Below, in pieces: positions 1 through 64,000 of a stretch of DNA of 64,000 nucleotides (its first letter is position 1; every line of letters starts with the position of its first letter). The stretch is from Candidatus Cloacimonadales bacterium (GTDB lineage: Bacteria > Cloacimonadota > Cloacimonadia > Cloacimonadales > JAIOQZ01), in assembly GCA_963662655.2 (NCBI GenBank), contig CAXXTU010000002.1, forward strand, positions 736,001-800,000, written 5' to 3'. A program made the position numbers and the translations under genes. The notes under the pieces are model-generated. The model did no database searches. It was given only the letters and a program-made list of their open reading frames with translations, and was not told the DNA's origin.

Positions 1-191
1 TGGATGACAGGGAAGATCTGGTCATCGTGAATTCGAATTATGAATTGGGGGTACTGAGCTGGAGTTACTACATCCCATCCACGAAGTTTACCGTGGTGTG
101 CAGGACGCTGGAATACACGGAGAACACGATAGACTTCAAATGGAACAATGGCATTCTGAAGGGAACGGAGACGCTTCGCAGAGTGAATTGA
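1..191 (+). CDS. 3' end of hypothetical protein (partial)
   Basis: Open frame from position 3 (DDREDLVIVNSNYELGVLSWSYY...TETLRRVN) to TGA at 189-191. Confidence 0.6.
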   Translation, partial: DDREDLVIVNSNYELGVLSWSYYIPSTKFTVVCRTLEYTENTIDFKWNNGILKGTETLRRVN

Positions 192-671
192 TCAATCGTC
201 CCGCGATTCCTTGCCGTCCGCGTCGATAATGTCCTCGTCCATCTCGATCAAATCATCCACACGGCTGTCAAGCATCAGATCGCGCTTCATCATCCCGCGA
301 TCGAACCATAAATCGTAGAGCAATTCTCCGGATTCGTCCCACCCGCGAAATCTTCCGTGCAGCATTCCGTTGCGATAGGAAGCCTCAAGTTCCTTTTTCG
401 TATTCGGATAGAACAGAACATTGAAGCCGTTCTTCTCCCCATTCGAATACTGACAAATCCCCTGGATAGATCCGTCGGGGTACATATTATAGCTCACTCC
501 GCTGAATGGAGAATTGTTCGAGTACGTCAGATTTCCAAGGTTCTCCAATTGGCCTGCATCAATGGCTTGATTCAGATCGAAATCACTGACAGATAAACCT
601 CCATCGTCTTCACTCGCGAAGATCATCGATGCACACAACGTCAACAATACAAGCCAGAAATATCTATACAT
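192..671 (-). CDS. Secreted MORN-variant repeat protein (YwqK-like)
   Basis: Signal peptide MYRYFWLVLL; repeats YxNGxKNG / YRNGMLHGRFRGWDESGEL; AGGA upstream of ATG. Confidence 0.75.
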   Translation of the reverse strand: MYRYFWLVLLTLCASMIFASEDDGGLSVSDFDLNQAIDAGQLENLGNLTYSNNSPFSGVSYNMYPDGSIQGICQYSNGEKNGFNVLFYPNTKKELEASYRNGMLHGRFRGWDESGELLYDLWFDRGMMKRDLMLDSRVDDLIEMDEDIIDADGKESRDD

Positions 672-822
672 AGCATCCTTCCTGTTACTGTCTATTAAAA
701 AAATAGTAGAATTTATCGCTCGCGCAACCATAAACCTCTCAATTCACGCGGCCAAGAAATCCTTGACATACTGTGATTGTCCAGCGTTTTAACACTCATG
801 GTTTATATCTTTGGGAGGTATC

Positions 823-1725
823 ATGCAGGTAAAAGTACTTGATGATCTTATCACTTTAGCTCAATCCAGGCCTCGAAAGCGACTCGTGGTGGCTTTCGGT
901 CAGGATCCAAACACAATTGGAGCGGTTCAGAAAGCTGTTGAAATGAAAATCGTCGACGCCACGTTGGTGGGTGACCAGGAAGAAATTATCAGTCTGTGCA
1001 AGAAGCACTCGATCGATCCGGGAATTTTTGAGATCGTACACGTGCCGGACGAGACCGAATCCGGAAATGTCAGTGTCCAAATGATCCACGAGGGGAAGGC
1101 CGATATGATCATGAAGGGGCTGATCAGCACCGACAAGTACATGCGCTCGATTCTTAACAAGGAATTCGGCATGTTGAAGCCGGGAGCCACCTTATCTCAC
1201 GTTTCGGTGATTGAAGTTCCAATGTATCACAAACTCCTCATCGTGGGCGATGTCGCGATCATTCCCGAACCCGATTTGAAGCAAAAAATAGCCATCACGA
1301 ACTTCTTGATCGACGCTGCACACAATATCGGGATCGAGAAGCCGAAGGTTGCGATTGTCGCAGCGACGGAGAAAGCGAATCCCAAGATGCAGGTATGTGT
1401 CGATGCGGCGATTATCTCCAAGATGGCGGATCGAGGACAGATCAAAGGTGCGTATGTGGACGGCCCGGTTGCGCTGGATGTTGCAATTGATAAAGAAAGC
1501 TGCGAAATCAAGAAGATTGATAGTCCCGTTGCTGGCGATGCGGACTGTCTTTTGTTCCCTGATATTCATTGTGGCAATGTTTTCTATAAAGCCATGACAA
1601 AGCTTGCCGGCGCTGAGCTTGCCGCCGTCGTGATCGGTGCGGAGAAACCCGCGATTCTCAGCTCGCGTGGCGATAGCGAGAAAACGAAACTCTATTCCAT
1701 CACGCTTGCTGCACTTATGTCGTAA
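823..1725 (+). CDS. ptb: Phosphate butyryltransferase / PTA-PTB family acyltransferase
   Basis: ADMIMKGLIST, VDGPVALDVA, VAGDADCLLFPDIHCGNVFYK, SRGDS motifs; GGGAGG RBS. Confidence 0.85.
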   Translation: MQVKVLDDLITLAQSRPRKRLVVAFGQDPNTIGAVQKAVEMKIVDATLVGDQEEIISLCKKHSIDPGIFEIVHVPDETESGNVSVQMIHEGKADMIMKGLISTDKYMRSILNKEFGMLKPGATLSHVSVIEVPMYHKLLIVGDVAIIPEPDLKQKIAITNFLIDAAHNIGIEKPKVAIVAATEKANPKMQVCVDAAIISKMADRGQIKGAYVDGPVALDVAIDKESCEIKKIDSPVAGDADCLLFPDIHCGNVFYKAMTKLAGAELAAVVIGAEKPAILSSRGDSEKTKLYSITLAALMS

Positions 1726-1747
1726 GGGATTGTCCTGATGTTTTTCG

Positions 1748-1773
1748 AGGCTGCTACGGCAGCCTTTTTTTTT
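1748..1773 (+). terminator. Intrinsic terminator
   Basis: AGGCTGC-tacg-GCAGCCT followed by T-run. Confidence 0.8.
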
Positions 1774-2282
1774 AAAATTTTCATCCGAATGAACGCGGGG
1801 AGTGGGAAAGGTACCTGCAAGGTGATGCTGCTCAATTCGTGTCATATTTAGCTTTATTATCATTTCGGTAGTAACCTTAAAAACTTGTTTTGTATCGAGA
1901 ATGCCTGATTCAGACTTTCCTGAATGCGTTAGAAAATCAGCATATCGTGATTTTGATGAGTTTGTGGATTGACAATCACTTTGTTCATGTATTGAAAATA
2001 ACGAAAAAGCAGATGGAATATTTGGCAATTTGCATAGGAATATTATATTGTATTTTGCTTGTGAGGCAACTGCTCAATGTTATGGGGCTGTTTCACGACT
2101 GTTAGTGCAACTGAACCCCTTCCCAATTGATATATTTAACAGTAACATCGTTTTTTGGCGTGAGTTCAGAAACAATGTTGAACATTGAACGCTGAACTCG
2201 AGTTGATTTTCCAAATCGTATAAGAAAAGTCATATGAAGATTATCTAACAACGCCCCAACAGACTTTACAAAGGAGTAAGAC

Positions 2283-3584
2283 ATGAAAACAAGTTTTATC
2301 TGTATCATTATGATTCTCGTTTCCACAGTACTCATGGGAGTAACGGATCTCCAGAATTTCAACAATACCAGTGATTTGACCACGTGGTTCAATCCCGATG
2401 CGACCCCGGTATTCACCAATATATCGACAGGTGGATTGAGCAATTCAGGCAGCGTTTCCATTCCTATAGGCAGTTTCGACGTTTGGACGGGAGTATATTC
2501 GTTCGGACTTCCGTCTATAGGCAATCAGGCTGTTTTAAGCGGATATTTTTTAATCGGTGCTAATAGCGGCTACTCTGGCTTCGGTCTTGCTACGGCGGAC
2601 GTCAATGAGATCAACAATGAATGTAATATCACAACATCCAACAGTCTTGGCGTTCAATTCCATGGTGGTGGTGGAGCTTTCTTCAACAATACGGCAAGCC
2701 AAAACCTGGACTGGTTCGACGAGGATGGAGACCTGCTTGAGGGGAGCTGGTATAAAATCACCTTCACGATTGACAGAACTGCCGAGAGTACATTCGATCT
2801 CGAAATGGACATCTGGTTGTCCGATTCGGATGGTGTCCTTCAGAGTCGGCACACAATTCAGAATTGGAGCTGCACGAACACCGATATAAGCGCCGCCGCA
2901 GAATTGTATCCGTATTTTTGCAATGCAAGTGAGCGCTCGTCCCATATGGACGACTTCTACGTGCAAGCCGAAGAGATCACGTTACCCGTAACGATGTCCT
3001 CCTTCACAGCATCCGTGACCGCTTCCAACTTCGTAATGCTTCAGTGGATCACCGAATCCGAGAGCGAGATGATGGGATACAACGTCCATCGTAGCGCGGC
3101 TGCAAACCTCGAAGACGCGATCCGGATGAATGTGTTGACAATCCCCGCATATAATAATCCCACTCAAAGCGAGTACAGCTACATGGATGAGGAAGTCGAT
3201 TCCGAACAAACATACTACTACTGGCTGGAGAGCGTTGAGCTGAACGGTTCGTCGAGATTCTACGGCCCGCAGATTGTGACCGTTACAGAAACATCAGAAC
3301 CGGACGATACTCCAGAGGTTGTGTATGCGACTGGAATAAAGAGTGTATTCCCCAATCCGTTCAACCCTATGACGACCATTAGCTACAGTTTGGCGAGCGA
3401 TCAGACCGTTCACTTCACCATGTTCGATCTAAAAGGGCGCAAGGTGGGTGAGATGACGAAACAGGGAAACAAAGGTAATAACACTGTCACCTGGAACGCA
3501 GAAGGTCTCTCTTCGGGTATCTACTTCATCCGCATGAACGCAGGTGGTGAGGAAGAGACCCGTAAGGTGATGCTATTGAAGTAA
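2283..3584 (+). CDS. Secreted protein with C-terminal T9SS type A-like/FlgD-Ig sorting domain
   Basis: Signal peptide; TLPVTMSSFTA Ig/FN3 module; C-terminus FPNPFNPMTTISY...SGIYFIRM...RKVMLLK; AAGGAG RBS. Confidence 0.85.
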   Translation: MKTSFICIIMILVSTVLMGVTDLQNFNNTSDLTTWFNPDATPVFTNISTGGLSNSGSVSIPIGSFDVWTGVYSFGLPSIGNQAVLSGYFLIGANSGYSGFGLATADVNEINNECNITTSNSLGVQFHGGGGAFFNNTASQNLDWFDEDGDLLEGSWYKITFTIDRTAESTFDLEMDIWLSDSDGVLQSRHTIQNWSCTNTDISAAAELYPYFCNASERSSHMDDFYVQAEEITLPVTMSSFTASVTASNFVMLQWITESESEMMGYNVHRSAAANLEDAIRMNVLTIPAYNNPTQSEYSYMDEEVDSEQTYYYWLESVELNGSSRFYGPQIVTVTETSEPDDTPEVVYATGIKSVFPNPFNPMTTISYSLASDQTVHFTMFDLKGRKVGEMTKQGNKGNNTVTWNAEGLSSGIYFIRMNAGGEEETRKVMLLK

Positions 3585-3611
3585 TTGACTTTTCGTAATT
3601 GATAAAAGTAC

Positions 3612-3636
3612 AGCCGGTGCGAAGCCGGCTTTTTTT
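3612..3636 (+). terminator. Intrinsic terminator
   Basis: AGCCGG-loop-CCGGCT followed by T-run. Confidence 0.75.
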
Positions 3637-3647
3637 GCTGGTATAAC

Positions 3648-3775
3648 GTCATGGCATCTTTGCCCAATCATGTCACTCCACCGTGGATATAACATGTCCT
3701 CGAAGCTATCGAATGTACTGATAGGACATGTAACACCACGCCTGCGTGACATGATTGAACAAATCTGCTCATGAC
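3648..3775 (-). repeat. Structured hairpin element family 1, copy A
   Basis: Boxes GGCATCTT-GCCC / GTGGATATA / CTATCGAA / AACACCACG / GAAC-AATCTGCT shared with copies at 39446, 44631, 48438; intervening stems covary. Confidence 0.85.
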
Positions 3776-3785
3776 TATTGCCGTG

Positions 3786-6170
3786 TCAATCTGTTCGAAG
3801 GGAATCCACCGGTTTGATCCGCGAAACCTGAAGAATCCTGTACAGCATGGTTGCCACGGCGAAAACGACGATGACAGTGAACGGTATCGCGAAGTGGAGC
3901 CAGTTAATTGGGATACGGTAGTAGAACATCCCGATGAATTTACCTGAGAAATACCACGCTACGGGAATCGCGGGAAGTGCGGCGATCACAATCAGACCGA
4001 GGAAATCTTTGAGAAGTCGTATGGAGATATCGCTCGAAGTAGCTCCTATGACCTTGCGGATGCCGATTTCCCGCGTTCGCTGCTCGGTAATGAACACATT
4101 CAAGCCATAAAGGCCGATAAACGAAAGCAAGATCGATAAAAGCGCAAACCAGACGACGACATTCTTGATGTAGCTGAAGTAGCCGTATGAGCTCTCGATC
4201 ATGTCGGGAAGAAGATCGTACTCGAACGGGATGTCCGGGAATAACCGGGCGAAAGTCTCTTTCACATAATCAAACGTTTGCGCCCGACTCTCCGGAGCTA
4301 TCTTGATAAGAAGTGACTTACAGAATATAGCGTTCTGCCAGATTACCAGTGGCGATGCACCGCCTCCGGGGAGACTGTTCTCGAAGTCCTTTACGATCCC
4401 TATGATCGTACCGTTGAAGCGATGCAGGCGCAAGCTGTATCCAATGGGGTTTTCCAGATTCATCAGGGTAACGGCTCGTTCATTGAGGATAAAATCGTGT
4501 CCATCATCGGAAAGGTTATCGGATTGCAGGTAGTTCATCTCATTGAAATTTCTTCCGGCGATAAGGTCAAGGCCCAACGCGTCGATAATCCCATCGTCGG
4601 TCATCAGGAACTTGAAGTATAGATCCGTGTCACCCTCTTTACCTTCCCAGAATACAGGATTTCCAAACATAATCTGATAGGGAGAGTCCGAGACATGCGT
4701 CACAGCCAGCACCCCGGGATTGACCAGTAGCTTCTCGCGCAGTATTTCGTATTTGTCACCATACTGATGATTGAAGGCGATACTCAGCACCGCATCGGGA
4801 TTGAAGCCAGGGTCTTTGGCAAGCATGAAACGGAACTGCTTAACAATGATGAACGCGGTGGTCAGCAGCGTGATCGTTACGAAGAACTGGAACACGACAA
4901 GCGTTTTCCTGAGCAACTGCCTGGACGATCCGCTCGTGTGATAATACTTGGTCGAGACTGGATTGAATTCGGAGAGGTACATTGCCGGCAAGAATCCCGA
5001 GAGAAAGCTAACGGCGAGCACCAGCAGGGGGAGACTCAGCCAGAGGAGACGGTTTCCCCATTCAAGCTTGATCTCATCCCGCATCAACAGGTTGAAGCCC
5101 GGCAGCATGATTTCGACGAGAATGATTGAAATGACGATCGCGAGCGATACGATGATCAGCGCTTCGAGCATGAACTGCATCCAAAGCTGCGCACGGTTGG
5201 CTCCCACGATCTTGCGAATGCCCACTTCCCTGATTCGCGTAAATGCTCGCGCCATTGAGAGATTGAGGTAATTGATGCACGCGATACTGAGAATAACCAG
5301 CCCCGCTGCGCCGAAGATGAAAATGTAGATCAGGCTTTCCGATGGGGTTCCATCGGGTTTATGCAAGTGAATCTGTGAAAACTCCTGCAAGTGCAGCACT
5401 GCCCCGATTTCGTATTCGCGCGGACTGTATCGCTCGATCGCTTTTTCGATCTTGCTTTCGACCATATCCAACTCCTCGCCTTGATGCAGAAGTACATAGG
5501 CTTGAGTCTCGTAGGTCCATTTGCTCAGATTCTCTTTGCCTAGAACCTCCATCGGGAGGATGTAATCGAAGTCCAGGGACGAGTTGGACGGCATGTCATC
5601 GACAATAGCCCGAACCGTGAATTCCCCCTGAACAAGGCCCGAATTCAAGTCGTCGAACTCGACATGTATAACCTGTTCCATCGGATCGTTCTCACCGAAA
5701 AGCTTTTCGGCGCATGAGCGCGAGATGACAATGGAGCGGACATCCTCCAGCGCGCTTTCGGGATCGCCTCGCAGCACGGGGATATCGAAGATGCGGAAGA
5801 ATCCAGGCTCGGTGAGGGCTATGCTGCTCTCGTTGAAGCCTTGGCCTTTTACCCTGATTGTTACGTCATCGATGGAACGAAGCCTTGTGCCGTCTTCGAT
5901 CTCCGGGTATTCATCCACGATTATCGGTAAGATCGCGTACGGCGTGATGTGTCTCAGGTACATTTCTCCGCTAATCTCTACTCCAACCAGCAAACACGCG
6001 ATGCGATCGAGCTTCTCGTGGTGGTGGTCGAAAAGGAGGTGGCTCTGAATCCAGAGGACGAGAAGGATGCTCACCGCGATTCCGATTGACAGTCCGGCGA
6101 TGTTGATGAGCGTGAATCCCCGATGACGGAAGAGATTCCTGAAAGCGATTCTAAGAAAATTACGCAGCAT
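3786..6170 (-). CDS. ABC transporter permease, duplicated MacB/FtsX type
   Basis: RIAFRNLFRHRGFTLINIAGLSIG start; two REV/IGIRKI/VIGA FtsX motifs; 794 aa. Confidence 0.9.
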   Translation of the reverse strand: MLRNFLRIAFRNLFRHRGFTLINIAGLSIGIAVSILLVLWIQSHLLFDHHHEKLDRIACLLVGVEISGEMYLRHITPYAILPIIVDEYPEIEDGTRLRSIDDVTIRVKGQGFNESSIALTEPGFFRIFDIPVLRGDPESALEDVRSIVISRSCAEKLFGENDPMEQVIHVEFDDLNSGLVQGEFTVRAIVDDMPSNSSLDFDYILPMEVLGKENLSKWTYETQAYVLLHQGEELDMVESKIEKAIERYSPREYEIGAVLHLQEFSQIHLHKPDGTPSESLIYIFIFGAAGLVILSIACINYLNLSMARAFTRIREVGIRKIVGANRAQLWMQFMLEALIIVSLAIVISIILVEIMLPGFNLLMRDEIKLEWGNRLLWLSLPLLVLAVSFLSGFLPAMYLSEFNPVSTKYYHTSGSSRQLLRKTLVVFQFFVTITLLTTAFIIVKQFRFMLAKDPGFNPDAVLSIAFNHQYGDKYEILREKLLVNPGVLAVTHVSDSPYQIMFGNPVFWEGKEGDTDLYFKFLMTDDGIIDALGLDLIAGRNFNEMNYLQSDNLSDDGHDFILNERAVTLMNLENPIGYSLRLHRFNGTIIGIVKDFENSLPGGGASPLVIWQNAIFCKSLLIKIAPESRAQTFDYVKETFARLFPDIPFEYDLLPDMIESSYGYFSYIKNVVVWFALLSILLSFIGLYGLNVFITEQRTREIGIRKVIGATSSDISIRLLKDFLGLIVIAALPAIPVAWYFSGKFIGMFYYRIPINWLHFAIPFTVIVVFAVATMLYRILQVSRIKPVDSLRTD

Positions 6171-6270
6171 ACCATTCCCCCAAAACCTTGTTCATTAGTG
6201 AACGCACGATGATCACCAACGAACATTAAAACATTCGCATATCCCGTTAATTGTTGTAAAGAAATTATTA

Positions 6271-6286
6271 TGCAAGATTGGTGCCT
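6271..6286 (-). promoter_or_regulatory. Putative sigma-54 (-24/-12) promoter
   Basis: Minus strand AGGCACCAATCTTGCA = GG-N10-GC, about 100 nt upstream of the permease. Confidence 0.6.
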
Positions 6287-6413
6287 ATTGCTGATTTTAG
6301 TATATGAAAAAGAATAAAGAAATAGGTTGCCGATTTATTACCGAAAGCGTATTTTGACGGGTATCGATGATCAATACACGACACCGAAACCACCAGGGAA
6401 AAAGGAGCTGGAA

Positions 6414-7154
6414 ATGAGCGACCGGGAGTCAAAGATGTACGAGAAGATACTGGAATCCATTAACAAATATAACTGTCAGCTTGTTTGCGATTACGGGTGC
6501 GGCGACGGCGAGTTGCTCGATTACCTGAAGGACAAGAAACCCGATCTGGAGCTGTACGGGATCGATTATTTCTCGAAGTGGAAGGATGAGGGAGGGGCGG
6601 AGAACTATGTCAAGATCGATCGGGAAGGCGAATATTTCACGAAGCTTGCCGGTCTACGGATGTTCGACATGGTGGTCTCGACGCACGCCCTGCATCATTT
6701 TCAGTACCCGGTTAGCGAGCTGAGGACCATCGCCGGCATGATTCGCCCGGGTGGGTTGCTCGATCTGTACGACCACTGTTTCGATCACGGGTCGCAGCGG
6801 GGGTACGTGCGGTCGCTTTCCTCCCTGATCGGCGAGGCGACAAGCGCGCTACGCGGAATGTATCACCGCCATCACTATTCGCTGGAGGAAGCGGTGGATT
6901 TGCTGTCCGTAATATCTGGAGAGATGCTGGTTCATGAGGAGTTCAGGCTCGATGTCTCCGAAGAGGAGAGCGAGCAGTCCGCAAAGCGGAATCTCGAGCG
7001 CATCCAGGGTATGATTGACAAGATCACGCCGAAGTGGCCGGAATTCTGGCTCGATATCTTTCTGCCACTACTTGAGCTGGATTACAGGACCATCGAAAAA
7101 ACCGGTATGGACACCAGCTTGATGCTGCATATCATTGTACAGGTGAATGAATAG
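6414..7154 (+). CDS. Class I SAM-dependent methyltransferase
   Basis: DYGCGDG motif I, FDMVVSTHALHHF, IRPGG; AAGGAG RBS. Confidence 0.85.
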   Translation: MSDRESKMYEKILESINKYNCQLVCDYGCGDGELLDYLKDKKPDLELYGIDYFSKWKDEGGAENYVKIDREGEYFTKLAGLRMFDMVVSTHALHHFQYPVSELRTIAGMIRPGGLLDLYDHCFDHGSQRGYVRSLSSLIGEATSALRGMYHRHHYSLEEAVDLLSVISGEMLVHEEFRLDVSEEESEQSAKRNLERIQGMIDKITPKWPEFWLDIFLPLLELDYRTIEKTGMDTSLMLHIIVQVNE

Positions 7155-7171
7155 CTGATTGATTGGGGCCG

Positions 7172-8542
7172 TTAATTGTTCTCCAACCCCAACTGCTTCA
7201 TTTTCAAATAAATATGCTGGCGACTCAGGCCGGATATTCGCGCCGCCTCGGTGACGCTGTTGTCGGCGGTTTCCAGTAGCTTTTCGAAGAAGATGAGCTC
7301 GAACTCCGCCTTGGCTTCTTCGTAGTTCTCGGAGAATGACTGTGTGATCGAAGTCTTCTTCCCTTCCGTGAGGTAATCCGGGAGGTCGTCGGGGAGGATG
7401 TTTTTGTCGCTGCAAAGCGCAGCGGAATGCTCGATGACGTTCTGCAATTCCCGGATATTGCCTTCCCACGTTGCTTTCTTCAGCAGTTCGAGCGTATCCC
7501 GGGTGAGCTGATAGCCGGAAAGGCCATTCTCTTTCATGAAGAGATTCAGGAAATGCCGGGCGAGGAGCGGGATGTCTTCCACGCGCTCCCGCAATGGCGG
7601 AATGTTTATCTTGATGACGTTGAGCCGGTAATAGAGGTCCTTGCGGAACGTGCCGCGATTCATTTCATCTTCGAGCGTGCGGTTGGTGGCCGCGATGATG
7701 CGAACGTCAACCTTGATCTCCTGGTCGCTGCCGACTCTGCGGATGCTCTTTTCTTGCAGGACGCGCAGGAGCTTTACCTGGAAATTGGGCCCGGTTTCGC
7801 CGATCTCGTCCAGAAATAGCGTACCGTGATTCGCTTCCTCGAAGTACCCTTTCGCCTCTTTGTGGGCGTCGGTGAAAGCACCCTTGGTGTGGCCGAAGAG
7901 CAGGCTTTCAAGCAATGTCTCAGGAACGGCACCGCAATTCACTGCTACAAAAGGCTTTTCGCTGCGGTTACTGTTGTCGTGTATCATTCTGGCGATCATC
8001 TCTTTACCGGTACCGGTCTCACCCTCGAGCAGGATGGTCGAGTTCAGAACGGCAACCTTGTGAACAACTTCGAGCATTTTCTGGATTTCACGGCTGTTCC
8101 CGACGAAATCGCCACGGAGAAGGTTGGCGGAGAGCTTCATGCGGAGGCGCTTGTTTTCCTGCATGATGCTGTGGGAGTTGATGGCTTTATCGACTTGCAC
8201 GAGCAGGATTTCCAGGTCTAGAATCGGCTTCTCGATGAACTCGATCGCACCGGATTTCATTGCCTGAACGGCCATCTTGAGGGTCGCCTTGCCGCTCATG
8301 ACGAGAATGGGTATCTCCGGGTGTGCGTCTCGCAGCTTCTCCACGAACTCGAGGCCGTTAACCTGCGGCATAACCAGGTCGGAGACAATGCAGTCGAAGG
8401 CGTCATCTGCAAGAAGTCGGAACGCCTCTTCCGTCGAGCTGGTTGCAACGACATCGTAATTGACCTTGAGAACCCGTTCGCAAATCTCCAGAGATTCGCG
8501 TTCATCATCTACGACAAGCACTTTGGGGAGTTTCATATTCAT
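7172..8542 (-). CDS. Sigma-54-dependent response regulator (NtrC/AtoC family)
   Basis: REC domain, GETGTGKE Walker A, GAFTDA, RIIAATNR, GNIRELQN, Fis HTH. Confidence 0.95.
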   Translation of the reverse strand: MNMKLPKVLVVDDERESLEICERVLKVNYDVVATSSTEEAFRLLADDAFDCIVSDLVMPQVNGLEFVEKLRDAHPEIPILVMSGKATLKMAVQAMKSGAIEFIEKPILDLEILLVQVDKAINSHSIMQENKRLRMKLSANLLRGDFVGNSREIQKMLEVVHKVAVLNSTILLEGETGTGKEMIARMIHDNSNRSEKPFVAVNCGAVPETLLESLLFGHTKGAFTDAHKEAKGYFEEANHGTLFLDEIGETGPNFQVKLLRVLQEKSIRRVGSDQEIKVDVRIIAATNRTLEDEMNRGTFRKDLYYRLNVIKINIPPLRERVEDIPLLARHFLNLFMKENGLSGYQLTRDTLELLKKATWEGNIRELQNVIEHSAALCSDKNILPDDLPDYLTEGKKTSITQSFSENYEEAKAEFELIFFEKLLETADNSVTEAARISGLSRQHIYLKMKQLGLENN

Positions 8543-8610
8543 CCTTCAGTAAAACGATTTTCTTCAGTAAGGAAACAATTGAAATGGATATTTTGTCAAC
8601 AGAAGAAATC

Positions 8611-10168
8611 TCAGAGCTTGTAATCGAGGAACACGATGTGGAAGCCCAATTGTCGCTGGTCGGCGTCACGAAGGTAATCGAATTTGATCTTGATACTTGT
8701 CCACGACAGCTTTAACTTGATTGCGCCATCGAACGACGAATAGCTTCCGGCGTCCGAATCGATGCCCAGTTCCCAGCCTGCGTCCAGATCGAGCAAGCTC
8801 ATCTCATGGTGCAAGGCAAGGATTGTTCCGAAGAGGTAGATTTCGTCGGGGCTGTAGTAGTACCTTGAATCGTAGCGATACGATTTCGCGCTGAAGAATC
8901 CCCCGATCTCGATTTCCGGGAAGGAATACACCTCATTGCTGAACGATGCGCGGTTGGAGAATCCCCGATTGTCCCTCGTAACTACTGTGAGGCCGTAGGG
9001 AACATCCTCCGGATCGGCCTTCTGAAGCGTCTCGTCGTCCTTCACGAGATACCCGTCGAATGCGTTACGGAACGTCCAGCCGTTTTCCTCGTACGTCATA
9101 TCCAGGCTTACGTTTTCCCGACTCTTGTTCTCCCAGTAGTCGATGACCGAACTGTTGTAATATAGCTCGATCTCGAACGGCTCCGGGCTGTAATCGATGC
9201 CGAAATCCCAACCGGACCGCTCGCCTTGAACGAGGTTGTATTGGATTGCGCCATTCAAGGCCAGGTCGTATCCCGGTAGCAGCGACAGCTCCGCCTCCCA
9301 GAACTGGCTTGTTCGCCCCGATTTCTCGTCGATGTAGTCAACGCGGCTTTCGCGGTTGACCTGATCGTAGAGGTAGTTCGTTTGTACATATATATAGTCG
9401 CTAACGCGGCGGTCGATGAAAAAGAAGAAGCGCCGGTATCGGTAATTCCAGCGCGTCGTGCGATCTTCCGTGTAATTAACCGCGCTGTATACGTTCGAAC
9501 GCAGGAACCTGTTCAGGCTGCCTAACATAAGTAGCGATAGGATATCGGCGTCTGTTTGGAGCGCTTTTTCGTGGGCCCGGATCGCCGCGAAGGGACGATT
9601 GATCTCCACATTGATCTCTCCTAGTTTGCTCCACCATGTGCCCGAGTCGGGATTGCTTCCGATATGATTTTTCAGGAGACGGATTGCCTTGTAGGGCGAC
9701 CGGTACGCATCAACAAGCTGAAACAGAGATTTGAAGCTCTCATCGTCATAGTACGCCTGATAAGCCAGCGTGAAGTAGTACTCGGCTCTGTCGATGTTCC
9801 CGGCGAGTTGCTCGCAATCCCCCAGGCGCAGCAGGATTTCAGGTTTCCCGAAGTCGTAGTAAAGCTGGCGGTAGAGCTTTGCTGCCGTGGCGTACTCGGC
9901 ATTCCAGAAATAGTAGTCGGCGTGCTTGAGGCGGAGTTCGTAGGAGTGGGGGAAAGCGGAGACTGCTTTTTCAGCGATTTCTCTCGCCAGATCGAAGCGG
10001 CCTTCCAGCTCGCAGACTGATATCAGCTGATTGTAATAGGTGAGTAACGATGATTCTGCGGAGTGAAAAGGCGTCTCGGCGATTTTAAAACGTTGTATGC
10101 CCGAAAAGTGTCGTAATGCACACGAGTACGATTGTGCAGAGAGACAGTTTCAAGGCAAAGTTTCCCAT
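8611..10168 (-). pseudogene. TPR plus putative beta-barrel outer-membrane protein with a +1 frameshift after the signal peptide
   Basis: Signal peptide MGNFALKLSLCTIVLVCITTLFG stops at TAA 10085-10087; removing one base joins it to a frame open through to 8611 (TPR-like helices then beta-rich region). Confidence 0.7.
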
Positions 10169-10349
10169 TGTACGATATTCCTTAGTCATTTTCCGGTAGC
10201 AAGTAATGAGCTTACTGAATTTTCCGGAAAAAATGCTTTTTTTTAAAAATTTATCTAAAGATGCCCTTTCTGGCAACCGATAAGAAGATGAGACCTTTGA
10301 AAAGGACGTAGTATAAAGAGCCGATTCTGACTTCAACCCGGGAGGTTTT

Positions 10350-10826
10350 ATGACAATTCCCCGAGAGTTGAGTTTTCTGCGGAATCATGCTTCGCTCTCC
10401 CAAGAGCGGCAAGGTCAGACCAAAGCCGCTCGAAAGAAGATGGACAGGACAGAGCAGAAGACTTCAGACAGGGAAGTCAGGGATAATCGGATAACGAATG
10501 AATCAGAGAATAAGGCTTTGAAGGATTATGGCTCGGGAAGCGAATTCTCAGCAGAAATGGCGAACTCCAATTCGTTTCCTGACATTTTGCCCGAGAAGTC
10601 TGTTAACTTACGCGAAGCGGAAGGGGAAGATGACCACATCCTAGCACGCAATTCTTCCCCTTCGTCCTTTCCTCCGGAATCGGGAGATATCCAGATGTCC
10701 GGTTCTCGCGTAAGGATTCGCCAAAGTTTGTTCGGTTACGAAATCCAGGGAAAGGAACAAGCAATTCAAAAACTGAAGGATTCCGGAAACGCCAATCCAG
10801 AATCCAAAATCGATTTTGAGCGGTAG
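10350..10826 (+). CDS. Hypothetical hydrophilic protein
   Basis: GGGAGG RBS, 158-aa ORF followed by terminator. Confidence 0.55.
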   Translation: MTIPRELSFLRNHASLSQERQGQTKAARKKMDRTEQKTSDREVRDNRITNESENKALKDYGSGSEFSAEMANSNSFPDILPEKSVNLREAEGEDDHILARNSSPSSFPPESGDIQMSGSRVRIRQSLFGYEIQGKEQAIQKLKDSGNANPESKIDFER

Positions 10827-10854
10827 CGCTTCTATCAAGCGCTACCGTTTTTTT
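10821..10854 (+). terminator. Intrinsic terminator (3' half duplicated at 12535-12556)
   Basis: CGGTAGCGCTT-ctatc-AAGCGCTACCG plus T7. Confidence 0.8.
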
Positions 10855-10926
10855 ATGCACGTATGAAATTATTGGTTGACAGCTCTAAATAAGGGAATCA
10901 AATGTAAAAAAAACCAAGGTATAAAA

Positions 10927-11817
10927 ATGAATCTTGCAGAATATAATTATACTTATGAAGATGCAGTGAAAACGGATGTACTCTGTGGCGATAGTAATGA
11001 AAAATTGGCTGAATTGCCGGAGAACTCAATTGATCTTATCATAACGTCACCGCCTTATGCTGACCAGAGAAAAAATACATACGGAGGAATTCATCCCGAC
11101 AGTTATGTCGATTGGTTCCTTCCGATATCTCAGGAACTGCTCCGAGTGTTAAAACCTTCAGGTACTTTCATACTGAATATCAAAGAGAAGGTTGTTAACG
11201 GAGAAAGAAGTACCTATGTGATGGAGTTGATACTAGAAATGCGAAAGCAGGGTTGGCTGTGGACAGAGGAATTTATCTGGCACAAGAAAAACAGTTATCC
11301 CGGCAAATGGCCAAATCGATTTCGGGACGCATGGGAAAGGCTTCTTCAATTCAATAAAGAACGTAAATTCAATATGTATCAGGAAGAAGTGATGGTTCCA
11401 ATGGGAGAATGGGCAAATTCCAGACTGAAGAACCTGTCAGAGACAGACATGAAACGGGATGACTCGAAAGTTGGAAGCGGATTTGGCAAGAACATATCTA
11501 ATTGGGTAACTCGAGACAAAGCATACCCCACAAATGTACTTCATTTAGCAACAGAATGTAGTAATAAAAACCATAGCGCCGCTTTCCCCGAGAGCTTACC
11601 TGAGTGGTTCATAAAGCTATTTACAAAAGAACATGACACTGTCCTTGATCCTTTTATGGGTTCAGGTACAACGCTTTTCGTATCAAAAAGACTCGGGAGA
11701 AATTCAATTGGTATTGATATTCTCCCTGAATATTGTAATCGAGTAAAAGATCAACTTATCCCAGTTCAGTTACAAATTTTTGAACAAGCAGGTGAATATG
11801 AAGGAACTAAATCTTGA
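10927..11817 (+). CDS. Site-specific DNA methyltransferase (N4-C/N6-A, beta class)
   Basis: ITSPPY catalytic motif precedes VLDPFMGSGTT SAM-binding motif; HSAAFP. Confidence 0.92.
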   Translation: MNLAEYNYTYEDAVKTDVLCGDSNEKLAELPENSIDLIITSPPYADQRKNTYGGIHPDSYVDWFLPISQELLRVLKPSGTFILNIKEKVVNGERSTYVMELILEMRKQGWLWTEEFIWHKKNSYPGKWPNRFRDAWERLLQFNKERKFNMYQEEVMVPMGEWANSRLKNLSETDMKRDDSKVGSGFGKNISNWVTRDKAYPTNVLHLATECSNKNHSAAFPESLPEWFIKLFTKEHDTVLDPFMGSGTTLFVSKRLGRNSIGIDILPEYCNRVKDQLIPVQLQIFEQAGEYEGTKS

Positions 11818-12533
11818 CGATGTCAGAGTTTACGTTGAGAAGAACATCGGTTGTTTTCATCAGAAAAGGATTCTCAGCCTTGACAAACTGAAATTGAAGG
11901 ATGTATTGAAACGAAAAAACCCTTATTTGTTTCGAGCCAAGTCCATGCTAACTGCCGAACAGATAATAAAAGGATTGGTTGATGCTTATATTTCATCCAA
12001 CGAGGAAACGCTTTTCGGTGATTGGCTAGAAGGTTTGGCTATATTCATCAACGAGATCGTCTTCTCGGGATGGAAATCACTGGCGCAAGGAATTGATCTC
12101 GAATTCGATAAAGATGGTGTACGAAACATTATTGCAATAAAATCTGGCCCTAATTGGGGGTAACAGTTCGCAAATCAAGAAAATGAAATTAGATTTCGTA
12201 ACTGCCGCCAAAACACTGCGGACAAGTAATTCGAAGCTAATCGTAACGGCGATTAATGGTTGCTGCTATGGCAGAGACAATAAACCCGATAAAGGATCAT
12301 ACTATAAATATTGTGGGCAACGATTCTGGGAATACATTTCAGACAATCGCGAATTGTATATTGATATCATCGAGCCCTTAGGACACAAGGCAAAAGCCAA
12401 GAACGACGAATTCATCGAATCCTATTCACGTATGATAAACAAATTCACTTTAGAATTCGCTGGTGATTTCTGTGCTTCAGACGGATCGATTGACTGGGTG
12501 AGACTTGTTCGATTCAATTCCGCTGCTATATAA
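11798..12533 (+). pseudogene. Type II restriction endonuclease (PmeII-like), frameshifted
   Basis: KRKNPYLF, SSNEETLFGDWLE, GIDLEF...IKSGPNWG; extra G in G5 at 12156-12160 interrupts GPNWGNSSQIKKMK. Confidence 0.75.
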
Positions 12534-12572
12534 ATATCAAGCGCTACCGTTTTTTTTCTGAACATACATCCA

Positions 12573-12712
12573 ACTCGAGATTGCTGTACACGCTCAGCCC
12601 GGGGGCGGCGCGTGCGCTCCGCGCACTGAAGCGACGGCATGTTGTTTGGATCGTAACAACATGCCGTTGCTTCAAGGAATCTCACGAAGTGGATTCCTGC
12701 GCCGCCCCCGAG
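12573..12712. repeat. Four-way-junction element family 2, copy E1
   Basis: 14-bp closing stem enclosing three hairpins with no unpaired junction bases; ACTCGAG-N13-CTCAG tail shared with 29793-29982. Confidence 0.75.
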
Positions 12713-12832
12713 GCCTGGATGGCTTACAACTCAAAGTTGCCATGTCCGAGCAGCAAAAAAAGTGATATCCGCTACTCGAAAATTCACACGCTTTTGATTT
12801 GACAGAAACCGTTGGCGCGGCAAGCTGTCTGT

Positions 12833-13642
12833 ATGAAGATGAAGTTCGATTATCATTTACACGGCAGTTTCAGCAGCGATAGCCGCATCGATACGGAGAA
12901 GCTTGTTCTCAAGGCGATCGAGCGAGGCTACAAGAGCATCGCAATCACGGAGCACTTCGATTTCAAGCCGAGCGAGATCGCGGAGTACGGCATTCCCGCA
13001 TACATGAAGTACCATCGCCAGATCATGCATCTGAAAGACAAGTATCGCGGTAGAATAGACATCATATTCGGGGTGGAAGCGGGAGAATACAACCGTTTCA
13101 GCGATCTTGCTGATCTGATATTCAAGTTTGCCCCTCCAGAAATGGTCATCGGCTCCATCCACTCGACCGACGACTACCCCAATTACTCGGTCAGGCTGGA
13201 GAAAGCGCTTCAGCGAGAAAACCTTATAACCTATTATCAAGAGAATCTCGACATGGCCACGCGGTCTAACATCGACATCCTGGGTCACCTTGGGATTCAC
13301 AAACGATACCTGAGCAAGCCCGTCGACGAATCGTTTTGTCTGGACATCATCGATGACATCTTTCGCAAGCTAATCGAACGCGGAATCAATCTCGAGGTCA
13401 ATTACTCTCCGCTCCGTAGAGAAATGCGAAATGTTCTTCCCGAACCTGAATTGCTTAAACGATACCGCGAGCTCGGCGGGGAAAGAATTACGATAGGCTC
13501 CGATAGCCACCGACTGGAAGATTTCGACGATTATTTTGATCGGGCGATAGAAATATTGCGCGGCCTTGGATTTCGCTATATATTTTACTTGGAACCACTT
13601 GCATCCGGTGAAGAACATCTGTGGAAAGCTCAACATCTGTAA
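12833..13642 (+). CDS. PHP-family phosphatase (histidinol-phosphatase HisJ-like)
   Basis: DYHLHGSFS, AITEHFD, GVEAG, IGSIH, LGHL, IGSDSH motifs. Confidence 0.85.
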   Translation: MKMKFDYHLHGSFSSDSRIDTEKLVLKAIERGYKSIAITEHFDFKPSEIAEYGIPAYMKYHRQIMHLKDKYRGRIDIIFGVEAGEYNRFSDLADLIFKFAPPEMVIGSIHSTDDYPNYSVRLEKALQRENLITYYQENLDMATRSNIDILGHLGIHKRYLSKPVDESFCLDIIDDIFRKLIERGINLEVNYSPLRREMRNVLPEPELLKRYRELGGERITIGSDSHRLEDFDDYFDRAIEILRGLGFRYIFYLEPLASGEEHLWKAQHL

Positions 13643-13779
13643 TGGATATAGTTGGTTGTAAATCAATCATTTATGGTTTCTATTCAGGAGCGGAAAAATA
13701 CGTTGACGGTTTTTCTGCACCACTTTTTTTTGCTTCGTAGCCCCAAAAGAAAGATAACCTACGATAAAGGAAGGTAATT

Positions 13780-16700
13780 ATGAAAAAGTTACGCAAGGAA
13801 ACAATGGACGGAAACGCATGCGCAACTCACGTTGCTTACGCGTTTAGTGATGTTGCGGCAATCTACCCGATCACACCTTCTTCTACTATGGGCGAATATG
13901 CAGACGCCTGGTCGGCAGCCGGACGGAAGAACATGTTTGGTCAGGTCGTTGATGTTGTTGAAATGCAGTCTGAAGGCGGAGCCGCTGGCGCAGTTCACGG
14001 ATCATTGTCAGCCGGAGCACTCACCACCACATTCACCGCATCACAAGGCTTGATGCTCATGCTCCCGAACATGCATAAAATCGCCGGCGAAATGCTCCCG
14101 GCTGTTTTTCACGTATCCGCTCGTTCACTGGCTTGCCAGTCCCTTTCAATTTTTGGCGATCACTCGGATGTGATGTCCGCCCGTAACACAGGATGGGCTC
14201 TCATGGCGGCCAACTCGCTCCAGGAAATTATGGATCTGGCAGTCGTGTCCCATCTGGCTACCCTCAAATCAAAAATACCGTTTGTGAATTTCTTCGACGG
14301 GTTCCGCAGCTCGAGCGAAATCCAGAAGGTCGAAGTCATCGATTACGATATACTCAAAGAGATGGTTGAATGGAACTACATTGAAGATTTCCGCAATCGT
14401 GCAATGAATCCGGAGAATCCAAGACTCAAGGTCGGCGCTCAGAATCCCGATGTTTATTTCCAGGGACGTGAGACCGTCAACCCCTACTATCTTGCAGCGC
14501 CCGGAATCGTTCAGGAATACATGGACAAGCTCTACAAAGTCATTGGTCGTAAATACAACCTGATGGACTATGTGGGCGCTCCTGATGCCGATCGCGTGAT
14601 TGTCGCCATGGGAAGCGGTTGCGAGACCATCGAAGAAGCGATCAACTACCTCAACAGCAAGGGCGAGAAGCTCGGCCTTATCAAAGTCCGCCTCTATCGT
14701 CCGTTTGCTGAAGAAGCCTTCCGCAAAGCGCTTCCGGCAACCGTGAAGAAGATCGCTGTTCTCGACCGCACGAAAGAACCGGGCTCGATCGGCGAGCCTC
14801 TCTATCTCGATGTTGTCGCAGCCCTCAAGGATCGTTGCGACACAACGATCATCGGTGGACGCTACGGGCTTTCATCCAAGGAATTCACACCTTCGATGGT
14901 GAAAGCGATCTACGATCACCTGAACGGCGCTTGCACACACGGATTCACCGTCGGTATCAACGACGACGTTACCCATACATCCATCCCTGTAACCGAACAC
15001 ATCAACACGATTCCGGCAGGAACTGTTAGCTGTAAGTTCTGGGGACTCGGATCGGACGGTACGGTCGGCGCTAACAAAAACAGCATCAAGATCATCGGCA
15101 ACAACACCGACTTGTATGCTCAGGGCTACTTCCAGTACGATTCCAAGAAATCGGGCGGTATCACCCGCAGCCACCTGCGCTTCGGAAAATCCCCGATCCA
15201 GTCGGAATATCTCGTACAGAACGCCGACTTCATCGCATGTCACAATCAGGCTTTCATTGGCCGTTACGACATCATTGAAGGTATCAAGGAAGGCGGTGTG
15301 TTCCTTCTCAACTCGAACTGGACCAAAGAAGAGGCCTTCAACAATCTTACCGAAGACATGCAGAAGACCCTGATCGAAAAGAAGATCAGATTCTATAACA
15401 TCGACGCGCTCCAGATCGCGTCGGGCGTTGGACTTGGCGGACGCATCAATACAGTTATGCAGACCGCGTTCTTCCTGATCTCCGGTGTACTGGATAGACA
15501 GGAAGCGATTGCGATGATCAAGAAAGCGATCGAGAAATCGTTCTACAAAAAGGGCGAAGAGGTCGTTAAAATGAACTGGGCGGCTGTCGATCGCACCGAC
15601 GAAGCGTTGGTCGAGATCGCCGTACCGGCATCACTCCCGGGCGAGGCGAAAGAACCGCAAAAACTCATCCCGGATAACGCGGACGATTTCACCAAGAACG
15701 TCATCGAGAAGATCATGCGCGAGAAAGGCGACGATATTCCTGTATCGCACATGCCGCTGGATGGATATGTTCCCACAGGTACAACAGCGCTGGAAAAACG
15801 CGGTGTGGCTCCACTCGTACCGAAGTGGCTTCCCGAGAACTGTATCCAGTGTAACCAGTGTTCCTTCGTTTGCCCTCACGCTGCGATCCGCGCCAAGCTG
15901 ATCGACCGTGACAATCTCAAGGATGCACCGGCAAGTTTCAAGACCCTCAAGGCAATGGCGAAAGACGGCGAGAAGTACGACTACAAGGTTCAGGTCTACA
16001 TCGAAGACTGCCAGAGCTGCTGGAACTGCGTGAACGTATGTCCGAAAGAAGCGCTGGTCATGAAACCGATCGAAGAAGAACGCGAAGCCGGCGAAGTCGA
16101 GAATCAACAATTCTTCACCAGCCTGCCGGAAGATGTGATGAGCGAAATGGTTAAAGAAGGCACCGTCAAGGGTAGCCAGTTCAAGCAACCGCTCCTCGAG
16201 TTCTCGGGCGCATGCGCCGGTTGTGGTGAGACACCTTACGTTAAACTTCTCACCCAGCTTTACGGGGACCGCATGATCGTTGCGAACGCCACTGGTTGTT
16301 CATCCATCTGGGGTGGAACATTCCCGACCATTCCTTATTGCAAGAATAAGGACGGACACGGACCTACCTGGGCGAACTCGCTGTTCGAAGACAATGCCGA
16401 GTACGGACTTGGTATGCGTCTGGCAGTCGATTCGAACCGACGTCTCCTCAAAGCCGCGACAGAAACAATCGTTGCGGACATGAACGGCGACGAATTCAAG
16501 AAGTTCGCCGCAGAAGCGGAAAAAGAGGGCGGCGAGAAACTCGCGGCCGTCAAGACGATCAAGGAATTCGGCGACTGCTTGCAGTATGCTCTCGATCACT
16601 GGACCGATACCGATCAGGCAGCGAAGGATAACGCAGCGAAGATCAAGAAGATTCTTCCCATGCTCCTTTCGCACTGCGTGGTTGAAGAACGCAAGGTCGT

Positions 16701-17382
16701 ACTGAAAAAGATGGTCGAGCTCCAGAATTACTTCATCGAGAAGAGTGTATGGTGCTTCGGCGGTGACGGCTGGGCATACGACATCGGTTACGGTGGATTG
16801 GATCACGTGCTTGCATCCGGCAAGAACATCAACGTTCTGGTTCTGGATACCGAGGTGTACTCGAACACCGGCGGTCAGGCATCCAAATCGACCCCGCTCG
16901 GTTCCGTTGCCAAGTTTGCCGAATCCGGCAAGAAGACGGTAAAGAAGGACCTCGGCATGATGATGATGAGCTACGGCTACATCTATGTCGCATCCGTTGC
17001 GATGGGCTCGAACAAGAATCAGCTTGTCAAAGCGATTCAAGAAGCGGAAGCCTACGATGGACCTTCCATTGTGATCGCGTACGCACCGTGTATCAATCAT
17101 GGAATCGATATGCACTATACCCAGCAAGAAGAGCAGAAGGCTGTCGATACAGGCTACTGGCTGCTCTATCGCTTCAATCCCGAGCTCAAGAAAGAGGGCA
17201 AGAATCCGTTCTCGCTCGATTCGAAAGAGCCGAAGATCGACGTGACGACATTCCTCGAAGGCGAGAAGCGATACACGACGCTCAAGCAGACCTTCCCGGA
17301 TGTTGTAGACGGCTACTGGGAGCATACGAAGAAATTCGTTGAGGAACGTTACCTTAAATACAAGAAAATGGCAGAAGAATAA
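13780..17382 (+). CDS. nifJ: Pyruvate:ferredoxin (flavodoxin) oxidoreductase
   Basis: YPITPSS, EMQSEGGAAGAVHG, two 4Fe-4S motifs, EFSGACAGCGETPY, GGDGWAYDIG; 1200 aa. Confidence 0.97.
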   Translation: MKKLRKETMDGNACATHVAYAFSDVAAIYPITPSSTMGEYADAWSAAGRKNMFGQVVDVVEMQSEGGAAGAVHGSLSAGALTTTFTASQGLMLMLPNMHKIAGEMLPAVFHVSARSLACQSLSIFGDHSDVMSARNTGWALMAANSLQEIMDLAVVSHLATLKSKIPFVNFFDGFRSSSEIQKVEVIDYDILKEMVEWNYIEDFRNRAMNPENPRLKVGAQNPDVYFQGRETVNPYYLAAPGIVQEYMDKLYKVIGRKYNLMDYVGAPDADRVIVAMGSGCETIEEAINYLNSKGEKLGLIKVRLYRPFAEEAFRKALPATVKKIAVLDRTKEPGSIGEPLYLDVVAALKDRCDTTIIGGRYGLSSKEFTPSMVKAIYDHLNGACTHGFTVGINDDVTHTSIPVTEHINTIPAGTVSCKFWGLGSDGTVGANKNSIKIIGNNTDLYAQGYFQYDSKKSGGITRSHLRFGKSPIQSEYLVQNADFIACHNQAFIGRYDIIEGIKEGGVFLLNSNWTKEEAFNNLTEDMQKTLIEKKIRFYNIDALQIASGVGLGGRINTVMQTAFFLISGVLDRQEAIAMIKKAIEKSFYKKGEEVVKMNWAAVDRTDEALVEIAVPASLPGEAKEPQKLIPDNADDFTKNVIEKIMREKGDDIPVSHMPLDGYVPTGTTALEKRGVAPLVPKWLPENCIQCNQCSFVCPHAAIRAKLIDRDNLKDAPASFKTLKAMAKDGEKYDYKVQVYIEDCQSCWNCVNVCPKEALVMKPIEEEREAGEVENQQFFTSLPEDVMSEMVKEGTVKGSQFKQPLLEFSGACAGCGETPYVKLLTQLYGDRMIVANATGCSSIWGGTFPTIPYCKNKDGHGPTWANSLFEDNAEYGLGMRLAVDSNRRLLKAATETIVADMNGDEFKKFAAEAEKEGGEKLAAVKTIKEFGDCLQYALDHWTDTDQAAKDNAAKIKKILPMLLSHCVVEERKVVLKKMVELQNYFIEKSVWCFGGDGWAYDIGYGGLDHVLASGKNINVLVLDTEVYSNTGGQASKSTPLGSVAKFAESGKKTVKKDLGMMMMSYGYIYVASVAMGSNKNQLVKAIQEAEAYDGPSIVIAYAPCINHGIDMHYTQQEEQKAVDTGYWLLYRFNPELKKEGKNPFSLDSKEPKIDVTTFLEGEKRYTTLKQTFPDVVDGYWEHTKKFVEERYLKYKKMAEE

Positions 17383-17401
17383 ACGATATCGACGATATCG
17401 C

Positions 17402-17432
17402 AAGGGCAGCTCGATCCGGGCTGCCCTTTTTT
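17402..17432 (+). terminator. Intrinsic terminator
   Basis: AGGGCAGCTCG-atc-CGGGCTGCCCT plus T-run. Confidence 0.8.
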
Positions 17433-17569
17433 ATGCCCTTGCTAATCGACTGCAACAATTAACGCTTCAGCTTTTGAACACAATTAGGCCATGCAATGAC
17501 TTGACAAGGCAAGGCTTTCTATATCAGATTACATACTAGTAACATTCCATATTCGAAAGGAGTCGCACA

Positions 17570-18214
17570 ATGATGAGAAAGAATTTTATGCTGCTATCGA
17601 TCCTTGGCATGATTGTAATGATTACTGGATGTTCACTTGGTAATCAACAGGTAACACTTGCAACACCACCGTCTGCAGAAAAAAGTGACAGGAATTGGAA
17701 ATCTGTATTCTTGAAAGTGGTAACTGATGATCGTGTTTTTGAGGTAAAACCCACAGATCCTTCTATTCCTTCCGCTAATTTCGAAGGTACGGAAGAAGAA
17801 TTGCAAGCGTTTGAAGCGAAAGCGTTTGCGCGCGTTAGACATCCCATGGGCAAAGCGCTCAACAATGTTCTCCTAGAAGAAGGATACAGCGTGTCGGCTG
17901 TGATGAGAGAAACCATCAAGTCTGCGTTTCGCGATATGGGTTACGAAATAATCGAAGATGAAAGCGGGATTAAACCAGACACACAGATCATCGAAACTTC
18001 TATCGAGCAGTTTTGGTGTTGGGTGGAAGGGAACGGACTTTACATGAGAATCGTAACAGCTATGGAAATCTCTCCTGGTGACCATCAAGTTTTTGAAATC
18101 GAGATCGAACATCACCGAAATTCGATGTCAGCTTCAACTGGTAAGTTCAAGCGCATGGCGGAAGAGAGTCTGGTTAAATACTCCGATAAGCTAAAGCGTA
18201 GATACAAATTATAG
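17570..18214 (+). CDS. Lipoprotein (YajG-like)
   Basis: Lipobox MITGC; V-T-D-D-R motif; AAGGAG RBS. Confidence 0.7.
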   Translation: MMRKNFMLLSILGMIVMITGCSLGNQQVTLATPPSAEKSDRNWKSVFLKVVTDDRVFEVKPTDPSIPSANFEGTEEELQAFEAKAFARVRHPMGKALNNVLLEEGYSVSAVMRETIKSAFRDMGYEIIEDESGIKPDTQIIETSIEQFWCWVEGNGLYMRIVTAMEISPGDHQVFEIEIEHHRNSMSASTGKFKRMAEESLVKYSDKLKRRYKL

Positions 18215-18222
18215 TGACACCG

Positions 18223-18251
18223 AAGGCAGCTCGAAACCGGGCTGCCTTTTT
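18223..18251 (+). terminator. Intrinsic terminator, near-copy of 17402-17432
   Basis: AAGGCAGCTCG-aaac-CGGGCTGCCTT plus T-run. Confidence 0.75.
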
Positions 18252-18401
18252 CTTTTCCGTCATTGGCCAAGCATCAAATTTATCGCCGTCCACCGCGCCG
18301 CGCCCCCGCTTGGGTGGGCGGGATATCCAATGGAGGTTGTTCCGGAAAAGAAAAGCCCCGCTTTCGCGGGGTAATGAGAGTAATCGGGGAGGTTGGAGAA
18401 G

Positions 18402-19295
18402 TTATGAATCCTGTAGTTTTTCTTTCAGCTCTCTGATCTCCTCTTTCATCTTTCTGATTTCTTCCCGCAGGTCTTTTTCTTCGAAGTCGATGGAGTCCGG
18501 TATGGTTTCGTCGATCCACTCCTGAAGAGGAGAGAGATCGATCAATTTGACGTTTTCGGAGTCCGGACCGTACATCAGGACGTTGTTTGCGGAGTCGTAC
18601 CCAAAGTAATACCCGAAATCGATAGTCTGAGGTATAACGCCCACAACGACTTCCAGCTTCTTGCCGCTTCTGCTGAGTTCGAGCCGGATAGCGTCGCCTT
18701 TTGTTTTACGACGCAGGATATTGCGGAGGTCTTTACCCGAGTGAATCTTCTTTCCGTCTGCGGCAACGATCACGTCACCGGCCTTGACTCCGGCGCGGTC
18801 GGCGGTTCCGTTGACATCAACCTCCGTAACGAGGAGTCCGTTTTTGACGTTGAAGTACCCATGAAGCTGAGGCGTGAGTTCCTGTACTTTCATCTCGAGC
18901 CACTTGCTCCAGTTGAGGAAGAATTCCGGATTGTAGGAAATCACCTCGCTACGGTTGCCCAGCTTGACCGTAAGGTTCTTCTTCGTTTCGTCGATAAGCA
19001 CCGCCATTTTGACTTTGTCGCCTGGCTTGTGCCGGTCGATAATCTCCTTCATCTGCTCTTCGGTCTTGATGGCCTTGCGATCGATTGAGAGCACGACCAT
19101 GCCTTCCGCAAGACCGGCGTTCTCAGCGGGAGAATCCGGAACAACGCTGACCACCCGAACACCGTTACCGATTCCGAGGTCTTTCAACTGGTCGGCTGAA
19201 AGATTCTCCAGGTAGACACCGATGTAAGGTTTGTCGGCAGCGCTGAGCGCTATGAAGATCAGGATTAATGCCAGTACGAATGCTGTTTGCTTCAT
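18402..19295 (-). CDS. Secreted tandem PDZ-domain protein
   Basis: Signal peptide; YIGVYL..GVRVVSVVPDSPAENAGL and GLLVTEV..ADRAGVKAGDVI; C-terminal coiled coil. Confidence 0.85.
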   Translation of the reverse strand: MKQTAFVLALILIFIALSAADKPYIGVYLENLSADQLKDLGIGNGVRVVSVVPDSPAENAGLAEGMVVLSIDRKAIKTEEQMKEIIDRHKPGDKVKMAVLIDETKKNLTVKLGNRSEVISYNPEFFLNWSKWLEMKVQELTPQLHGYFNVKNGLLVTEVDVNGTADRAGVKAGDVIVAADGKKIHSGKDLRNILRRKTKGDAIRLELSRSGKKLEVVVGVIPQTIDFGYYFGYDSANNVLMYGPDSENVKLIDLSPLQEWIDETIPDSIDFEEKDLREEIRKMKEEIRELKEKLQDS

Positions 19296-19307
19296 TCAAT
19301 CCCCGAG

Positions 19308-19799
19308 TTAATACATTTTCGGAAGCTTCTTCACTTCGCTGATGTAATAGACGTTACCTTTCTTCTCGTCCGTTCCGCGACGAATGATGTAAGACTTCCC
19401 TTCAACAAGGTGGGGGAAACCTGCTACTTCGCCTTGCACGCTGTCGTTGACCACGGACACGTTGCCGATACGCTGGTTCGCCAGGTATATATCCTCCTCG
19501 GTAAGGAAAGGCTCCGGTGCGTCAACCATCACCTCGCCCGGCTCGATCTGCGCGACCTCTTCCACGACTTCCTTCTCACCCGCAAAGGCATAGTGAAGGT
19601 TGTGAGCGAAGTCCGGACGCATAACAAAGCCCATGACCAGCAGGAACATCATCGCCGCCGCCGCAGTGGCGAACGCCGGATACCAGGAACGCTTGCGCTC
19701 GAAAAATTCCTTCCTAAGCTCGTACTTGAGCCGAACGGAGAACGGTCCGGGCGGCGTTTCGGGAACGCGTACATTTTCAAGATACTTTTTGATAGACAT
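19308..19799 (-). CDS. Putative membrane anti-sigma factor
   Basis: Single TM helix, overlaps the 3' end of the ECF sigma gene. Confidence 0.65.
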   Translation of the reverse strand: MSIKKYLENVRVPETPPGPFSVRLKYELRKEFFERKRSWYPAFATAAAAMMFLLVMGFVMRPDFAHNLHYAFAGEKEVVEEVAQIEPGEVMVDAPEPFLTEEDIYLANQRIGNVSVVNDSVQGEVAGFPHLVEGKSYIIRRGTDEKKGNVYYISEVKKLPKMY

Positions 19800-20322
19800 C
19801 TTCCAATACCTCCTCCGGTATTAGTTTTTCCAATTTTCGTAAAGCTCGGTGAAGATTCACTCTGAGCGTATTTTCTTTCTTACCGACAATCTCGGATATT
19901 TCCGAGAAGCTCTTCTTCTCGAAGAATCTGAAGTAAATCAGATCCTGGTCGCTTTGAGGAAGCCCTTTAATATACTGATGAACAAATTCGTAGGAGAAAT
20001 ATTCCTCTTCTTCCTGCGGGATGTCGCTTTCGTCGAAGACCTGCTGCTCGATCTTACGCTGTCGCTTCTCCTTGCGGAAGTAATTGCTGATCTCGCTGAT
20101 CGCGATTCGATACAGCCAGGCCGAGAACGGTATCGATCGCCAGCGGAACATGTGCAGCTTGCTCATCGCCTTGTAAAACACGTTGGAGACGATTTCCTCG
20201 GCTATGTCCCTGTTGTTCACGCGGACGATCACAAAACGGAAGATCGCCGGGAAATGCTCCTCATATAGCTTGTCAAAGTACCTAATATCCTTCTTCGCTT
20301 GCAGGATTAGATCTTTATCCAT
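19777..20322 (-). CDS. ECF-family sigma-70 factor
   Basis: AEEIVSNVF, FSAWLYRIA (region 2), SFSEISEIVGKKENTLRVNLHRALRKL (region 4). Confidence 0.9.
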   Translation of the reverse strand: MDKDLILQAKKDIRYFDKLYEEHFPAIFRFVIVRVNNRDIAEEIVSNVFYKAMSKLHMFRWRSIPFSAWLYRIAISEISNYFRKEKRQRKIEQQVFDESDIPQEEEEYFSYEFVHQYIKGLPQSDQDLIYFRFFEKKSFSEISEIVGKKENTLRVNLHRALRKLEKLIPEEVLEDVYQKVS

Positions 20323-20494
20323 TTTTGTCACCTCTCAATTCATATAACGCGACACCTTTACGCGAGTTTCACAAAATCATCTTTTTTCTTGGCGTCATTT
20401 ATATCAACCCATTTTTTCAACCGGTTAGGAAATACTGGACACACACCGCGCAGTCGAATTTCCTGACCCCCGCAAGCAAACAATTGGAGGGACA

Positions 20495-21031
20495 ATGAAA
20501 CGGGTGGTCGTTGTGGGAACGAGTTGCTCAGGGAAAACCACGTTTGCCGGCAAGCTTGCGAACCGATTGGGGATCAAGCACGTGGAGCTGGACGAAATCT
20601 ACTGGATGAAAGACTGGCAGGGGCGTCCCGTAGATGAATTCAGGCGCATGGTGCTGCAAGAAGCGGAGCGGGATTCGTGGGTGATCGAGGGGAACTACCG
20701 CAAGGTGCGTGACATTCTCTGGAACCGTGCCGATACGCTCGTCTGGCTCAACTATCCTTTCAGCCTCGTATTCTACCGCGCGATCACGAGAACGCTGCGC
20801 CGGGTGTTCCGCAAGGAAGTGATATGCGGAGGCAACACGGAATCCTTCTATCTTGCGTTCCTGAGCCCTGAATCCATTCCGCGCTGGGTGCTGAAAACCT
20901 ACTGGAAGCGCAAGAAGGAATATTCCCAGCTCATGAAGTCGAACGAGTTCCCGAATATGAAGAGGATTGAGTTGCAAAGCAAAAAATCAGCAAGCAAGCT
21001 ATTGGAAAATCTTGACGTCAATTCGTATTAA
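20495..21031 (+). CDS. P-loop kinase (adenylate kinase/FlaR-like)
   Basis: GTSCSGKTT, ELDEIYW, WVIEGNY; GGAGG RBS. Confidence 0.85.
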   Translation: MKRVVVVGTSCSGKTTFAGKLANRLGIKHVELDEIYWMKDWQGRPVDEFRRMVLQEAERDSWVIEGNYRKVRDILWNRADTLVWLNYPFSLVFYRAITRTLRRVFRKEVICGGNTESFYLAFLSPESIPRWVLKTYWKRKKEYSQLMKSNEFPNMKRIELQSKKSASKLLENLDVNSY

Positions 21032-21061
21032 GTCACTCCTATGATTAAGGAGATGAAATCA

Positions 21062-21841
21062 ATGCCAGAAGTTTCCATCATCGATCTCACGCCCGAAAAC
21101 ATCGCCGAGTACGGCGTTTGCGGGTATAAAGATGTACGCAAGCACAAGGAGCTGCGCAACAAAATCGCGTGGTTCGAGTGCTATTACCCGCTTGGTTTGC
21201 GAATCAAAGCGCTTGTCGCCGAGCCCGGAGGGTACCAGGGGATGATCGAGTACATCCCTGGAGAACACGCCCACCGCCCGGTTGACGCGGAAGGATATCT
21301 GTTTATCCACTGCCTGTTTGTGGGATTTCGCAAGGAGTTCAAGGGGCAGGGGTTCGCATCGAAGATGATCGGGCTGGTGCTGGACGAAGCGCGCGCAGAG
21401 GATAAACTGGGCGTCGCCACCGTAACCCGCAATGGCTCTTTCATGGCGAACGCGGACATTTTCCTCAAGCTTGGATTTGAGCCGGTGGATTCTGCGGAGC
21501 CCGACTTCCAGTTGCTGTGCAAATCCTTTGTGGAAGACGCTAAAAAGCCCCAATTCAAACCTGAAATGGATATTCATCTCCAGAAATACGAGAAGGGACT
21601 CTTCATCCTGCGGTCTCCGCAGTGCCCATACACTGAGAAAAACGTCATGGAGATCATCGACGTGGCGAAAAGCAGTTTTCAGCTCGATCCCAAGCTGATC
21701 GACCTGGCAGATGCCGGTGCAGCTCAAGGCTCCCCGTGCCCGTTCGGCACATTCTGTATCATTCACGATGGGACAATCGTCTCGCATCATCCCATAAGCC
21801 GGAAGCGATTCGAGAACATCATGGGGAAGAAGCTCCGGTAG
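21062..21841 (+). CDS. GNAT acetyltransferase with YoaP-like C-terminal domain
   Basis: MIEYIPGE, FIHCLFV, KGQGFA, SPQCPY, PCPFGTF. Confidence 0.8.
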   Translation: MPEVSIIDLTPENIAEYGVCGYKDVRKHKELRNKIAWFECYYPLGLRIKALVAEPGGYQGMIEYIPGEHAHRPVDAEGYLFIHCLFVGFRKEFKGQGFASKMIGLVLDEARAEDKLGVATVTRNGSFMANADIFLKLGFEPVDSAEPDFQLLCKSFVEDAKKPQFKPEMDIHLQKYEKGLFILRSPQCPYTEKNVMEIIDVAKSSFQLDPKLIDLADAGAAQGSPCPFGTFCIIHDGTIVSHHPISRKRFENIMGKKLR

Positions 21842-22425
21842 TGGATCGAGTCATTATGAAAGGCGACCGGCTAATCCTCCGCGATTTTGTACGCGGCGAT
21901 CTCGACGACTATCGCCGGTGGTTCACGGAAGAGCTGGAGTGGACTCGCTGGGATGCACCGTGGGAGAGAATCGACGGAGAGTTCGCTGAGAAGTATCTCG
22001 CAAGGCTTTCCCGCTCTATTGAAAGGGAGCAGCCCGTTTCACGCAAACGCTTCGAGATCGTCCATGAGGATACGCACATCGGTTGGGTATCGGCTTATTA
22101 CATGGACGAGGAGCGAACGCAGCTTGCCGTTGGAATCAACATCCCCGAGAAGGATTGTTGGGGCAAGAAGCTGGGCAAAGAAGCGCTCGAGTTGTTCATC
22201 CAATACCTGTCGGAACATGGATTCTCGACTACATACTGCCAAACGTGGTCGGGAAACGTGCGGATGGTGCGACTCGCGAATTCACTGGGTTTTGTAACAA
22301 TCGACGACAGTAGGGCGGTGGAAGTCGATGGAAAACAGTATAAACGACTCACATTCAGACGGATAAACACAGAAGGATTTTCGTATGGATTTACACATCA
22401 GGAAAGAAACAGTAGAAGATATTGA
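21841..22425 (+). CDS. GNAT acetyltransferase (RimJ/RimL type)
   Basis: RLILRDF, WGKKLGKEAL, TWSGNVRMVRLANSLGF. Confidence 0.8.
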   Translation: MDRVIMKGDRLILRDFVRGDLDDYRRWFTEELEWTRWDAPWERIDGEFAEKYLARLSRSIEREQPVSRKRFEIVHEDTHIGWVSAYYMDEERTQLAVGINIPEKDCWGKKLGKEALELFIQYLSEHGFSTTYCQTWSGNVRMVRLANSLGFVTIDDSRAVEVDGKQYKRLTFRRINTEGFSYGFTHQERNSRRY

Positions 22426-22891
22426 GGCAATCGAACAGGTAACCATCGCGGCGTTTACGGATCATCCGGTTAGCCGTCTGACGGAGCATTTCATCATCCG
22501 GGCGCTGCGCAAGGCCGATTCGCTTACGCTCTCGCTGGTCGCGGAGCTCGACGCTAAAATCGTGGGGCATATCGCCTATTCGCCGGTTGTGCTTTCGGAC
22601 GGGACCTCGAACTGGTTCGGCGTCGGGCCGTTATCCGTGCTTCCGGAACTGCAACGGCGGGGGATAGGCAAAGCGCTGATGAAGGCGTCGTTGATCATGA
22701 TGAAGGACATGGGGGCTCGCGGCGTTGCGCTGGTGGGCGATCCAAATTACTACAAGCGTTACGGATTTGCCAACTATCCTCAGGTAACGCTTGAAGGCGT
22801 TCCGCCGGAGGTCTTCATGCTGCTGCCCTTCGGAGAAAGCGTCCCCGAGGGAACCATTCGGTTCCACGAGGCGTTCATGGCCGAGGAATGA
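22385..22891 (+). CDS. GNAT acetyltransferase (YhbS-like)
   Basis: IVGHIAYSPV, GPLSVLPELQRRGIGKAL, LVGDPNYYKRYGF. Confidence 0.85.
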   Translation: MDLHIRKETVEDIEAIEQVTIAAFTDHPVSRLTEHFIIRALRKADSLTLSLVAELDAKIVGHIAYSPVVLSDGTSNWFGVGPLSVLPELQRRGIGKALMKASLIMMKDMGARGVALVGDPNYYKRYGFANYPQVTLEGVPPEVFMLLPFGESVPEGTIRFHEAFMAEE

Positions 22892-22892
22892 A

Positions 22893-23459
22893 GTGAAACA
22901 TCCCAGGCCGACCCTCTACATCTTCTCGGGATTGCCGGCAACCGGTAAATCGACGCTCGCCCGGATGCTCGCCGGTCATCTGAAAGCGGCCTGGCTTCGT
23001 ATCGACACGATAGAGCAGGCGTTGCGGGATTTATGCAATTTCCAGGTTCAGGGGGAAGGATATCGGCTCTCGTACCGAGTTGCCCGGGACAATCTCACCG
23101 CGGGGAATGACGTGATTGCCGACTCCTGCAATCCCATCCAGCTTACGCGGGATGAGTGGAACGGCATAGCAATCGAAGCCGGCGCAAGCTATGTCAACAT
23201 TGAAGTCGTGTGTTCGGACAAGGATGAACATCGCCATAGAACTGAATCTCGGGTGTCGGAGGTCGACAACTTGCGCTTACCGACCTGGGAGCAGGTTGTG
23301 AATCGGGAATATCATCCCGGGGGCGATGCGGACCGGATCGTCATCGATACGGCGAATCGCGCGGCGGAAGAGTCATTTCAGGAACTGCTTGCGGCCCTAG
23401 GTCAAAATAATTCTCGAGTGACTATCCGGTTCCACGAGGCGTTCATGGCCGAGGAATGA
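22893..23459 (+). CDS. AAA_33-type P-loop kinase, copy 1
   Basis: GTG start; SGLPATGKSTLA, LRIDTIE, VIADSCN. Confidence 0.8.
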   Translation: MKHPRPTLYIFSGLPATGKSTLARMLAGHLKAAWLRIDTIEQALRDLCNFQVQGEGYRLSYRVARDNLTAGNDVIADSCNPIQLTRDEWNGIAIEAGASYVNIEVVCSDKDEHRHRTESRVSEVDNLRLPTWEQVVNREYHPGGDADRIVIDTANRAAEESFQELLAALGQNNSRVTIRFHEAFMAEE

Positions 23460-23460
23460 A

Positions 23461-23991
23461 GTGAAACATCCCAGGCCAACGCTCTACATCTTCTCGGGTT
23501 TGCCGGCAGTTGGTAAGACCACTCTTTCCAGGCTCCTTGCCAGCCATTTAAAAGCGGTTTTATTGCGTGTGGATACGATAAAGCATGCAATGAGAGAACA
23601 AAATCTTAATCCACTCAGCCGCGAGGAATATATTTTATCTTCTCGAATAGCCAGAGAAAACCTTGCAATTGGAAATGATGTTATCGCTGATTGCTGCAAC
23701 CCCAATTGGACAACTCGCGAAGCATGGATTAGCGCCGCCTCTTTGAGCAATTCTTGTTATGTAATCATTGAAATTGTGTGTTCTGATAATGACGTTCGAA
23801 GGCATCGCTATGAAACAAGAAATTTTGAGATAGAGAACTTCCCGATTCCAGGCTGGAGAAAGGCAAGGGACTATCCTTTTGTCGACTGGGGTCAAACGGA
23901 CCGGATTGTCATCGATACGGCGAATCACACGGCGGAGGAGTCTTTCGAAACACTGCTTTCCGAGTTATGCGGACGCAGTCATAAGTGTTGA
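23461..23991 (+). CDS. AAA_33-type P-loop kinase, copy 2
   Basis: SGLPAVGKTTLS, LRVDTIK, VIADCCN; paralog of the preceding gene. Confidence 0.75.
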   Translation: MKHPRPTLYIFSGLPAVGKTTLSRLLASHLKAVLLRVDTIKHAMREQNLNPLSREEYILSSRIARENLAIGNDVIADCCNPNWTTREAWISAASLSNSCYVIIEIVCSDNDVRRHRYETRNFEIENFPIPGWRKARDYPFVDWGQTDRIVIDTANHTAEESFETLLSELCGRSHKC

Positions 23992-23996
23992 GCAGA

Positions 23997-24884
23997 TTAT
24001 AAATTATCCTCAATATGCTCTATGACGGCGCTATGAACCACACTAGCATTGTCTGTTAGCTCTTCCCTCGCAAATTCCCAGTCCTCGATCTCGCAGCTCT
24101 TGATCTGCCGTTGGATGGCGATTACTTCGTTCCTGTATTGGGTGAGGGTGTGGACGAGTTCCGGATTTGTTCCGCTGACTTGAATCGCGGTGCAAAGGTC
24201 GAGCGCGATAGGCTTCACGATGTCGATGATGAAGCGAAAGAATGATTCGTAATCGGGCGTTTCCATGCCGGCCAATCGCTTCTCAACAGCCTCGCGGTAA
24301 ACGTTCATGGCGTCGATGCTACGTTGCAGAGCGGTTCGCAAATCGGGCGGATTCTTCGAGGTTTTCGCAAGGTACCCGATGACATGACGAGAATTTGCCG
24401 CCTCCCTGAACCGGCTGCGAGAGAACCTGCCGGTAACCTGCTCTCTGACATCCTCGTAGCGGTGCTCGCGGGTGCGATCCAGCCCGGCGTCAGGATCCAG
24501 GAATAGGTAGTCTTCACCGTCTTTCTCGTAGAAGACGACTGCGTGCGATCCGCTTTGGTTCGGGCGGAGAATCCCCGTCATGAATGGGGTGCCGCTTTGC
24601 AGCAGATCATCCGCGTTCCCGATGAAAGATGGCCAGTCAGAGTGCCTGTTCTCAACCAGTTCGAGGCCGTAGGCGGTCAGCATGGTATCGAAGGTTTCCT
24701 TGTCCTGAACGAGCGCTCCCGCGCTGAACGAGCCGTCCTCATTCAGCCGCACCAGGTACGGCATCCCGGATTCAACGATCACATCCGCATCTTGCTTGTC
24801 GATGTTGTACCGACTCAGCAGCATCGCCATGCACGCGGAGGCACAGGAGTTGTTGTAGTGCTGCAATTTCCAGAAAACGGTCAC
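23997..24884 (-). CDS. Peptidase C39-like papain-fold protein
   Basis: Q..SCASACMAM catalytic Cys, HAVV, LDP pattern. Confidence 0.65.
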   Translation of the reverse strand: MTVFWKLQHYNNSCASACMAMLLSRYNIDKQDADVIVESGMPYLVRLNEDGSFSAGALVQDKETFDTMLTAYGLELVENRHSDWPSFIGNADDLLQSGTPFMTGILRPNQSGSHAVVFYEKDGEDYLFLDPDAGLDRTREHRYEDVREQVTGRFSRSRFREAANSRHVIGYLAKTSKNPPDLRTALQRSIDAMNVYREAVEKRLAGMETPDYESFFRFIIDIVKPIALDLCTAIQVSGTNPELVHTLTQYRNEVIAIQRQIKSCEIEDWEFAREELTDNASVVHSAVIEHIEDNL

Positions 24885-24887
24885 GGG

Positions 24888-26135
24888 CTACATCTCCACA
24901 ATACGGCTGTTTCTTCTTGCATTCTCTGCCGCAAAGACTGCCAGATGAGTTTCGAGGCTCTCTCGCGCTCCCGTGATGACAAGAGAAGGGTCATCGGCAA
25001 GCAGAGCATTCACGAAATTCTCCATCAGCCCAAAATCGCCACCGCCGTGCTGCTTCATGATTCCTCCGGCACTATGTGTATCGATGGTTTCGTCTTCGTT
25101 TGTCATGAAATCATGAATCTTGATGAATCTCCCGTCGCCTTCGATTTCTCCGCGCGTTCCGAAAATTCGCGTGCGCCTTCCACCGGATTTCGTAAAAGCC
25201 GTCATCGTGAAACTGGCGGTACATCCGTTGTCAAACTCCATATTGACAACCTGATGATCGACCACATCATTTTCGCAATCATATACGCATCTGCCGTAAG
25301 GTCCGGTCTGCAATTCATGTATAACCTTCTCTCGCGTGGGATTTGGGGTAAGTACCGAAACCGGCCATCCGATAACGCCTCTATCAAAGAATCCCAGATA
25401 GATTTTCTTTGCCGAGTATGGACAGTTCCGCTCGATCTTCTCTGGGCATTCCAGACAGCGGGAAGCTGCTCCATCCGGTTGATTCTCTTTGCGGAAGTGT
25501 TTAAGGTTTCCGAAGGAAGACAGTTTCGTGAAGGGGTGCCCAATAATGTATCTGATCCAATCCAGATCGTGACATGATTTTGCCAGCAGCATGGAATTCG
25601 AATTTGCTTCGTTGTTCCAGTTGCCACGCACATAGGAATGTGCCTGATGCCAGTAGCCCACCGGCTCCAGACGCTGCAAGCTGACGATTTCGCCGATTCT
25701 GCCGGCATCGATAAGCTGCTTCAGTTTCTGGGTGTAACTCGTGTACCGAAGAACATGGCAGACGGCAAAGGTGATTTTGTTTCTCTCAACCGCATAGACG
25801 ATTTTTTTGCACTCGTCCGGTGTGGGAGCCATGGGTTTTTCCAGCATGATATGATAGCCGAGTTCGGCGAATTTGATCGCAGGTTCGGTGTGCATCTGGT
25901 CTTGCGTGGCGATGATTACCGCATCGGCGAAACGCTCCTTTTCCGCTGCCTGTCGCCAGTCCGTGAATACATGTTCAGCCGGGACATCGTGCTTCGTTAC
26001 CATCGATTGTCGGTGCTCCCGGCGCGGTTCCGCCACGCCGCCGATCTTCATTTTTTCCGGGAAATGCTCGGCATAGGTGGCGTAGGTGCTGCCTCGGTCG
26101 CCGACGCCAATAATGAGAAATGTTGCAGGCTTCAT
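24888..26135 (-). CDS. Gfo/Idh/MocA family oxidoreductase
   Basis: IIGVGDRG, MLEKPMA, HSYVRGNW, AKSCHDLD, HGGGD. Confidence 0.9.
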   Translation of the reverse strand: MKPATFLIIGVGDRGSTYATYAEHFPEKMKIGGVAEPRREHRQSMVTKHDVPAEHVFTDWRQAAEKERFADAVIIATQDQMHTEPAIKFAELGYHIMLEKPMAPTPDECKKIVYAVERNKITFAVCHVLRYTSYTQKLKQLIDAGRIGEIVSLQRLEPVGYWHQAHSYVRGNWNNEANSNSMLLAKSCHDLDWIRYIIGHPFTKLSSFGNLKHFRKENQPDGAASRCLECPEKIERNCPYSAKKIYLGFFDRGVIGWPVSVLTPNPTREKVIHELQTGPYGRCVYDCENDVVDHQVVNMEFDNGCTASFTMTAFTKSGGRRTRIFGTRGEIEGDGRFIKIHDFMTNEDETIDTHSAGGIMKQHGGGDFGLMENFVNALLADDPSLVITGARESLETHLAVFAAENARRNSRIVEM

Positions 26136-26383
26136 GGTGCTCCTTTATTCTCACTTCATAATTCATTGAGGATTAATAGTGGCTCCGCAGATGACAGAAA
26201 TGGGTATGTTGATTCTATCTTCATTGGTCTTAATTGTCAGTTGATTTCACTTTTATACCATCGATGAGAGTTTTATCTCTATATATTTCTGTTTCAGGGA
26301 ATCGAAAGGGGAGATGACAGTATCAGAAGCCATAATGAGTCCCATTGTTACTGTTCATTGTTTCAGATTGGGATCGTCTTCGA

Positions 26384-26740
<357 letters not shown>

Positions 26741-26876
26741 ATTCAAAGATCATAATGATAATGTAATGCGTCATTTTACGTGTACAAGGAAAATGTCAAG
26801 GGATAATTCGCGCTTTGTTCTCAACAACCTTGACATTCACGCGGAGATGTGCAGCCTTGTATGAAAGATTTTCAAC

Positions 26877-28463
26877 ATGGGACGTACGATGCGTAGAACG
26901 ATATTGCTTTCGCTTTTCATTCTGATTCTTCACGCAACCTTATGGGGACATTTCCCCGCAGATTCGCTGGCCGCGAGGCTGGATTCACTGCAAGTAACGA
27001 TTCAGTCCGCGCGTGAAGCCGGGGATTCCCTGGCGCTGACGGTGTTGTTCCAGCAGCGGGGAGCGTTGGCCAACCAGCTTGCGTTCATCCAATTGAACAG
27101 CCAGCCGCAGGATGCCGTTCGCTACGGCAATATTGCGCTGGAATCGGCAAAGCAGACAGCGGATACGCTTCTGGCGGCTCAAGCTCATTTGAACATCGGC
27201 TCGGGATACCTGCATCTGGAAGATTACCGCAACGCGGCCGAGCAGTTCCATGCCGCGCTCGGGATTTACGTTCGCAACGATAATCGTTACGGACAGTGCC
27301 TGAGTTTGAATTTCCTCGGCGTGATTTTCCGCGAGTTGGAGAATTACTCGAAATCGGAGGAGTATTTCCGGCGTTCGCTCGAAGCTGCCGGGGACGACAA
27401 GGCGATCCGCATCAGAATATTCTCCAATCTGGGAAACATGTACCTCAAGCAGAAGATGTTTACCGATGCGACCGACGCCTTCGAAGAGGCCTATTACCTC
27501 TCGGAGGAAATCGGCAACCACATCGAGGCGATCAACAGCAGGATCAGGATTGCAACGGTGCATCATGAAGCGGGGGAGCTGAACAGGGCGTATTCGGAGT
27601 ATCGGATGATTCTCCAGCAGAAGGACGTTCCGCAGAAGGCCGAGGTTCTCAACCGGATCGGGAAGGTACTGATGGATCGCAAGGATTATAGCCAGGCGAT
27701 TGATTACCTGCAGCAATCCGAAAAGGAATACATCCAGCTTGGCGATACCCTCCACGCGATTCCGGTCATGCAGAATCTGGCGCAGACGGAACTCGAACTG
27801 GGCGATCTCGACAAGGCGGTAAAGCGCTACTCGCAACTGGATGAAATGGGGAAGAAAATGCAAATTCCCAGCCTGATTCCAGGTGCAATACTGGGAATGA
27901 TCAAAGTTTACAGCGCGCAGAAGAAGATTGAGAAGGCGAATCAATTGTTCGAGCAATATATGCAGACATACGACAGCAAGGAATTCCTGCCGGTTACGCT
28001 GGATATCCTCAAGGCGATATCAGCAATGTATCGCGACCAGAACGACCTGCGCAAGGCCTTCGAGACATACGATCGCTATACGGATTATCTGACGCAGGTC
28101 CATAAGGTGGAGTTGGATAACCAACTCGTTGATCTGAAAGAACGATACGAAACGGAGCTGCTCGATTACCGTGAAGAGGTCGAGCACGAGAGGCAACTGA
28201 AGCGAGTTCTGGTAGAGCAATGGGACGACCGCGAGAAGAAGATTCATCAGCTACTGATCGATATCGAGAACCTCGAAAAAAATGTGAAGGAGAGGCAGAT
28301 CGCGTTAACGATCTTGCAGGAGCAACATGATCTGGAGAACGAGAAACACCGTCAGACGCTGACATTGTTGATCGCGATCGCTTCGGGGATGTTTGTTCTT
28401 GCGGGTTTGTTGTATTTCTTCTGGAAAAAGGAAAAGGGTCGTAGCAGGGTAGAGGGCGATTAA
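26877..28463 (+). CDS. Exported TPR-repeat protein with C-terminal TM anchor
   Basis: Signal peptide, multiple TPRs, coiled coil, TM helix near C-terminus. Confidence 0.8.
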   Translation: MGRTMRRTILLSLFILILHATLWGHFPADSLAARLDSLQVTIQSAREAGDSLALTVLFQQRGALANQLAFIQLNSQPQDAVRYGNIALESAKQTADTLLAAQAHLNIGSGYLHLEDYRNAAEQFHAALGIYVRNDNRYGQCLSLNFLGVIFRELENYSKSEEYFRRSLEAAGDDKAIRIRIFSNLGNMYLKQKMFTDATDAFEEAYYLSEEIGNHIEAINSRIRIATVHHEAGELNRAYSEYRMILQQKDVPQKAEVLNRIGKVLMDRKDYSQAIDYLQQSEKEYIQLGDTLHAIPVMQNLAQTELELGDLDKAVKRYSQLDEMGKKMQIPSLIPGAILGMIKVYSAQKKIEKANQLFEQYMQTYDSKEFLPVTLDILKAISAMYRDQNDLRKAFETYDRYTDYLTQVHKVELDNQLVDLKERYETELLDYREEVEHERQLKRVLVEQWDDREKKIHQLLIDIENLEKNVKERQIALTILQEQHDLENEKHRQTLTLLIAIASGMFVLAGLLYFFWKKEKGRSRVEGD

Positions 28464-28690
28464 CGTTCGCGAGTGTAATCGAAGCAGTTCTGAGTTGCAC
28501 GATGCCCACAGTCAACCCAGTGTTTACAGGATTTACACAATGATGTTTCCCATGCGCTTCGGAACCAGTGGGCGTTTTTTCTTATCCAGTCGACGACATA
28601 GGGACGGCCAGGATCCTGTTGTATCCGGCATCCTTCGCACCATTTATCGATCTCGATCTTACGAATCTGAACGTGCATGAACCTTTTCAT
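28460..28690 (-). CDS. Small Trp/Cys-rich hypothetical protein
   Basis: GAGGA RBS; KWCEGC...CKSC...C...C pattern; 76 aa. Confidence 0.65.
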   Translation of the reverse strand: MKRFMHVQIRKIEIDKWCEGCRIQQDPGRPYVVDWIRKNAHWFRSAWETSLCKSCKHWVDCGHRATQNCFDYTRER

Positions 28691-28798
28691 TTCATTCCTC
28701 TACTCAGCTTTCATGTGTTTATCGCTGCATGAAAGTTGTGTGAGTAATATGCAAATTGTATTCCTTTGAGCGCAATTCATTTTTTTTGTTGTTATAGG

Positions 28799-29662
28799 CT
28801 ATAAAACCCACTCTTCGTCGAGGTCTTTCAACGTCTCCTGTGCGAATTTATTGCCGAGTCGGGCTGCCTTGCGGAAAAAATGTATCATCATCGGGCGGTC
28901 GTCATTCATGTAGTGTACTGTTCCGATGACCGTATAGCACTGCTCGAGTTCGGGGTCGAATTCAATCGCTTTCTCGCAGGCTTCTACGGCTTTATCGAGG
29001 TCCCCTTTGCTGAGATAGGCCGTCCCAAGGTTCGCGTAGGCTTCCGCGTAGTGGGGGTTATTCTCGATGGCTTTCTTGCAGCTATCGATCGCTTCTTCAA
29101 CCTTTCCTTCCTGCAGATAGATATCCGACAGGTACTTGTAGGGCTCGGGCAGGTTGGATTTTAGCTGAATCGCTCTCTGGCAGTATTTCATGCAGCTTTT
29201 GTGGTCTTCTTTCTTGAGGAGCGCGTTTCCCATGATGCTGTATGCGATAGCCAGCGTCGGTTTCAGGGAGATTGCTTTGCGGGTGTTGGCGATGCCCTCT
29301 TTGAGCATACCCTTCATGACATAGGCCATTCCGAGATTGCAATACGCTTCCGCCAGATGTGGGTCGATCCCGATGGCGCGCTTGCAGTTCTCGATGCCTT
29401 TGTCGGGTTCATGCTGCATGATCTGCGCCCAGCCCATGACGCTGTAGGTCGTGGCGAGATGCGAATCCATCTGCATAGCGTGACGGCAGTACTCGATGCC
29501 TTTGTCGTACTCGCTCTGCATGATGTACGCTACTGCGATGTTCGTATAGGCAATCGCTGCGTGTTCACGCGACGGTATTACACGTTTACAGTATTCGATC
29601 CCTTTATCGTATTCGCCCCGCTGGATATGCTGCATGGCGATCCGAAGGAAATCTTCTGCCAT
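28799..29662 (-). CDS. TPR-repeat protein
   Basis: Tandem 34-aa repeats AEAYCNLG...KAI. Confidence 0.85.
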   Translation of the reverse strand: MAEDFLRIAMQHIQRGEYDKGIEYCKRVIPSREHAAIAYTNIAVAYIMQSEYDKGIEYCRHAMQMDSHLATTYSVMGWAQIMQHEPDKGIENCKRAIGIDPHLAEAYCNLGMAYVMKGMLKEGIANTRKAISLKPTLAIAYSIMGNALLKKEDHKSCMKYCQRAIQLKSNLPEPYKYLSDIYLQEGKVEEAIDSCKKAIENNPHYAEAYANLGTAYLSKGDLDKAVEACEKAIEFDPELEQCYTVIGTVHYMNDDRPMMIHFFRKAARLGNKFAQETLKDLDEEWVL

Positions 29663-29699
29663 TTTCCGGTCGATAGGTCATACCTCCGTTTATGCATAT

Positions 29700-29727
29700 A
29701 TAGTATTTGACGCGCGAAAATTGTCAA
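29700..29727 (-). promoter_or_regulatory. Putative sigma-70 promoter
   Basis: TTGACA-N16-TACTAT upstream of the TPR gene. Confidence 0.5.
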
Positions 29728-29792
29728 CGGGTTTGTTAACGAAAGGTCAATTTCCGGGTGCGATTCGGGAAAGTAGAGCTCCACCGTTCCCG

Positions 29793-29982
29793 CGCGGCGG
29801 CGGCTTGGTAAGCCCTGCACCTCGGATATCTTTCCCTGCGAGAATTGATCAGGAATAGCTGAGCCAGGGAAACCATCCGAGGTTGATACGGGCTTACCGG
29901 CGCTGTTTGTCGAACGACAAATAGCGCTGTGTGCGAAGCACACAAGCCGCCGCCGCGCTGAGTCGGGCAGACATACTCGAGT
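29793..29982. repeat. Four-way-junction element family 2, copy E2
   Basis: 14-bp closing stem CGCGGCGGCGGCTT/AAGCCGCCGCCGCG enclosing three hairpins, then CTGAG-N13-CTCGAGT. Confidence 0.75.
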
Positions 29983-29993
29983 CAGCGAGTCGT

Positions 29994-30467
29994 TTACTGA
30001 CTGTCGTCTCCGTATTCTTCCAGGGGAATACCTCTTTCGGGCATCCATTCCGGCCAGTCGGAGAGCCATGCGGGAATGTGGGCCGTCCGTACACGATCGC
30101 AGACAGGGAAGTAAGCCTTCACATCCAGCACCGTTGTGCCATCGACCGCATCGATATCGGTTACGCGGATCACGCCATTCTCTTCGTCAACGCTTGCGAT
30201 GGGGCAAATACTCATGCCGATTGGATTGGGTCTGTATGGAGCCCTTGTGGCAAAGACGCCGGTAAGATGTTCAGGCGCGTACGGCGGGTTGGTCTGAAGC
30301 AGCTTCCGGTATTCTGGTGTATCCACGCCATGCGCCCACCAGAGTACGATGATGTGGCTGAACTGATCCAGCGCTTTCATGGCCGGACGGAACTCGGGGG
30401 CGAGCTCGATCGATAATGTTTCACCCCTCACAACCTTCCCGATTGGTTTTAATAGCATCTTTTCCAT
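29994..30467 (-). CDS. trmO: tRNA (m6t6A37) methyltransferase TrmO/TsaA family
   Basis: FSHIIVLWW, GVFATRAPYRPNPIGMS, DAVDGTTVLDVKAY; AGGAGG RBS. Confidence 0.85.
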   Translation of the reverse strand: MEKMLLKPIGKVVRGETLSIELAPEFRPAMKALDQFSHIIVLWWAHGVDTPEYRKLLQTNPPYAPEHLTGVFATRAPYRPNPIGMSICPIASVDEENGVIRVTDIDAVDGTTVLDVKAYFPVCDRVRTAHIPAWLSDWPEWMPERGIPLEEYGDDSQ

Positions 30468-30595
30468 GTGAACCTCCTGATTTTGATAACCAATAATAAA
30501 ATGCCTGTGGTTCGCTGTCTTGACTCTGGGTGCGCAAATTAGGACGAAAAGTTCCTTGATTGGCAATAGAATTGACTCTGGTTGTGATTAGAGGA

Positions 30596-31462
30596 TTAAA
30601 GTAGGGCGAATAGATAGACCGCCGAGATAAGGATTATGAAAGAGGAACCGGTTATCGAGATAATTTTCCAGACGATGGGATTCTGAAAGAAACGGGCGTT
30701 GCTCATCAACGAAGGAATTAGAGCAAACAGAGAAATTGCAAGACTCATCCCCAAGCCCATAACAAGGATCATCAAGATGGATAAACTCATGCTTTGCAAA
30801 ATGCTCAAACCGTAAATGCTGATCATCACGGCTCCCGGGCAGGGAACAAGCCCAACCGACAGGATAAGTCCCCAGAAAGACATGTTGCTGTGAGCATGAC
30901 CCTTCGAGAAAACCGATCGAATCAGCATGTAAAGTCCAATGGCAAGTAAAACGGTGAAAGCGATCTCTTCAATTCTGGTTCGAACAATATCTGACGTTCG
31001 GGATACAGGCGAATCAAACACGTAACTCAGCAGCACTACCAGCAGCAATGCCGCTATACTGTGAAGCAAGCCTATAGCGAAGCTGCCGATAAATGCTCGG
31101 GACGCCTTGAGCCTAGTTGAGAAAGCGAAGCTTGTGATGAAGACCTTTCCATGTCCAGGGCCAACCGCATGGATAAATCCATAAAAAAAAACGAGCGCAA
31201 GCGCGATCAGCAATCCAGAAAGGGAGTTCATGTCCTCCTTGTGTTTGTACAACTCGTTGCGGATATGAGCCTGCCAACTGGTTAACTTCAGTTTGGCTCT
31301 GGCGTGCCAGGGAATCGGAGCGTTTTTCATTGAAGTATCTGCGATAGTCCCTGAACGAACGGTGTCTCTCTTCGCATTGGTTTTGAAAAGCGGATTCTGC
31401 GCAGCAAGACTCGAAAGAGAGAAAAGGATCAGGAGTAGAGTAACGATCGCTGCTTGTTTCAT
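30596..31462 (-). CDS. Nickel/cobalt transporter (RcnA/NicO family)
   Basis: YGFIHAVGPGHGK and VPCPGA motifs; multiple TMs. Confidence 0.85.
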   Translation of the reverse strand: MKQAAIVTLLLILFSLSSLAAQNPLFKTNAKRDTVRSGTIADTSMKNAPIPWHARAKLKLTSWQAHIRNELYKHKEDMNSLSGLLIALALVFFYGFIHAVGPGHGKVFITSFAFSTRLKASRAFIGSFAIGLLHSIAALLLVVLLSYVFDSPVSRTSDIVRTRIEEIAFTVLLAIGLYMLIRSVFSKGHAHSNMSFWGLILSVGLVPCPGAVMISIYGLSILQSMSLSILMILVMGLGMSLAISLFALIPSLMSNARFFQNPIVWKIISITGSSFIILISAVYLFALL

Positions 31463-32043
31463 TTCGCGTCCAGAATAACCCAATAAGCCTTCACCGGCAA
31501 TTCACCGTACATGTCGAAGTTGATAAGCCTTTCGGAAATATGGGTATGGTATTTCCAGATTGCTGGAACGTTGATGTGAAAATCATCCTCCGATTTCATC
31601 TCGATGTATATGAAATACGTCGGATCGTAGCTCATAATCGTCAAGCTCCTGGCTTCTGAGCGAGGCAGCGGTACCGTGAATTGATAATGCAAACGTCCAT
31701 CGGACAATTCGGCAATGAAGTCGCTCACCGAATCAACCCTCACGGAGCTGTCGCCCAACTCGATATTGAGAAAGTAGTTGTATATCTCTACGTTGATAAA
31801 CGCTTCGTCATATAAGGTTTTCGTCTCGTTTTCATTGAAATGCCCGTCTTTGTCGACATCGTAATCAATGATGATGGATTCCGTAAAATATTCGTCAAAC
31901 AACCATTGAACTACAATTTGGGTGAATCCGCCTTCGTCGGCAGTGACCTCAGCGTTGAAATCGATGAACGAATGAGGGTGGGCAAAGAGCCTTGTGCTCA
32001 CCATCGCAAGGACAAGCAGGCTAATCCTCAGAAGGTATCGCAA
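31459..32043 (-). CDS. DUF1007-family periplasmic protein
   Basis: Signal peptide then AHPHSFID; YDPTYF; translationally coupled to the NicO gene. Confidence 0.8.
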   Translation of the reverse strand: MRYLLRISLLVLAMVSTRLFAHPHSFIDFNAEVTADEGGFTQIVVQWLFDEYFTESIIIDYDVDKDGHFNENETKTLYDEAFINVEIYNYFLNIELGDSSVRVDSVSDFIAELSDGRLHYQFTVPLPRSEARSLTIMSYDPTYFIYIEMKSEDDFHINVPAIWKYHTHISERLINFDMYGELPVKAYWVILDAK

Positions 32044-32980
32044 TGCGGAATCCTAAGCGCTCGTTACGGAAAAGTGGACATTTGTAGCTGTCGAGCGGAT
32101 ATGGCGATGGGTTGAGTTCATTGTTCTCCAGAATGCGCATCTCATTGCATCCGCCGCATGATATCTCTTGCGGATCAATGCCGGACAAACACCATTCGGA
32201 AACAGCCCCGGCGATTCCATAGACGGCCTCGATGCAGGCCTGCTTTACCACGATCTCATGATCTACCGGAAAACAAGCCATCAACTGTTCCCACGTCGGC
32301 ATATCTGCGCCAATCCATTGGGTAAATGCATAGCACTCGAACCAGGTCAAACCTCCGACGGGGCTGTTCGGGTGATTGTTCGTTGCATTGCTGTACCAAG
32401 GCTGCTTGTTAAAATCCCATTCCATGGGCTTTGAAAGCCTCTTCAATCCCTGGTAGTGCCAGCCGATGTTCTGGTCTTTCATCAGTTCGCCCTCGATTTT
32501 CCACAGTGGTTCGTCGTCGTATCCATCATCCAGCATGAAGTTCGCGAATTGCTCGTTCGTTATCTCGTACTTACTTATATAGAATGGTTTCAGGCTATAT
32601 TGCTCAATTGTGTTATCACACGTGATAACGCTGTATCTTCCGGCAGGAATGTAAACCATCTCTCCACATATCCTGCCATTTGTTCGTAATGTAATGCTGA
32701 GCGCTCCAACAGAAATGCCTGCTCCTTTGAATTCAATTGAATCCGCGCAAGCCGATGAAATCTCCTGCTCGATCGGTTTTTCCGCCACAATTCTCTCGAC
32801 ACCGCCGTTAACATAAGCGCTAATCCGCACCGAAGTTCCCTTCGCGACGTTGTTAAGTTTGTATCGGCAAATCACATGATCGTCCACCGACGCGAACTTC
32901 GTATCGTAGAGTAATGGGAAGCAAAGAATTCGTGCGGATGCAAGTATAATCACAACGGCTACAGCCAGTTTTCGCTCCAT
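32021..32980 (-). CDS. Formylglycine-generating enzyme (FGE/SUMF1)-like domain protein
   Basis: EMVYIPAG, FYISKYEITNEQF, PVGGLTW, GAVSEWC, LGFRI. Confidence 0.75.
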   Translation of the reverse strand: MERKLAVAVVIILASARILCFPLLYDTKFASVDDHVICRYKLNNVAKGTSVRISAYVNGGVERIVAEKPIEQEISSACADSIEFKGAGISVGALSITLRTNGRICGEMVYIPAGRYSVITCDNTIEQYSLKPFYISKYEITNEQFANFMLDDGYDDEPLWKIEGELMKDQNIGWHYQGLKRLSKPMEWDFNKQPWYSNATNNHPNSPVGGLTWFECYAFTQWIGADMPTWEQLMACFPVDHEIVVKQACIEAVYGIAGAVSEWCLSGIDPQEISCGGCNEMRILENNELNPSPYPLDSYKCPLFRNERLGFRIAIPSED

Positions 32981-33201
32981 TTTGAACCTCAAACAAGTCA
33001 GTGCTTCATTGAAGGTAAGAGTGTCAAGTCAAAATCTCGGATGTCGCCTATCTGCTCGGATATATTTCTCAATGATTTGAACCATGTTCCATTACCTGAA
33101 TTATCGGTTAAAGCGTAATTCAAGATTCCAATGTAATCTTTTTCTTGCCACGGCGTTATTACTAAGGAAAATGACGTTATTATGAAGAAAAGGGGACATG
33201 C

Positions 33202-36021
33202 ATGATCTCAAGACAGGCGATGGGCAGGCTGTTACTGCTGGTATCAATGCTTCTTGCATTAAGCGCTTTATTCTCTACGGGTGTGACTTACAACAATGAT
33301 TTTCCGGCGAACAAGCTTCAACGAGTAAGCAACGATCGTTATCAGGTGGTCCTGTTCGAAGAAGATTTCATCAACGGTTTGGGAGACTGGGAAAGCCAGG
33401 ACGGAACCGCGCCTTACCACTGGAACGAGTGGTGGCACGCATCGGAAGTGGGAGCTTACGAAGGAAGTTCCTGGTGGATGGGCGATGAATCGATCGACGG
33501 CTACCAGAACCATCGCTATATAATTATTGACACTGACGATATTGTTTTACCGCAAGAAAATGCGAGCATGGATTTCATGTTGAGCTTTAATCTTGAACCC
33601 GCCAGCGAGCATGACGATTACGACGCCTGGGATGGCTTCAATGTTCGCATAAGCAACGATTCCGGCGAGACCTGGCAGATTATCGAAGGTTCTCCCGCCT
33701 ATACGGCTACCAGTTGCTACAGCTTCGGCGAGATATTCGAAGAAGGTACGGGAGTCCCCGGCTGGACAGGCTCATCGGAAGGCTGGCAGGAAGCCTCGTT
33801 CGACCTGAGCGCGTGGGCCGGTCAAACGGTTCGCGTTCGCTTCGCGTTTGCATCGGACGACAATTCCTGTACCATCGACGAAGACGGTGATCCCTCCTGG
33901 TTCGGCGCACGTATCGATAACATCAATATCGGCGACGCGTTCTTCTCGAATGCGGATGGCGTTGAAGACGACGCGCGCATGATTCCCTGGTACAGCTCGG
34001 AGATGAGCGGCGATTTCTGGGAAGCTGCCATCGGCTACGAAGGCGGTCTTTCGGCGCATTGCCCCATCGAGAACAGCCTTGTTGACGAGATCATCTCTCC
34101 CGCATACAGCCTTCATGGCGATATCCATTACTACTTCTCCTATCGCGTGTTGTGCGATATTCCCGATACAGATAGCGATCAGGATGGCATTCTTGACGAC
34201 TACTACACCGTATATGTGAAAGCGCTCGATGATCTGTACTGGACGAGGATCCATTACAATCACGCGGATGGCTCTCCCGCTGAATGGACCTATATCGATA
34301 ACGACTATGCCCAAGCCCATTTCGCAGATCAGAACGGCAATTGCGACCTCGGAGTCTGGGCGGGGCAGACCGTCCAGTTCAAGTTTCAGTTGAACACGGA
34401 CAATGACGGAAACGCGCAGCACGCGAGCGGTCTGTACATCGACGATTTCAAGATTTACTACGAATTTCCTCTTGCCGAACCGGAAAACCTTCAGGCCTAT
34501 CCTTCCGGGCAGACGATCCAGCTATTGTGGGATAACCCGACCGGCGGTGCCCAGGAAGGCTGGATGCACTGGGACGATGGCATTATCGACAACTTCCTCG
34601 GCGCTGATGGTCCTGCTGATATCGATGTCTGTGCAAGGTTTTTCGCGGAAGATTTACTTCCCTATGTCGGTTACTGGATCACCGCCATTAAATTCGCCCC
34701 CGGAGAACAGCAGTGCGACTACTGGATCAGAATTTGGAGTGGCGATGGGACGATACTGCGAGAGCAGTATGTTGAGTATCCCTCCATCGGCGGCTGGAAC
34801 CGCGTGACCCTGCAAGAGCCGCTTCAGATAGAGTTTGGAAACATCCTGTGGATCGGGTACCGGGCCCTTGCCGAAGCCGGATATCCCTGTGGTTGTGACG
34901 TAGGGCCAATGGTCCCCGGAAAAGGTGGATTTGTTCGCGTGAACGGTGGAGACTGGGTTGAATTGTATTATGCTACCACGCCTGCGACAGATTCAAACCT
35001 GAATATTCAAGCACTGGTTGAATCTGACGACGGGAGGCCGGTACCTATCTCTGTGACTCGCAGCAGTCGTGCGGTGGAAGGCTATCAGGTTTTCCGCAGG
35101 AGTCTTGGAGGCTCGTTCGGGGAACCGATTGCCAACCTTTCCGGCGAGAACAATACGTTCTTCATCGATCAAAATCCCCCGACCAATACAATCCTCGAAT
35201 ATGCTGTCAAAGCAATCTACGAGCAAGCCGCATCCGATTTCTGCGAGCCTGTTCAAGCTCTTGCGCTGGCTCAGACAGCTATTGAATACAAATCAGACGA
35301 TGGTACCGCGGAATCGACCGCAACGCCGGGCGTCGCGGAAGAAATTGCAATTACATTCAATATGGAAGAACGCCGTCAGTTGAAGTACGCAAAGGTGTTC
35401 ATCGATGAGATGAGCGATCTTCCGTTCATCTTCAAGCTTTGGGACTGCGCTTCAACCGGAGAACCTGAATTGATGATCGAGGATTTCGCGATATCGTCAA
35501 GTGAACTCACTACCGGATGGAACTATATCAGCATTCCCGGTCAGCCGGTTCTGGACGCGAGAACATACGCTATAAGCGTCATGGGAACAGCCGTTTCTTA
35601 CGGCATCGGCGAAGACACAACCGAGCCCCAGGGTATGAGTTTTACATATTCCAATGGCGGTTGGGAGTATCACGATGCCGGCAACTACATGCTCCGAATC
35701 ATCGCCGACACGCAGATCGCGAACGACCATCAGGATATCGTGAAACCGGATATGGCCTTCTCGAACTACCCGAATCCGTTCAACCCCGAAACGACCTTCT
35801 CATTTTATCTTTCCAGCCCGGAAAAGGTACGCCTTGAGATTTTCAACATCCGAGGCCAGAAGGTTGTAACGCTTTCCGACGAGAGAATGGACGCTGGCGC
35901 TCACTTCGTTAACTGGAGTGGCCAGGACCAGACCGGCAAACCCGTTTCCGGTGGGGTGTACCTGAGTCGGCTGAGTACACAGAGCAATACTGAGATGAGA
36001 AAAGTTCTCCTGCTCAAATAG
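33202..36021 (+). CDS. Large secreted beta-sandwich protein with T9SS type A-like sorting domain
   Basis: Signal peptide; repeated FDLSAWAGQTVRVRF jelly-roll modules; [11 protein letters not shown]...KVLLLK. Confidence 0.85.
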   Translation: MISRQAMGRLLLLVSMLLALSALFSTGVTYNNDFPANKLQRVSNDRYQVVLFEEDFINGLGDWESQDGTAPYHWNEWWHASEVGAYEGSSWWMGDESIDGYQNHRYIIIDTDDIVLPQENASMDFMLSFNLEPASEHDDYDAWDGFNVRISNDSGETWQIIEGSPAYTATSCYSFGEIFEEGTGVPGWTGSSEGWQEASFDLSAWAGQTVRVRFAFASDDNSCTIDEDGDPSWFGARIDNINIGDAFFSNADGVEDDARMIPWYSSEMSGDFWEAAIGYEGGLSAHCPIENSLVDEIISPAYSLHGDIHYYFSYRVLCDIPDTDSDQDGILDDYYTVYVKALDDLYWTRIHYNHADGSPAEWTYIDNDYAQAHFADQNGNCDLGVWAGQTVQFKFQLNTDNDGNAQHASGLYIDDFKIYYEFPLAEPENLQAYPSGQTIQLLWDNPTGGAQEGWMHWDDGIIDNFLGADGPADIDVCARFFAEDLLPYVGYWITAIKFAPGEQQCDYWIRIWSGDGTILREQYVEYPSIGGWNRVTLQEPLQIEFGNILWIGYRALAEAGYPCGCDVGPMVPGKGGFVRVNGGDWVELYYATTPATDSNLNIQALVESDDGRPVPISVTRSSRAVEGYQVFRRSLGGSFGEPIANLSGENNTFFIDQNPPTNTILEYAVKAIYEQAASDFCEPVQALALAQTAIEYKSDDGTAESTATPGVAEEIAITFNMEERRQLKYAKVFIDEMSDLPFIFKLWDCASTGEPELMIEDFAISSSELTTGWNYISIPGQPVLDARTYAISVMGTAVSYGIGEDTTEPQGMSFTYSNGGWEYHDAGNYMLRIIADTQIANDHQDIVKPDMAFSNYPNPFNPETTFSFYLSSPEKVRLEIFNIRGQKVVTLSDERMDAGAHFVNWSGQDQTGKPVSGGVYLSRLSTQSNTEMRKVLLLK

Positions 36022-36040
36022 ACATCAGTTTTAGATATAG

Positions 36041-36071
36041 AAAAGGAGCGTCTCATTTGACGCTCCTTTTT
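36041..36071 (+). terminator. Intrinsic (bidirectional) terminator
   Basis: AAAAGGAGCGTC-loop-GACGCTCCTTTT. Confidence 0.8.
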
Positions 36072-36163
36072 AATGACCTGTTGCATCTCGAGTGGGGCTA
36101 ATCCCATCGGATGCAATGCTTAGTTGCAAGATTCGCATGCGACAACTTGGAATCCCATATATG

Positions 36164-36278
36164 CTTCGATACGATTTCGCAAGCGAAATCACTCAGCATG
36201 ACATCCAGGGGGAGTTGCGACCTACTCTATTTGCACCAGAGCCCTACTTCTTGTCACCCTGAGCGGAGTCGAAGGGTC
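36164..36278. repeat. REP-like inverted repeat pair (TGTCA-CCTGAGCG-AGTCGAAG type)
   Basis: CTTCGA...CTCAGCATGACA faces TGTCACCCTGAGCGGAGTCGAAG. Confidence 0.6.
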
Positions 36279-36316
36279 GATTCTTTCGTTTACGCTTCGC
36301 AAAGTCACAACGCTAT

Positions 36317-36609
36317 GATTTCGTTTTGGCTTCGTCAAAGCCGACTCCAGCACTTTGTGCTTCCGGCAAGATTTCGTTTTGACTTCGTCAAAGCCGACTC
36401 CAGCACTTTGTGCTTCCGGCAAGATTTCGTTTTGACTTCGTCAAAGCCGACTCCAGCACTTTGTGCTTCCGGCAAGATTTCGTTTTGACTTCGTCAAAGC
36501 CGACTCCAGCACTTTGTGCTTCCGGCAAGATTTCGTTTTGACTTCGTCAAAGCCGACTCCAGCACTTTGTGCTTCCGGCAAGATTTCGTTTTGACTTCGT
36601 CAAAGCCGA
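36317..36609. repeat. 53-nt tandem repeat, 5.5 copies, no spacers
   Basis: Unit GATTTCGTTTTGACTTCGTCAAAGCCGACTCCAGCACTTTGTGCTTCCGGCAA starting at 36317, 36370, 36423, 36476, 36529, 36582 (partial). Confidence 0.95.
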
Positions 36610-36611
36610 AA

Positions 36612-38285
36612 TTACTTTAGCATCATAAGTTTACGTGTTTGAGTTAGATTCCCCGATTCCAGTCTGCAGAAATAAATCCCGCTTGAAAGCGTATTTCCGC
36701 GGTCGTCGGTTCCATCCCATGCGATATGATATTCACCCTGCGATTTGACTTCGTTGACCAGCGTTCTGACTCGTTGTCCCTTCGCGTTGAAAACAGCAAG
36801 TTGCGTGTGGTTCTGCTCGGGGATCGAGTAGTGGATTACCGTCTGAGGATTGAAGGGATTGGGAGTATTGCTCAGCTTGAAGACGGTAGCCGGAGATACA
36901 TCATCGACAGCGTTCTGTTCCTGAACCGGGAACTCGAACGACGTCGAGAATGTACGATCGTAACTGGTAGAAAACGAGACGTCGATCGTCGCCGTATGTT
37001 CTTGAGCTGTCTCGGAAATTCGGATCAGGAAGGGGCTGTCGACATTGGTCGCCGGCATGGATGGAGCGATATCGCCGTAGGCGTAGGTTGCTGAGAGGAA
37101 CTCGATATCCGCGTCTTGTGTGGAAAGAGAGGCCTGCAAGCCTGGAGTGGGGAAGTCGGCGGAAACAGTGAGGTAGATCATGATGGTTTCACCGCTCTCC
37201 ATGATCCCGTCCGTATCCCCGTCCACCAGAATGGGGTCTTCGTTATATAGATTCCCATAGTTCAAAAAGGTGAATGTCTCGACATCGGCCATGGCGATGT
37301 TATCGAAATCCCGATCGATCGAGATGTACATGAGCTTGTCGTTCAGGTCGGCGATGGTCGACCACTGCGTTCCTTGCGTTCCCTGATGCCAGGTGGGCAT
37401 GGCGATGATGTCCATCGCGTTTCGCCAGTCTTCGATGATACCGTTTTGATCTTCGAGGACATTGTACAGCATCTCGTAGCGATAGCATTCATAGAAGAGC
37501 TGTTCCAGCGACGCGCCATAGATAACTGAATTGGTCAGCACCTGCCAGTTTACATCCGTGGGGATCGCGACAAACCGGTCGTCGACGTATTCGAGGACAA
37601 CGGTTTCGCCGGTGGCGTCCGTCACCAGTAAATGGTGCGAGACAACGTTGTTCGCGCCTGCGTCGAAGACGTTGTAGCTGTTTGCGATCTCGAGCGCTTC
37701 GGCGCAATTGGACGCGCCATCGAGAATGCGGCGGCAAAGGAGCGTGATAAAGATGTATTCCTTCTCGGGGTACTCATGAATGGTGACGGGCCGAACATAG
37801 GCGAGTCCAGCCGCAAGACCAGTTTCGTTGAGGCCGTCGGCGGTATAGTAGGGCGATTTCAGCAGGAACTTCTTCTCGTGGGTAGAAAGACTCGTATAGT
37901 CTGTTCCCGTTGGCAATCCGACATCGCTCAACCTGTTCAGAGCAATTGACGAATATTGCCCCGGAGGTGAATACTTGCCTACGAGGACATCCTGTTCAGG
38001 ATTATCCATATTCCTGCCGTAGAAGAGGTTCTGTGGATCCCCGATTCCCGAGTACAAGCTGCAATTGAAATTGCTGTCCGGCCTAACAAATCCCCCGGTG
38101 TAAAGGTTATTGATATACTGAAGGATATCTTCGTAATCTCCTTGAAATTCGATCGTACAGAACTCGCCCAACTTCTGAAAGCTATTCAACGTCGATAGCG
38201 TATCAACACGTGAAATGGGCATGTCCTGGGCCTGTATACAGAAAACAAATGCCGTGAACAAGATTGCGCATAAAACTTTTCTCAT
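36612..38285 (-). CDS. Secreted Ntn-hydrolase (C45/choloylglycine hydrolase-like) with T9SS type A-like sorting domain
   Basis: NCSLY...YGRNMD, DGLNETGLA, HLLVTDATG..VVLEY, LTN; NTPNPFNP...KLMMLK; GGAGG RBS. Confidence 0.8.
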   Translation of the reverse strand: MRKVLCAILFTAFVFCIQAQDMPISRVDTLSTLNSFQKLGEFCTIEFQGDYEDILQYINNLYTGGFVRPDSNFNCSLYSGIGDPQNLFYGRNMDNPEQDVLVGKYSPPGQYSSIALNRLSDVGLPTGTDYTSLSTHEKKFLLKSPYYTADGLNETGLAAGLAYVRPVTIHEYPEKEYIFITLLCRRILDGASNCAEALEIANSYNVFDAGANNVVSHHLLVTDATGETVVLEYVDDRFVAIPTDVNWQVLTNSVIYGASLEQLFYECYRYEMLYNVLEDQNGIIEDWRNAMDIIAMPTWHQGTQGTQWSTIADLNDKLMYISIDRDFDNIAMADVETFTFLNYGNLYNEDPILVDGDTDGIMESGETIMIYLTVSADFPTPGLQASLSTQDADIEFLSATYAYGDIAPSMPATNVDSPFLIRISETAQEHTATIDVSFSTSYDRTFSTSFEFPVQEQNAVDDVSPATVFKLSNTPNPFNPQTVIHYSIPEQNHTQLAVFNAKGQRVRTLVNEVKSQGEYHIAWDGTDDRGNTLSSGIYFCRLESGNLTQTRKLMMLK

Positions 38286-38331
38286 GAATCCTCCCTGCCG
38301 AACAAGATAACGAATACTATCGTGTACCATT

Positions 38332-38347
38332 TGCAAGAACGGTGCCG
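38332..38347 (-). promoter_or_regulatory. Putative sigma-54 (-24/-12) promoter
   Basis: Minus strand CGGCACCGTTCTTGCA = GG-N10-GC, 46 nt upstream of the start codon. Confidence 0.6.
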
Positions 38348-38474
38348 AATGAGCGACATTCACGAATATAAGCTAAGTTCATGGCATTTTGCGATGCATA
38401 CTGTGATCGACGAACAATGAAAACGTTCGATTCCAAAGCACGGATGTACCAATGTGAACGATTGTGGACAGCGA

Positions 38475-39356
38475 TCATCGCTGTGTGATAAACTCCTGCA
38501 CCAGTTGAACGAACTCAGCCGGCTTTTCGGAGTGAATCGAATGAGCGGCTTGCTCGATGATACGGAATTGAGCGTTTGGTATCGCTTCGGCCAATGCCTT
38601 GCAGCAGTCCACGGGAAAAATGATGTCCTGCGAACCAGCGATAACCAGCGTGGGGCAGAGGACATTCTCGCAGAAGGATTCTGCCTGAAAGCTTTCGGCG
38701 GCATCGACCTGCAAACAGAATCCTTTCGGCGTCTGTGGATAGGGGTAATCGACAGAGGAATCGAGCGCCAAGCTGACGAGAGCCTTCTGCTCGAAAAAGG
38801 TGGGCGTGAATATCCAGAAGAACAGGTTCTGGAACCACTCCCTCGTCGGGCCATACGTTTTGATGGACTGACTCAGGTTCCCGAAGAGCATCTTGTTTCT
38901 AGCGGATATTTCCAGCGGTGTACCGGCTATAATCAGACAAGAAACTCGCTCCGGATTCGTAGCGGCCAAAGTTAGTGCGATCTGGCCTCCCATGGAATGC
39001 CCCACAACGATTGCCTTATCGATTCCGAGGTGATCGAGGAGTGCCAGCGCGTCTTTTGCCATCACCTGTACAGTGAGGGAATCGTCGTGCGACGCAGTAC
39101 GGCCCGTGGTGCGATTGTCGTAGACGATTACCCTATATTTCCCGGAAAGCAAGGGCAGGACCGAAAGCCAGCTTTGGGAATCGGAGGCAAGGCCGGCGAT
39201 CAGGAGAAGTGGCTCCCCCTCGCCGTGGATTTCATAGTACATTTGAGCTCCGTTATGTTCAAACGTTCCCATATAAAACTCCTGTGTTGTTAGCGGTTGG
39301 GCATTAAATGATGCTACTGAGAAAATAATAGCGATGGTCATTAGAAACCGTGTCAT
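38475..39356 (-). CDS. Alpha/beta fold hydrolase
   Basis: GEGEPLLLIAG, VGHSMGG nucleophile elbow, PTLVIAGSQD, AAHSI. Confidence 0.9.
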   Translation of the reverse strand: MTRFLMTIAIIFSVASFNAQPLTTQEFYMGTFEHNGAQMYYEIHGEGEPLLLIAGLASDSQSWLSVLPLLSGKYRVIVYDNRTTGRTASHDDSLTVQVMAKDALALLDHLGIDKAIVVGHSMGGQIALTLAATNPERVSCLIIAGTPLEISARNKMLFGNLSQSIKTYGPTREWFQNLFFWIFTPTFFEQKALVSLALDSSVDYPYPQTPKGFCLQVDAAESFQAESFCENVLCPTLVIAGSQDIIFPVDCCKALAEAIPNAQFRIIEQAAHSIHSEKPAEFVQLVQEFITQR

Positions 39357-39445
39357 TGTTATCACCTGTCGTTATTGATTCATTGTCATGATGACACCGG
39401 ATTCGTTTTCAGACAACTTTTTTTTCAAGTCACTAATGGCTTACC

Positions 39446-39571
39446 AGTATGGCATCTTCGCCCAATCCGCCACTCCTACGTGGATATAGCACACCATCCT
39501 GACTATCGAACGTGAAAATATGGTGTGCAACACCACGTCTTCGTGGCGGATTGAACGAATCTGCTCATACT
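39446..39571 (-). repeat. Structured hairpin element family 1, copy B
   Basis: Same conserved boxes and spacing as copies A, C, D with compensatory stem changes. Confidence 0.85.
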
Positions 39572-39592
39572 TCATGCGCAATTATAAAGGGA

Positions 39593-39617
39593 AAGGGCAG
39601 ACGTAACGTCTGCCCTT
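39593..39617 (-). terminator. Intrinsic terminator of sppA
   Basis: AAGGGCAGACG-3nt-CGTCTGCCCTT. Confidence 0.65.
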
Positions 39618-39638
39618 GTGAGATTTATGGGGGGAGGA

Positions 39639-42017
39639 TTATTTGAGGTCGTTTACTTCGATTGGCATGAGGAATAGAATTCCGTTGTCCGACATCTCTT
39701 TGTAGCGCTCGGTGCGTTCGACCAATTGATCGATCTCTTCCGGCAACTGGTTCATCAAGCCGATCGAGCTCAGCATGTCCATGTCGGTGTGTATCGTCAT
39801 TCCTTCTTTGTGCTTGGGGAATTCGATGAGGTTGAGTTTCTTCACGTTCAGGCGGGTCATCATGTGTTCGAACGCGGTCTCCAGACCTCCTAGATCATCG
39901 ACGAGTCCGTTTTCGAGCGCTTGGCGCCCGGTCCATATCCTACCCTGTGCGATGGCGTGAACCTCTTCTTTGGTCATGCCTCTTCCTTCCGCGACGTGAC
40001 CGATGAATACATCGTAGAAATGTTCGATGGATTCATTGTATTTCTGCTTCTCCGAATCGGTCATACTTCGCATGAGAGAACCGATGTCGGCATGCTCGCC
40101 CCGGCGGATGGTTTCGTAGTTCACGTCGATCTTGCCGAGGAGTTCCTGGATGTTCGGGGCGATTCCCATGACGCCGATCGAACCGGTGATGGTCATTGGG
40201 TCCGCGATAATCTCGTCACCGTATACGGCGATGTAATAACCTCCGGAACCGGCGACAGCCCCGAATGAGAAGATCACCGGACGCCCGGTCTCCTTGAACA
40301 GCTTGATCTCGCGTGCGATGATGTCGGATGCCAGCGCCGAGCCGCCACCGCTGTTGACGCGGACGATCATGCCGTCGATCATAGGATTCTTGCGCGCGTC
40401 CCGAATCGCCTTGGCCATGGAGGTGGAGCCGATGCTCTTGCCGGGCTGGCCTTCGCCGGAGTGGATATCGCCAATCGCGTAGATCATGGCGATGTTCTTC
40501 GATGCGTCCTGCGCCCATTCGATCGGCATGGGATCGCTGTAATAGGTAGGCATGAACATGGCGTTTTTGCCGAGGGTCTCAAGGATCTGATCTTCGTAGA
40601 TCAAGCCGTCGATCAAGCCGAGTTCGAGCGCTTCGTCGGCGCGGTACGGACCTTCGTCGATGATGGTGCGTACGTCTTGTGTCAGTTTGTCGGCTCTTCC
40701 TTCCTCGATCATCGCGACGAATTCGTCGAACATTCCGTCCAGAACATGGGTGAGAGCCACACGCTCGGCTTCGGTCATGTGGTTTTCGGAGAAGATGTTT
40801 CCCGCAGTCTTGTATTCGTGGCTCTGGAAGTTGACGACTTCCACGCCAAGCTTCTCGAGAAGGTCGTGTACGTAAGGCATCGAGATCGCCAGACCCTTCA
40901 ATTCCACATCGCCAACCGGATTCATGTAGATTCGATCGGCGATTGACGCTGCGAAGACGTACTGCGAGTTGGGGATTGAATCCAGGTAGAACACGATTTC
41001 CTTGCCCGTCGCCTTGAAGCTTTGGAATTCCTTGTGAAGCTCGTAGTAGTTCGCGAAGTTCCCCTGAAGGTTGCTGCTGCGAATCAGGATGCCGTCGATG
41101 CGATCGTCCTTCTTGAGCTTGCGGATCTTGTCGATCATGCTGAGCAACCTGATTTGACCCTCGTTCTGGAAACGGATAAAGCCGAATTCGGAATATTTCT
41201 CACGTTCGACAATCTCTCCGCTCATCTTCCAGTCGTAGTATTTCTTCTTGTGGAACATGACGCACGGGGAGCGGAATTGCTTGTCGGAGATGTGGATAAA
41301 CATCTCGCCGTTGGAGATCTTGTTGTCGTCGTTCAGGTAGTTGACGCTACCGATTTGGGATTTATCGGCGGAGAAGGCGATGCTCAGGGCGAATGTTTCG
41401 TCTTCGGTCTCGTAGGACGCGCCCAGGTAGAGTCCGTTGATCGGCTCGACCTGGATTCCGTAGATGGGATCGCCCCACTCGTCGTCGGTGTATTCGATAT
41501 CGCCGGTGAGTGTAACGCGGTCGATCAGAGGACGAATCCCCAGCCCTGCCCGGTAAACGTTCTCGTCGGAGTCATTGAGTATTTGAGCCGTACCACCCAC
41601 GGATACCCAATCGATGGGGCGGTAGAGCATGGAGAATCCAACCGATCCGTGAGCGAAATGGTCGTCAATCCAGTCCCAATGCGTTCCCAGGTAGAAATTG
41701 TTGAACAGCTCGGAAGCGGACGCCAGGCGGTGGTAGTTCGTCTTCTCGCTTCTGCGATAGGAGTAGCCAAGATTGTCCGTATTGAAGAACAACGTATAAT
41801 CCCTGACGAAATCTTCGTCGTCGTATGAAGCCTGATAGCCGAAACCGCCGGCTCTTCCATAAGCCAGTCCGGCCGGATTGACACGGGTAGCGTGTATGCC
41901 ATCGGTGGTGGCCACGGAGAAGTACTTCGCGCTAATCTGCTCCCAGTTAACTTCCGTAGCTCCAAGACTGATGGCAGCCCCCAGTACGATCACAAGAATG
42001 ATAATCATTTTACTCAT
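39639..42017 (-). CDS. sppA: Signal peptide peptidase SppA (S49) with N-terminal beta-rich extension
   Basis: EYKTAG, RVNSGGGSALASD, AGSGGYY, TITGSIGV, AQGRIWTGRQALENGLVDDLGG. Confidence 0.88.
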   Translation of the reverse strand: MSKMIIILVIVLGAAISLGATEVNWEQISAKYFSVATTDGIHATRVNPAGLAYGRAGGFGYQASYDDEDFVRDYTLFFNTDNLGYSYRRSEKTNYHRLASASELFNNFYLGTHWDWIDDHFAHGSVGFSMLYRPIDWVSVGGTAQILNDSDENVYRAGLGIRPLIDRVTLTGDIEYTDDEWGDPIYGIQVEPINGLYLGASYETEDETFALSIAFSADKSQIGSVNYLNDDNKISNGEMFIHISDKQFRSPCVMFHKKKYYDWKMSGEIVEREKYSEFGFIRFQNEGQIRLLSMIDKIRKLKKDDRIDGILIRSSNLQGNFANYYELHKEFQSFKATGKEIVFYLDSIPNSQYVFAASIADRIYMNPVGDVELKGLAISMPYVHDLLEKLGVEVVNFQSHEYKTAGNIFSENHMTEAERVALTHVLDGMFDEFVAMIEEGRADKLTQDVRTIIDEGPYRADEALELGLIDGLIYEDQILETLGKNAMFMPTYYSDPMPIEWAQDASKNIAMIYAIGDIHSGEGQPGKSIGSTSMAKAIRDARKNPMIDGMIVRVNSGGGSALASDIIAREIKLFKETGRPVIFSFGAVAGSGGYYIAVYGDEIIADPMTITGSIGVMGIAPNIQELLGKIDVNYETIRRGEHADIGSLMRSMTDSEKQKYNESIEHFYDVFIGHVAEGRGMTKEEVHAIAQGRIWTGRQALENGLVDDLGGLETAFEHMMTRLNVKKLNLIEFPKHKEGMTIHTDMDMLSSIGLMNQLPEEIDQLVERTERYKEMSDNGILFLMPIEVNDLK

Positions 42018-42392
42018 AAATCCTCCTTACTATTATATAAGAAATCACAGTAATCAATTCAAAAGTGAACGTCTTCCCCAGCTTATTCACTGTCATGGTA
42101 CAGCAATACACCTTGTATTGCGGGTGTCAAGATTTTTTTTCAGGTCTGCGATTGGTTTGGTTGTGATGTTTTTGATTATTGTGCTTGCTGTGGATGAGAA
42201 CTCCAGCAGGAGTGGAATATCTACAAAATTTATATATCATTGTATCACGCTGTTATTATGTTAGTTAGGTCAGGCAAAAATAATGTAAGTGAATAAAAAG
42301 TCTCAAAAAACATTGACATGGGGGCAGAAGAAGCTATTCTTTATTTTCGTAACTTTAAGATATTGTAAGCATGCAAACGGATGGGGTCACGA

Positions 42393-43268
42393 ATGGAAGA
42401 AAAAACGACTATGAATCTAGATGAATTGATTCAGAAGGTCAATCAATCTGAAATAGCCTCCATTCGCAATTCAATCCTTGAAATCCTCCGTGTCGTAACC
42501 GACCCCCAAACCAGCGCCAAGCAACTAACAGAGTTGATCGAGCGCGATCCTCCACTATCCGCAAGAATATTGCGACGAGCAAACTCCGTCTTCTACGGTT
42601 CAACGCGAAAGATATCCGAGATCCGGCAGGCGATCGTTCGCATCGGTTTTGATGTTGTGAAAGAACTGACCCTGACGCAGAAGGTGTGCGAGCTCTTCGA
42701 GTATGGGACGAAGCAAGATGGATTTTCCCGTATGGAGCTCTGGAAAAACAGCGTAGCCGTTGCGATCTGCGCAAAGACGATCTATCGTCAGGAGTTCGGT
42801 CAGAAGGGCGAGGAGGCTTACGCTGCCGGAATTCTGCACAATATCGGTCTTGTCGTGGAAGACCAGTTCATGCACGAGAAGTTTCTTGAGGTCGTCGATG
42901 TGAAGTCTATGATGAAAGACAACTTTCTGCATGCTGAAAGCTCCGTGTTCGGCATGAACCACGCTGAAATTGGCGGAGCGCTTGCTGAAAGCTGGAACCT
43001 GCCGCTGGAACTCGTCTGCGCCATACGGTTCCATCATGCGCCTTTCAAAGCGGAGAATGGATTGGGGCAGATCGTTATGGCGCTCTATCTGGCCGACTAC
43101 CTTTGCCAGTCCAACGGTATCGGTTTCTGCGATACGCCGTACGGAAACCGGCTGATGTTCCGTCGGTGCCTGAGCCATCTCGATATTAAGGACAAAGCTA
43201 CAGATTTCATCGTCCAGGATGTGGTTGCCGAGATAAAGAAGATGGAAAAGGCAGGATGGTTCGGATGA
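42393..43268 (+). CDS. HDOD domain protein
   Basis: IERDPPLSARILRRANS, AGILHNIG, HAEIGGALAESWNLP, IRFHH. Confidence 0.9.
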   Translation: MEEKTTMNLDELIQKVNQSEIASIRNSILEILRVVTDPQTSAKQLTELIERDPPLSARILRRANSVFYGSTRKISEIRQAIVRIGFDVVKELTLTQKVCELFEYGTKQDGFSRMELWKNSVAVAICAKTIYRQEFGQKGEEAYAAGILHNIGLVVEDQFMHEKFLEVVDVKSMMKDNFLHAESSVFGMNHAEIGGALAESWNLPLELVCAIRFHHAPFKAENGLGQIVMALYLADYLCQSNGIGFCDTPYGNRLMFRRCLSHLDIKDKATDFIVQDVVAEIKKMEKAGWFG

Positions 43269-44617
43269 AGCGAAAGGCGATACGCAAGGGTAATGAACGG
43301 ATAATCAATCGCTTGCAGGAACAAGTGGAAGAGCTTGAGATCAAGCTGAAACATACACAAAACGATTTTGATCTGACCAAACAAGATTTCGAAGCCACGC
43401 AGGAGCAATATTTCGAGACGCTTTTACAAATCCAGAAGCAAGAGCAGGAGCAGAAGCGACTTCACAGCGTTTTACGCCACTCACAGCGAATGGAGGCGGT
43501 TGGTTTGCTTGCAGGCGGGATCGCCCACGATTTCAATAACCTGCTGACAGTATTCCAGGTTACGATCGAGATCATGATGAATCACGCTGATCGATCCGAC
43601 CCACTCTTCAAGCATGTGGACCAGCTCAATCGAGCTGTTGGAAGAGCTTCCGCTTTGACAAACCAATTGCTGGTATTCAGCCGGAAGCAGGTTCTCCAGC
43701 CGAGGGTGATGAACATCAACCACATCGTAAAAGAAGTTAGCGAGATGCTCAGGAGGCTCATCGGTGAAAATATCGAGGTCGATATGTTCCTCGAAGAGGA
43801 TTTGGGGAATGTCAAGGCCGATCCCGGTCAGATCGAGCAGGTTTTGCTCAACCTGATCATCAATGCGCGCGACGCGATGCCGAACGGCGGTAAATTGACC
43901 ATCGAGACCTGCAATATCGAGTTTGACGACGTATATCTGAATTCGCATCCAGATGTAAACGAGGGATCGCATGTGATGCTGGCCGTGTCCGATAGCGGTG
44001 TCGGCATGGACAAGATCACCCAGGAGAAGATTTTCGATCCGTTCTTCACCACGAAAGATAAAGAGAGTTTCTCGGGGCTGGGACTTGCGATGGTCTGGGG
44101 GATTGTCCGGCAATCCGATGGGCAGATATGGGTTTACAGCGAGCCGAACCTCGGCACGACCTTCAAGATATACCTGCCGCTTGTGGATGGCGAGGCGCAG
44201 CCGCTGGATCAGTATCATTTCCAGCCTCTGGATATCCGTGGAAGCGAAACGATCCTCGTGGTCGAGGACGAGGAGGACGTGAGACAGCTGATCTCGGAAG
44301 CTCTTTACAATCAGGGGTATCGTGTGATCGAGGCCTCGGACGGTACGGAAGGTTACGAAAAGATGATCGAGCACAAGAACGAGATCGATATGGTTGTTAC
44401 GGATCTGATCATGCCTCATCTCAGCGGGAAGATGATGGCTGCGAAGATTCTAGAGAAATTGCCACAGACAAAGATTCTATTCATGTCCGGATACACCGAC
44501 GATATGATCGCCAACAACGGCATCCTCATTGAGGGAACCCATTTTATACAAAAACCTTTCAAGCTCCGTGATTTGCTTCATCGCGTAAAGGCCATCATCG
44601 AGGGGAGCGAGAAATAG
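43265..44617 (+). CDS. Cytoplasmic hybrid histidine kinase (HisKA-HATPase-REC, CckA-like)
   Basis: [34 protein letters not shown]-terminal REC. Confidence 0.92.
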   Translation: MKRKAIRKGNERIINRLQEQVEELEIKLKHTQNDFDLTKQDFEATQEQYFETLLQIQKQEQEQKRLHSVLRHSQRMEAVGLLAGGIAHDFNNLLTVFQVTIEIMMNHADRSDPLFKHVDQLNRAVGRASALTNQLLVFSRKQVLQPRVMNINHIVKEVSEMLRRLIGENIEVDMFLEEDLGNVKADPGQIEQVLLNLIINARDAMPNGGKLTIETCNIEFDDVYLNSHPDVNEGSHVMLAVSDSGVGMDKITQEKIFDPFFTTKDKESFSGLGLAMVWGIVRQSDGQIWVYSEPNLGTTFKIYLPLVDGEAQPLDQYHFQPLDIRGSETILVVEDEEDVRQLISEALYNQGYRVIEASDGTEGYEKMIEHKNEIDMVVTDLIMPHLSGKMMAAKILEKLPQTKILFMSGYTDDMIANNGILIEGTHFIQKPFKLRDLLHRVKAIIEGSEK

Positions 44618-44630
44618 CAATCTGCTTACC

Positions 44631-44753
44631 GTCGCGGCATCTTCGCCCGATCTCCCTTTAAAAGTGGATATACCACATCATAGGACTATCGAACGCAATA
44701 ATATGATGTGGAACACCACGTTTAAAGGGAGATCGAACGAATCTGCTCACGAC
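44631..44753 (-). repeat. Structured hairpin element family 1, copy C
   Basis: Same conserved boxes; begins 13 nt after the kinase stop codon. Confidence 0.85.
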
Positions 44754-44829
44754 TCTCGATTATAGTAATCGCAAGAACTCCCTGAGATTTCCATTGACGC
44801 GCTCGCCGTCCCGGTGAAGATTGCCATCA

Positions 44830-44905
44830 AGAATCAGGGGTGCTCGTAGCGGCTGAGATTAGACCCTAAGAACCTGATCCGGGTAATTCCGGCGTAGGGA
44901 GTATG
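44830..44905 (+). promoter_or_regulatory. TPP riboswitch
   Basis: GGGGTGC...GCTGAGA...ACCC...ACCTGATCCGGGTAATTCCGGCGTAGGGA upstream of thiamine genes. Confidence 0.93.
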
Positions 44906-44983
44906 CTACATATTGTACGATCGTACTAAAATTTCTCCCCCAACGATCAACCGACTCACGGGCAACCAACAAAGGGGGATAAA

Positions 44984-45760
44984 ATGGAACAACTTGTTTC
45001 AACAGCAATTCTGGAAACCTATTTCAAGAAACTGCGCGATTCGCTCAACGTGGATGCCGCCATCGTGGGCGGGGGACCTTCCGGACTGGTTTGCGCGGAG
45101 ACGCTTGCCGGAATGGGCAAGAAGGTCGCGCTCTTCGAGAAGAAGCTCGCGCCCGGCGGAGGCATGTGGGGCGGAGCGATGCTCTTCAACCAGATCGTGG
45201 TGCAGAAGGAAGCAATTCACATTCTCGATGAGTATGGAATCACCCACGAGCATTTTGAAGGAGACTACTATACCTGCGACTCCGTGGAAGCGACCGCCGC
45301 GCTGATCTACCGCGCGAAGAAGGCCGGTGTGACGATATTCAACGGCGTCGCCATCGAGGACGTGGTGTTTCTCAACGAGAAAGTCAGCGGACTGGTGATC
45401 AATTGGACGCCCGTCATGCACATGGGTATGCACGTGGATCCGATGGTCGTGATGGCGAAAACGGTGCTCGACGGAACCGGACATCCATGTGAGATCACGC
45501 AGGTCGTGGCCAACAAGAACGGCATCAAGCTCGATACGCCGACCGGCGATGTAGCCGGCGAGCGGTCGCTGGCAGTGGGCGAGGGCGAGAAAGCGACCGT
45601 TGAGAACACGCGCGAGATTTTCCCGGGACTGTTCGTGAGCGGCATGGCTGCCAACGGCGTTCATGGCGCGTTCCGCATGGGCCCGATCTTCGGAGGCATG
45701 CTGCTCTCCGGCAAGAAAGCGGCGAAGATCATGGCGGAATCGATTGACGGACAGTCATGA
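44984..45760 (+). CDS. thi4: Thi4-family sulfide-dependent thiazole synthase
   Basis: IVGGGPSGL, GGGMWGG, HVDP, DGTGH, RMGPIFGGMLLSG. Confidence 0.92.
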   Translation: MEQLVSTAILETYFKKLRDSLNVDAAIVGGGPSGLVCAETLAGMGKKVALFEKKLAPGGGMWGGAMLFNQIVVQKEAIHILDEYGITHEHFEGDYYTCDSVEATAALIYRAKKAGVTIFNGVAIEDVVFLNEKVSGLVINWTPVMHMGMHVDPMVVMAKTVLDGTGHPCEITQVVANKNGIKLDTPTGDVAGERSLAVGEGEKATVENTREIFPGLFVSGMAANGVHGAFRMGPIFGGMLLSGKKAAKIMAESIDGQS

Positions 45761-46371
45761 AAGATTTCGGACTGTACGCCATCATGACATCGCCCCGCGC
45801 GGGGCACCGGAGATTTGCCGAAATCTGCGTGGAGGAAGGGGTTTGCATCCTGCAACTGCGCGAGAAGAATCTGCCTGACGGGCAACTCGTCGCCATTGCG
45901 AACGACATCCGCGCCATAACGAAGGGAACCGGCACGAGCTTCGTCGTCAACGACCGTGCCGATATCGCTGCCAGGTGCCATGCGGATGGCCTCCACCTGG
46001 GGCAGAGCGACATGGACATCGAGAAAGCGCGCGATATCTTCGACGGGATTATTGGGCTTTCCACGCACTCGATCCGGCAGGCGAAAGACGCGCTGGAGAA
46101 GCAGCCGGACTACATCGGCTTCGGGCCTGTGTACGCCACGCCAACCAAGGCGATCCCCGATCCGGTTGTCGGAACGGAGCTGCTTGCGGAAGTCGCGCGA
46201 TTCGCGAATATACCGGTCGTGGCGATTGGCGGGATTTTCCCGGAAAACCTCCCGGAAATTCTTCGGACCGGAGCGCGGAACGTTGCGCTGGTTCGCTTCC
46301 TCATGGAGGTTGAAGACCCGCGTGAACGCATCCGCTTCTTGCAGAAAACCATTCAAAATTCACAGGAGTAA
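45757..46371 (+). CDS. thiE: Thiamine-phosphate synthase
   Basis: QLREK, VNDRADIA, GLHLGQSD, IGLSTHS, GPVYATPTK, VAIGGI. Confidence 0.93.
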   Translation: MKDFGLYAIMTSPRAGHRRFAEICVEEGVCILQLREKNLPDGQLVAIANDIRAITKGTGTSFVVNDRADIAARCHADGLHLGQSDMDIEKARDIFDGIIGLSTHSIRQAKDALEKQPDYIGFGPVYATPTKAIPDPVVGTELLAEVARFANIPVVAIGGIFPENLPEILRTGARNVALVRFLMEVEDPRERIRFLQKTIQNSQE

Positions 46372-46375
46372 TACT

Positions 46376-47668
46376 ATGACACAAATAGAAAGCGCAAAAC
46401 AGGGAATTATCACGGAGGAAATGCGCCAGGTTGCCGCCGACGAGATGCTCGAAGCCGAGTACATTCGCCAGGGGCTGGCGGACGGAACCATCGTGATCCC
46501 GCACAATATCAACCATAAATTCCCGGCCCGAGGCATCGGCAAGGGACTTAAGACCAAGACGAACGCGAACATCGGCACCTCGGCTGACCACTGCAACCTT
46601 AAGGAAGAGATCGACAAGCTGCACATCGCCATCAAGCACGGCGTCGACAGTGTCATGGACCTCTCGACTGCCGGGAAGCTCGATTTCGCGCTCAAGACGA
46701 TGCTCAACGAATCCAGCGTGATGGTGGGAACCGTGCCGATCTACTCGGTGGTCTCCAAGCTCGCGCAAGACGGCAAGGACATCCTCTCGATGACCTCCGA
46801 CATGTTTTTCAAAGAGATCGAGCTGCAAGCGAAGTTCGGCGTCGATTTCATCACGGTTCACTGCGGGATCACGCGCCGCTCTATATCGTTCTTCGAAAAC
46901 GATCCCCGCTTGCTGGGCGTGGTGAGTCGCGGCGGTTCGCTTCTCAAGCGATGGATGATGTACCACGATCTCGAAAACCCCATCTTCGAGGAATTCGACA
47001 GGCTCTTGGACATCTGCCGCAAGTACGATGTCACGCTCAGCCTCGGCGACGGTTTTCGTCCCGGTGCGCAGGCGGATGCGACCGACCGTGGTCAGATCGC
47101 GGAATTGCTTGTGCTGGGTGAACTGGTCGACCGCGCGCGGGAAGCAGGCGTACAGGCAATGGTGGAAGGACCGGGGCATGTTCCCCTCAACGAGATCGTG
47201 ACCAACGTTCAGATTCAGAAGAAGCTCTGCAACAACGCGCCCTTCTACGTACTCGGTCCGCTTACGACGGATATCGCACCGGGCTACGACCACATCACGA
47301 GCGCCATCGGCGGCGCGATTGCGGCGGCAGCGGGAGTGGATTTCCTCTGCTATGTCACCCCGTCCGAGCACCTCTGTCTCCCCACGGAAGACGACGTTCG
47401 CAAAGGCGTTATCGCTGCCCGTCTCGCGGGGCACAGCGGCGACATCGCGAAGGGCATTCGCGGCGCGATCGAGAAGGACCACATCGTCTCCAAGGCTCGC
47501 AGGGAATTCGATTGGGAAACCATCTACAAGTATTCCCTGGATCCGGAGCTCGCGCGCGACCGCAAGGAGAATTCCGAGAGCGGGGGAGAAGACCATTGCT
47601 CGATGTGCGGAGAACTTTGTGCGGTAAAGACCGATCGTAAGTCGGCGGAGGAAATCGCGAAGAAATGA
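46376..47668 (+). CDS. thiC: Phosphomethylpyrimidine synthase
   Basis: MTQIESAKQGIITEEM start with AGGAG RBS; TNANIGTS, MDLST, GVVSRGG, VEGPGH, CSMCGELC. Confidence 0.95.
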   Translation: MTQIESAKQGIITEEMRQVAADEMLEAEYIRQGLADGTIVIPHNINHKFPARGIGKGLKTKTNANIGTSADHCNLKEEIDKLHIAIKHGVDSVMDLSTAGKLDFALKTMLNESSVMVGTVPIYSVVSKLAQDGKDILSMTSDMFFKEIELQAKFGVDFITVHCGITRRSISFFENDPRLLGVVSRGGSLLKRWMMYHDLENPIFEEFDRLLDICRKYDVTLSLGDGFRPGAQADATDRGQIAELLVLGELVDRAREAGVQAMVEGPGHVPLNEIVTNVQIQKKLCNNAPFYVLGPLTTDIAPGYDHITSAIGGAIAAAAGVDFLCYVTPSEHLCLPTEDDVRKGVIAARLAGHSGDIAKGIRGAIEKDHIVSKARREFDWETIYKYSLDPELARDRKENSESGGEDHCSMCGELCAVKTDRKSAEEIAKK

Positions 47669-48411
47669 AGCAGCCCTTCGTACTCTCCATCGCGGCAAGC
47701 GATAGCTCGGGAGGAGCCGGAATCCAGCAGGACATGCGCACGGCAATCGATTTCAACTGCTGGCTCCTGAACGCCGTAACCGGTGTGACCGTTCAGGATT
47801 TCAAGGGATTGTACCGCGTCGAACATGTGTCGACGGAGATCATTCGCTTCCAGATCGAGAGGGCCTTGAGCGCTTTCGACGTGAAGGCCGTGAAGATCGG
47901 GGCGGTTTGCGACAAAGAGGCGATCCCCGTCATTGCAAACGCGCTACGGGGAGTATCGCAGGTGATTCTCGATCCGGTATTCTCGCCAACCAAAGGTGAA
48001 GCGTTTCTCGGTGAAAACCTCCGGGAATTGTATGAACCTTTACTTGAGAAAGCGAGACTTATCACGCCGAATCGTAACGAGTTGGAAACCATTTCCGGCT
48101 CTCCGGTCGCAACGTACGACGATGCTGTGGAAGCCGCGTACGCCTTGCAGAAGAAGTTTGGTTGCGGCATCCTGATCAAATGCGGTCATTTCACAGAGGA
48201 GCCCTTGCGGGATATCCTGATCGATGCCGGTAGGGAGTACCATTTCGCCAGGAAGAAGAAGAACTGGAAGTACTCGCACGGCACCGGATGTATGCTTTCC
48301 ACAGCCATCGCTGCCTGCGTTGCGTGGGGTATCAATATGCCGGAGGCTGTCAAAAAAGCTTCCGATTACCTTGAAAAGAAATACGATGTATTGAATGAGA
48401 TGTTTGCCTGA
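47665..48411 (+). CDS. thiD: Hydroxymethylpyrimidine/phosphomethylpyrimidine kinase
   Basis: SIAASDSSGGAGIQQD, ILDPV, ITPNRNE, HGTGCMLSTAIA. Confidence 0.9.
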   Translation: MKQPFVLSIAASDSSGGAGIQQDMRTAIDFNCWLLNAVTGVTVQDFKGLYRVEHVSTEIIRFQIERALSAFDVKAVKIGAVCDKEAIPVIANALRGVSQVILDPVFSPTKGEAFLGENLRELYEPLLEKARLITPNRNELETISGSPVATYDDAVEAAYALQKKFGCGILIKCGHFTEEPLRDILIDAGREYHFARKKKNWKYSHGTGCMLSTAIAACVAWGINMPEAVKKASDYLEKKYDVLNEMFA

Positions 48412-48437
48412 ATTAACTCGGGAAGGCAGCATTCTAA

Positions 48438-48565
48438 GTGCGGGAGCAGATTCGTTCGATCTCCTTTTTCAGCGTGGTGTTCCACATCGTTTTTTTAAGT
48501 TCGATAGTCCCGACGATGTGGTATATCCACGTTGAAAAAGGAGATCGGGCGAAGATGCCTCGCGC
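48438..48565 (+). repeat. Structured hairpin element family 1, copy D (inverted relative to A-C)
   Basis: GAGCAGATTCGTTC...CGTGGTGTT...TTCGATAG...TATATCCACG...GGGCGAAGATGCC. Confidence 0.85.
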
Positions 48566-48573
48566 GTCTCAGG

Positions 48574-51009
48574 CTATGTAACCTGATCCAGTATTTCTCG
48601 CACCTTGTTCAAGAACGCATGGCGGCTGAACGGCTTGTTCAATAGCTGCAATTTCTCCTCGATCACGAACTTGTTGCTCATCGCGTTAAGGCTGTAACCG
48701 CTCACGAAGAGGAATTTGATGTCCTTCTTGCAATCGAGGAGCCTTTCACGAACAATCCTGCCACTGAATTTCGGTAGAATAACATCCAGAATCGCCAGTT
48801 CAATTTCATCCTGATGTTGGCAGAAAACTTCGATCGCCTCTTCGCCATCTTTCGCTTTCAGCACCTTGTATCCCGCTTTTTCGAGGATCATCGACGAGAG
48901 ATCGAGGAGCATTTGCTCGTCTTCAACAATCAAAACGGTCTCGCTGCCACCGCGAATCTCGGTTTGCTCGGACTGATCAAAGGTGATTTTACCATCTCCC
49001 GAGAGAGGGAAGTATATTTTGAAGGTTGTCCCCTTGCCGGGTTCGCTGTAAACGTAAATCATTCCATCATGCTGCTTGATGATTCCGTAAACCGTCGCCA
49101 GGCCAAGCCCGGTTCCTTTACCCACCTCTTTCGTCGTAAAGAAGGGCTCGAAGATTTTCTCACGCGTCTCCTTATCCATTCCCAAGCCGTTGTCGGAAAT
49201 GGTGAGTACGGCGTAATCTCCCACTCTGGCCCACGGGTAGATTCTCTGATAGTCTTCCGTAATATGGAAGTTCTTCGTCTCGATGATCAAGGATCCGCCG
49301 TCTGGCATGGCGTCCCGAGCGTTTACGCACAAGTTGATCACGACTTGGTCGATCTGTGCAGGATCTGCATAAACCATCCCAAGGTTTTCATCCAGATGGA
49401 ACTCAAGCTCGATATCAGCCCCGATTAAACGCGTAAGGATCTTGAAGAGTTCCCTGATCAGGGCATTCAAGTTGAGATACGTCGGTTGTATTACCTGCTT
49501 CCTGCTGAAGGTGAGAAGCTGCCCCGTCATGCGAGCAGCCTTGTGGGCCGCTTCGTTGATTTGAACGAGACATTCTTTGAAGTCGTCGACTTCTTCGGGT
49601 CCAAACTCGTCATGCAGGAGACTGATCTCCGTGTATCCCAGGATAATCTGTAGAAGGTTGTTGAAATCGTGAGCAATGCCCCCTGCAAGATGCCCGATTG
49701 CCTCCATCTTCATCGCTTGTGTCAATTGCTTATGCAACAGGTTCTTCTCTGTTTGATCGATGCACGCGCCTACCCACCGGACAGGTTTTCCGCCTTTATC
49801 CAGTTGCGGAACGGCGTAATCGTCCCACTCGCGCCAGTTTCCGCCTTTCGTCTGGATACGGTAACTTTCTTTGATCGGCGTCGGATCGAATCTATGATGC
49901 ATGACGGATTGCTCGAACGCGTCTCTGTCATCGGGATGGATGTGATTGATCCACTCCTGCATTTTCTCGCCAAATTCGCCTTTGTTGTAACCCAACGCCT
50001 CGTCGATATCACCGTACCACTTGATCGTGTCCTTCTCGATGTCCCATTCGTAAATCAAATCCGTTACGGTGCTTGCTGCAAGCCTGAACCGCTGCTCGCT
50101 CTGGAACAATGCTCTGCGAGCGGTCTCCGTCTTCGTAATATCTCGAGAAATTCCCTGAATCTCAAAGACCTGCCCTTCATGATTATACAGCGGAACGATT
50201 CTCGTCTCGATAAACACCGGTTCATCGTTTGCGTTACGAATCTCGAACTCGAACACCTCCTCCGTGCTTATACTCTCGATGGGATTGGCCAAGTTGTTGA
50301 TCGCATCCGTAAGTGGCGGATGATTGAACAGGATATTGATATTCTGGTCAAGAAGGTTTCCGTAATCATATCCCAGCATCTTTTTTATAGAAGGGCTTAC
50401 GTAGCTGAATTTTCCTCGCGGCGTGGCTCGCCATACGATATCCGAAATATGCTCGATGAGCTCCCTGAAACGGGATTCGCTCTTGCGGAGTTCATTTTCC
50501 GTCAGCTTGCGGTTATTGATCTCGATCTGGAGCTCTTTCACCTTCTTCTCGAGCTTGTCGGAGAGTACTTGCGTGTATTTTTTGTCCAGAGAGTCATCCG
50601 ATTCGGTTATCGGGTTCGTCGAGGGTATCCTGCCTTCTTCAATATCCTGTGTGTAGCTATTGATTATTTCGATTAAACGCTCGGGTTCTTCCGGTTTGAT
50701 GATGAAGCGATCAGCGCCGAGACTCAGGGCAAAGAGTTCGTCTTTGGGCTCGGTGTATGTGGCGGTATAGAAGATAAATGGTATCTGGCTGAGCACGACA
50801 TCGCGCTTCCACCGACGGCAAAGTTCGAATCCGTCCATCACGGGCATCAGGATATCCGAAATAATCAAATCGGGTTTGCTTTTGTGAGCTTCCTCGAGCG
50901 CTTGGGCTCCATTCTCGGCAGAAACAACGTCATGCCCGTAGCCTTGCAGCAACATCTGCAGCAAGTATCGATTCTCTTGTATATCGTCGACGATTAATAA
51001 TTTGCTCAT
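48574..51009 (-). CDS. Hybrid histidine kinase (REC-PAS-PAS-HisKA-HATPase-REC)
   Basis: N- and C-terminal REC, PAS/PAC motifs, [17 protein letters not shown]. Confidence 0.92.
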
Positions 51010-51012
51010 GTT

Positions 51013-51399
51013 CTATCCTCTGTCAGAAGATTCTCCGCTGTATCTCATCACTTCACCGATGAATGTATCCGGATTGATTGGTTTCTCGATGTAACCTGTG
51101 CAGCCGGCTTCCAATGCCTTCTCCTTGTCGCCCGGCATCGCATAGGAGGTAACAGCGATAATTGGTGTTTCTTTAACATCGGGCAATTTACGCAACTCTT
51201 GAGCAACTTCGTACCCGTTCATTTCGGGAAGCTGAATATCGAGCAGAATGACATCGGGACGATCGTGGGCGACAAGCTCGATGCCGTCCAACCCGTTCAT
51301 GGCATATATTACTTGAAATCCGCTCATCTCGAGCAGGTATTTGATCAGATACAGATTCTTCTCATTGTCCTCTATGATACATACTTTTCGCTTATCCAT
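51013..51399 (-). CDS. Single-domain response regulator (DivK-like)
   Basis: IIEDN, LLDIQLPEMNGYE, IIAVTSYAM, AGCTGYIEKP. Confidence 0.9.
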   Translation of the reverse strand: MDKRKVCIIEDNEKNLYLIKYLLEMSGFQVIYAMNGLDGIELVAHDRPDVILLDIQLPEMNGYEVAQELRKLPDVKETPIIAVTSYAMPGDKEKALEAGCTGYIEKPINPDTFIGEVMRYSGESSDRG

Positions 51400-51406
51400 T
51401 CGATCC

Positions 51407-54400
51407 TCATTTTGCTTTATACGCGATGGTGAAAGACATCGTCGTTCCTTTTCCCCATTGGCTGTTCACCGTTATCTTACCACCCAGCAAATTGACAAGC
51501 TTGTCGCAGATGGAAAGGCCTAGTCCCGTTCCCTCATACTTCCTTGTCAAGCCGGTTTCAACTTGCTGGAACGGTTTGAAGAGCTTATCGAGGTCTTCAT
51601 CCTTTATACCGATTCCCGTATCTATTACAGAGAATTCAATCACTTTTTTCGTTGGAGAAGTCAAGGGCGTATGCAATTTCACGTTAAGCGAGATACCACC
51701 GGTTTCCGTAAACTTGACTGCGTTGCTGAGTAGATTCAGCAATATCTGCTCGATACGCCTGGAGTCGCTGACGATCGCGCCGATATTCTCGCTGATCTTG
51801 AAAGTAACATCCAGGTCTTTCTTCTTCGCGAGGGGAATGATGGACTGGATAACCTTCTGCACGCTGTCCGAAAGGTAGAACTCGGACTCGACAATCTGAA
51901 GCTGCCCGGCCTCGATCTTGGAGATGTCCAGGATGTCGTTGATGAGCGAAAGGAGGTGCTTCGAGCTCGCCTTGACCATCCCAAGCTGCTTCTTCTGCTC
52001 CGGATTCATCGGCCCCGGAAGCTCTTGCAGCAGGATTCCCGTGAATCCGATGATCGAGTTCAGGGGTGTGCGAAGTTCGTGCGACATCGACGCGAGGAAT
52101 GCCGATTTCAGACGGTCGGCGGACTCGGCTTGCTCCTTTGCCTCTCGCAGGCTGATTTCCATTTCCTTTCTGCGGTTGATTTCGTACTTCAACGTGCGGT
52201 TCCACAGGAATGCCGCTATGATAAGCGCGATGAGCAGAACAAAAGCGATGCTTCCCCAGAAGAGGATCCGCCTTGCTTCACGGCTGTGCTCGAACCGAAC
52301 CGTTATCCACTTCGATCGCAATTCGGCCGCCTTGTCTTCCGAGACGGACGAGAGGGCTTTCGAGATAATGTTGAAGAGGATCGGCCAGTCGTTGCGGATT
52401 GCGAATGAGATGCCGTCGATCATGCCATCCATGGGCGCAGCAACGACGACATTTGTGAAATTGTATTGAGACACGACGTACGCGCCATGCGCAAGCGTGT
52501 TGATATAGGCATCTGCTTCGCCCTTGGAAACCGCTTCGATCGCGTCGTAAGTGCTGTTGTAGAGCTTGAGCTTCAGGAAGGGATAGTGCCGCTCCAGCCT
52601 TTCTTGCATATAGCTTTTGCTTTTCAGCGCGATGACCTTTCCCCGGAGGTCGTCAACGCCGCCGATGAACGGCGCGTCCTTTCTGGTGAAGATCATTTCG
52701 GGCGAAGTGATGTAAGGCTGCGTGAAGTTGAGGTATTCTTTGCGCGCCTCGGTCGGCATGACGGCGCACAGCACATCGATCTCACGCTTCTTGGTTTTCT
52801 CGATCACCTCGGACCATGTGGGGTATGGAACAACCTGGAGATTCGTGCCGCAGCGCTCGTTGATCAGCTTGATGTAATCGGAGGCGAGACCATCGTGGTT
52901 TCCCGCTTCGTTGATGAACTCGAACGGTTCGAATCCCGGGTCCACTCCCACGCGTATGACCGGATGATCCTGAATCCATTTCTCTTCCACTTCGGTCAGC
53001 ATCTGGGCGTAATCGTGAGAGGCTTCCTGTTTCTCTGTCAGCCAGAACCTTTGATCCTGGTCGGATATCCATCGACGTTCGATGTTATCGAGCTCGTTCA
53101 GAGGGATATTCTCGATTCCCCGGTTGATCGTTTCGAGGATCGACTTGTTGTTTTCGAGTACACCTGCCAACAGGGGCGAAGTAAAGGTCGGCGGCTCCGC
53201 AATGATCTGCCCGGCCAGTCTTTCCTCCATCAGGAGAAGTTTGCCCACCTGGGAATCTGCAAGCATCACATCGATGTCGTTGGATAGTATGGCGTACGCC
53301 ATCTCGCTCAGCGACGAGAATCTGCGAATGATACAACTGACCGGCAGATTCAGAACGCAGTAATCGTCTTCGATCGTGTTCTGCACGACACCGATGACAA
53401 GATTCTCGAGCTGTGTGATATCGCTGGGGTAGGAGATGTTTGAAAGATGGAACAATGAAGACCGCTTCTGATAGAACGGATCGGAGAATACGAGCTTCTC
53501 CTTGGCGTATTCGCTTGCCGGCAAGCCGATATGAAAATCGGCCATTCCATCGATGACAGCCTGAATCGCATCGGTTGTTGTCCCGGGCAGGAAGCTCACT
53601 TTGCGGCCGGTAGTTTTCGACCACAGCTTCCAGTATTCCACCAGTATCCCGTCGGGCATTCCGTAGGGATTTACGAACTCGTAGGGCTGTTTGTCCATGT
53701 CCATGGAAATGATCAGACCTTCGTCGATCTTATGTGTGCGGGAAATGCCAAGCCATTTCTTCTCGATCTCGGCGAACTCGTTCGGGGGGATATCTTTCAG
53801 GCCTCTGTTCAATGTCTGAAGCAGTTGCTCATTCCCCTTGGCTATAGCGCCCCTATATTGCTGTGAGAAGAGAGGTTTGTCCACCTGATACCGGAAATCT
53901 CTGTCAAAGCCGCTGCTTTTCATGTACTGGTTCAGGTTTTCGATGGGGGCGATGAAAACCTTGATCTCTCCATTCAATGCGGCCTTGAATAGCGATGGAT
54001 AATCGTCGTACCGCTTGAGTGTCAGTTCCGGGTAATGGGATTGCATGTACCGATCGGTGAAGCCGCCCTCGGGAACGCCCACGAGGTAACCGGAAAGATC
54101 GGACACGGATCGTATACCCAGCAGATTCTTGTGATACATCATGTAGTAGGAGGCATTGAATATGGGATCGGTGAAGTCGAAGAAAGCCTCTCGCTCTAGC
54201 GACTCGAACAACCCTGCATGCAGGTCGGCTCTTCCATCGCGAACCATGTTCACCGTTTCTACGAACGGGGCATCGATAAAAACCAGTGGAACGCCGGTTG
54301 TTTCCGACCACTTTCTCCAGATATCCATCAAGATGCCGGAAGCTTCGCCTTTGTCGCTGATAAACTTGTAGGGGGGATTGTTCTGATTGTAGGCAATACG

Positions 54401-54490
54401 AATCGGCGCTGTTTCCTGAGAGAACAGGCAACTGGAATAGAAGATAAGGCATAGCAAGCTAATTATGTAGATGCTTACGATACGAGACAT
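51407..54490 (-). CDS. Membrane sensor histidine kinase with three tandem periplasmic solute-binding (BvgS/EvgS-like) domains
   Basis: Three PPYKF / QPYEF / EPFEF SBP modules, TM, FLASMSHELRTPLN, NLLSNAVKFT, GTGLGL. Confidence 0.9.
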   Translation of the reverse strand: MSRIVSIYIISLLCLIFYSSCLFSQETAPIRIAYNQNNPPYKFISDKGEASGILMDIWRKWSETTGVPLVFIDAPFVETVNMVRDGRADLHAGLFESLEREAFFDFTDPIFNASYYMMYHKNLLGIRSVSDLSGYLVGVPEGGFTDRYMQSHYPELTLKRYDDYPSLFKAALNGEIKVFIAPIENLNQYMKSSGFDRDFRYQVDKPLFSQQYRGAIAKGNEQLLQTLNRGLKDIPPNEFAEIEKKWLGISRTHKIDEGLIISMDMDKQPYEFVNPYGMPDGILVEYWKLWSKTTGRKVSFLPGTTTDAIQAVIDGMADFHIGLPASEYAKEKLVFSDPFYQKRSSLFHLSNISYPSDITQLENLVIGVVQNTIEDDYCVLNLPVSCIIRRFSSLSEMAYAILSNDIDVMLADSQVGKLLLMEERLAGQIIAEPPTFTSPLLAGVLENNKSILETINRGIENIPLNELDNIERRWISDQDQRFWLTEKQEASHDYAQMLTEVEEKWIQDHPVIRVGVDPGFEPFEFINEAGNHDGLASDYIKLINERCGTNLQVVPYPTWSEVIEKTKKREIDVLCAVMPTEARKEYLNFTQPYITSPEMIFTRKDAPFIGGVDDLRGKVIALKSKSYMQERLERHYPFLKLKLYNSTYDAIEAVSKGEADAYINTLAHGAYVVSQYNFTNVVVAAPMDGMIDGISFAIRNDWPILFNIISKALSSVSEDKAAELRSKWITVRFEHSREARRILFWGSIAFVLLIALIIAAFLWNRTLKYEINRRKEMEISLREAKEQAESADRLKSAFLASMSHELRTPLNSIIGFTGILLQELPGPMNPEQKKQLGMVKASSKHLLSLINDILDISKIEAGQLQIVESEFYLSDSVQKVIQSIIPLAKKKDLDVTFKISENIGAIVSDSRRIEQILLNLLSNAVKFTETGGISLNVKLHTPLTSPTKKVIEFSVIDTGIGIKDEDLDKLFKPFQQVETGLTRKYEGTGLGLSICDKLVNLLGGKITVNSQWGKGTTMSFTIAYKAK

Positions 54491-54712
54491 CGATAACTCC
54501 CCCAGTTCCAACGGTACCTAATCTAGATCAAAGAATACGCCGACATTGTTTGATGTAATGAATTTATATGTCGGAAATCACTGGCTGTCAAGCTTTCTTT
54601 TTGTATATATCTCTCAGATGTTCATTGTGGATCGTGTCTGTTTTATAAATGCATGTACTAAAGCTTTACCATTGAAAAAGTTCCGAATGGAGAATCATTA
54701 ACTGCTGATATC

Positions 54713-54746
54713 AAAGAAAATGCCCCCAGGCATAAGCGAGGGGGCA
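54713..54746 (-). terminator. Intrinsic terminator
   Basis: TGCCCCC hairpin followed by T-rich tract on the minus strand. Confidence 0.55.
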
Positions 54747-54761
54747 AACAAGGAGTGGTAA

Positions 54762-56588
54762 TTATTTCAGCATCAGCATTCGTTTTGTCTGCTGATAGTC
54801 GTCTGTTTCGATGCGATACAGGTAAACACCGCTACCTACGGTTCTGTTCTGGTTATCTTTTCCAGACCACACCACCGAGTGGTTGCCCTTTTCCATATTC
54901 TTGTTCACAAGGGTCGTGACCTTCTGACCGAGCATGTTGTAAACCGTGATGGTTACATGGGTGTTTGCCGGAAGAGAATAGGAAATCTTCGTCTCGGGGT
55001 TGAACGGATTGGGCGCGTTCGAGATCGAGTACGCGGTTACCGGCTCAGGAACTTCGTCCGTATCGAGCGGTTCTTCGCCGTTATTGACCCACACGGCCTC
55101 TCGAACGATACGCTGGAAGCGAACGTCACCGGTTCCGGTTGCCGTTGCCGTGATCGTGTAGTTCCCGGGAATATTCGTATCACGGTAAACGATGCTGCCA
55201 GCCTGAGCTGAATCGTCGCCCGACAACGTCACGATGTGTCCGTCAGGATGTTCGATTGTGTAGGTAATCTCGTGCTGCGGAACTTCGCCGGTATTCGAAA
55301 GTGACGATTCGATGATCAGCGGATCGCCGGGCATCAGGTCACTTGCAGCAAAGCCGAGATCGAGTTCGAGGCTGCTTGCGGAAAGCGCCCAGAAGAAGAA
55401 GGTGTCCGGTTCCTGCGTCTGCTTCTCTGCATGGATAACGGCTTGCCAGGTTCCCGGCTCGGGGTTGTAAATCTTGTACGCTCTTTGCGTTGGAGTATGA
55501 ACAACCTTGTAATCATTCTGAAGAGGGCTGTAATCGTATATCTTGTTCGATGGAGAAATGAGCGTCAGGGTCATTTCGGTCGTCTCTTCGAACCAGTCGA
55601 GATTGACGGTCGCATTGCGGCAGGTTTCATCGAGATAGAAATCGTAGGTCAGGTCGGTAGACGGTTCGAGGAGCACGTCCTCGTAGTCGACCGTACGTTG
55701 CCCCGCCTTCAGAGCCTGATAGATATCGCTCATGATGACTGGGATATTACCGGTTGATGCGAAGTGGTACGAACCGCCTGTCGCATTGGCGAGCGCAATC
55801 AAGATGGATGGATTACAATCCGCACCAAAACCGAGCGCGTGAACAACGGTGTAATTCGAAAGATGGGTAAGGTTCCCCGCATTGCTTGAATTGTTCAAGC
55901 CGTCGGACATAACCAGGAGACCGGCGGGTTTTGCTGCATTCTGGAAATCCGGATCGTTTGAATCTGCGCTGTAAGTGACTTGCGTACAACCGAGTTCAAC
56001 ACCTCGGTACAGAGCTGTTGTTCCGCCTGCCTGCATCGACGATATTGTGCTTTGCATGGCAGAAAGCGTGGAACCGCTCTGCATGATACCGATTCCATAT
56101 TTAAGGTGTTCGCGTGACTCATACGAGACAACGCCAGCTTCGTCGCCGAGTGTCGAGTGGGTATCGAGCAGACTGTTGAAAGTGCCGGCCGCACTGACAA
56201 GCGAGTTGAGCTTCTGCCCCTGCATGCTGTAGGATTGATCGAGAACGTGCATCATGTCGATGCCGTACACCGTCACGTAGTCGTGTTCGTCCAGCGTGTC
56301 TTCATCATCATCCAGCGCAACGGTCAGGCTGACATCGTAGAACCCGAGGTCGACGTAAACATGCTGCGGGTTCTGTTCGGTCGATGTTGTCCCATCGCCG
56401 AAATCCCAAAGCCACGACGTCGGGTTGCCAGTCGATTCGTCCGTAAAGCTAACAATAAGCGGAACTCGCCCGGCTGGATCATCCGGATAATTTGTCGAGA
56501 ATGCCGCTTCCACCTGGGCGGCAAGTTGTAATGAAAACAGCGCTAACAACAGCAGTGAAAAAATCCCAATTGCCTTTCTCCTGTACAT
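54762..56588 (-). CDS. Secreted PKD + vWA domain protein with T9SS type A-like sorting domain
   Basis: SWLWDFGDG (PKD), VLDQSYSM / GGTTAL / MSDG (MIDAS), [10 protein letters not shown]...KRMLMLK. Confidence 0.88.
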
Positions 56589-56787
56589 TTTCAACTCTCC
56601 TATCTCTTCATTCACTTTTCGTTACAAGCAGTTATATCGATAAAATATAGATTTCATCGTAAATATTGCCAATCGTATTCCCTAATTTGTCAAGCATTTA
56701 GTGATTTTTTTTTGTTCATGCACTTGCCGCTACATTTCGCAAGCCCGAAATACACTGAAACGATTGACGTTATACCTGATCGCCAAA

Positions 56788-58947
56788 TCAGCTTTTTGCT
56801 TCTTGTACCGGTGAGAAATAGATATCGTCGGTCACCTTATCCAAACGTACGGTCATTCGATCCATCAGCATCACCGTCCGACCCGCGACCTCATCGATCA
56901 GGCGCATGTACTGCTCGTACAGCCTGAAATTCCCATTCATCTCCGCGATGGGAATTACGCCGATCACAGGCATGTCGTCCAGCTCGACGATGATGTTGTT
57001 GCGATTCACCGCAATCACGATGGCCGAATATTCTTCGCCCACGTGCTTCTTCATGAAATGGAGCTTGCTGACGCGATTGACTTCCCGCTCCGATTCATCC
57101 GCGAGGATTTCCCTGTCCGAGGCGACGTCGGCGTACTTCTTGAGGTCGTTCTTGCGGAACTTCGCTTTACCACCCTTGAAGACATGCATCTTCATCTGAT
57201 GGTGGACGATGAGGTCGCACAGACGTCTGATCGGTGACGTGAAATGCGTGTAGGTCGGTATCGCCAGGCCAAAGTGGCCTTTGTGCTCGGTGGTGTACTT
57301 CGCTTTCTTCAGGCTTCTCAGAATCATCCTGTCGAACACCCTGTGGAAGTCACGGTCTTCGATGCCGGAAAGGACGTTTTGGAGCGTCCTGTTCAGATTC
57401 TTGTGAAACTTCGCTTTGAGACCGTACACCTTGATGAGCGAAATCACCTGGCGAACAGAGTCTTCTTCCGGATCCTCATGGATGCGGTACATTGTGTTGT
57501 TCGCTTTCTGCGTGAGAATCCCGGCGACGTACTCGTTGGCAACGAGCATGAAGTTCTCGATTACCTTGTGAGATTCCGTTTCCGAAGATCGTTCCAGCTT
57601 CTTGAGGTAGCCTTCGTTGTCATAGACGAATTCCACCTCGGGAAGGTCGAAGTAGAGGCAACCCTTGGCATCGCGGTTGGCGGAGAGCACGCGGGAGAGC
57701 TTTCTCATCTCCAGAATCATGTCACCGAGCTCTTTCGAAAGGTCGATCTCCTTTCCTTCGTAGAGGTCGTCGACCTCCTCGTAGGTGAGGCGAGCATCCG
57801 ATTTGATCACCGATTCATAGGCTTCCTGGTTGAGGATGTGTCCGCGGTTATCGAACTCGGTAACGACGGTCATGGTCATTTTGTCCTCGTTAGGGCGCAA
57901 ACTGCATATCCGGTTTGAGAGTTTCTCGGGGATCATGGGAATCACGCGGCGCGGGAAATAGTAGCTGTTTCCGCGCTGCAAGGCTTCCTGAAAGAGGGGA
58001 GAGGCGATAGGGATGTAATGCGCCACATCCGCAATGTGTACGTAAAGCTTCCAACCGTAGGAGGTTACTTCGAGAGAAATCGCGTCGTCGTAGTCCTTGG
58101 CAGAGGCGGGGTCGATGGTGATGGTCTTGATCGCTCGAAAATCCTTGCGGCTCGAGATGTCGCTGAAATCCTCCTCGATTCCCTCCAGTTGCTCCAGCAC
58201 CTGCGGCGGAAACTCCAGAGGGAGTTCGTAACGACGAATCACCGCGAGAATTTCGATCTCGGGATTCCCGGATTCTCCCAGTATCTCGCTGATCTTACCG
58301 GATGGCTTGCGCGATTTGACGCGATCGCCCCAGTCCTGCACATCCAGCACGGCCTTCTTGCCCTCGGAAAGGTTTTCGGGGTCCTGAATGTTGAACGGCA
58401 TGTGAATCTTGGGGTCGTCTGGCTGAAGAATCCATTTCTTGCCGAGCCTTTGAATATCGCCCACGATCTGCTTGCGCTGACGCTCCACGATCTTGGTGAT
58501 GGTTCCGTACAACCTCTTGCCGCGACGGTACTTGGCTTCGACGAGCACCTTGTCTTTATGGAAGGCATTCATCGTGTCTTCCACATCGACGAACACGTCA
58601 CCCTCATCGGTGATCACGAACGCAAAGGAGTGATCCCGCGCCAGGCTTCCGGCGTCGAGCCAGCCTTCCAGAACTTTGCCGTCCTTCGGGCTCTTGCGAT
58701 TCTCCTCGTCGCGCGGAGCGTTCCACCGTGATTTCTCCGGCGTCTCTTTCTTTCGCGCTGCCGAGAAAAGCTTGTTCTGGCGTGTAATCCGGCCATCGTT
58801 CGCCAGAGACGCCAGCGTGTCTTTCAATACGCGGTACTGGTGTTTTTTTGTATGGATTAGAGATGCTATATCTCTCAAATGGAACATCTTATCGGGATTG
58901 TTCGAAAGCAATGCGAGCACTTTTTGTGCTATTTCGTTATTATACAT
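56788..58947 (-). CDS. rnr: Ribonuclease R
   Basis: TIDPASAKDYDDAIS, HIADVAHY, HFGLA..YTHFTSPIRRLCDLIVH, CSD and S1 regions. Confidence 0.92.
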   Translation of the reverse strand: MYNNEIAQKVLALLSNNPDKMFHLRDIASLIHTKKHQYRVLKDTLASLANDGRITRQNKLFSAARKKETPEKSRWNAPRDEENRKSPKDGKVLEGWLDAGSLARDHSFAFVITDEGDVFVDVEDTMNAFHKDKVLVEAKYRRGKRLYGTITKIVERQRKQIVGDIQRLGKKWILQPDDPKIHMPFNIQDPENLSEGKKAVLDVQDWGDRVKSRKPSGKISEILGESGNPEIEILAVIRRYELPLEFPPQVLEQLEGIEEDFSDISSRKDFRAIKTITIDPASAKDYDDAISLEVTSYGWKLYVHIADVAHYIPIASPLFQEALQRGNSYYFPRRVIPMIPEKLSNRICSLRPNEDKMTMTVVTEFDNRGHILNQEAYESVIKSDARLTYEEVDDLYEGKEIDLSKELGDMILEMRKLSRVLSANRDAKGCLYFDLPEVEFVYDNEGYLKKLERSSETESHKVIENFMLVANEYVAGILTQKANNTMYRIHEDPEEDSVRQVISLIKVYGLKAKFHKNLNRTLQNVLSGIEDRDFHRVFDRMILRSLKKAKYTTEHKGHFGLAIPTYTHFTSPIRRLCDLIVHHQMKMHVFKGGKAKFRKNDLKKYADVASDREILADESEREVNRVSKLHFMKKHVGEEYSAIVIAVNRNNIIVELDDMPVIGVIPIAEMNGNFRLYEQYMRLIDEVAGRTVMLMDRMTVRLDKVTDDIYFSPVQEAKS

Positions 58948-58976
58948 ATTATTATTTCCAATAGGGAAGAGGCGGT

Positions 58977-59426
58977 TTAGTATTCAGGGTGGATCTTTCT
59001 CTCGAGGATTTCCTTCAATTCCGTTTTCTCCTCCTGACGTTTGGAAAAACGCAGGGATTGACCGCGGAATCGATCCAGCCTGTTCGGCTGCGGGAACGTC
59101 CCCAGCATCATGCCTTTCTTATCGGCGTAGAAACAGTGGAAATCGGAGTATTTGCGACTGATCTTGATCGAGAAATAGTTGATATCGATGCGGTCTTCAT
59201 ACAGCTTGTACTGCGTCGGGATGTAGTACGGCGCCAGGTTTCCGAGCACCAGAAGTAACCCCAGCACGTAAAAGAGCGGCATTTGCCACTCGACAACCGC
59301 GATCTGCCAGAGAAGGAATGCGAGCCCGACCAGGAAGACCGTCAGGAGGATGCTCGCCCTGGGGTAGTCGATCAGCGGAAAGGATGTCCACTTCAGCAGT
59401 GGCTGATCCTGATTGTTATTCGACAT
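58977..59426 (-). CDS. Hypothetical membrane protein (2 TM)
   Basis: Two hydrophobic helices; overlaps the yicC stop. Confidence 0.7.
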   Translation of the reverse strand: MSNNNQDQPLLKWTSFPLIDYPRASILLTVFLVGLAFLLWQIAVVEWQMPLFYVLGLLLVLGNLAPYYIPTQYKLYEDRIDINYFSIKISRKYSDFHCFYADKKGMMLGTFPQPNRLDRFRGQSLRFSKRQEEKTELKEILERKIHPEY

Positions 59427-60294
59427 TCTGCACCATCTCGCGGCATTTCTCGATCTCTTCCTTAATCGTCAAAAGTTGCGGAAACACTTTGGAATTATTG
59501 AATTTGACGCTCATCGTGTTGGCCTCGCGGTGCATCTCCTGCAGGATGAAATTGAGCGATTTTCCCAGCTCGGCATTCTCCACGAAAAGCTTGTCGCGGA
59601 ACTTCTCTACGTGGTCTTTCAGGCGTATGATTTCCTCGTTGATGTCCGCCTTCTCGATGAAGATCGCCGTCTCGGTGAGGATCCTGCGTTCGTCTTCTTC
59701 GTTCAGGGTGTCGTTGAGGATGGTGGCAAGCTGGTTCTTGTACTTCATGAACATCTCGTTGCGGAATTCCGGGAATTCGTTTTCCACGATCGCCAGCGCC
59801 GATGTGATCCGCATGACGGAGGAGACGAGGAAATCCTGCATCGATTCGCCTTCACGTAAAGCCATTTCGGTATGCTCGTCGAGCGCGCTCACAAGGGGCG
59901 CCGTAAGGGCGTTCATCACGATGTCTTTGTCGGTTTCGGGGAGCGTCTCGAGCACAACGCCGTCGATCGCCATGATTTTATCGAGAGGGATTTCCTGCTG
60001 CGTATTGAGAAGGTTCTTCGCGTTGTTGTAGAGCTCCCAGAGCGCAAGCAACCGCGGTTGATCGATGGAAAGGCTGGGGAGACGCTTGTCTCTGAAATTG
60101 ATTCGAACATCGACCTTTCCCCGACGCATCTTTTTCATCACGATGTCGCGTATCAACATCTCGTAAGGATTCAGTTCGCGGGAAAGATATATTCGCAGAT
60201 CAAGGAAGCGGTGGTTCACCGATTTGATTTCGATCTCGATCTCGAAATTCTCGTCCGAGTAGGTTCCTTTGCCGTAGCCGGTCATGCTTCTCAT
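59416..60294 (-). CDS. yicC: YicC/YloC family endoribonuclease
   Basis: MRSMTGYG, EIKSVNHRFLD, GKSLNFILQEMHREANT, REMVQNVE. Confidence 0.93.
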   Translation of the reverse strand: MRSMTGYGKGTYSDENFEIEIEIKSVNHRFLDLRIYLSRELNPYEMLIRDIVMKKMRRGKVDVRINFRDKRLPSLSIDQPRLLALWELYNNAKNLLNTQQEIPLDKIMAIDGVVLETLPETDKDIVMNALTAPLVSALDEHTEMALREGESMQDFLVSSVMRITSALAIVENEFPEFRNEMFMKYKNQLATILNDTLNEEDERRILTETAIFIEKADINEEIIRLKDHVEKFRDKLFVENAELGKSLNFILQEMHREANTMSVKFNNSKVFPQLLTIKEEIEKCREMVQNVE

Positions 60295-60749
60295 GTAGGA
60301 AATCCTCCAATATACTATACTACGTCCAAAATCTCATCTCGATAGAATAATGCAAGGCTTTTTCATTTTTTTCCAGACTTCGTTTTCGCCGACCTCGAAA
60401 TATCGCTCAGGTGCGACGATCTCGATATGGGCGGGATCATTTCATTGCTCGTGGAATCTGGACGTCAAAATAATGGCGTATGGCACTGATTGATGAAATC
60501 GCATAAATGCAACAAAATGAGGGAGAATAAGCGTCACCGCAATGTAACCAACACTATGCAAATCTGTTCCGCAATATATATTAGTTTACATAATATATAT
60601 TATCACAGTATTGAATTCTTTGTGCCAAATGAGTCCGTTTCATGTTGGCATTCATTCTTTTTCATACTTCCGTTTTTTATGAACTTGACACCGTTTCGCT
60701 GTCCGGCCTCTTTTTGTTCACTCATCAACCACAGTCATGGAGTTACGGA

Positions 60750-61511
60750 ATGATATCAAGAATGATAATCCTGTTTTGGGTCGCGGCTTCCTTCTGTATG
60801 CAAATCATTCCATGGAGCATTAACGGCATCAGGAATGTTTTCCAGAAAATCCCCGACAGCATTGAGGGTATCAAGCCTGAAGCTTCCGGAGAATCATTTA
60901 TCAGAAAATTGTTTCAGAATCAGATATCCATTCTGTTCATCGTGCCTATCGGCATCATGTATATCGATCGAGTCGAAGAATTCGGCTTGATTCCATCATT
61001 GCCATACTATTCATATTTTCTTGCGTTTGTGATTGGAATCATCATTCTTGTTTCAAGCATATTCTTTTACCGTCTCGTGGCGATTATCATGCAACGCACC
61101 ATCCCGAAACAGCTCGAGCACGATATCAGGCAGTATCAGTACAACATCGGCAAGGTTCTAGGACTCAAGACCTGGCAGAAAGTCCTGCTGGCAATGTGCA
61201 ACGGCTTCTCCGAGGAATTGCTTATGCGTGTGTTTGTGATTGGATTTCTGACGTTCTATCTACAGGTGAATCCAATCATTTCGGTTTCGATATCGCTCTT
61301 TCTGAATGCCTTACACCATACCTATCAGGGACGCATAATCGGTGCGATATCAGTAGTGTACGTACAGGCGTACTATTGTGCTGCATATCTGATATTCAGG
61401 GATTTCCTGCTGATCGCAGTTCTGCATGTTGCTGCGGATTTCACCGGCTTATTCATCCCGGGAGTATTGAGTTACATAAATAACAGGCGTATATCTTCGC
61501 ACAAGAATTAA
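60750..61511 (+). CDS. CPBP (Abi/CAAX) intramembrane metalloprotease
   Basis: EELLMR, ALHH.YQG, LHVAAD motifs; multiple TMs. Confidence 0.8.
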   Translation: MISRMIILFWVAASFCMQIIPWSINGIRNVFQKIPDSIEGIKPEASGESFIRKLFQNQISILFIVPIGIMYIDRVEEFGLIPSLPYYSYFLAFVIGIIILVSSIFFYRLVAIIMQRTIPKQLEHDIRQYQYNIGKVLGLKTWQKVLLAMCNGFSEELLMRVFVIGFLTFYLQVNPIISVSISLFLNALHHTYQGRIIGAISVVYVQAYYCAAYLIFRDFLLIAVLHVAADFTGLFIPGVLSYINNRRISSHKN

Positions 61512-61608
61512 CGAAACAAGAATTATGCACAAATATTAATTGCCATCTATCCTTGACATCCATCACGCATTTATAATTATTTACAATACGTAAGGAGATT
61601 GCACATAT

Positions 61609-61980
61609 ATGGCCATTATATATGATTATACCAAGAAGGATAATGTATTGCACGTTGAGGCGGCAGGAACTGGCGATAGCCTTGAAGAATCTATCAATTA
61701 CGTTGTTCGAGTTAAAAACATTGCACTGGAATACAATTGCCAGAAAATCCTTTTCGATGAGCAAAAGCTTTTCTATACGCTTGAAGACATAGAACTGTAC
61801 CAGTCTGTCGAGTTCATGGTGCAAAATGTACCCAATAATATGAAGATCGCTGTCGTTGTCCATCCAGAACAGAAATCGGAAGGTGATTTCTGGGAAACGA
61901 TGGCACTGAACCGCGGCTTGTACGTAAAAGTTTGCGAAGACACAGATATAGCGCTACAATGGCTTAACTCCTCCAGCTAA
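61609..61980 (+). CDS. Hypothetical SpoIIAA/STAS-like protein
   Basis: KILFD, KIAVV, FWETMALNRG, ALQWL; AAGGAG RBS. Confidence 0.65.
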   Translation: MAIIYDYTKKDNVLHVEAAGTGDSLEESINYVVRVKNIALEYNCQKILFDEQKLFYTLEDIELYQSVEFMVQNVPNNMKIAVVVHPEQKSEGDFWETMALNRGLYVKVCEDTDIALQWLNSSS

Positions 61981-62073
61981 CTTTCGCCTCTTCCCCATTT
62001 GCCCCCTTGAAGTTATCGACTATCTTTCATGTATAATCATGTACACGAAATCAAACAATTACAGGACGATGTA

Positions 62074-62502
62074 ATGAGACTGTGGTCGCTTCATCCAAAA
62101 TATCTCGATTCGAAAGGACTTGTCGCGTTGTGGCGGGAAAGTCTTCTTGCAAAGGCCGTACTGGAAGGAAAGACGAGTGGCTATCGCAACCACCCTCAGT
62201 TGCAGCGTTTTATAGCTTGCCCAAAGCCTGTCGATTCGATCAACACCTACCTGAGCAATGTCCTTGCGGAAGCGAGCGCTCGTGGATATCGGTTCGATGC
62301 ATCGAAAATCGATCGAGACGCTAAGGTATCCCCCATGCCGGTGACATCGGGTCAGGTGGAATACGAATACCGGCACTTGCTGGCAAAGCTCGAGAAACGT
62401 GATCCGCAGCGCTATATGCAGGTTGTGAACATCGATCATCCGGAAGTCAATCCGGTGTTTCGTCTTATCGATGGCGAGATTGAAGCCTGGGAGAGGATTT
62501 AG
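62074..62502 (+). CDS. Pyrimidine dimer DNA glycosylase / endonuclease V family protein
   Basis: MRLWSLHPKYLDSKGLVALWRESLLA, GYRNHPQL, RGYRFD. Confidence 0.88.
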   Translation: MRLWSLHPKYLDSKGLVALWRESLLAKAVLEGKTSGYRNHPQLQRFIACPKPVDSINTYLSNVLAEASARGYRFDASKIDRDAKVSPMPVTSGQVEYEYRHLLAKLEKRDPQRYMQVVNIDHPEVNPVFRLIDGEIEAWERI

Positions 62503-64000
62503 CTATAAGTTTTTCTTCTTCTGTTTCATCAGCTCCGATATTTTCTCGACCAGGATTTGCCATGTAATGGGCTTTATAATTATCAAATCCGCTCCTGTCC
62601 GATACGCAGAATCCAGGTCCGTAAAGCTTTCGTGTCCAGTGCAAAGGATCACTGGCATTTCGGGCCTGGTATTGCGGATTTCGAGTAGCAGGTCCAAACC
62701 GCTGATGCGCGGCATCGAGATATCCGATACGATCAGATCGAATTGCCAGGGATCTTTCCGGAATACCTCAACTGCCTCCTCCGGATTCGTGTACGTTTGG
62801 ATATGGTGCCCGGTCCTCCCCACGCCGATACGGATCATCGAAGCGATATCCGTGTCGTCATCGACAAACATGATCCTGTAGCTCTCCTGCGAGTGCAGAA
62901 GCGTTTGTTGTTTGCTCGATTCCATAGCCTCTTTGGTCAGCCGTGGCAGATAAACGTCCACGATCGTTCCGGAATCCTGCTTGGACTGGACGTCGATCAC
63001 GCCATCGTTTTCCCGGATGATTCCGTGAACCGTTGATAACCCCAGTCCACTTCCGCCCTGCTGCGCCTTAGTCGTGAAATAGGGCTCGAAGATCCTCTTG
63101 ATAACTTCCGGCGGCATTCCGCACCCCGTATCGATCACGCTGATCCGGGCGTAAGCGCCTGGCTTTATGATGTGGGCAAACTGCGATGGAATTCGGTCGG
63201 CGGTTGTTTCCGTGAGTCTTACGGTCAGTCTGCCGCCTTTGGGCTTCATCGCCTGGTAGGCGTTGGTGCAGAGATTCATCAATATCTGGTGCAGCCTAGA
63301 TGGATCGGCGTTGACGACCACATCCTCCTGGATATCGATGTCCATGGAGATATTGGCCGGCAACGTCCGTTCGAGCATAGCCTTTGTCTCATCGATAATC
63401 GTTTTGAGCTGAACGGGCCTGCGCTCCATATCGGCTCTTCGGCTGAACGTCATGATTTGCTGGATGACGCCTTTAGCTCTGTAACCTGCCTTGACGATCT
63501 CCTTGATACCGGTGTAGGACGGATTGTCGGAGGGAACATCGAGCAGCGCGAGTTCGCCGTAACCGATGACCGCCGAAAGGATGTTGTTGAAATCGTGGGC
63601 GATTCCGCCGGCGAGCGTGCCGATTGCTTCCATTTTTTGTGTATGGATGAGCTGGTTCTTCAATTCCTTCTCGACGGTCACGTCCTTCATGACCCCCACG
63701 AATTTCACAATCACGTTTTGGCTGTTCCGTATCGCGGAAATGGTGCTCTCTACCTCGAACAAGCTGCCGTCTTTACGCTTGTTGATGAAGGTTCCCCGCC
63801 ACACTTTTCCAGACATGATCGTATCGAAGAACTCTTTGTAGAACTGGTTTGAATGCTTGCCGCTTCTCAGGAATCCCAACGTCTTGCCGATCACGTCCTC
63901 CCGCATGTAGCCGGTGATCTTCTCGAACGCCGGATTCACGTACGTAAGTGTTCCGTCAGGTTCGGTAATGATGATGATTTCCGCCGCGTAATCGATGGCT
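62503..64000 (-). CDS. PAS hybrid histidine kinase (5' partial)
   Basis: [37 protein letters not shown]-terminal REC; frame runs off the window end. Confidence 0.9.
   Translation of the reverse strand, partial: AIDYAAEIIIITEPDGTLTYVNPAFEKITGYMREDVIGKTLGFLRSGKHSNQFYKEFFDTIMSGKVWRGTFINKRKDGSLFEVESTISAIRNSQNVIVKFVGVMKDVTVEKELKNQLIHTQKMEAIGTLAGGIAHDFNNILSAVIGYGELALLDVPSDNPSYTGIKEIVKAGYRAKGVIQQIMTFSRRADMERRPVQLKTIIDETKAMLERTLPANISMDIDIQEDVVVNADPSRLHQILMNLCTNAYQAMKPKGGRLTVRLTETTADRIPSQFAHIIKPGAYARISVIDTGCGMPPEVIKRIFEPYFTTKAQQGGSGLGLSTVHGIIRENDGVIDVQSKQDSGTIVDVYLPRLTKEAMESSKQQTLLHSQESYRIMFVDDDTDIASMIRIGVGRTGHHIQTYTNPEEAVEVFRKDPWQFDLIVSDISMPRISGLDLLLEIRNTRPEMPVILCTGHESFTDLDSAYRTGADLIIIKPITWQILVEKISELMKQKKKNL

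Follow-up and report, generated by a model that had tools for sequence, protein, structure and literature searches.

Strand-specific hairpin elements of a Cloacimonadales genome, their likeness to REP and attC sites and their homologues in IS1182-type MITEs

Four imperfect hairpins dispersed over one stretch of a Cloacimonadales chromosome raise the question of what kind of element they represent, and whether it is the DNA itself or an RNA copy that folds. A first-pass annotation of this stretch (64,000 nucleotides, here called the window) had described them as a four-copy dispersed family. Its coordinates and strands were all correct (Table 1), and the boxes, variable stems, bulged A and T, tandem G.A pairs and T.G wobbles were seen as it had stated, together with the compensatory TTTG/CAAA change in copy A. 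When copies A-D were folded as DNA (8 strands), the strand that it had named gave z values of -8.9 to -10.0 and was 2.5-5.5 kcal/mol better than the opposite strand. The family is real, but the number four is not: the genome to which the window belongs (G000) holds about 145 of these gene-less hairpin elements, spread over the chromosome.

Table 1. Hairpin copies of the window and parts of copy D
Feature	Position	Strand	Remarks
Copy A, whole hairpin	3648..3775	-	located and folded
Copy B, whole hairpin	39446..39571	-	S49 peptidase gene and alpha/beta hydrolase gene on either side, both -
Copy C, whole hairpin	44631..44753	-	antisense to both flanking genes
Copy D, whole hairpin	48438..48565	+	between convergent thiD and PAS kinase gene
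Copy D outer box, 5' arm	48445..48461	+	carries a bulged A, a stem of 3 bp, tandem G.A and a stem that has two T.G wobbles
Copy D inner box, 5' arm	48473..48485	+	5-bp stem, T-rich internal loop, stem
Copy D loop motif, loop class A	48500..48507	+	CG[AG]TAG
Copy D inner box, 3' arm	48518..48531	+	bulged T included
Copy D outer box, 3' arm	48543..48558	+	

Size, fold and loops of the family

Both outer boxes gave an anchor in 138 of the 144 candidates in G000, the other 6 being partial; beyond these lay one ancestral-type copy and one or two more divergent copies. An arm-profile search returned 333 matches (E<=5) versus 2 in the reversed genome, so that the family cannot be due to chance. No two copies were identical, the top pairwise identity being 97%, and present-day movement is therefore not demonstrated; for 10 of 132 copies, the copy most alike in sequence lay within 20 kb (1.6 expected), which we count as a sign of mobility. 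Across the order, 17 of 151 genomes carry the hairpin, at copy numbers from 1 to about 145, with 40-145 copies per genome in genus g1 and none in the two genomes of its sister genus g2. Scans of metagenome contigs, plasmids and phages gave no match; in viral contigs, exact matches numbered 0, 28, 3 and 0 per scan, none of them a full element. The hairpin had been assigned to no named family, and Rfam indeed yielded no match above the gathering score, only sub-threshold miRNA models; searches of the open-licence literature produced nothing on it, which does not establish its absence from print.

The conserved part of the architecture is a pair of distorted boxes spaced by about 2.5 helical turns; the stems and the terminal loop are free. 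In an alignment of 42 copies from four species, 24 of 37 pairs showed two-sided change and 96% of cells were paired, a level reached by none of 500 shuffles, with slid controls at 30-47%; 28 distant homologues likewise showed covariation, at 23 of 36 pairs. The expected strand folded better than its complement, as RNA for 137 of 138 copies and as DNA for 131 of 138. Covariation in both sets and strand-specific folding thus support the early proposal of selection on one folded strand. The mismatches and bulges of the boxes were kept across the 42-copy set. Some copies of genome G006 have Watson-Crick pairs in place of the tandem G.A. Of 150 opposed mismatches counted in middle stems of equal length, 91 were A.G. 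G.A and T.G pairs stabilise RNA too. Orthologous copies retained the fold in place between species; such upkeep is not demanded by mobility alone.

Loop length ranged from 4 to 285 nt. The loop TTCGATAG, first taken to be invariant, is so within the window only: CG[AG]TAG occurs in 43 of the 114 canonical copies and also in the genus's three other species, and since the motif is missing from the remaining 71, the data do not support its proposed role as a nick site for the family in general. The base after TGTT may be A, T, C or G among canonical copies, and logos of the outer ends revealed no conserved tetranucleotide and no AAC/GTT core. Stem changes come in blocks, similar stems exchange loops, and the inner box was also found with its two arms exchanged. 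Among smaller hairpins within the elements, GNA loops capped 14 of 33 distinct triloop hairpins of at least 5 bp, a restricted count that was picked after the unrestricted one and drawn from copies that are not independent; the unrestricted small-hairpin count did not favour GNA (37 of 383 triloops, with 90 of the complementary type). None of five tetraloops was GNRA or UNCG. GNA mini-hairpins are described in PMC13037366 as much more stable in DNA. Both the G.A mismatches and the GNA triloops suggest that the folded molecule is DNA.

Orientation, insertion sites and the search for a partner enzyme

The foldable strand belonged to the leading-strand template for 97 of 133 copies of contig C2 (p 1e-7), and still did so in 38 of the 55 copies in convergent-gene gaps (p 0.006); between co-directional genes, 24 copies were sense and 44 antisense. 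The foldable strand tracks replication, not transcription. The same rule fitted all 11 copies found within 0.8 Mb in genome G001 and 20 of 22 loci in relatives, but only 34 of 52 loci when orientation was judged from local skew in family f12 and other genera of family f1.

At six syntenic gene pairs, a copy was present in G000 and absent from G001. The filled sites were longer than the empty ones by about one hairpin length in four of the six cases, the comparison being made at 74% protein identity, a divergence at which exact insertion junctions are beyond resolution. Comparison of contigs of one sample met only other copies and no empty site. In genus g1 the flanks contained no recurrent 4-8-bp duplication near the element ends, a shared word of at least 10 nt in 8 of 202 copies versus 3.4 in controls, and IS1182-like end motifs (either end) in 0-5 of 202. 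These copies also showed no preference for a site beside a hairpin.

A co-occurring HUH/Y1 transposase, tyrosine recombinase or RT gene had been suggested as a partner, and the searches turned up no partner of the HUH, integron-integrase or RT kind. G000 had no match to Y1 transposase (PF01797), integron integrase, resolvase, Rep_trans or IS110; PF02486 (Rep_trans) gave 0/4, and PF04986 and PF14319 (Y2/Zn_Tnp_IS91) matched neither this genome nor any control genome. Five of its six tyrosine recombinases were tested, none reaching the TIGR02249 cut-off, and the sixth is a 121-aa fragment; those of relatives were judged by eye only. The only RT found in G000 is interrupted and of defence type, and none was found in G001. 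Among relatives, 0 of 15 Y1 loci, which were flanked by other repeats, and 0 of 10 IS110 loci held the hairpin, and no Y1, IS110, RT, GIY-YIG, DUF559 or recombinase locus ended in it. Searches on the GIY-YIG, GxxExxY, DUF559 and resolvase families led to no link, a XerD-like gene was set aside when its flanking copy proved not to be kept beside it in relatives, and ISL3 beside three copies, located in A-runs, looks incidental. No gene family of G000 was recurrently flanked by hairpin copies.

Homologues in IS1182-type MITEs and likeness to REP and attC

Shorter, AT-rich homologues of the hairpin occur in the second family, f12, where they form the inner part of an IS1182-type MITE of about 250 bp with terminal repeats and duplications of 11-50 bp. 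Among 40 non-rRNA copies, an IS1182-like left end was found in 27 and a right end in 28, and a duplication of at least 11 bp in 16 (control 0.5%), with none in the other 24. The ends gave short matches to those of autonomous IS1182 in f12 genomes, 9 of 12 of which have DUF772, and all three transposases tested, including both f12 proteins, passed the IS1182 model (NCBIfam NF033551). The f12 MITEs often adjoin a terminator-like hairpin, which is duplicated, in agreement with an element that enters hairpins and whose target duplication is set by structure. IS1182 is carried by genomes G002 and G003; G000 and G001 gave no DUF772 match, and no IS1182 transposase was found in G000. The first-pass view that the hairpins do not reflect recent copying of a MITE was right for G000, where identity does not exceed 97% and terminal repeats and duplications are absent, but the family as a whole is tied to a MITE through f12, whose homologues lie within IS1182-type MITEs.

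A decayed f12-type MITE copy also forms an intervening sequence in the 23S rRNA gene, antisense to the rRNA. In five g22 genomes this stretch measures 211-256 nt versus 21 nt in G000 and is closed by a long stem, at a position that we take to be helix 45, a known site of intervening sequences. The closing stem is a likeness to 23S rRNA intervening sequences in general, and the decayed antisense MITE, in which no open frame was found, is a difference; the MITE is the likely origin of the insert.

REP, REPIN and BIME sequences (RAYT/TnpA-REP or IS200-type Y1) occur in dozens to hundreds of intergenic copies, and a REP unit is a 20-40-nt hairpin behind a tetranucleotide. The hairpin family resembles them in copy number, in its intergenic sites and its excess where genes converge, in forming inverted pairs and mosaics that include other small repeats, in ragged duplication-free ends and in local spread. 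In contrast to REP, the element is 80-400 nt long, single and built on two distorted boxes, and it pairs arm to arm with no tetranucleotide foot and short palindrome on each arm; moreover, G000 has no Y1 gene, and the Y1 genes of relatives stand among other repeats. With attC, as characterised in PMC5371416, the family shares an imperfect one-strand hairpin read by shape, with extrahelical bases and a variable terminal structure (the one-strand fold, the extrahelical bases and the variable terminal structure were all found in the hairpin), and an orientation rule, the reactive strand in sedentary integrons lying mostly on the leading-strand template. Unlike attC, the hairpins are single and dispersed among ordinary genes, not in cassette arrays, they have a GTT-like word in only 43 of 114 copies in place of the conserved AAC/GTT core, and no integron integrase was found in G000. 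The family is neither attC nor RAYT-associated REP. To IS1182 elements and their MITEs (IS1272/TnSha1, NF033551) it is linked by the f12 homologues with ends that match autonomous IS1182, and the genus g1 copies differ in having neither terminal repeats nor duplications. PMC4923244 reports hairpin targeting for the IS1182 family and, for IS1272, deletions rather than duplications.

Explanations weighed

We assign a probability of about one half to the reading that the family is a non-autonomous element working as a folded single DNA strand in a REP- or attC-like manner, with a link of descent to an IS1182-type MITE. Between the two roles first offered, folded single-stranded DNA is favoured over structured RNA by the replichore bias, the antisense position in the rRNA gene and the GNA triloops. 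A trans-acting, structure-reading enzyme would bind the two boxes on an extruded or fork-exposed strand, and, by analogy with REP/REPIN and IS200-type elements, might cut near the hairpin foot and paste a single-stranded copy elsewhere; copies would mostly stay in the orientation that exposes the reactive strand least. In f12 the hairpin would ride as a passenger between IS1182 ends, which genus g1 lacks, and the MITE may have either generated the hairpin or captured it. To our knowledge, the classes of folded single-stranded DNA sites are few (attC, REP, IS200/IS605 ends), and for each of them the enzyme is known. The present family offers hundreds of natural variants in two bacterial families; its structural consensus is clear while its partner is not known, and it thus provides a defined substrate for seeking a new enzyme that reads single-stranded DNA. 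It also ties a MITE of DDE type to a hairpin repeat that lacks ends. A bolder version, in which a hairpin that had left an IS1182-type MITE turned into an independent mobile or recombination site without ends, read as folded single-stranded DNA by an enzyme from a family not yet tied to such sites, with the two-fold symmetric inner box as exchange point and the copies helping to reshuffle gene order across the genus, we consider doubtful; the exchange-point reading cites arm-swapped boxes, swapped loops, an insert at a box and tail-to-tail pairs.

The copies might instead be eroded MITEs, spread in longer form by an IS1182 DDE transposase, whose ends and duplications decayed and whose hairpin was kept through inter-copy conversion and arm-to-arm templated repair. 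The f12 MITEs, the ancestral-type copy without ends and the two orphan IS1182-like ends that G000 keeps, the presence of IS1182 in G002 and G003, the block-wise stem changes and the loop swaps between like stems all speak for this reading. We nevertheless consider it unlikely: ends and duplications have left no trace in 202 copies of the genus, among them near-identical short forms of the IS1182-bearing G002 and G003, filled and empty sites mostly differ by about a hairpin length, no strand-specific hairpin lay between the ends of any of 54 autonomous IS1182 loci, and templated repair would remove the conserved mismatches and bulges, which persist. Were it correct, the family would be a neat example of a known phenomenon. 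Still less probable is a multi-copy structured RNA, whether as a transcript hairpin for protein binding or processing or as a SINE-like RNA copied back at the fork. Motifs common in RNA (tandem G.A, T.G wobbles, a bulged A) are all present in the hairpin, and the nearly uniform strand advantage in RNA folding, the fold kept at orthologous sites and the excess in convergent gaps (57 of 138 copies versus 191 of 914 background gaps) would suit such a role, but the transcribed strand is not preferred, the rRNA copy is antisense, GNRA and UNCG caps and an Rfam match are lacking, and neither G000 nor G001 offers a suitable RT.

We also think it quite improbable that the hairpin is a host-adopted site, that is, a replichore-oriented cruciform or single strand to which a host protein binds (one of replication restart, a topoisomerase or one of the nucleoid) or a recombination site that reshuffles operons. 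The replichore bias and the fold kept in place between species agree with this idea, as do the eight close pairs, all inverted with 3' ends facing and 25-70 nt apart, the arm-swapped inner boxes, and the G000 copies at 29 of 128 synteny breaks versus 9 of 323 kept neighbours. However, 99 of the 128 breaks have no copy, the excess is not significant among convergent pairs only (18/44 vs 3/16, p 0.14), homologous recombination can be seeded by any repeat, and the patchy occurrence in the order, including the absence from g2 and the wide range of copy number, argues against a host function.

Some neighbourhoods of individual copies may be recorded here. One copy sits between umuD-like and umuC-like genes, which we also count among the signs of mobility. 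The MacB/FtsX permease gene at 3786-6170 (-) has copy A 10 nt beyond its stop, and a bidirectional terminator-like hairpin (3612-3630) adjoins that copy. Copy C is flanked by a kinase/response-regulator gene and by the TPP riboswitch at 44826-44918, which belongs to the thi4-thiC-thiD genes. At locus L102 of G003, a copy lies 3' of thiD on the same strand, as copy D does in G000, and a 6-bp block in its middle stem is altered on both arms.

Copies, fold and covariation

The four copies reported by the first-pass annotation in the window, with their boxes and paired variable stems, were all found in the sequence as claimed. Rfam matches in the window were limited to the tmRNA and a TPP riboswitch, with sub-threshold miRNA models covering two of the hairpin copies. 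The window corresponds to C2:736001-800000 of the source genome (G000). A four-copy profile, run against G000, gave 193 matches that merged into 137 loci; arm profiles added seven more, with two matches in a reversed-genome control. Both outer boxes were anchored in 138 of these 144 candidates, which with partial copies, one ancestral-type copy and one or two divergent copies make a total of about 145. Nearest-neighbour identity between copies reached 97%, with a median of 82%. In three other species of the genus (G001, G002 and G003), an 11-letter box pattern matched 43, 39 and 51 times, part of these by chance, against 0-2 for a control pattern.

The element is a single long imperfect hairpin with a variable outer stem and an outer box (in order, a bulged A, three pairs, a tandem G.A and a stem with two T.G wobbles). 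A variable middle stem separates this from the inner box, where a T-rich internal loop containing a bulged T lies between a five-pair stem and another stem; a free loop follows. The inner box was canonical in 114 of 138 G000 copies; an arm-swapped version was also present, as were short forms capped with a C-GAA-G loop. Loops of the 114 were 4 to 285 nt long and fell into at least four classes, different classes being carried on near-identical stems; CG[AG]TAG, the motif of the loop earlier described as invariant, was found in only 43 of them. The claimed covariation held in 42 copies from four species, with two-sided change in 24 of 37 named pairs and 96% of cells pairing, the kind of figures that related copies inflate. 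None of 500 shuffles equalled the observed value and slid controls paired at 30-47%; the middle stem was excluded from the 37 pairs because it aligned poorly.

Replication orientation and the foldable strand

The GC skew of G000 points to an origin at about 2.65 Mb and a terminus at about 0.80 Mb, and a dif-like site lies at the skew maximum, so the window is at the replication terminus. On contig C2, 97 of the 133 copies have the foldable strand as leading-strand template. By gene context, assigned with a simple ORF caller, this was the case for 38/55 convergent and 11/13 divergent copies and, between co-directional genes, for 15/24 sense and 33/41 antisense copies. All 11 copies found in the 0.8 of 3.9 Mb of G001 that was covered followed the same rule, as did 20 of 22 loci in relatives by local skew, with weaker agreement among distant homologues (34/52).

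Of 150 opposed mismatches, 91 were A.G. When distinct hairpins with five or more pairs were counted in 199 element segments, triloops were GNA in 14 of 33 and tetraloops GNRA or UNCG in 0 of 5; the GNA preference was not seen in an earlier, unrestricted small-hairpin count. GNA mini-hairpins are far more stable as DNA, according to passages of PMC13037366, and in sedentary integrons the reactive attC strand is held on the leading-strand template, limiting excision (passages of PMC5371416). From these sequence patterns we infer that the working form of the element is probably a folded DNA strand.

Relatives, mobility and placement

Large genome searches, in which 22-25 candidates were scored per genome so that presence counts are lower bounds, found the element in at least 4 (model R1) and at least 17 (model R3) of 151 genomes of the order, in at least 9 of 151 genomes of the phylum (model R2) and in 12 of 12 genomes of family f12 (model R3). 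In f12 the element is AT-rich; it shares the outer box, keeps one half of the inner box and is preceded by a small T/A hairpin. Covariation was seen at 23 of 36 pairs (28 copies), and in f12 the hairpin sits within a unit of ~250 bp. Among 40 non-rRNA f12 copies, an IS1182-like left end was present in 27, a right end in 28 and an 11-50 bp duplication in 16, the duplicated piece often being a terminator-like hairpin. In genera g3 and g4, each feature occurred in only one of seven copies. IS1182, a family for which hairpin targeting has been reported (passages of PMC4923244), was found in 9 of 12 f12 genomes and in G002, G003 and G006; searches of G000 and G001 did not find it. The hairpin lay between the IS ends at 0 of 54 IS1182 loci and the right-hand parts of f12 MITEs are of several types, so the hairpin may as well have been captured by IS ends as have descended from a single IS. 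A 21-nt stretch of 23S rRNA is widened to 211-256 nt in five g22 genomes by a decayed MITE copy antisense to the rRNA, which suggests that a MITE inserting into a hairpin gave rise to this intervening sequence.

Between G001 (0.8 Mb) and G000, 451 neighbouring orthologue pairs included 128 breaks, at a median protein identity of 74%; gene-order shuffling is heavy in the genus. A G000 copy was present at 29 of 128 breaks and, where the pair was kept, at 9 of 323; for gaps measuring 130 nt or more the counts were 21/94 and 4/91. The excess was not significant for convergent pairs alone. Six kept pairs hold a copy in G000 but lack one in G001, and their junctions have diverged beyond reading. Similarity between close copies stops raggedly, 2-15 nt beyond the outer stem, and comparison of their ends revealed no recurrent duplication. 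Ten of 132 copies had their most similar copy no more than 20 kb away, against an expectation of 1.6 and a maximum of 9 over 2000 permutations, and all 8 close pairs were inverted with 3' ends facing. In three apparently orthologous copy pairs both arms have changed and the fold is retained, the change in one of them being a 6-bp block. The co-occurring partner enzyme suggested earlier (HUH/Y1, tyrosine recombinase or reverse transcriptase) did not appear in our G000 searches; IS91-type models matched neither G000 nor any control genome.

We favour, at a probability of about one half, a non-autonomous element acting as a folded single DNA strand, REP- or attC-like and linked by descent to an IS1182-type MITE. 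Its working would be closest to REP- or attC-type folded-ssDNA elements, although the window's form qualifies as neither. The f12 relatives are IS1182-type MITEs; the window's form does not qualify as one of these either. An eroded IS1182-type MITE appears a doubtful reading. A multi-copy structured RNA seems improbable, and we regard as similarly improbable a host-adopted chromosomal site, which would fit the replication orientation and the fold kept in orthologous pairs. No published description was found in the open-licence literature searched, which does not imply absence from print; the passages of PMC10969869 consulted mention neither IS1182 nor this lineage.

Neighbouring genes and repeats

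Features and their locations (C2, contig of G000)
Feature	Location	Strand	Remark
tmRNA	window 26386-26740	-	Rfam
TPP riboswitch	window 44826-44918	+	Rfam; precedes thi4-thiC-thiD
Dif-like site	window 60580-60611	-	<=3 mismatches to a dif pattern
Copy between umuD-like and umuC-like genes	C2:834286-836503		Partial copy behind umuC-like; names by sequence inspection
Defence-type reverse transcriptase gene (L184)	C2:981050-982610		Drt3b-like, below cut-off; stop codon interrupts
Sole ancestral-type copy (L492)	C2:1883620-1883740	antisense	Small T/A and main hairpins, no terminal repeats; between two genes of hydrogenase-like operon
Orphan IS1182-like left ends, hairpin and T-run	C2:2611622; C2:1265141		No transposase
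Acido-Lenti-1 (G002)	L400:1432-1477		Rfam, above gathering score; immediately upstream of copy
23S rRNA intervening sequences	L349-L353		Genomes G049, G057, G031, G041, G026

The XerD-like protein encoded in the window has its nearest relatives in Cloacimonadales. A 137-aa IS200-like Y1 gene occupies the same place near xerC in G003 (L168) and G001 (L169) and is absent from G000. In G000 a Mu-like prophage gene set is repeated three to four times in near-identical form, and ISL3-like copies number 11-12. In G002 and G003, hairpin copies often lie in mosaics with several small repeat families (L126, L234/L239, L256, L261, L268, L272), one of which flanks an IS200-like gene in L173; others are a purine/pyrimidine palindrome and heptamer arrays. 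Some mosaics are tandem-duplicated whole. Nine of 20 heptamer matches in G000 lie within 400 nt of a hairpin copy.
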